From: an uncultured virus (IMG/VR IMGVR_UViG_3300027747_002957)
Lineage: Duplodnaviria > Heunggongvirae > Uroviricota > Caudoviricetes
DNA: 20,000 nt
Reading direction: 5' to 3' (one strand)
Virus record (IMG/VR): IMGVR_UViG_3300027747_002957
In this document: in pieces, positions 1-20,000 of the stretch
How the letters are laid out: every line of letters begins with the position of its first letter
How positions within the stretch are numbered: the stretch's first letter is position 1
The notes under the pieces: model-generated
Told to the model about the DNA's origin: nothing
The model's database searches: none
The model's input: the letters and a program-made list of their open reading frames with translations, nothing else
Made by a program: the position numbers and the translations under genes

Positions 1-621
1 CACAGTTACTTCGACGACGTGGTGGCCAGCTACCACCCCGAGTGGGTCAAGCACGAGCAGTTCATGGCCAATGCCAAGTACTTGGAGACCAGAGTCAACT
101 ACTTGGCCATACGCATGATGATGGCCGAGGACCACTGGGATAGCCAGATGGCGCGTGCTGATGAGATCTTTGATGCCATGGGTAACGTGCACATGGAATA
201 CGTACCCATACTGGCCGAGATGAGCACTGCGGCCCAGCCCTATGACTACAGCGACAAGAACAAGATAGACTGGCTGATGAACAACAACCTGCGCATCAAG
301 CAGACGCTGACCAAGCCCAAGAACAGAGTGGGCAGCACAGCCACCATGGAGCATTGGAGCGACGGCACGGTGCAGCCAGTGAACAGCAACAGGTTGGCAG
401 CAGAGCGCGTCAACTTCTTTGAGGGTTGGCAGTGCGATCTTGGTACCAGCATCAACATAGGCATCAATGGCGACATAACCCTGGGCAGCTGTGGCGTCAG
501 CGGAGTCATAGGCAACATCTCTGGGCAGCTGAACCTGGACAGCCTGCCCGTGACAGTGACCTGCAGCAAGCACCACTGCCACTGCGGCACTGACATCTGC
601 ATCCCCAAGAGGCGCACATGA
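1..621 (+). CDS. Radical SAM family protein, 5'-truncated; C-terminal part with Cys-rich SPASM/Twitch-like auxiliary domain
   Basis: Frame 1 is open from base 1 (HSYFDDVVASYHPEW...). 'VASYHPE' matches 'CLSFHPE' in the radical SAM at 9152. The C-terminus GWQCDLG..INIGINGDI...C...G.IGNI...TCSKHHCHCGTDICIPK aligns with the C-terminus of 9152..10129. The CxxxCxxC motif would lie upstream of the window. Confidence 0.8.
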   Translation, partial: HSYFDDVVASYHPEWVKHEQFMANAKYLETRVNYLAIRMMMAEDHWDSQMARADEIFDAMGNVHMEYVPILAEMSTAAQPYDYSDKNKIDWLMNNNLRIKQTLTKPKNRVGSTATMEHWSDGTVQPVNSNRLAAERVNFFEGWQCDLGTSINIGINGDITLGSCGVSGVIGNISGQLNLDSLPVTVTCSKHHCHCGTDICIPKRRT

Positions 622-1883
622 CCACTGACAGCTTCTGCGTGATGCCATGGCGCAATCTCAACACCACTCCCATGGGCCAGTGCAAGCTCTGCTGCAACAT
701 ACAGGATTTCAAGGTCATACATGAGGTGGGCGGCACTCCCTTGAACTGGGGCACCAACAGCCTTACGCACATCTGGAACGGTGAGCACATGCAGGGCGTG
801 CGGCAGAAGATGCTGCAGGGTGAACAGGTCAGCGACTGTGGCATCTGTTATGGCATCGAAGCCAGCGGGGTAGCTAGCCCACGGCAACTGGCCAATCAAG
901 CACAGCCCATGGATAGATCTCTGCTAGGTAGGATCAGCGACAGCTTGCCTGTGAGTTTTGAGCTGCGGCCCAGCACTCGCTGCAACCTAACCTGCGTCAC
1001 TTGCTGGAGCGGCAGCAGCGACAGGGTGGCTGCACAGAGGCGTGAGCTTTTGGATGATGACAACACAGTGCTACCGCCGTGGTTGGCCAAAGAATGGCAC
1101 AAGGAGCTGCGCATCAACAAATCAGATGGCAGCGAAGAATGGAAAAGCGATGGTGATTACATAAGCAGGTCGCAGAGCCTTGACAACTTCAAACTCATGG
1201 CACCAACCCTGCAGCGTCTGTATATCACAGGCGGCGAGCCAACCATGGATGCCAATATCTATCAGTATCTGGACATACTGCTGGAGGCAGGCAACACTGA
1301 CTGCGAGGTCAGCTTCACCACCAACTGCACCCTGTGGAATCCCAAGCTGATACAGCAGCTGAGCCAGTTCAAGACAGAAGTGCAGATCAGCATAGACGGT
1401 TTTGGTGCGCAGGACGAATTCATACGGCAGGGCACAGTGTGGAGTGAAAAGGACCAAAACTTCCGTCGCTATCTCAGCAGTGGCATGGCACAGAGCATCA
1501 AGATATTCACGGTGGTCAGCGCACTGAACTGCCTCAGCATGCGACCTCTGCTGCGGCACATCAGCTACACGGTACAAGAGATAGGGACCCCCTGCATATG
1601 GTTCCCCATAGTCTTGGATTTTCCGCCATATCTCAGCGTTGAAGCTGTGCCACTGGCAGCTCGGCAGTCTGCTTGGCGCGATCTAAAGCGCAGCATTCCT
1701 CAAGGCCCCTGTGACATGCATCATGGCATCGCGTATGCCCAGCAGGTGGTGACCAACAGGCCCTTTGACAGTGATCTCAGCCTGAGGCTGCAGCAGTGGT
1801 TGGTGTTCAAGCGCACAGCGCATGGCATAGACACTGCTGACATATTACCAGAGCTCACGGAGGCCCTTGTTGCCTGTGCCTGA
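618..1883 (+). CDS. Radical SAM protein with N-terminal Twitch-like domain
   Basis: CNLTCVTC (CxxxCxxC), YITGGEP, FTTN and ISIDG motifs; N-terminal FCVMPW...CKLCC...CGICYGIE; ATGA overlap with the upstream gene. Confidence 0.9.
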   Translation: MTTDSFCVMPWRNLNTTPMGQCKLCCNIQDFKVIHEVGGTPLNWGTNSLTHIWNGEHMQGVRQKMLQGEQVSDCGICYGIEASGVASPRQLANQAQPMDRSLLGRISDSLPVSFELRPSTRCNLTCVTCWSGSSDRVAAQRRELLDDDNTVLPPWLAKEWHKELRINKSDGSEEWKSDGDYISRSQSLDNFKLMAPTLQRLYITGGEPTMDANIYQYLDILLEAGNTDCEVSFTTNCTLWNPKLIQQLSQFKTEVQISIDGFGAQDEFIRQGTVWSEKDQNFRRYLSSGMAQSIKIFTVVSALNCLSMRPLLRHISYTVQEIGTPCIWFPIVLDFPPYLSVEAVPLAARQSAWRDLKRSIPQGPCDMHHGIAYAQQVVTNRPFDSDLSLRLQQWLVFKRTAHGIDTADILPELTEALVACA

Positions 1884-3129
1884 ACATCCCAGCTTCTGCG
1901 TGCTAGCCTACAACAGCCTCAGCCTGGATGGTCCCGGCCGGCCACGTCTATGCTGCAACAACCACGGCCACTGGAAGGACTTCAGCAATCCATTCATCAC
2001 TGACATCACTGAACCCTTGGAAGTGCTCAACAGCCCGCTGCACAAGGCCGTGAGGCAGAGCATCGCTAAGAGTGAGAGACATCCAAGCTGCAGCAAGTGC
2101 TGGCAGATCGAAGACACTGGTGGTGTCAGCTTCAGGCATATCTGGAACGGTGTCTACAGCGATCTGGGATACAGCTGCCAGCCGCGTGCCACGGCCAGCG
2201 ACGGCACGCTGCTGCCAGGCAGTGACATACAGTATCTGGACATAACCTTTGGCAATAAGTGCAACCTAGTGTGCCGCATGTGCAACTGGGCCAACAGCCA
2301 CCTGTGGACCATAGACAACATCAAGCTGGGCAGGCATGACAGCTATGCTGATCAGCGTGCCTCACACCAGCAGTGGTTCGAGGATCCCAGGGCCATGGAG
2401 GTGATACTCAGCACGCTGCCCACGGTCACGCACATCAACTTCCTTGGCGGGGAACCGCTGATCATAAAGCAGCATCACGAGATCCTTGAAGCCTGCGTGG
2501 CGCAGCAAGTGGCACATCGCATCAGCATCAGCTACAACACCAATCTCACGCACATGCCCAGCCAGCTGCTGGAGCTGTGGCAGCAGTTTGGCCACATAAC
2601 CATCAATGTCAGCCTCGAAGCAATCGGCAAGGCCAACGACTACATACGTCAGAACAGCAGCTGGGCAGACATCATGCGTAACCTACGTGCGCTACTGAGC
2701 ATAGCAAAGCACCAAGAGACCATGAAGATCGACATACACACCACGTTCGGTCTATACAACTGTTTCAGTGCTGCTGAGCTGATAACATGGTGCAGGCAAA
2801 GGCCTGGATTGGGTGGGCTGCCATTCGTGAACGTGGTCTATCATCCCAGCTACCAAGACGTGAGGCTGCTGCCAGACAGTGCCAAGCGCACGGTGCGTGA
2901 TCAGATACTAGCCGCGCTGGAGGGCATGCAGCAGCATCAATATCACGCATCCTGGATAGCGGCACTGAACCACATGGACCAAAGCAGTGACTCGGTGTCT
3001 GCTCATCGCAACCCCGGATGGCCCACTGACCTGTGGCTTCAGTTCTGGCATGACGCTGGCGAGATAGATCGGCTCAAGAACAGGGCCATGGCTGATCACT
3101 TACCCCAGCTCTGGGAGCTGCGACCATGA
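1867..3129 (+). CDS. Radical SAM protein with N-terminal Twitch-like domain
   Basis: CNLVCRMC, FLGGEP, YNTN and VSLEAIG motifs; N-terminal FCVLAY...RLCC...CSKCWQIE. The start is ambiguous (TTG 1867/1870 or GTG 1876; GGAGG at 1859-1863). Confidence 0.9.
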   Translation: MLPVPEHPSFCVLAYNSLSLDGPGRPRLCCNNHGHWKDFSNPFITDITEPLEVLNSPLHKAVRQSIAKSERHPSCSKCWQIEDTGGVSFRHIWNGVYSDLGYSCQPRATASDGTLLPGSDIQYLDITFGNKCNLVCRMCNWANSHLWTIDNIKLGRHDSYADQRASHQQWFEDPRAMEVILSTLPTVTHINFLGGEPLIIKQHHEILEACVAQQVAHRISISYNTNLTHMPSQLLELWQQFGHITINVSLEAIGKANDYIRQNSSWADIMRNLRALLSIAKHQETMKIDIHTTFGLYNCFSAAELITWCRQRPGLGGLPFVNVVYHPSYQDVRLLPDSAKRTVRDQILAALEGMQQHQYHASWIAALNHMDQSSDSVSAHRNPGWPTDLWLQFWHDAGEIDRLKNRAMADHLPQLWELRP

Positions 3130-4385
3130 CCGTGCACTGGGTGTTTGACGATCCCACAAGGTTCAGGACCATGACGGCCTGCCCAGTGACCACCCTGGGT
3201 GTGAGAGATCACTTGGTAACTGGTAGGTTTCCCATTGCCAATTTCTTCCATTACTGGCGCAACAACTTTTGGAACCGATCCGACGTGGTATGGCAGCACA
3301 GCAGCGTCGCCGATCGTCCACGCAACTATGCCTACAACATAGGCACGTGGCAGGATGCGCAGTATTGGACCGGTTGGCAGGGCAACCAAGTTGGTTTCGA
3401 CTGCTTTCTCAACCACGTGCCGCCAGAGGTCATGGCCGATGCTCAGCAGGGCCGCGCGCTGTTGGTCATAGACAATCTCAACGAAGGTTTCTATGAACCG
3501 AGGCTCTATGAGTATCTGCATCAGTGCTGTGCAGAGTATGCGCTGCCTCCCAGCTCGCTGTGCTTTCTCACTGGCAATGATCTTGATCACAGAGGCTATG
3601 CTGAATGGTGCGACGGTCTTGGCATCAGGGCTCGCATCACCATCATTGGATTCCCGCACCTGCTGTACATGCAGCAGCTGAACCTACGAAACAGCACGCG
3701 ACTAACCTGGGAAGATCAGATAGCTGCCAAGCGAGACGGCAGGCCAATCAGCCTTTACAACTGCCTCAACAGGGTCAGCAGGCAGCACCGCGAGCTCATG
3801 GTCATGAAGCTGATCGAGTCAGACCTACATCAGGAAGGCCTGGTCAGCCACAACCAGCTATGGTATCATGGCTGGCCAGACTGGGGCGTGCCGGAAGCTG
3901 TGATCAACAAGGCTCAGGCCACGCTGCCACTGATAGTGGATGACGCAGACTTTGGCAACAACAAGGCCATGCACATCAATACCAGCATCTACACCAACAG
4001 CTGGTTCAGCGTGATCAACGAGACCCATGCCTTTGACGAGCCACACAATCTGTTCATCAGCGAAAAGCTGTGGAAACCAATCTGGGCGCTGCAGCCGTTC
4101 ATGGTCTGGGGTCACCAGAACACGCTGGCACTGCTGCGCAGCTGGGGCTTCGAAACCTATGGCTGCCTCTGGGACGAGATCTATGACAGCCAAACCGATC
4201 TAGCCAGGTTGGAGCTGATACTGCAGAACCTGCGCGAAGCACGGTGGCACAGGGACAAGCTGCACTGGTGGATGCGCTGCCGAGAAGTCTGCGAGCACAA
4301 CCAACAGCTGTTCTGCGGCATGGATTGGTTCAACAGCAGCCACCATCAGCAGTTCCTTGCTGCCTATCGTGGACTAAACAGCTGA
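3126..4385 (+). CDS. Putative glycosyltransferase (GT-B-like) of phage type
   Basis: ATGA-coupled 419-aa ORF. The C-terminal 'CLNRVSRQHR...FSVINET...FISEKLWKPIWALQPFMVWG' resembles the E...(I/V)TEK nucleotide-sugar-binding motif of GT10-like enzymes. Function is inferred from motif and context. Confidence 0.55.
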   Translation: MTVHWVFDDPTRFRTMTACPVTTLGVRDHLVTGRFPIANFFHYWRNNFWNRSDVVWQHSSVADRPRNYAYNIGTWQDAQYWTGWQGNQVGFDCFLNHVPPEVMADAQQGRALLVIDNLNEGFYEPRLYEYLHQCCAEYALPPSSLCFLTGNDLDHRGYAEWCDGLGIRARITIIGFPHLLYMQQLNLRNSTRLTWEDQIAAKRDGRPISLYNCLNRVSRQHRELMVMKLIESDLHQEGLVSHNQLWYHGWPDWGVPEAVINKAQATLPLIVDDADFGNNKAMHINTSIYTNSWFSVINETHAFDEPHNLFISEKLWKPIWALQPFMVWGHQNTLALLRSWGFETYGCLWDEIYDSQTDLARLELILQNLREARWHRDKLHWWMRCREVCEHNQQLFCGMDWFNSSHHQQFLAAYRGLNS

Positions 4386-6289
4386 TGAAGAAACTCTATC
4401 TCTCGCAGATCAACAACAGCTTTGGTGGGCAGGCCTTCCTGCCCTATTCAGTGGGCATGCTGTGGAGCTACGCAGCAAGCCAGCCTGACATCGCACACAG
4501 CTATGAGCTGGGCGGCCTGCTGTTCCTTCGCGAACCCTTGGACACTGCGGCTGATCGCATGGTGGACCCAGACGTGCTGGCTCTCAGCTGCTATCTGTGG
4601 AACTGGAACTATAACATGGCACTGGCCAAGCTGGTGAAGCAGAGATATCCCAGCTGCGTGATAGTACTGGGTGGACCAGAAGTGCCCAGCAGTGGTTTTG
4701 ATTCCGAGATCACGGTTGCTGACTATCTGGTGCATGACGAAGGCGAGATCACTTTCGTGGAACTGCTGCGAGTGATCAGAGATGGTGGTGATCCTGCTGG
4801 TGTGCAGGGCATCAGCTATCTGCGAGATGGTGTGGCTCACAAAACAGAATCTCGTGCGCGCCTAGCAGATCTCTCAGTGCTACCAAGCCCTTATCTCAGT
4901 GGGTTGTTCGCTAAGCTGATCCGAGAAAATCCGCAGATAGCTTGGCATGCCAGCCAAGAGACACATAGAGGCTGCCCCTACAGCTGTACCTTCTGCGACT
5001 GGGGATCAGCTGTGTACACCAAGATACGGCAGTTTGACACAGCTCGCTTGGTCAGCGAACTTTCTTGGTTTGGCACCAACCGTATCGATCTGCTCTACAA
5101 CTGCGACGCCAACTATGGAATCTATGCTCGCGATCTGGACATCACTGCTGAGATGGTGAAAACCAAGCAGCAGTGGGGCTATCCTCAGAAGTTCCGTGCC
5201 AGCTATGCCAAGCGCAGCGATCAAAAGGTCTTTGACATAGCCAAGCTGCTGAACGATGCTGGCATGAGCAAGGGTGTGACGCTGAGCATGCAGAGCATGG
5301 ATCCACACACATTGGGGATCATCAAGCGCAAGAACATAGCCATCGAAGACTTCCGACCCCTGGTTGATCGCTATAGGCAGCAGAACATAGCAACCTACAC
5401 AGAACTGATAATAGGCCTGCCGGGCGAGACGCTGCACAGCTATAAACAGGGCATCGAGACACTGTTACAGGGTGGGCAGCACGACAACCTAGTGATCTAC
5501 ACCTGCATGGTGCTGCGCAATTCAGAGATGGCAGATCCCAGACACATGGCTGAGCAGGGCATACGAAAGCAGCGTGTACCTCTGATGGACAATCACAGCA
5601 GCACTCGTCCAGATGAGATACCGGAATACAATGACATAGTGATCGCGACCAGCAGCATGCCTCATGACGATTGGCGAGCTGCCTATAGGATCAGCTGGAT
5701 CGTGCAGGCACTGCATTGCCTTGGTCTCACTCAGTATCTGGCCATGGACTATTGGCGAGTGAACGGCAGCTATACCGAGTTCTATGAGCGCTTGCTGCGA
5801 GCACACCGTGACCAACCCACACTGCTGGGCGCACAGATTGCTAGGATCGATCACACGCTGGATCGCATGCTGGATGGCGCCGAGGATCTGGGCCAGAGCG
5901 ATAGCCGTTTCGGTGACATCAACTGGCCAGTTGAAGAGCTGACATTCCTGCAGCTGCGATCAGACAGCACTCGTTTCTATGCTGAGCTTGTGCCTTTCCT
6001 GCGTGATTGGATGACCGATGATCACATCGCAGACGCAGTGCACTTCCAGCAGCAGTGGATACTGGGACCCGATCACGAGACAGATGAAGCACACAGCTAT
6101 GGCCATGACATACCCAGCATGATCACTGCCGCGCTGCGCTGCACGCCAGGTCCAGTGCTACGGCAACCAGTATCCGTGAGCTTTGAGTCCGCATCCTATC
6201 CCCGCAGCAGCCAAGACTGGGCGCGACAGATAGTTTGGTATGGCAGGAAACAGGTGTTACACAAGAGGAGGATACATGAGATTGCTTGA
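4385..6289 (+). CDS. Cobalamin (B12)-binding radical SAM protein (class B type)
   Basis: N-terminal B12-binding domain (LPYSVGML...ALSCYLWN...VLGGPEV...DEGEITF), RGCPYSCTFCDWG motif and ELIIGLPGET. The true start is at 4385 (TGATG overlap), not 4244. Confidence 0.9.
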   Translation: MKKLYLSQINNSFGGQAFLPYSVGMLWSYAASQPDIAHSYELGGLLFLREPLDTAADRMVDPDVLALSCYLWNWNYNMALAKLVKQRYPSCVIVLGGPEVPSSGFDSEITVADYLVHDEGEITFVELLRVIRDGGDPAGVQGISYLRDGVAHKTESRARLADLSVLPSPYLSGLFAKLIRENPQIAWHASQETHRGCPYSCTFCDWGSAVYTKIRQFDTARLVSELSWFGTNRIDLLYNCDANYGIYARDLDITAEMVKTKQQWGYPQKFRASYAKRSDQKVFDIAKLLNDAGMSKGVTLSMQSMDPHTLGIIKRKNIAIEDFRPLVDRYRQQNIATYTELIIGLPGETLHSYKQGIETLLQGGQHDNLVIYTCMVLRNSEMADPRHMAEQGIRKQRVPLMDNHSSTRPDEIPEYNDIVIATSSMPHDDWRAAYRISWIVQALHCLGLTQYLAMDYWRVNGSYTEFYERLLRAHRDQPTLLGAQIARIDHTLDRMLDGAEDLGQSDSRFGDINWPVEELTFLQLRSDSTRFYAELVPFLRDWMTDDHIADAVHFQQQWILGPDHETDEAHSYGHDIPSMITAALRCTPGPVLRQPVSVSFESASYPRSSQDWARQIVWYGRKQVLHKRRIHEIA

Positions 6290-6386
6290 TTGGCTTTTGT
6301 CCCCATACCGGCGCTGGCGTAGCTGGCGCAGATACCAACAGCGCATGTCTGAGCTGCGCAAGCGCGATCCGTTCATCTACAGATGA
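6276..6386 (+). CDS. Small basic 36-aa protein ending RKRDPFIYR (possibly SxtK/DUF5989-like)
   Basis: MRLLDWLLSPYRRWRSWRRYQQRMSELRKRDPFIYR*. A strong SD (GAGGAGGA) precedes ATG 6276, the stop overlaps the next ATG (ATGA 6383-6386), and the ORF exactly fills the gap. It is missing from the ORF track. Confidence 0.75.
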   Translation: MRLLDWLLSPYRRWRSWRRYQQRMSELRKRDPFIYR

Positions 6387-7195
6387 GCACGGCCAGGCTC
6401 ATAGCATTTGGCGACAGCTGGACCTGGGGCAGCGAGCTGCGAGACCCAAGCATACCAGGCTTGCGCGAGGACTTTGACCATCGAGACAGTGGCTATAGGC
6501 TTGAGCATGTGTGGAGCAGCTGCCTCGGTCGTGCCATTGGCAGAGATGACGTGATAAATCTAGCTTGGCCTGGCTGCAGCAATGACACCATTCTGCGCAG
6601 TCTCACCGAGTGGCTGATCACACAGGGATATCTGCAGGGCCAGGACCCGAGCAGGGATCTAGTAGCCATAGGTTGGACCAGCCCTGAACGCAGAGATTTT
6701 TGGTTCCATGACGTGGATGATCCCAGCTGCGTCGATCGGGGGTGGTTGACCATGTATCCCATGTGGACTCACACCTACAAGCATGCTGCAATCAACAGGT
6801 TCAGCAGAGAATACGTGCGGTATTGGTGGCATGCTGCGGAATACATGCATCGCTATATCAACACCATACATCGTGCTCAGCAGCTGCTAGAGGCCGCAGG
6901 CGTTGAATACTTCATGTTTCAGGCCATATACCACCATCATCAGCAGCTGATCACCGAATGGAATGATCAGCAGTATCAGGTCCAGCACGAGCTGAAGATC
7001 AGCGACGCAGACAGGCAGATATGGCAGCTGATAGACGGTGATCGATTCATGCACAAGGATCAACCTCTGGCCACGTTTCACAATCACATAATCGGAGACC
7101 GTGATCCCAGAGAAGTTCTGCTGATCAGCCATCCCAACGAGCTGGGCCATCGACTGTGGGCTGATCATATCTGTGATTGGTTGACGCAGCGATGA
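6383..7195 (+). CDS. SGNH/GDSL hydrolase-fold protein (esterase or acyltransferase)
   Basis: Block I 'LIAFGDSWTWG', block II 'INLAWPGCSND', block V 'SHPNELGHRLWAD'. Confidence 0.85.
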   Translation: MSTARLIAFGDSWTWGSELRDPSIPGLREDFDHRDSGYRLEHVWSSCLGRAIGRDDVINLAWPGCSNDTILRSLTEWLITQGYLQGQDPSRDLVAIGWTSPERRDFWFHDVDDPSCVDRGWLTMYPMWTHTYKHAAINRFSREYVRYWWHAAEYMHRYINTIHRAQQLLEAAGVEYFMFQAIYHHHQQLITEWNDQQYQVQHELKISDADRQIWQLIDGDRFMHKDQPLATFHNHIIGDRDPREVLLISHPNELGHRLWADHICDWLTQR

Positions 7196-7938
7196 GAGCA
7201 GCTGTTTTTCTCAGAGGCCACAGGCGTACCTGGGATCAGACCCGCGACGCCATGACCCAGACCATGTCAGCCATCTGTGACCAAACCCACTACTATATCT
7301 GCCAATGGCGCACAGACAGCTGCAGAGATTTCGATGCTTACAGAGACATGCAGATCATGCATGCGGAGCTAACAGGTCCCGAGCATTGGGATATCGCAGA
7401 CAACATCAACAGCGCTACTGCGCCTAGCTGGCAATCGCTGCGTTGTTATAAAGCTATGAAGGCCACTGGCATTGACTATGACATGATCATCGATACCAGA
7501 TCAGATATCTGGATATCGCCCACTGAGATCAAGATTAGCCTGCCTCGGCAGGGAGAGATCTACACCACCAAGCTGGAGAATCCCTGGTATGACAGTGTGA
7601 TGCCTGGCATGGAGGATCACTTGTTTGCTGCCGAACCAACCACCATGGGTATATGGTGCCAAAGGCACCTGAGACCACGCAGTGACATCAGCTTCAATCA
7701 CTGCATACTGTGGCAATACTGCGTGGATCTAGGGCTTGAACCAAGGCAGATACCGTGGTTATTGTCACGGTTCGTGCGTCCAAACGTGGGCCATGCACCG
7801 CAGCATGACAGCGGGTTGTTGAGTACCCTGCAGCATGAATGGACAGGCCTTTCGCAGCAAGCAAGGCTGGCCCACTGCTTGGCTATGGGCATCGATCCCA
7901 GAGAATATGCGGCAGAATATCACATAGGACCATGTTAA
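7192..7938 (+). CDS. Hypothetical protein, putative glycosyltransferase-like
   Basis: ATGA-coupled start at 7192. 'MRAAVFLRGHRRT' and 'YDMIIDTRSDI' resemble the A.x.x.x.G.x.x.R ... YD.x.x.x.x.x.R.x.D pattern seen in putative phage glycosyltransferases. Confidence 0.45.
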   Translation: MRAAVFLRGHRRTWDQTRDAMTQTMSAICDQTHYYICQWRTDSCRDFDAYRDMQIMHAELTGPEHWDIADNINSATAPSWQSLRCYKAMKATGIDYDMIIDTRSDIWISPTEIKISLPRQGEIYTTKLENPWYDSVMPGMEDHLFAAEPTTMGIWCQRHLRPRSDISFNHCILWQYCVDLGLEPRQIPWLLSRFVRPNVGHAPQHDSGLLSTLQHEWTGLSQQARLAHCLAMGIDPREYAAEYHIGPC

Positions 7939-7941
7939 CAC

Positions 7942-7971
7942 TTGCTGAACTGGCCGCGCGAACCGCATAAT
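7942..7971 (+). promoter_or_regulatory. Possible internal sigma70-like promoter upstream of the UDP-sugar dehydrogenase
   Basis: TTGCTG (7942-7947), 18 nt, CATAAT (7966-7971), in the only real intergenic gap of the operon; GGAGG SD follows. Confidence 0.35.
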
Positions 7972-7994
7972 TATCTCATAGCCGGAGGACAGAC

Positions 7995-9155
7995 ATGCGC
8001 GTGGGTATGATAGGTTTGGGCAAGCTGGGCTTGCCTGTGGCAGAGGCCATGGCAAGAACACATGATGTCATGGGCACTGACATACGACCAGTGACCACTG
8101 AACGTGTCAAGCTGGGCACCTTGGCCGAAGTGGCTGCTCACAGCGAGATACTGTTCATAGCAGTGCCAACACCGCACGACCCGGCCTACGATGGCAGTGC
8201 TCCCACCAGCCACTTGCCCAGCAAGGATTTTGATTACAGCACCGTGATCGCTGTGCTGCAGCAGCTAGAACACTGTGACATCGAAAACACAACAGTGGTG
8301 CTGATCAGCACAGTGCTGCCAGGCACGCTACGCAGGCAGCTGGCTAGGCATATCAGCAAGACCAACTTGGTCTACAATCCCTATCTCATAGCCATGGGCA
8401 CCGTGGCACACGACATGGTCCATCCAGAGATGATACTGATCGGCACGGCCACTGGCACAGAAGATGCTGCCGTGGAACAGCTCAGGGCATTCTATGCGCC
8501 CATGATGCAGAACGATCCCAGGGTGATCACAGGCACCTGGGAAGAGATGGAAGCCATCAAGATCTTCTACAACACCTTCATCTCAGCCAAGATTGGCCTG
8601 GTCAACATGATACAGGACGTGGCCGAGAGAGTGGGTAACATGGACAGCGACTTGGTTGCCCGTGCGCTGGCAGACAGCACGCAGAGGATCATGGGTCCGG
8701 CCTACATGAAACCAGGCATGGGCGACGGTGGACCCTGCCATCCCAGAGACAACATAGCACTGCGCTGGTTGGCCCAGCGCTTGGACCTGGGCTATGATCT
8801 GTTTGACGGCATCATGCGTGCTCGCGAAGTGCAGGCCGACAACCTAGCACGCGAGCTGGTCAGCCACAACCTACCCGTGGTCATACTGGGCAAGAGCTAC
8901 AAGCAGGGCGTGGATCACACAGACGGCAGCTATAGCCTGCTGGTTGGACACTGCTGCGAGTCCAGAGGTGCTGTGGTCAGCTATGATGCGATCAGCCTGG
9001 CCCCAGCTGTGTATCTGCTGGCACATCAGCGCTATTACACAACAGAGATGGAACAGATTGCTCAGGGCAGCGTGGTGGTGGATCCATGGCGCAGTACCAC
9101 AGTGCCAGATGGCATAGAGCTGATACCCTATGGTAACACGAGAAGCATCACATGA
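7995..9155 (+). CDS. ugd: UDP-glucose/GDP-mannose dehydrogenase family protein
   Basis: Rossmann 'GMIGLGKLG', 'FIAVPTP', 'STVLPGT', 'E.IKIFYNTF', and catalytic Cys in 'GDGGPCHPRD'. Confidence 0.9.
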   Translation: MRVGMIGLGKLGLPVAEAMARTHDVMGTDIRPVTTERVKLGTLAEVAAHSEILFIAVPTPHDPAYDGSAPTSHLPSKDFDYSTVIAVLQQLEHCDIENTTVVLISTVLPGTLRRQLARHISKTNLVYNPYLIAMGTVAHDMVHPEMILIGTATGTEDAAVEQLRAFYAPMMQNDPRVITGTWEEMEAIKIFYNTFISAKIGLVNMIQDVAERVGNMDSDLVARALADSTQRIMGPAYMKPGMGDGGPCHPRDNIALRWLAQRLDLGYDLFDGIMRAREVQADNLARELVSHNLPVVILGKSYKQGVDHTDGSYSLLVGHCCESRGAVVSYDAISLAPAVYLLAHQRYYTTEMEQIAQGSVVVDPWRSTTVPDGIELIPYGNTRSIT

Positions 9156-10129
9156 GCACAGACATACTGAACGGCTACACTCGCCTGGAACATGCCAACA
9201 CTGAGTTGGCCAAGATAATCAACGTAAACTGGTGCATGGGCAACACCTGTAACTTTGAGTGCAGCTACTGCCCCAAGAGCCTGCATGATGGCAGCCATGG
9301 TTGGTATGACTATGACAGCGTGCTGCAGTTCTGTGAACGCATCATAGATCACTACAAGAGCACCATATACTTTGAGTTCACCGGCGGCGAAGTCACGCTG
9401 TGGAAGCACTTCCCAGATCTCTGCCAGTGGCTCAAGGCTCGAGGCTGCAGGGTAGGTTTCATCAGCAACAGTTCTCGCACCCTGCGCTGGTGGGAAGACA
9501 TCTTGGATCACGTGGACCACGTGTGCCTCAGCTTCCATCCCGAAGCAGGTGACAAGTCGCACTTCCTGCAGGTGGCAGCCATGACCAGCCAGCGCATACG
9601 CACGCACGTTAACCTCATGATGCTGCCGGATCGCTTTGATGAGCTCTATGACTTTGCGGTGCGGCTCACGGAGATTACCAACATCAGCATGGCGCTGCAG
9701 CCACTGCTGATCAACTTTGGTGAGGAAGTCTATCCCTATGCACCAGAGCAGCAGGAACGCATCGACAGGCAGTATGAGCTGGTCAGCAAGCACATCACTC
9801 ATGATCGGCAGTTTGAAAACTACCGAGGTGCCATGGCCATGGTACGTCCAGATGGCAAGCGAGTGGTCATGGCCCCGCAGAAGTTCATCAGCCAGCAGGT
9901 CAACAGCTGGCAGGGCTGGCACTGCTGGGCAGGTCTAGAAAACATCATCGTGGACATGGACGGCAAGATATACCGAGGATGGTGCCGCGAGGGTGGCAGC
10001 ATAGGTCATGTGCTTGACCAAGATCTGAACCTACCTCTAGCTCCGGTGCTGTGCACCAAGAACCGCTGCCACTGCAACTTTGACATAATGTGCACCAAGG
10101 AGAAGATCAATGGACTTCACGCCGGGTAA
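9152..10129 (+). CDS. Radical SAM protein with C-terminal Cys-rich auxiliary domain
   Basis: CNFECSYC and FTGGEVT; C-terminal GWHCWAG...C...CTKNRCHCNFDIMCTK; ATGA overlap. Confidence 0.9.
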   Translation: MSTDILNGYTRLEHANTELAKIINVNWCMGNTCNFECSYCPKSLHDGSHGWYDYDSVLQFCERIIDHYKSTIYFEFTGGEVTLWKHFPDLCQWLKARGCRVGFISNSSRTLRWWEDILDHVDHVCLSFHPEAGDKSHFLQVAAMTSQRIRTHVNLMMLPDRFDELYDFAVRLTEITNISMALQPLLINFGEEVYPYAPEQQERIDRQYELVSKHITHDRQFENYRGAMAMVRPDGKRVVMAPQKFISQQVNSWQGWHCWAGLENIIVDMDGKIYRGWCREGGSIGHVLDQDLNLPLAPVLCTKNRCHCNFDIMCTKEKINGLHAG

Positions 10130-11132
10130 ACCACTGCGAGCCTATGCTGCTGACGGCACGTGGCGCGACTTCAGCACTGACGAGATAGTGGGACAGAGGC
10201 TCAACTACTATAAAGGTTGGCACTGTGGCGTAGGTGTGGAGAACCTGTTCATCGACTCAGACGGCATGGTGCATGGTGCTAACTGCAGGGTAGGTGGCAA
10301 GCTTGGCAACGTTTTTGACGATTTTGCCATACCCACACACTGGTCTACCTGTGACCTACCAACTTGCTCGTGCGGCAGCGATCTTTTCATTCCCAAGAGC
10401 CGCACTCCCGATTTGGCCAAGCTGCTGCGCAGGACGCAGGACTTGGCAACCGAAGTAGGCAAGCGAGACTACCAGCTGCGAGACATAGCCGCGCTGGAGC
10501 GCACCCATGCCAGCAGCGTGAAGCAGGTGTTCTGGGAGATAGGCAGGCGCTGCAACTTTGACTGCAGCTACTGTTCTCCTAAGATACACAATAACTTCGA
10601 AGCTCACAAGAGCTTGGACGAGCTGATGTCAGCTACCCAGAGGATACAGGACAAGTTCATAGGACAAGGGCGCTGCAACTTCATAATCAGCGGCGGAGAG
10701 CCAACAGCTAACTCGGCTTTCCTGGACTGGTGCAGATACATCAACAGCTGCGGCTATCATCTCAGCATGCACAGCAACGGTAGCAGGCGACCGGAATACT
10801 ACAGCGAGCTGATCAACTACGGTGATCTCAATCTCAGCGCTCACTATGAGTTCTGGAACCAAGATAGGTTCCTTGAAGTGGTAAATGCTGTCACACAGCA
10901 GAAGTTCAGCAAGCACAACCGAGGCGTGGGACATCTCGAGATAAAGCTGATGATGAAACCCGGAACCACTGACGACACGCTGGCATTCGAAGATAGGCTC
11001 AAGGCCATACCAAACTTTACCAACTACTGCACCTGGGCCATAGTGCCAGTGCGAGACAATGAAGATCGCCATCTGTTAGATGGCTACAGCAACAGCGACT
11101 TTGAGCTGTTTGGAGACCGTAATGGCAAGTAA
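10110..11132 (+). CDS. Radical SAM protein with the auxiliary Cys-rich domain moved to the N-terminus
   Basis: AAGGAG SD; N-terminal GWHCGVG...NC...TCDLPTCSCGSDLFIPK, followed by core CNFDCSYC, ISGGEPT and HSNG. Confidence 0.9.
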   Translation: MDFTPGKPLRAYAADGTWRDFSTDEIVGQRLNYYKGWHCGVGVENLFIDSDGMVHGANCRVGGKLGNVFDDFAIPTHWSTCDLPTCSCGSDLFIPKSRTPDLAKLLRRTQDLATEVGKRDYQLRDIAALERTHASSVKQVFWEIGRRCNFDCSYCSPKIHNNFEAHKSLDELMSATQRIQDKFIGQGRCNFIISGGEPTANSAFLDWCRYINSCGYHLSMHSNGSRRPEYYSELINYGDLNLSAHYEFWNQDRFLEVVNAVTQQKFSKHNRGVGHLEIKLMMKPGTTDDTLAFEDRLKAIPNFTNYCTWAIVPVRDNEDRHLLDGYSNSDFELFGDRNGK

Positions 11133-12492
11133 CATACGCAACACAGCCTGCAGCTTTGCCTGGGACTATCCCAACATCATGTTCAGTGGCAGCAAGATCA
11201 AGAACTGCTGCCGCGGACCTTGGTCCAAGCCATCACATGCTGACATGGACAGGCAGGGCGTGGATCTGTTCAGCAACCACGAACCCATGCTGGAGGTGAA
11301 GTCAGCGCTGCTGCGAGGCCAGAAACACAGGTTCTGCAGCAAGTGCTATGAGGCCGAGCAGGCCGGCGTGGGCAGCCCGCGCAATGGTCTGGGTGGGCTG
11401 GCCAGCTACGTGGAAAGGACCAACTACTTCCCAGGCAAGTCAGCCACGGAGATAGAACAGCTGCTGCTGTCACTGACACCGCAGCAGCAGGCAGAGATAG
11501 CACGCCTGCGATCGCCCAACCTCATCGAGATATCGCTGGACAGCACCTGCGATCTCAAGTGCATGTACTGCAACCTCTACTACAGCACCCAGTGGGCTTC
11601 AGAAGCGCTGCAGCATGGCGACGTCACGCCAGACGTGCTGCGCCGCGAGCTGCCGGACACTGATCCGCGGTTCGAGCAGCTGTTCTGGGAATGGTTCGAG
11701 AGCTATGCCTATGAGCAGGCAGAATGCATCAACTTCATAGGTGGAGAGCCCTTGATCATTGACCGCTACTACCAGTACATGGAGAGGATCACTGCCAAGT
11801 ATCTCAGCGCGGGGCGCACGCGGCCACTGTACATGTCAGCAGTGACCAATCTCAACACGCCTCCTCGCTACATGGATCGCTGGCTGGACTGCATCGGCAA
11901 GCTGTTGGACTGCAGCAGCCAGACCCGCATGGTGATCAAGATCAGCCAAGAGAGCCTGGGCGCACGCGCAGAGTTCATACGCACCGGCCTCAGCTGGACG
12001 CGCTTCGAGTCAAACTTCAATCGCCTGCTGCGTTTCAAGCAGGAGCATGCTGAAGCATGGCGCATCAGGATCGACATCATTGCTAGCCACAATGCGCTGT
12101 CGGTCAGCGATTCACCTGCGTTCTTTGCCTGGGTGGCCGATCTGGTTGATGCGCATAGCACGGAGATAGGCATCAACCCACAGCAGATACAGTATCCTCA
12201 GTGGTTAAACGTGTCAGTGCTGCCTGCCAGCTACGGCAGCTATCTGCAGCGCAGCGCCGATCTGCTGCGATCACGCCGAAGGCACCAGATCGACGATGTG
12301 CACAGGGACTGGCTGCCCTACGCTGATTGGCTTGACGGGCTGGCCAAGAGCATCAGAGATCCACACAAGCCGCGCGAGCACCAGCAGGCTTTCGTGCGAG
12401 AGCTGGACAAGCTGTGCCATCGGCGTGGTCTGGACTTTGCTGCCACCTTCCCTGAGATGATGGAATTCTATCAGACATGCAAGGCCCTATGA
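11122..12492 (+). CDS. Radical SAM protein with N-terminal Twitch-like domain
   Basis: Start ATG 11122 with GGAG SD; TACSFAW...NCC...CSKCYEAE; core CDLKCMYC, FIGGEP, VTN and AEFIRTG. Confidence 0.9.
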   Translation: MASNIRNTACSFAWDYPNIMFSGSKIKNCCRGPWSKPSHADMDRQGVDLFSNHEPMLEVKSALLRGQKHRFCSKCYEAEQAGVGSPRNGLGGLASYVERTNYFPGKSATEIEQLLLSLTPQQQAEIARLRSPNLIEISLDSTCDLKCMYCNLYYSTQWASEALQHGDVTPDVLRRELPDTDPRFEQLFWEWFESYAYEQAECINFIGGEPLIIDRYYQYMERITAKYLSAGRTRPLYMSAVTNLNTPPRYMDRWLDCIGKLLDCSSQTRMVIKISQESLGARAEFIRTGLSWTRFESNFNRLLRFKQEHAEAWRIRIDIIASHNALSVSDSPAFFAWVADLVDAHSTEIGINPQQIQYPQWLNVSVLPASYGSYLQRSADLLRSRRRHQIDDVHRDWLPYADWLDGLAKSIRDPHKPREHQQAFVRELDKLCHRRGLDFAATFPEMMEFYQTCKAL

Positions 12493-13964
12493 TAACCTGG
12501 GGCATATCAGCTGGTGGACATGACGCGGCCATCGCTGTGCTCAAGCAGGGCGAGATAGCATTTGCCGCACATGCGGAGCGCTATAGCAGGCACAAGAACG
12601 ATCCGCATATCTGTTGGCCGCTCATACGCCAAGCATTCGCACACGGTGAACCAGACCAGATCATATGGCATGAAAAACCATGGTTGCTGCACACTCGTGC
12701 CATATACGCTGGACAATGGTCAGAAGCATTTAGCGCCAGTCCGCGCCAGCAGCTGCGTGGTAACTTCTTGGAGCACACACCTATCCGCACAGTAAGCCAT
12801 CATCACAGCCATGCTGCTGGCGGATACTACACCAGTGGTTTCAGGGACGCTGCTATCGTTGTGGTAGATGCTGTGGGTGAATGGGACACTCTCAGCATCT
12901 GGGAAGGCCACTGGGACCAGCTGCGCAAGCGTGCCAGCATCAGATATCCCAACAGCCTCGGACTGTTCTACTCAGCCATGACACAGCGCTGTGGGTTCAA
13001 ACCCAACGAAGAGGAATACATCATGATGGGCCTAGCGGCGCTGGGTGATCCTCAGAGGCTAGAGCAGCAGATCTGTGATGACATAATAGAAGTCACCACT
13101 GACTGGCCCTTCTTCAGATTGCGACGCAATCTGCACAGAGGTTGCCAATGGTGGTTGCCCGGAGAAAACAATACAGCAGACATAGCCGCTGCGGCGCAGA
13201 ACATATTCACCAAGATCATGATCAGTATCTGTGCACATGCTCGCGACCTAGTGGGCAGCAACAATCTAGTGTTCAGCGGGGGCAGTGCCCTGAACTGCGT
13301 GACCAACAGTGCGTTGACCCACAGCAATATCTGGGACCGCATCTGGATCATGCCCAATCCCGGCGATGCTGGTAACAGCATTGGTGCTGCTCTAGCATAC
13401 CACGGTGAGCACATCAAGTGGCAGGGTCCCTATCTTGGACATGACATACCAGGTGACTATCCTGTGCATAGGACGCTGGCAGTGCTGGGACTGGGACAGA
13501 TAGTGGGTGTGGCCAATGGTCGCGCAGAGTTTGGACCAAGAGCGCTGGGCAATCGCAGCCTCTTTGGTGATCCCAGAGATCCTGACATCAAGGACAAGAT
13601 GAACACGGCCAAGCAGCGCGAAGCATTCAGACCGTTCGCTCCTGTGATACTGGAAGAACTGGCTGGCAGCTATTTTGACGTGCTGGGCCAGGATCACAGC
13701 TACATGCAGTACACTGTGCGCTGCAAGGACCCTGACATCTATCCTGGTATAGTGCATGTGGATGGTACCAGCAGGCTACAGACGGTGGGAAGAGCGCAGC
13801 ATCCAAGTCTCTGGGAGCTGTTGGTACGTTGGTACAACAGCACAGGATGTCCCATGCTGGTCAACACTAGCCTCAACATCAAGGGGCAGCCCTTGGTTAA
13901 CACCGAAGCTGATGCTGAAGCTTTCACGGCTGCTTATGGAATCCCTGTGTTCTGCAGGGACTAG
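12489..13964 (+). CDS. O-carbamoyltransferase, NodU/CmcH/TobZ family
   Basis: HDAA, AERYSRHKND, HHHSHA, VVDAVGE, GRAEFGPRALGNRS, RPFAP, HVDGTSRLQTV and NTSLN motifs; ATGA-coupled start at 12489. Confidence 0.95.
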   Translation: MITWGISAGGHDAAIAVLKQGEIAFAAHAERYSRHKNDPHICWPLIRQAFAHGEPDQIIWHEKPWLLHTRAIYAGQWSEAFSASPRQQLRGNFLEHTPIRTVSHHHSHAAGGYYTSGFRDAAIVVVDAVGEWDTLSIWEGHWDQLRKRASIRYPNSLGLFYSAMTQRCGFKPNEEEYIMMGLAALGDPQRLEQQICDDIIEVTTDWPFFRLRRNLHRGCQWWLPGENNTADIAAAAQNIFTKIMISICAHARDLVGSNNLVFSGGSALNCVTNSALTHSNIWDRIWIMPNPGDAGNSIGAALAYHGEHIKWQGPYLGHDIPGDYPVHRTLAVLGLGQIVGVANGRAEFGPRALGNRSLFGDPRDPDIKDKMNTAKQREAFRPFAPVILEELAGSYFDVLGQDHSYMQYTVRCKDPDIYPGIVHVDGTSRLQTVGRAQHPSLWELLVRWYNSTGCPMLVNTSLNIKGQPLVNTEADAEAFTAAYGIPVFCRD

Positions 13965-14695
13965 CCCATCTTGGCTATCTTTTCCTGGCCTCTGGTCCAG
14001 GCTGTGATGCCCAGTATTGCGCCAAAGGCCAGATGTATCAATCCACCGTTGGCCAGCGTGAGGCTCTGCCACTGTGTGTAGGTTATGGCGGTGGCACCAA
14101 GATTCTTGAGAAACACGGGCATTGCCATGGTCAGCATGGGTGCTATCACGAAATCAAAGGCACAGATCAGCATGTAGAGCCAACCCATGGCAGGACGCCA
14201 ATAGCTCTTCATCCAATGTTCGCCTTCCTTTTGGCTATTGCGCTCTTCTTCTTCTCTGAGCTGTTGTTCACGGAAGTCCTCTTTGCGGATCTCCATGTAC
14301 ATGCTATGCTTGGCACGGTCGCTGTCCAGCTGGAACTTGGCTTCTTCCAAAGACATCTTGCGTGATACGATGTCACTGTTGATGTCGCTGATGGCAGAAA
14401 GGTCAGCACCTGTGCTGCTCATGGGAGGAGCAGGTGTTGCGCTGTAGCTGTTGCTGGGTGTCATGGTTATCGTGGTCGAACCGTTGGGTTCGGTGGTCAC
14501 GCTGGCAGAGGCGGCCGCAGTTGTTTGGTTAGTGTCTGATGGCACCGTGGTTGCTGCTGCGGGCTGCTGAGCTGCTGGTTGGCTGGCTGGCACATGCAGC
14601 GAATCATCATTGGCACTGTCTATGACAACACCATCCACTGCCTTGGGAGGTGGTGCAGCATCTGCGTTTTGTTTAGGATCCAGCCTCTTGATCAT
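13961..14695 (-). CDS. Putative holin (3TM/GTA-holin-like) with long low-complexity N-terminal extension
   Basis: C-terminal 'WRPAMGWLYM..FDFVIAP...GGLIHLAFGAILGITAWTRGQEK' with hydrophobic segments, typical of the WRP...LG...R..EK 3TM holin family; lies directly downstream of the spanin pair. Confidence 0.7.
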   Translation of the reverse strand: MIKRLDPKQNADAAPPPKAVDGVVIDSANDDSLHVPASQPAAQQPAAATTVPSDTNQTTAAASASVTTEPNGSTTITMTPSNSYSATPAPPMSSTGADLSAISDINSDIVSRKMSLEEAKFQLDSDRAKHSMYMEIRKEDFREQQLREEEERNSQKEGEHWMKSYWRPAMGWLYMLICAFDFVIAPMLTMAMPVFLKNLGATAITYTQWQSLTLANGGLIHLAFGAILGITAWTRGQEKIAKMG

Positions 14696-14696
14696 G

Positions 14697-14726
14697 AAAT
14701 ACCCCTGGTTCGTCAGGGGTATTTAT
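14697..14726 (-). promoter_or_regulatory. RBS-sequestering hairpin overlapping a TAAATA late promoter, upstream of the holin
   Basis: Perfect 11-bp inverted repeat AAATACCCCTG (14697-14707) / CAGGGGTATTT (14714-14724) with a 6-nt loop. On the minus strand the 3' arm carries AGGGG just before the ATG, and ATAAATA (14726-14720) overlaps the 5' arm. Confidence 0.7.
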
Positions 14727-14735
14727 TTTGTCAGG

Positions 14736-15113
14736 TCATTGTTGCGTCTGCGTTACATCTCTGGGCGCAGTGGCCTTCTTGTAGTAGGCTATGATCCTCT
14801 GCTGCTGCACGATATAGCGCTTGAGCTCCTGTATGTTGAGGCTCAGGGATTCATAGTCGCGGGTGCTCAAGGCAATGAACACTGGATTGTCAGTGCCTTG
14901 GTCCTTCTTGGCCTGCTTGATGAAGTCGTCTATGTTGCTGGCAGTGAGAACCTTGCTGGTGACCTTGAGCATGTCCACCGGCTGTGGATCGATTGGCTGT
15001 ATGATGCCGATCTCCACAGGCTTGGCAGTGACCTGCAGTGTCTGTGGCATGCTGGAGCATGCGGCCAATGGCAGCACCAATGCTGCCATGGCCAGCTTGA
15101 TCTTACTTGGCAT
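14736..15113 (-). CDS. o-spanin (Rz1-like outer-membrane lipoprotein)
   Basis: Lipoprotein signal MPSKIKLAMAALVLPLAA|C (lipobox LAAC), Pro-containing linker and C-terminal helix 'YESLSLNIQELKRYIVQQQRIIAYY'; overlaps the i-spanin by 11 nt. Confidence 0.8.
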   Translation of the reverse strand: MPSKIKLAMAALVLPLAACSSMPQTLQVTAKPVEIGIIQPIDPQPVDMLKVTSKVLTASNIDDFIKQAKKDQGTDNPVFIALSTRDYESLSLNIQELKRYIVQQQRIIAYYKKATAPRDVTQTQQ

Positions 15114-15525
15114 TCTTGGCTCCTGTGTTTGTTGGCAGCTGTTCTGTGAGTCCTGTGGTCTTTTCTAGATCATCAAAGGCACGCTGCGTGGCCCTGTTGA
15201 TCTTTTCTTCCAGCAGCTTGGCATCCTTGCGGCCCATGCCTGCTATGTCCTTGTTGCGGAACTTAGATTCCAGATCCATGCGGTCCTGCGTGGCCTTGTT
15301 GAGACCGTCCTGCAGCTCGTTGATCTGTTTGGCCTGCTGCTCATCATGGTCCTTCATGACCTTGATGGTCTCTTCGTTGGTCTGCACTGCCACCGTGAGC
15401 TTGGCGTTGTTTTCCTGCAGTATGGCCATGCGTGCCTGCTGATCTTCATAATACCAATAGCCTAAACCACATACCACGGCCAATATCAGGGCCATGACTG
15501 CTGCTAATTTCATCCCGATACCCAT
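15103..15525 (-). CDS. i-spanin (Rz-like inner-membrane protein)
   Basis: AGGAG SD; single N-terminal transmembrane helix (LAAVMALILAVVCGLGYWYY) followed by a coiled-coil; immediately upstream of the lipoprotein gene. Confidence 0.8.
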   Translation of the reverse strand: MGIGMKLAAVMALILAVVCGLGYWYYEDQQARMAILQENNAKLTVAVQTNEETIKVMKDHDEQQAKQINELQDGLNKATQDRMDLESKFRNKDIAGMGRKDAKLLEEKINRATQRAFDDLEKTTGLTEQLPTNTGAKNAK

Positions 15526-15534
15526 GATCTTCTC

Positions 15535-15648
15535 CTAAAGCATGTCTTGGACCAACAGCAGCATCAGCCGCACCTGCTCAGCAGCGGTCATGTCTTCCAC
15601 GTCCACGCTGCTGGTCTGCACCATTGTGTTGCTGTCTTGCTGTTCCAT
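15535..15648 (-). CDS. Small hypothetical protein (37 aa), possibly leaderless
   Basis: MEQQDSNTMVQTSSVDVEDMTAAEQVRLMLLLVQDML*. TAAATA lies 5 nt upstream of the ATG, and the stop overlaps the i-spanin SD. Confidence 0.5.
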   Translation of the reverse strand: MEQQDSNTMVQTSSVDVEDMTAAEQVRLMLLLVQDML

Positions 15649-15653
15649 CACAC

Positions 15654-15660
15654 TATTTAA
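15654..15660 (-). promoter_or_regulatory. T4-like late promoter motif (TTAAATA) for the lysis cassette
   Basis: TATTTAA on + at 15654-15660, in the intergenic gap. Confidence 0.55.
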
Positions 15661-15715
15661 TTGTTTGATCATGGCACTGCGATGACATAATTTGCGCAGA
15701 GGATAGGAGATTAAC

Positions 15716-16294
15716 GTGACGCTAGATGACATGTTTGCGCTGCTGGACAAGCGACGCCCGGGTTTTGAGCTGCTGTACCACAAGGTCAAGAACACCAAGA
15801 ACCCACTGATAGTGGAGACTGGCTGCACTCGCCAGCCTGACAACTGGTTCGGCGATGGCCAGAGCACGCAGGTGTTCAATACCATGTGTGAGCTCCACGA
15901 AGGCACGCTGAATAGCGTGGACATAGACGACAAAGCAGCTGGCTTTGCTCGCACCCTGGTAGGCGCGAGAGCTCACATCTACTGTGGTGACAGCGTGGCG
16001 TGGCTCCAGGAAGCCGAGACCATGTATGGCAAGATAGGTCGCAAGATAGACGTGCTCTATCTGGACAGCTATGACTTGGACATCGCAAACTGGGCGCCCA
16101 GCGCACTGCATCACATCTTTGAGCTGCTGGCCATCAAGAACGCCCTGCAGCCAGGATCGCTGGTAGCAGTGGACGATAACCTCATCATGGAAGATGGTAA
16201 CCACGTGGGCAAGGGCACGTTCGTGGCCAATTGGATGGCTCGCACAGGCAAGAAACAGATCTACCAAGGGTACCAGTGGATCTGGGAATGGTGA
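15716..16294 (+). CDS. Class I SAM-dependent methyltransferase
   Basis: AGGAG SD with GTG start; motif I 'IVETGC', then 'SVDID', 'GDSV', 'IDVLYLDS' and 'LVAVDD'. Confidence 0.8.
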   Translation: MTLDDMFALLDKRRPGFELLYHKVKNTKNPLIVETGCTRQPDNWFGDGQSTQVFNTMCELHEGTLNSVDIDDKAAGFARTLVGARAHIYCGDSVAWLQEAETMYGKIGRKIDVLYLDSYDLDIANWAPSALHHIFELLAIKNALQPGSLVAVDDNLIMEDGNHVGKGTFVANWMARTGKKQIYQGYQWIWEW

Positions 16295-16295
16295 A

Positions 16296-16517
16296 CTAGA
16301 CCGCAGCAGTCTCAAAATCCACGTCTATGTGGCGTGGATAGGGGCTGCGATCGTTGTAGATGTCACCGGCCATGGCCTGTAGATCCAACACCAAGTTATC
16401 GATCAAAACATGATCCTGCTTATCTGCAGGCGTGTCGTATTTGAGCCTGTGCAGTCTCAGCGACAGATCATACATCGCACTGACCTTGCGCGTCAGGTCG
16501 CTAATCTTATGGTACAT
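16296..16517 (-). CDS. Hypothetical protein (73 aa)
   Basis: AGGAG SD, upstream TTAAATA motif, fills the gap between neighbouring genes. Confidence 0.7.
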   Translation of the reverse strand: MYHKISDLTRKVSAMYDLSLRLHRLKYDTPADKQDHVLIDNLVLDLQAMAGDIYNDRSPYPRHIDVDFETAAV

Positions 16518-16551
16518 GCTATTCTCCTAATATGAACAGTATATTAACAAC

Positions 16552-16558
16552 TATTTAA
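16552..16558 (-). promoter_or_regulatory. T4-like late promoter motif (TTAAATA)
   Basis: TATTTAA on + at 16552-16558, in the AT-rich intergenic region upstream of the gene starting at 16517. Confidence 0.55.
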
Positions 16559-16584
16559 GCTGCCAATATGTTCCAGAGAATATA

Positions 16585-17472
16585 TCACTCGTAGCTGAAC
16601 AGCTTCTCCGGGAGATACTTGAGGTGTTCCTTGATGCGCTGTTCTGCGATGTCGCAGTAGTGCTGGCTCATGTCGATGCCCATGAACACTCGACCTTCCT
16701 GCAGCGCGCCTATGCCGGTGCTGCCTGAACCGTTGAAGGGATCTAGCACCAGGCCACCCTCGGGGCTATAGATCCTGCAGAGATAGCGCATGAGATCGAT
16801 GGGCTTGGGCGTGGGATGATCGTTGTATTCCCCACGCTCCTTGCGGTTCACACGCGGTGCGTAGAAGTATTTCTGATGCGAGGGGTCATCAAAGTGGCCC
16901 ACGATGTTGCTGGGATAGCGACCGTTTGGATTGGCATCTTCTGTTTCAATCACTGCCTGATCAGCTGCCTTGGCCACGTCCCCGCCAAAGGCCCTGCGCT
17001 TGCTACCACCCTTGACCCAGCCAGTGGGAGGCTTGCCGTCCCAGGGCACACGAGCGTTCGCTGTGTTTATGCGGCCGCAACCCCACTTCTCCATGTTCTT
17101 GTCAATGGAGCCTTCCAAGGGTTTTTGTGCCACGAAGATGGGTTCATGTGCGGGCTTGAGCCTGTTGGTCTTGGCCATCTTGGTAGTGACCATCCAAAAG
17201 ATCATGTCTAATGGACGGAAGCCTGCATCTTCCACGTTCACTGCCATCCTGTGATAGAACTCCGGAGCACAGAAGCTGAGCACGAACGCACCAGGCTTGA
17301 GCACGCGATACACAGCATCCCAGGTCTCGCGAGGCGGCACGTTGTGATCCCAGCCAACACCAGCGATGTCCATGCCATAGGGCGGATCAGTGATGCAGGC
17401 ATCAAACGTGTTGGGTTCCATGGCGTTCATGGCAGTGATGTTGTTGTCGCAGATGATCTTATATGGCTGCAT
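16585..17472 (-). CDS. DNA amino-methyltransferase (N4-C/N6-A), beta class
   Basis: Catalytic 'ITDPPY' near the N-terminus; 'HPTPKP' and SAM-binding 'VLDPFNGSGSTG' near the C-terminus. Confidence 0.93.
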   Translation of the reverse strand: MQPYKIICDNNITAMNAMEPNTFDACITDPPYGMDIAGVGWDHNVPPRETWDAVYRVLKPGAFVLSFCAPEFYHRMAVNVEDAGFRPLDMIFWMVTTKMAKTNRLKPAHEPIFVAQKPLEGSIDKNMEKWGCGRINTANARVPWDGKPPTGWVKGGSKRRAFGGDVAKAADQAVIETEDANPNGRYPSNIVGHFDDPSHQKYFYAPRVNRKERGEYNDHPTPKPIDLMRYLCRIYSPEGGLVLDPFNGSGSTGIGALQEGRVFMGIDMSQHYCDIAEQRIKEHLKYLPEKLFSYE

Positions 17473-18142
17473 ATGCTAACACGTTGCTTTCGCAACGCTC
17501 CCTGTCTGCGTGTGTGAAATAATTGTTGAATTTCTCGCCGCCGTCTTGGAAGAATTGTTGTCTTACTTTAACCACGAATCCTCGTTTGTACAAGTCAACA
17601 GCTGCGCGATCTTTGGCAGATTCGGACATGACCTGTCTGGCGGCGGCCACCGCATTGTGCAGGATATCTCGAGTAGCCTGAGTGATCACATCTCGGCCCA
17701 TGAACACCGTGGTTTCATCCCTGTCTCCACTGCTGAGCACGTAGATAGCATCAGCCTTGGGCAAGCTGTCATTCCACATGGGACAGGTTCCTTCTTTGCC
17801 GCTCTTGCATTCTATCACTACCAATCTGCCATTGGTATCTCGCAGCACGATGTCTGGAAAGCTTTGGCTACCAGCTGGCTGCAACACAAATTCACAGGGA
17901 GCCAGGCCACTGAGTTTTGATTCCACATCTGAAATATCGTCTTGATCCAGCCATAGCTTGAAGTGCTTCTTGGCCAATCCTTGGAAAGCTTTCACAGATC
18001 TCTCTGTGAATCCACAGGCCACTAGCACGTCTGCCACGGCTCGTTCATGCCCATAGCTGGCGCCGCCGCTGCGAGCATGTTGGTTTTTGAAGTATTTCAT
18101 AGCCAATATCTGTGCCATGGCATTGCCAAATCGAGCGCACAT
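17459..18142 (-). CDS. PD-(D/E)xK nuclease, putative type II restriction endonuclease
   Basis: 'GHERAV...QPAGSQSFPDIVL...VIECKS' gives an E...PD...ExK core; GAGGA SD; overlaps the methyltransferase start by 14 nt. Confidence 0.7.
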   Translation of the reverse strand: MCARFGNAMAQILAMKYFKNQHARSGGASYGHERAVADVLVACGFTERSVKAFQGLAKKHFKLWLDQDDISDVESKLSGLAPCEFVLQPAGSQSFPDIVLRDTNGRLVVIECKSGKEGTCPMWNDSLPKADAIYVLSSGDRDETTVFMGRDVITQATRDILHNAVAAARQVMSESAKDRAAVDLYKRGFVVKVRQQFFQDGGEKFNNYFTHADRERCESNVLAYAAI

Positions 18143-18163
18143 GTAAAATCCTCAGTTTCACTA

Positions 18164-18192
18164 AAGCTAGCATGATTAGAATGATCTGTCAA
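18164..18192 (-). promoter_or_regulatory. Sigma70-type (early) promoter for the nuclease-methyltransferase operon
   Basis: On the minus strand: TTGACA (18192-18187), 17 nt, TAGCTT (18169-18164), with a TGn extended -10. Confidence 0.7.
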
Positions 18193-18196
18193 CACC

Positions 18197-18203
18197 ATAA
18201 ATA
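18197..18203 (+). promoter_or_regulatory. T4-like late promoter motif (ATAAATA) upstream of the RyR-domain gene
   Basis: ATAAATA at 18197-18203, 4 nt before ATG 18208, with no SD. Confidence 0.6.
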
Positions 18204-18207
18204 TCGC

Positions 18208-18783
18208 ATGCGTCACACAGCCAAGCACAGTATAGAGGTCAAGACCCAGGAAAAGCTACCACAGGGGGTGGCTGGACTATGGGCAAGAACCGTGCGAGAT
18301 CACGGGCCTCCGGGCATCATCGCAGCAGCTCAGCTGATGAACGGACGCGACAGTGTGTGGAGCAGGCTATGGTGCGAACAGGGCAACACCGGCTATCACT
18401 ACATAGTGCCACTGGGACGTGACCTCGAAGAAAGCGAAGCAGATGCCATAGCCCAGGGCTGGAGTGATGCCTATCCAGACGGTGATTTCGTGATAAACTG
18501 GACGCAACGAGCTGTGGCAGAAAACAGGGTCTTGGAACAACAGACAGATCTGCTCGCCGAGATAGCAGAAGCAGCTGCCAAGCAATACCACAACACATGG
18601 CATGCTGCCAAGGTCAACGAGGGCTGGAGCTTTGCTCACAAGCTGGATGGCAAGAACCGCAGGCATCCCATGCTGCAGCCCTGGGAAAACCTCCCAGAAT
18701 CATACAGAGTGACAGAACGCGAAAGATTCCATACACTGTTGAAGGTGCTGGAAGGGTTGGACCTCCAGATCACCAGGAGGTAG
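18208..18783 (+). CDS. RyR domain-containing protein
   Basis: C-terminal 'AKQYHNTWHAAKVNEGWSF....DGKNRRHPMLQPWENLPESYR' matches the RyR repeat consensus (H..W...K...GW.Y...D...K.HP.L.P...L). Start placed at 18208, after the late motif. Confidence 0.8.
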   Translation: MRHTAKHSIEVKTQEKLPQGVAGLWARTVRDHGPPGIIAAAQLMNGRDSVWSRLWCEQGNTGYHYIVPLGRDLEESEADAIAQGWSDAYPDGDFVINWTQRAVAENRVLEQQTDLLAEIAEAAAKQYHNTWHAAKVNEGWSFAHKLDGKNRRHPMLQPWENLPESYRVTERERFHTLLKVLEGLDLQITRR

Positions 18784-18785
18784 GC

Positions 18786-19295
18786 ATGGATCTCAGGGAA
18801 GCAGTCAAAGACATACATCACGCTGCGGAGCGTACCAAATGGTCACAGATGATGATCAGCGGCGACATGCGCTTGGAACAGTACGCAGCCATGCTTTATA
18901 ACATGCACCCTATCTACACCGAGCTAGAGCGCACAGGTCTGATCACCAAACCCCAGGTGCTGCGTGCTGACAGGGTACAGGCTGATCTGGATTCTGTTGG
19001 TGGCACCAACCATGGTCTCTGTCTCAGCACGGTATACTACGTGAGGCACTTGGAAACGCTAGACGACCGTGATCGCTGGGCACACATCTATGTGCACTAT
19101 CTAGGCAACATGTACGGTGGGCAGATGATCGGCCGCCGCTTGCCGGGTCAGCACAGCCACTTGCTGTTCGAAGATCTGGATGGCTGCATTGCCTATGTGC
19201 GCAGCAACCTACAGGACGTTCGCACAGACACAGCCGTGAGCGCGTTTGAATGGACCATCAAGGTGTATGATGAACTGCATAACCTATTTGGATGA
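18786..19295 (+). CDS. ho1: Heme oxygenase (biliverdin-producing)
   Basis: AGGAGG SD; proximal His in 'LREAVKDIHHAAE'; distal helix 'AHIYVHYLGNMYGGQMI'. The true start is 18786, not 18597. Confidence 0.9.
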   Translation: MDLREAVKDIHHAAERTKWSQMMISGDMRLEQYAAMLYNMHPIYTELERTGLITKPQVLRADRVQADLDSVGGTNHGLCLSTVYYVRHLETLDDRDRWAHIYVHYLGNMYGGQMIGRRLPGQHSHLLFEDLDGCIAYVRSNLQDVRTDTAVSAFEWTIKVYDELHNLFG

Positions 19296-19905
19296 GCTGG
19301 CACAGCGATTCTGCGAGGTCATAGCAGCGCAGCCCAGAGCACAGTCGGTGACAACCAAGGACTATGGTTGGGCCAACCATCGATGGACCAGCCCACAGTT
19401 CCGCATGGCACACGTAGAAATCTTCAACAGAGACCGCTTCATGGTTGTACACTGCTGCGTGTTCCCCCACTACAGCGACACCAGTCCCATATTTGGTTTT
19501 GATGCCATCGCAGGTGAATCCAAGATCACCGGACTGTTCTGGGACCTCAGTCCCACGGTGAGACCAACTAAACCATTCAATCCCATTGAAGGCTTGGTCA
19601 ACAGAGAACGACCTGAATGGGGTAACATCTTCAGTGAGCACTGGGTAGCATGCAGGCCAACTCTGGCTCAGCTCACAGAGATAGGCGCAGCTGCTGTGGC
19701 CTGCTTGGCTGACTATCTTCCCAGTCTTGGACAGCTGAGGCATGTCAGAGAACCAATCATCGCAGCACAGGATATGTACTGCTTGCAGCAGAGAAAGAAC
19801 GAACACACCATGAGAGCCATCACCAACCTGCTGGGTCCAGATCTGGCCCAAGAGTTCGTGACCACGGTGCTGTTCCCAACTTCAGAGGACCAACCACATG
19901 GTTAG
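19267..19905 (+). CDS. pcyA: Ferredoxin-dependent bilin reductase, PcyA/PcyX-like
   Basis: 'FRMAHVE', 'VHCCVFP...PIFGFD', 'DLSP', 'RERPEWGNIFS' and 'Q..YC.QQ.KN.HT' match PcyA-family motifs; adjacent to heme oxygenase. Start is 19267 or 19270. Confidence 0.85.
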   Translation: MMNCITYLDELAQRFCEVIAAQPRAQSVTTKDYGWANHRWTSPQFRMAHVEIFNRDRFMVVHCCVFPHYSDTSPIFGFDAIAGESKITGLFWDLSPTVRPTKPFNPIEGLVNRERPEWGNIFSEHWVACRPTLAQLTEIGAAAVACLADYLPSLGQLRHVREPIIAAQDMYCLQQRKNEHTMRAITNLLGPDLAQEFVTTVLFPTSEDQPHG

Positions 19906-20000
19906 CTTGAGAGAGCAGTATCCCGCATACATGAACAACACGGACATCACAGCCCTGATAGACCTTGCTCGTCTCATACCGTCGGGCGGCACTGCCGTGG
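19898..20000 (+). CDS. Probable class I SAM-dependent methyltransferase, 3'-truncated
   Basis: GAGGA SD; MVSLREQYPAYMNNTDITALIDLARLIPSGGTAV... appears to run into a motif-I 'VE(I)G' at the window edge. Confidence 0.5.
   Translation, partial: MVSLREQYPAYMNNTDITALIDLARLIPSGGTAV

Follow-up and report, generated by a model that had tools for sequence, protein, structure and literature searches.

The stretch analysed here (the window, 20,000 nucleotides) comes from an uncultured freshwater giant phage, and its contig is a phage-like fragment. Positions 1 to 13964 carry 13 genes, all on the plus strand (Table 1). The original prediction of 14 same-strand genes was right as to strand but not as to number, according to the ORF listing and to the analysis of start codons and overlaps. 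Its description of the packing held, with overlaps of 1 to 20 nt at the junctions and a single gap, and so did its counts of seven radical SAM proteins and of six with a visible CxxxCxxC motif. The window covers most of the operon, whose 5′ start lies 4.5 kb further upstream. On the contig the operon extends from 12517 to 30992 (about 18.5 kb, 16 genes) and includes three more radical SAM genes upstream of the window; as a whole it encodes 10 CxxxCxxC motifs in nine radical SAM genes.

Table 1. Operon features and adjoining lysis genes, in window coordinates.
Feature	Position	Strand	Match or remark
Fusion radical SAM protein, C-terminal part (206 aa)	1-621	+	NF033640, 427.9 bits (whole protein)
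NTwiC, N-twitch radical SAM, 421 aa	618-1883	+	NF033640, 242 bits
NTwiD, N-twitch radical SAM, 420 aa	1867-3129	+	
unk419, GT-B fold, glycosyltransferase-like, 419 aa	3126-4385	+	
B12-binding radical SAM, KedN5-like putative C-methyltransferase, 634 aa	4385-6289	+	Pfam B12-binding and Radical_SAM
Micro-peptide, basic, 36 aa	6276-6386	+	Ends ...R-D-P-F-I-Y-R
SGNH-like DUF6071 protein, putative O-acyl esterase/transferase, 270 aa	6383-7195	+	PF19547
unk248, 248 aa	7192-7938	+	Without family match
Sole intergenic gap of the operon inside the window, 56 nt	7939-7994		
NDP-sugar 6-dehydrogenase family, 386 aa	7995-9155	+	PF03721, PF00984
Small radical SAM, STM4011-family-like, 325 aa	9152-10129	+	NF038073, 54.8 bits
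Radical SAM, N-terminal Cys-rich domain, 340 aa	10110-11132	+	Radical_SAM, E 1e-12
NTwiE, N-twitch radical SAM, 456-470 aa	11122-12492	+	NF033640, 199.4 bits
CarbT, TobZ/NodU-type O-carbamoyltransferase, 491 aa	12489-13964	+	Carbam_trans_N and Carbam_trans_C
Lysis cassette	13961-15525	-	Adjoins the operon
Holin	13961-14695	-	PF11351, phrog_3427
Rz-like spanins	14736-15113 and 15103-15525	-	phrog_812, phrog_739

A sigma-70-like promoter (11/12) is found at the 5′ end of the operon. No promoter-like site above 9/12 was detected inside it, the 56-nt gap included, and the 12 sites found compare with 9.0 +/- 3.3 in shuffled sequences. The ATG at 7995 is preceded by GGAGG. A hydropathy scan of the operon proteins picked out only one transmembrane-like stretch, a marginal one, at residues 50-68 of the first B12-binding radical SAM enzyme, which is encoded upstream of the window. 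The operon is best read as a single late-type unit whose enzymes are all soluble.

The IMG/VR contig bears viral hallmarks (holin, spanins and a collagen-like tail fibre), and a terminase is present in a complete relative. The predicted lysis cassette, with one holin and two Rz-like spanins, adjoins the operon, and the relatives G002 and G003 have the same lysis-cassette neighbours. Four further IMG/VR contigs show synteny with the cluster, which is more than a chance assembly. Syntenic relatives include contigs of 157,923 bp and 518,643 bp, the latter a complete phage genome with direct terminal repeats (CheckV 100%) and a terminase. A tail-fibre-like gene is located 7.5 kb upstream of the operon, separated from it by genes for a sigma factor, a YkuD protein and a subtilase, so that it provides weak context for a virion target. 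A ferredoxin gene is also present on the contig.

Six genes of the contig, five of them in the operon, exceed the curated 170-bit threshold of NF033640 (NCBIfam N_Twi_rSAM, twitch domain-containing radical SAM protein), with scores of 199-428 bits. As in that family, the N-twitch enzymes of the operon carry an N-terminal four-cysteine domain ahead of the CxxxCxxC core. In NTwiC, Pfam places SPASM (residues 7-77) before Radical_SAM (118-292), with four N-terminal Cys and CNLTCVTC at residue 122, and NTwiE has a CDLKCMYC motif and alternative starts at 11080 or 11122. NF033640 is a curated sequence model to which no reaction has been assigned, so that belonging to it names a fold and its clusters rather than a function; literature searches on the family returned nothing specific, and no biochemical precedent was found for any pathway step inside these exact families. 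The fusion gene begins ahead of the window's first position (contig 15307/15403-17649). In its product of 748-780 aa, an N-twitch radical SAM enzyme precedes a second radical SAM domain of STM4011-like type (radical SAM stretch at residues 462-610); the protein has two CxxxCxxC motifs and a 6-Cys cluster at the C-terminus. The two halves are separate genes in G002 and G003.

The 325-aa enzyme matches NF038073 (E 8.5e-15) without reaching the cut-off of 200 bits, and carries CNFECSYC at residue 33 and a C-terminal 6-Cys cluster. In the 340-aa enzyme, it is the C-terminal part of NF038073 that aligns to residues 35-88; Cys are found at 39, 59, 81, 86 and 88 and CNFDCSYC at 148, and this protein has the Cys-rich domain of the 325-aa type shifted to the N-terminus. 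The KedN5-like enzyme contains CPYSCTFC and scores 256.5 bits against NF033712, below the cut-off of 700; its start is placed at ATG 4385 because this codon overlaps the preceding stop by 1 nt. Among solved folds nearest to the N-twitch enzyme, the maturases anSME, SkfB, CteB and SuiB tie with BlsE, viperin, MoaA and DesII, BlsE giving the best rmsd (3.7 A, 18% identity). This tie sets peptide-modifying maturases against small-molecule enzymes and counts against a sugar substrate.

Two glycosyltransferase-like proteins had been proposed. The first, unk419, is confirmed as a GT-B fold, glycosyltransferase-like protein; its best structural matches include the T4 DNA glucosyltransferases, which tie with fucosyltransferases, and this counts against the glycosylation of virions. 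The second, unk248, could not be confirmed as a glycosyltransferase: it had no family match even at E 10 and no meaningful PDB sequence match. The ESM Atlas places it next to hypothetical proteins of viruses and DUF7796 proteins, and some of its larger structural neighbours also bear Sulfotransfer_2 or PRK domains. The UDP-sugar dehydrogenase and the SGNH protein were both recovered. The NDP-sugar dehydrogenase N-terminal and central domains of the former score above their cut-offs, TIGR03026 scores 154.9 bits, under its cut-off of 189.8, and phrog_9148 ('UDP-glucose dehydrogenase') matches with E 3e-89. The SGNH protein matches DUF6071 with E 1e-12 (48.7 bits, cut-off 27) and Lipase_GDSL weakly (E 8e-5), and no PDB sequence match was obtained for it.

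The NodU-type carbamoyltransferase is also supported, by both Pfam domains (E 3e-49 and 5e-41) and by phrog_1601 (E 1e-95). Its PDB relatives are NovN (6e-58), GdmN and TobZ, and its HHxSH and YrdC-like motifs are invariant in 13 homologues. The Kae1-like plus YrdC-like architecture and the motifs are common to TobZ, NovN, GdmN, NodU and the phage carbamoyltransferase acting on 5hmC, and the enzyme would be expected to use ATP and carbamoyl phosphate. It is shorter than its solved relatives (about 490 aa against 570-700 aa), scores 148 bits against the NodU equivalog (cut-off 1000) and has a translationally coupled peptide partner.

Since TobZ, NovN and GdmN are antibiotic tailoring enzymes, as are the KedN5 family and AprD4, also among the closest characterised relatives, and given the BlsE match, one could imagine a free pseudo-oligosaccharide or nucleoside-type metabolite, built by an aminoglycoside-like logic and acting on the host or on competitors. 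We consider this very improbable: no enzyme that would form a scaffold (cyclitol synthase, NRPS or PKS) and no aminotransferase, resistance gene or exporter was seen in the operon or on the contig, and all these similarities are family-level and under subfamily cut-offs.

The micro-peptide had been listed as a minor item; it does exist, and is the most distinctive conserved element of the operon. An AGGAGG Shine-Dalgarno sequence lies 5 nt upstream of its start, and its end overlaps the next gene by ATGA. It is strongly basic and has no Cys; the D, P, F and Y of the D-P-F-x-Y motif near the C-terminus are invariant among 16 sequences, at residues whose synonymous codons vary. The family comprises at least 6,492 matching clusters and 528 matching representatives, and the peptide partners of CarbT measure 32-42 aa. 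Of 80 motif-seeded loci, 75 contain CarbT no more than 4 kb from the peptide, and 50 of them place its start at most 27 nt after the peptide stop. DUF6071 homologues occur in 10 of the 80 loci. These patterns indicate a real, very large family, translated and under amino-acid-level selection and dedicated to CarbT. Text searches of the literature gave no paper describing the peptide. No such peptide was detected next to the CarbT genes of S-CAM1, P-SSM2, XacN1 and Pelagibacter phage Mosig. Homologues of the peptide, of CarbT and of NTwiA are encoded by a cultured phage, Ralstonia phage RsoM2USA.

In five of seven Pfam-scanned loci a Toprim primase and a DnaB-like helicase flank the peptide-CarbT pair. 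This placement, frequent for the pair and without adjoining sugar genes, counts against a sugar pathway. It would suit a hypermodification of the phage DNA in which hydroxymethylated bases serve as substrate for the GT-B protein, CarbT and the radical SAM enzymes while the strongly basic peptide tethers CarbT to nucleic acid. According to the available part of PMC8670742, a phage carbamoyltransferase does turn 5hmC into 5-carbamoyloxymethylcytosine in DNA, RNA and nucleotides; in the same part, the pairing of CarbT with thymidylate synthase is limited to modified contigs, and in unmodified contigs the CarbT neighbours are glycosyltransferases and other genes. The replication-module hot spots of P-SSM2 hold unrelated auxiliary genes too, and the operon relatives carry classical nucleotide-sugar enzymes. 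In G003, the complete relative, the one thymidylate synthase homologue has Asn in its PFNIASY motif, which we take to indicate the dUMP type. The residue that sets thymidylate synthase specificity is position 177 (PMC8670742, available part). The contig itself and G002, both fragments, gave no thymidylate synthase homologue. A dCMP-type homologue was not seen in any of the three, and DNA modification seems quite unlikely.

Conservation of the neighbourhood was examined in 77 viral loci, with the GT-B protein as seed. A homologue of the N-twitch radical SAM enzyme NTwiA occurs in 66 of them (mostly at 52-63% identity), the dehydrogenase (about 50-55%) in 30, a B12-binding radical SAM enzyme in 17 and CarbT in 12 by blastp (13 by tblastn). 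The genes are thus kept together as a module in many phage contigs, as had been supposed. Neighbours in five such loci comprise 4,6-dehydratase/epimerases, a DegT aminotransferase, GT7, GDSL proteins and a 2OG oxygenase. There are also 286 cellular relatives; the best 80 of these 286 are mostly from Bdellovibrionota. The cellular counterparts form tandem arrays of up to nine radical SAM genes, and their neighbours include GT2, PMT_2, GT28/EryCIII, NDP-hexose 2,3-dehydratase, DegT, an epimerase and UDP-sugar dehydrogenase. Six cellular loci hold CarbT, and in two Bdellovibrio loci N-twitch genes adjoin the dehydrogenase (50-51% identity), the GT-B protein (31-34%) being present as well. In cultured phages, CarbT is accompanied by genes of the heptose pathway and by a tail fibre gene in S-CAM1, by glycosyltransferases in XacN1, and in Pelagibacter phage Mosig by three 'MoaA-like' radical SAM genes, an aminotransferase and an epimerase.

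The same loci bear on the idea that the peptide is itself the substrate, a RiPP-like or cofactor-like scaffold whose conserved D-P-F-I-Y-K/R end would receive a carbamoyl group (e.g. at the hydroxyl of Tyr) and a sugar and would be edited by the radical SAM enzymes. Mycofactocin, made from a C-terminal Tyr by a radical SAM-SPASM enzyme and a glycosyltransferase, offers a precedent, PQQ another analogy, and HypF-HypE chemistry carbamoylates a protein C-terminus. The near-invariant C-terminus, the translation and amino-acid-level selection of the family, its tight coupling to CarbT and the anSME, SkfB and CteB fold matches (Twitch/SPASM enzymes being typical peptide maturases) all fit. However, 61 of the 77 GT-B-seeded loci have neither peptide nor CarbT; set against the 66 with NTwiA, this makes the radical SAM and GT-B genes independent of the peptide. 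Only 24 of the 80 peptide loci have an N-twitch enzyme within 4 kb, the peptide lacks Cys, and the operon lacks a protease or exporter. As a small CarbT subunit or adaptor accounts for the coupling equally well, we find a peptide product distinctly unlikely.

The operon could instead serve to edit the precursor of a host envelope glycan, be it O-antigen, capsule or S-layer glycan, and so block superinfection by other phages. The available sections of PMC7029224 propose O-chain modification for pelagimyophage islands, among whose genes they list radical SAM cassettes as well as UDP-glucose 6-dehydrogenase and glycosyltransferases, and the membrane glycosyltransferases GT2 and PMT_2 adjoin the cellular counterparts. 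Against this, the operon proteins offer just the one marginal transmembrane-like stretch, and the contig showed neither a flippase nor a polymerase nor a lipid-carrier priming enzyme, an absence that is weak evidence because the contig is a fragment. Exclusion would, moreover, not obviously be an economical use of 18.5 kb in a lytic giant phage. We regard such remodelling of the host surface as unlikely.

No radical SAM-rich viral pathway was thought to have been characterised, and this stands for two reports, within their available text: PMC5332604, which mentions 12 radical SAM genes in the genome of a T4-like environmental virus, and PMC7029224, which describes glycosyltransferase-rich pelagimyophage 'host recognition clusters' with radical SAM cassettes. 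Such clusters had, however, already been noticed there. Like the operon, the pelagimyophage and cyanomyophage islands ('host recognition cluster' or LPS-gene islands) are large variable phage loci, uncharacterised and with a proposed glycan role, and both hold glycosyltransferases, UDP-glucose 6-dehydrogenase and radical SAM genes (PMC7029224, available sections). In that text the aquatic T4-like islands occupy the structural module, from VrlC to gp14, with tail fibres, whereas the present operon is flanked by a sigma-70 gene and the lysis cassette in a phage lineage of roughly the 0.5-Mb class. Its radical SAM share (10 domains in 16 genes) is far above that of the islands in the same sections, where a term search gave no 'carbamoyltransferase' and where the N-twitch family and the partner peptide are not mentioned.

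The antibiotic-pathway enzymes BtrN, DesII, AprD4 and BlsE and the class B methylases GenK/KedN5 would share with the operon enzymes SAM-derived radical chemistry on unactivated sugar carbons and a twitch domain that houses an auxiliary Fe-S cluster. Their twitch domain is C-terminal, however, while the twitch-like domain is N-terminal here, in viral paralogue arrays that score below the subfamily cut-offs; BlsE and DesII are among the fold matches. Virus-encoded virion glycosylation exists in chloroviruses, in mimivirus fibrils and in some mycobacteriophages. These too are cases of a large virus with its own soluble nucleotide-sugar and glycosyltransferase machinery, which decorates particle proteins there and may do so here; we know of no radical SAM arrays in them.

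The viral contig, the co-conservation of the module and the nucleotide-sugar and glycosyltransferase neighbours in phage and cellular relatives together make a coordinated pathway to a heavily decorated sugar the best reading, as originally predicted; for the oxidation, methylation, carbamoylation and acylation announced with it, we infer each step from family or fold. Co-expression, through the one sigma-70-like promoter and translational coupling, is shown by the sequence itself. The dehydrogenase would form a uronic acid sugar nucleotide, and the GT-B protein would transfer the sugar. Five N-twitch and two or three small STM4011-like radical SAM enzymes, each with a SAM cluster and a Cys-rich auxiliary cluster, may each abstract hydrogen at a different unactivated sugar carbon, leading to oxidation, epimerisation, deoxygenation or decarboxylation as with BtrN, DesII, AprD4 and BlsE; the contig's ferredoxin could supply electrons to their clusters. 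Two B12-radical SAM enzymes would carry out C-methylation, the SGNH/DUF6071 protein would add or remove an acyl group, and CarbT with its 36-aa peptide would O-carbamoylate a hydroxyl from ATP and carbamoyl phosphate. As to product, chemistry and target, we infer, tentatively and with somewhat less than even confidence, that this soluble pathway heavily edits host nucleotide sugars and attaches the product to an acceptor in the infected cell, which would most likely be a protein of the phage particle such as a tail fibre.

The operon begins upstream of the window, which covers bases 17029-37028 of a 60,769-bp IMG/VR virus record. Its window portion contains 13 plus-strand genes according to ORF listing and start-codon analysis, rather than the 14 of the original prediction, whose inventory was otherwise correct except for its second 'GT-like' label. 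The neighbouring genes overlap by 1-20 nt at every junction but one, a 56-nt gap, as had been described. Counts of seven radical SAM (rSAM) genes and six CxxxCxxC motifs were likewise reproduced, and the same portion encodes an NDP-sugar dehydrogenase, an SGNH-like DUF6071 protein and a two-domain carbamoyltransferase. Three further genes lie 5′ of the window edge that truncates the operon; one encodes a B12-rSAM, one an N-twitch rSAM and one a fusion protein, of which the N-terminal 540 residues are encoded there. This protein, in which an N-twitch rSAM is joined to an STM4011-like rSAM, was seen in this lineage only; its two halves are separate genes in the relatives of 157,923 bp (G002) and 518,643 bp (G003), with another rSAM gene in between. 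The full operon has 16 genes over ~18.5 kb, with 10 CxxxCxxC motifs in nine of them. The phage lysis cassette said to adjoin it is present downstream on the opposite strand, as a holin gene and two Rz-like spanin genes.

A near-consensus sigma-70-type promoter adjoins a divergently transcribed phage sigma-70 gene. Within the operon, promoter-like sites all scored 9/12 or less, and their number (12) was in line with that in shuffled sequences (9.0 ± 3.3). Contigs at least 99% identical were found in two metatranscriptome runs, covering 30/30 and 22/30 window bins. These matches were not counted as expression, as both strands and all genes were covered alike and DNA carry-over is possible.

Coordinates of the operon and of associated features
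Feature	Coordinates	Strand	Remarks
Full operon	contig 12517-30992	+	
Window portion of operon	1-13964	+	
Promoter	contig 12490-12518		TTTACA-17-TATAAT, 11/12
Sigma-70 gene	L002:10724-12193 (own contig)	-	full-length RpoD-like, regions 1.2, 2, 3, 4 and non-essential region; 68-90% identity in relatives
Fusion protein	contig 15307-17649 (tail, window 1-621)	+	748-780 aa
GT-B protein (unk419)	3126-4385	+	419 aa
Micro-peptide	6276-6386	+	36 aa
unk248	7192-7938	+	248 aa
Intergenic gap	7939-7994		
Small rSAM	9152-10129	+	Cys-rich pattern C-terminal
Small rSAM	10110-11132	+	same Cys-rich pattern, N-terminal
Carbamoyltransferase	12489-13964	+	
Hairpin	14697-14724	+	strong, 12 pairs, then T-run; between holin and spanin genes; best terminator-like site of scanned region
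RyR-domain protein	18112-18783	+	223 aa; PF02026, E 6.5e-15
Heme oxygenase	18597-19295	+	overlaps next gene
Ferredoxin-dependent bilin reductase	19246-19905	+	
2x[4Fe-4S] ferredoxin with DUF3470	L002:1050-1394 (contig 1050-1394)	-	114 aa; 5′ of window
Sixth NF033640 member	L003:2831-3973 (own contig)		239.2 bits
Protein with phrog_727 and ParB-N-like stretches	L004:2279-7654	+	1,791 aa
Second GT-B paralogue	L008:16863-18098, L012:4509-5741 (large relatives)	+	24% identical to unk419
Thymidylate synthase	L011:8607-9452 (G003 458607-459452)		canonical-looking; ~1 kb from a further N-twitch rSAM pair

Phage-like genes on the contig include a collagen-like tail-fibre gene and genes for many PHROG-only proteins, accompanied by auxiliary genes for ferredoxin, heme oxygenase, bilin reductase, ligase, UvdE and ornithine decarboxylase. 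Neither a capsid gene nor a terminase gene could be recognised there. A search with the N-twitch protein NTwiD retrieved a near-identical 33.9-kb contig and the syntenic relatives G002 and G003. The latter has direct terminal repeats, a CheckV value of 100% and a Terminase_6N match, and it shares the gene order sigma-70 / rSAM operon / carbamoyltransferase / holin-spanin / heme oxygenase-bilin reductase / ligase, with proteins 54-72% identical. From this complete relative, its terminase and the common gene order, the window can be assigned to a phage lineage of roughly the 0.5-Mb class. The heme oxygenase/bilin reductase pair, kept in G003 at 54% and 62% identity, resembles the auxiliary pair of cyanophages and marine phages; a cyanophage origin, at which it hints, is not established. 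The 1,791-aa protein may be part of the virion or may be injected. Freshwater and lake runs, which come from 16 studies, contain the stretch wholly or in part. The entire window had no megablast match among 50,697 phage records, and tblastn of NTwiD against cultured phages gave distant matches only (28% identity or less). With NTwiA, another N-twitch protein, tblastn returned a single cultured phage, RsoM2USA, in which the neighbouring genes are all annotated as hypothetical.

Membership of the N-twitch family NF033640 (N_Twi_rSAM) was defined by a whole-protein HMM score above the curated 170 bits. Five operon genes pass (303.2, 427.9, 242.0, 294.0 and 199.4 bits), as does a sixth gene elsewhere on the contig. 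Genome-wide, six places exceed the cut-off in the contig and 16 in G003, where the genes are spread over several clusters. In these proteins a Cys-rich, twitch/SPASM-like domain lies N-terminal to the rSAM core, as seen from Cys maps and from the Pfam SPASM match that precedes Radical_SAM; C29, C75, C78, C132, C136 and C139 are invariant across 26 aligned sequences. NF033640 is a curated model already in existence and is functionally blank: the literature searched describes no enzymatic reaction for it. A fold search with an N-twitch model gave no distinction between peptide and sugar substrates (Z 13.4-11.2 over anSME, SkfB, BlsE, viperin, DesII and MoaA), and PDB sequence searches with NTwiD, unk419, unk248 and the SGNH protein gave nothing useful. 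Homologue names such as MoaA, AslB and 'organic radical activating enzyme' were set aside as generic. Two small STM4011-like rSAMs are also encoded, one with its Cys-rich domain shifted to the N-terminus. This difference between adjacent genes is an apparent domain permutation, parallel to the N-terminal twitch of NF033640. Two B12-binding rSAMs, one of them KedN5-like, fall below their subfamily cut-offs. The KedN5-like protein has the B12-binding plus rSAM architecture, with Radical_SAM at 31.3 bits (cut-off 29.5), the B12-binding domain slightly under threshold at 29.5 (cut-off 32.1) and NF033712 at 256.5 (cut-off 700). The small ferredoxin encoded 5′ of the window shares the contig with 11 radical SAM domains and could plausibly be their dedicated electron donor.

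The protein unk419 is predicted to adopt a two-Rossmann-domain GT-B fold (pLDDT 93.5), and all the Foldseek matches listed are GT-B. Its family is conserved (51 clusters); no sequence-defined GT family was found for it in Pfam (even at E 10), NCBIfam or PHROGs, and a PDB profile search returned nothing relevant. Both large relatives encode, on the opposite strand and immediately next to the carbamoyltransferase gene, a second GT-B paralogue that is absent from the window. For unk248, the second protein originally labelled GT-like, no support for this label was found: in the ESM Atlas it neighbours viral hypothetical proteins and DUF7796, with sulfotransferase or kinase domains in some larger structural neighbours. 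In the NDP-sugar dehydrogenase, the N-terminal and central domains exceed Pfam cut-offs and the C-terminal UDP-binding domain was not detected; it scores 154.9 bits against TIGR03026 (cut-off 189.8) and matches phrog_9148 (E 3e-89).

The carbamoyltransferase matches Carbam_trans_N with 141.8 bits (cut-off 24) and Carbam_trans_C with 167.1 bits (cut-off 27), and phrog_1601 over its whole length. It is not NodU itself, because it scores 147.9 bits against NF041651, for which the cut-off is 1000. Its His-rich site and its GPRALGNRS and HVDGTSR-type motifs are invariant in 13 homologues and align with those of NovN, GdmN and the solved carbamoyltransferase 7xb6; TobZ was also matched. We take the His-rich motif to be the metal site of a Kae1-like domain and the other two to belong to a YrdC-like domain. 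In cultured phages its homologues neighbour heptose-pathway and tail-fibre genes (S-CAM1), glycosyltransferases (XacN1), or three 'MoaA-like' rSAM genes, a sugar aminotransferase and an epimerase (Pelagibacter phage Mosig).

A scan for the GT-B family confirmed at least 481 relatives, and 77 viral loci were kept. A homologue of NTwiA is present in 66 of them, mostly 52-63% identical and immediately beside the GT-B gene, and the dehydrogenase (about 50-55% identity) is present in 30. B12-rSAMs occur in 17 loci, STM4011-like rSAMs in 12, and the carbamoyltransferase in 12 by blastp or 13 by tblastn. The rSAM, GT-B and dehydrogenase genes therefore co-occur across viral loci, in line with the coordinated pathway originally proposed. 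Pfam analysis of five of the 77 loci added 4,6-dehydratase/epimerases, a DegT aminotransferase, GT7, GDSL proteins, DUF6734, DUF5672 and a 2OG oxygenase. Cellular N-twitch relatives numbered 286; the best 80 of these are mostly from Bdellovibrionota, a link that is a lead only, as a single search pattern may bias the taxa. In the cellular genomes as many as nine rSAM genes stand in tandem, and their neighbours include GT2, PMT_2, GT28/EryCIII-like, NDP-hexose 2,3-dehydratase, DegT, epimerase, sulfotransferase and UDP-sugar dehydrogenase genes. Two Bdellovibrio loci hold both the dehydrogenase (50-51% identity) and the GT-B protein (31-34%), and six cellular loci hold a carbamoyltransferase.

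Because of these viral, cellular and cultured-phage neighbour genes, we tentatively favour nucleotide-sugar tailoring followed by glycosyl transfer. The operon may well encode a pathway of soluble enzymes in which nucleotide sugars are edited and an acceptor inside the cell, most likely a virion protein, is glycosylated. Carbamoylation would be one of the sugar decorations; each chemical step is read from family or fold. A hydropathy scan of the operon proteins found a single marginal TM-like stretch only. Remodelling of the host envelope, which PMC7029224 proposes for similar islands, is weakened by the absence of a membrane or lipid-carrier enzyme, and we consider it unlikely. That the operon instead makes a free metabolite seems very improbable.

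The micro-peptide gene has an AGGAGG Shine-Dalgarno sequence, and its basic product ends R-D-P-F-I-Y-R. Copies were found in the relatives and at other GT-B loci by tblastn and motif scans. In the cultured Ralstonia jumbo phage RsoM2USA an unannotated copy lies between genes 201 and 200, adjoining a carbamoyltransferase (49% identical) and the NTwiA homologue (35% identical); this copy was recovered by motif only, tblastn with a consensus-like peptide against cultured phages giving no match at E 0.1. The motif was not found next to the carbamoyltransferase of S-CAM1, P-SSM2, XacN1 or Mosig. The D, P, F and Y are invariant in 16 aligned copies, and since they use 2, 4, 2 and 2 codons, respectively, in sequences selected without a DNA motif, selection acts on the peptide and not on the DNA. 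A profile search matched at least 6,492 clusters at E ≤ 0.01 among 8,000 candidates scored, and the 120 clusters listed are named 'hypothetical protein' at most and lack Pfam domains. An exhaustive HMMER search, at E ≤ 0.001, gave 528 representatives. Of the 150 listed, almost every one is 30-45 aa long and has its match at the C-terminus. Literature text searches found no published description of the peptide or its motif. In four database peptides (P0421, P0324, P0365 and P0406) the sequence continues after the conserved end, and the residue that follows is Q (…D-P-F-I-Y-K-Q…). This would be consistent with phages in which TAG codes for glutamine, or with genes called under that code.

The peptide accompanies the carbamoyltransferase. 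Among the 77 GT-B loci, all 13 that bear the carbamoyltransferase hold the peptide (nine by the strict pattern, four by tblastn or a relaxed pattern), and 61 have neither. When 80 viral loci were seeded solely on the DNA motif for the peptide C-terminus, the carbamoyltransferase lay within 4 kb in 75; it starts no more than 27 nt past the peptide stop in 50 of these, with a 4-nt overlap in 29 (tblastn borders). An N-twitch rSAM was present in only 24 of the 80 and the GT-B protein in only 14. In the window, peptide and carbamoyltransferase are 6 kb apart in one operon. The peptide may serve as substrate or scaffold, act as an adaptor or small subunit, or have a regulatory role. A cis-acting leader or arrest peptide of the carbamoyltransferase is less likely, because the peptide lies downstream of the enzyme gene in three loci and kilobases from it, in the same operon, in the window, G002 and G003.

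As a scaffold, the D-P-F-I-Y peptide would carry a RiPP-like product built by the carbamoyltransferase, the GT and the rSAM array, with O-carbamoylation of the penultimate tyrosine as a first step. A RiPP precursor should co-vary with its rSAM maturase; the peptide instead follows the carbamoyltransferase (75/80, against 24/80 for rSAM), and NTwiA is found in 66 of the 77 GT-B loci, 61 of the 77 being without the peptide. The rSAM and GT genes thus mostly occur without it, and we regard such a product as improbable.

In five of seven Pfam-scanned loci, the peptide-carbamoyltransferase pair is flanked by a Toprim primase on one side and a DnaB-like helicase on the other. This replication-module context would suit hypermodification of DNA, as would the T4 glucosyltransferase fold matches of the GT-B protein and the existence of a characterised 5hmC carbamoyltransferase (PMC8670742). 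According to the same paper, carbamoyltransferases that modify DNA are linked to thymidylate synthase homologues of the dCMP type and to three residue positions, whereas the unmodified contigs it describes carry carbamoyltransferases with glycosyltransferase neighbours. The sole thymidylate synthase homologue in G003 has the dUMP-type Asn, not Asp, at position 177, and none was found on the contig or in G002, both of which are fragments. We consider DNA hypermodification unlikely, and retain glycosylation of a virion protein as the preferred reading.

Arrays of rSAM genes have been noted in phages before. Two studies mention, respectively, 12 rSAM genes in a T4-like genome of environmental origin (PMC5332604) and rSAM cassettes within glycosyltransferase-rich islands of pelagimyophages (PMC7029224). 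The host recognition cluster described in the latter resembles the operon in gene content (GTs, UDP-sugar dehydrogenase, rSAM). However, that cluster lies between VrlC and gp14 in the structural module, with tail fibres, whereas the operon here is flanked by the sigma-70 gene on one side and the holin and spanins on the other. No characterised counterpart of the pathway came up in literature searches. We would place the operon among the phage glycan-gene islands.

Radical SAM enzymes catalyse chemically demanding reactions, and the use of ~18.5 kb of virus genome for ten rSAM domains suggests a product of unusual complexity. The N-twitch family gains consistent genomic partners in the GT-B protein, the NDP-sugar dehydrogenase and the carbamoyltransferase, together with cellular counterparts and a cultured representative in Ralstonia phage RsoM2USA. 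The peptide-carbamoyltransferase pair is very widespread and unannotated, and a role for the peptide would provide either a new mode of carbamoyltransferase targeting or a new peptide-derived product. Were the peptide a scaffold, its product would represent the first glyco-/carbamoyl-RiPP or peptide-derived cofactor encoded by a virus, made by a family that occurs in thousands of environmental phages. If the product decorates virions, it would bear on the host range of giant phages and on their evasion of immunity or defence.
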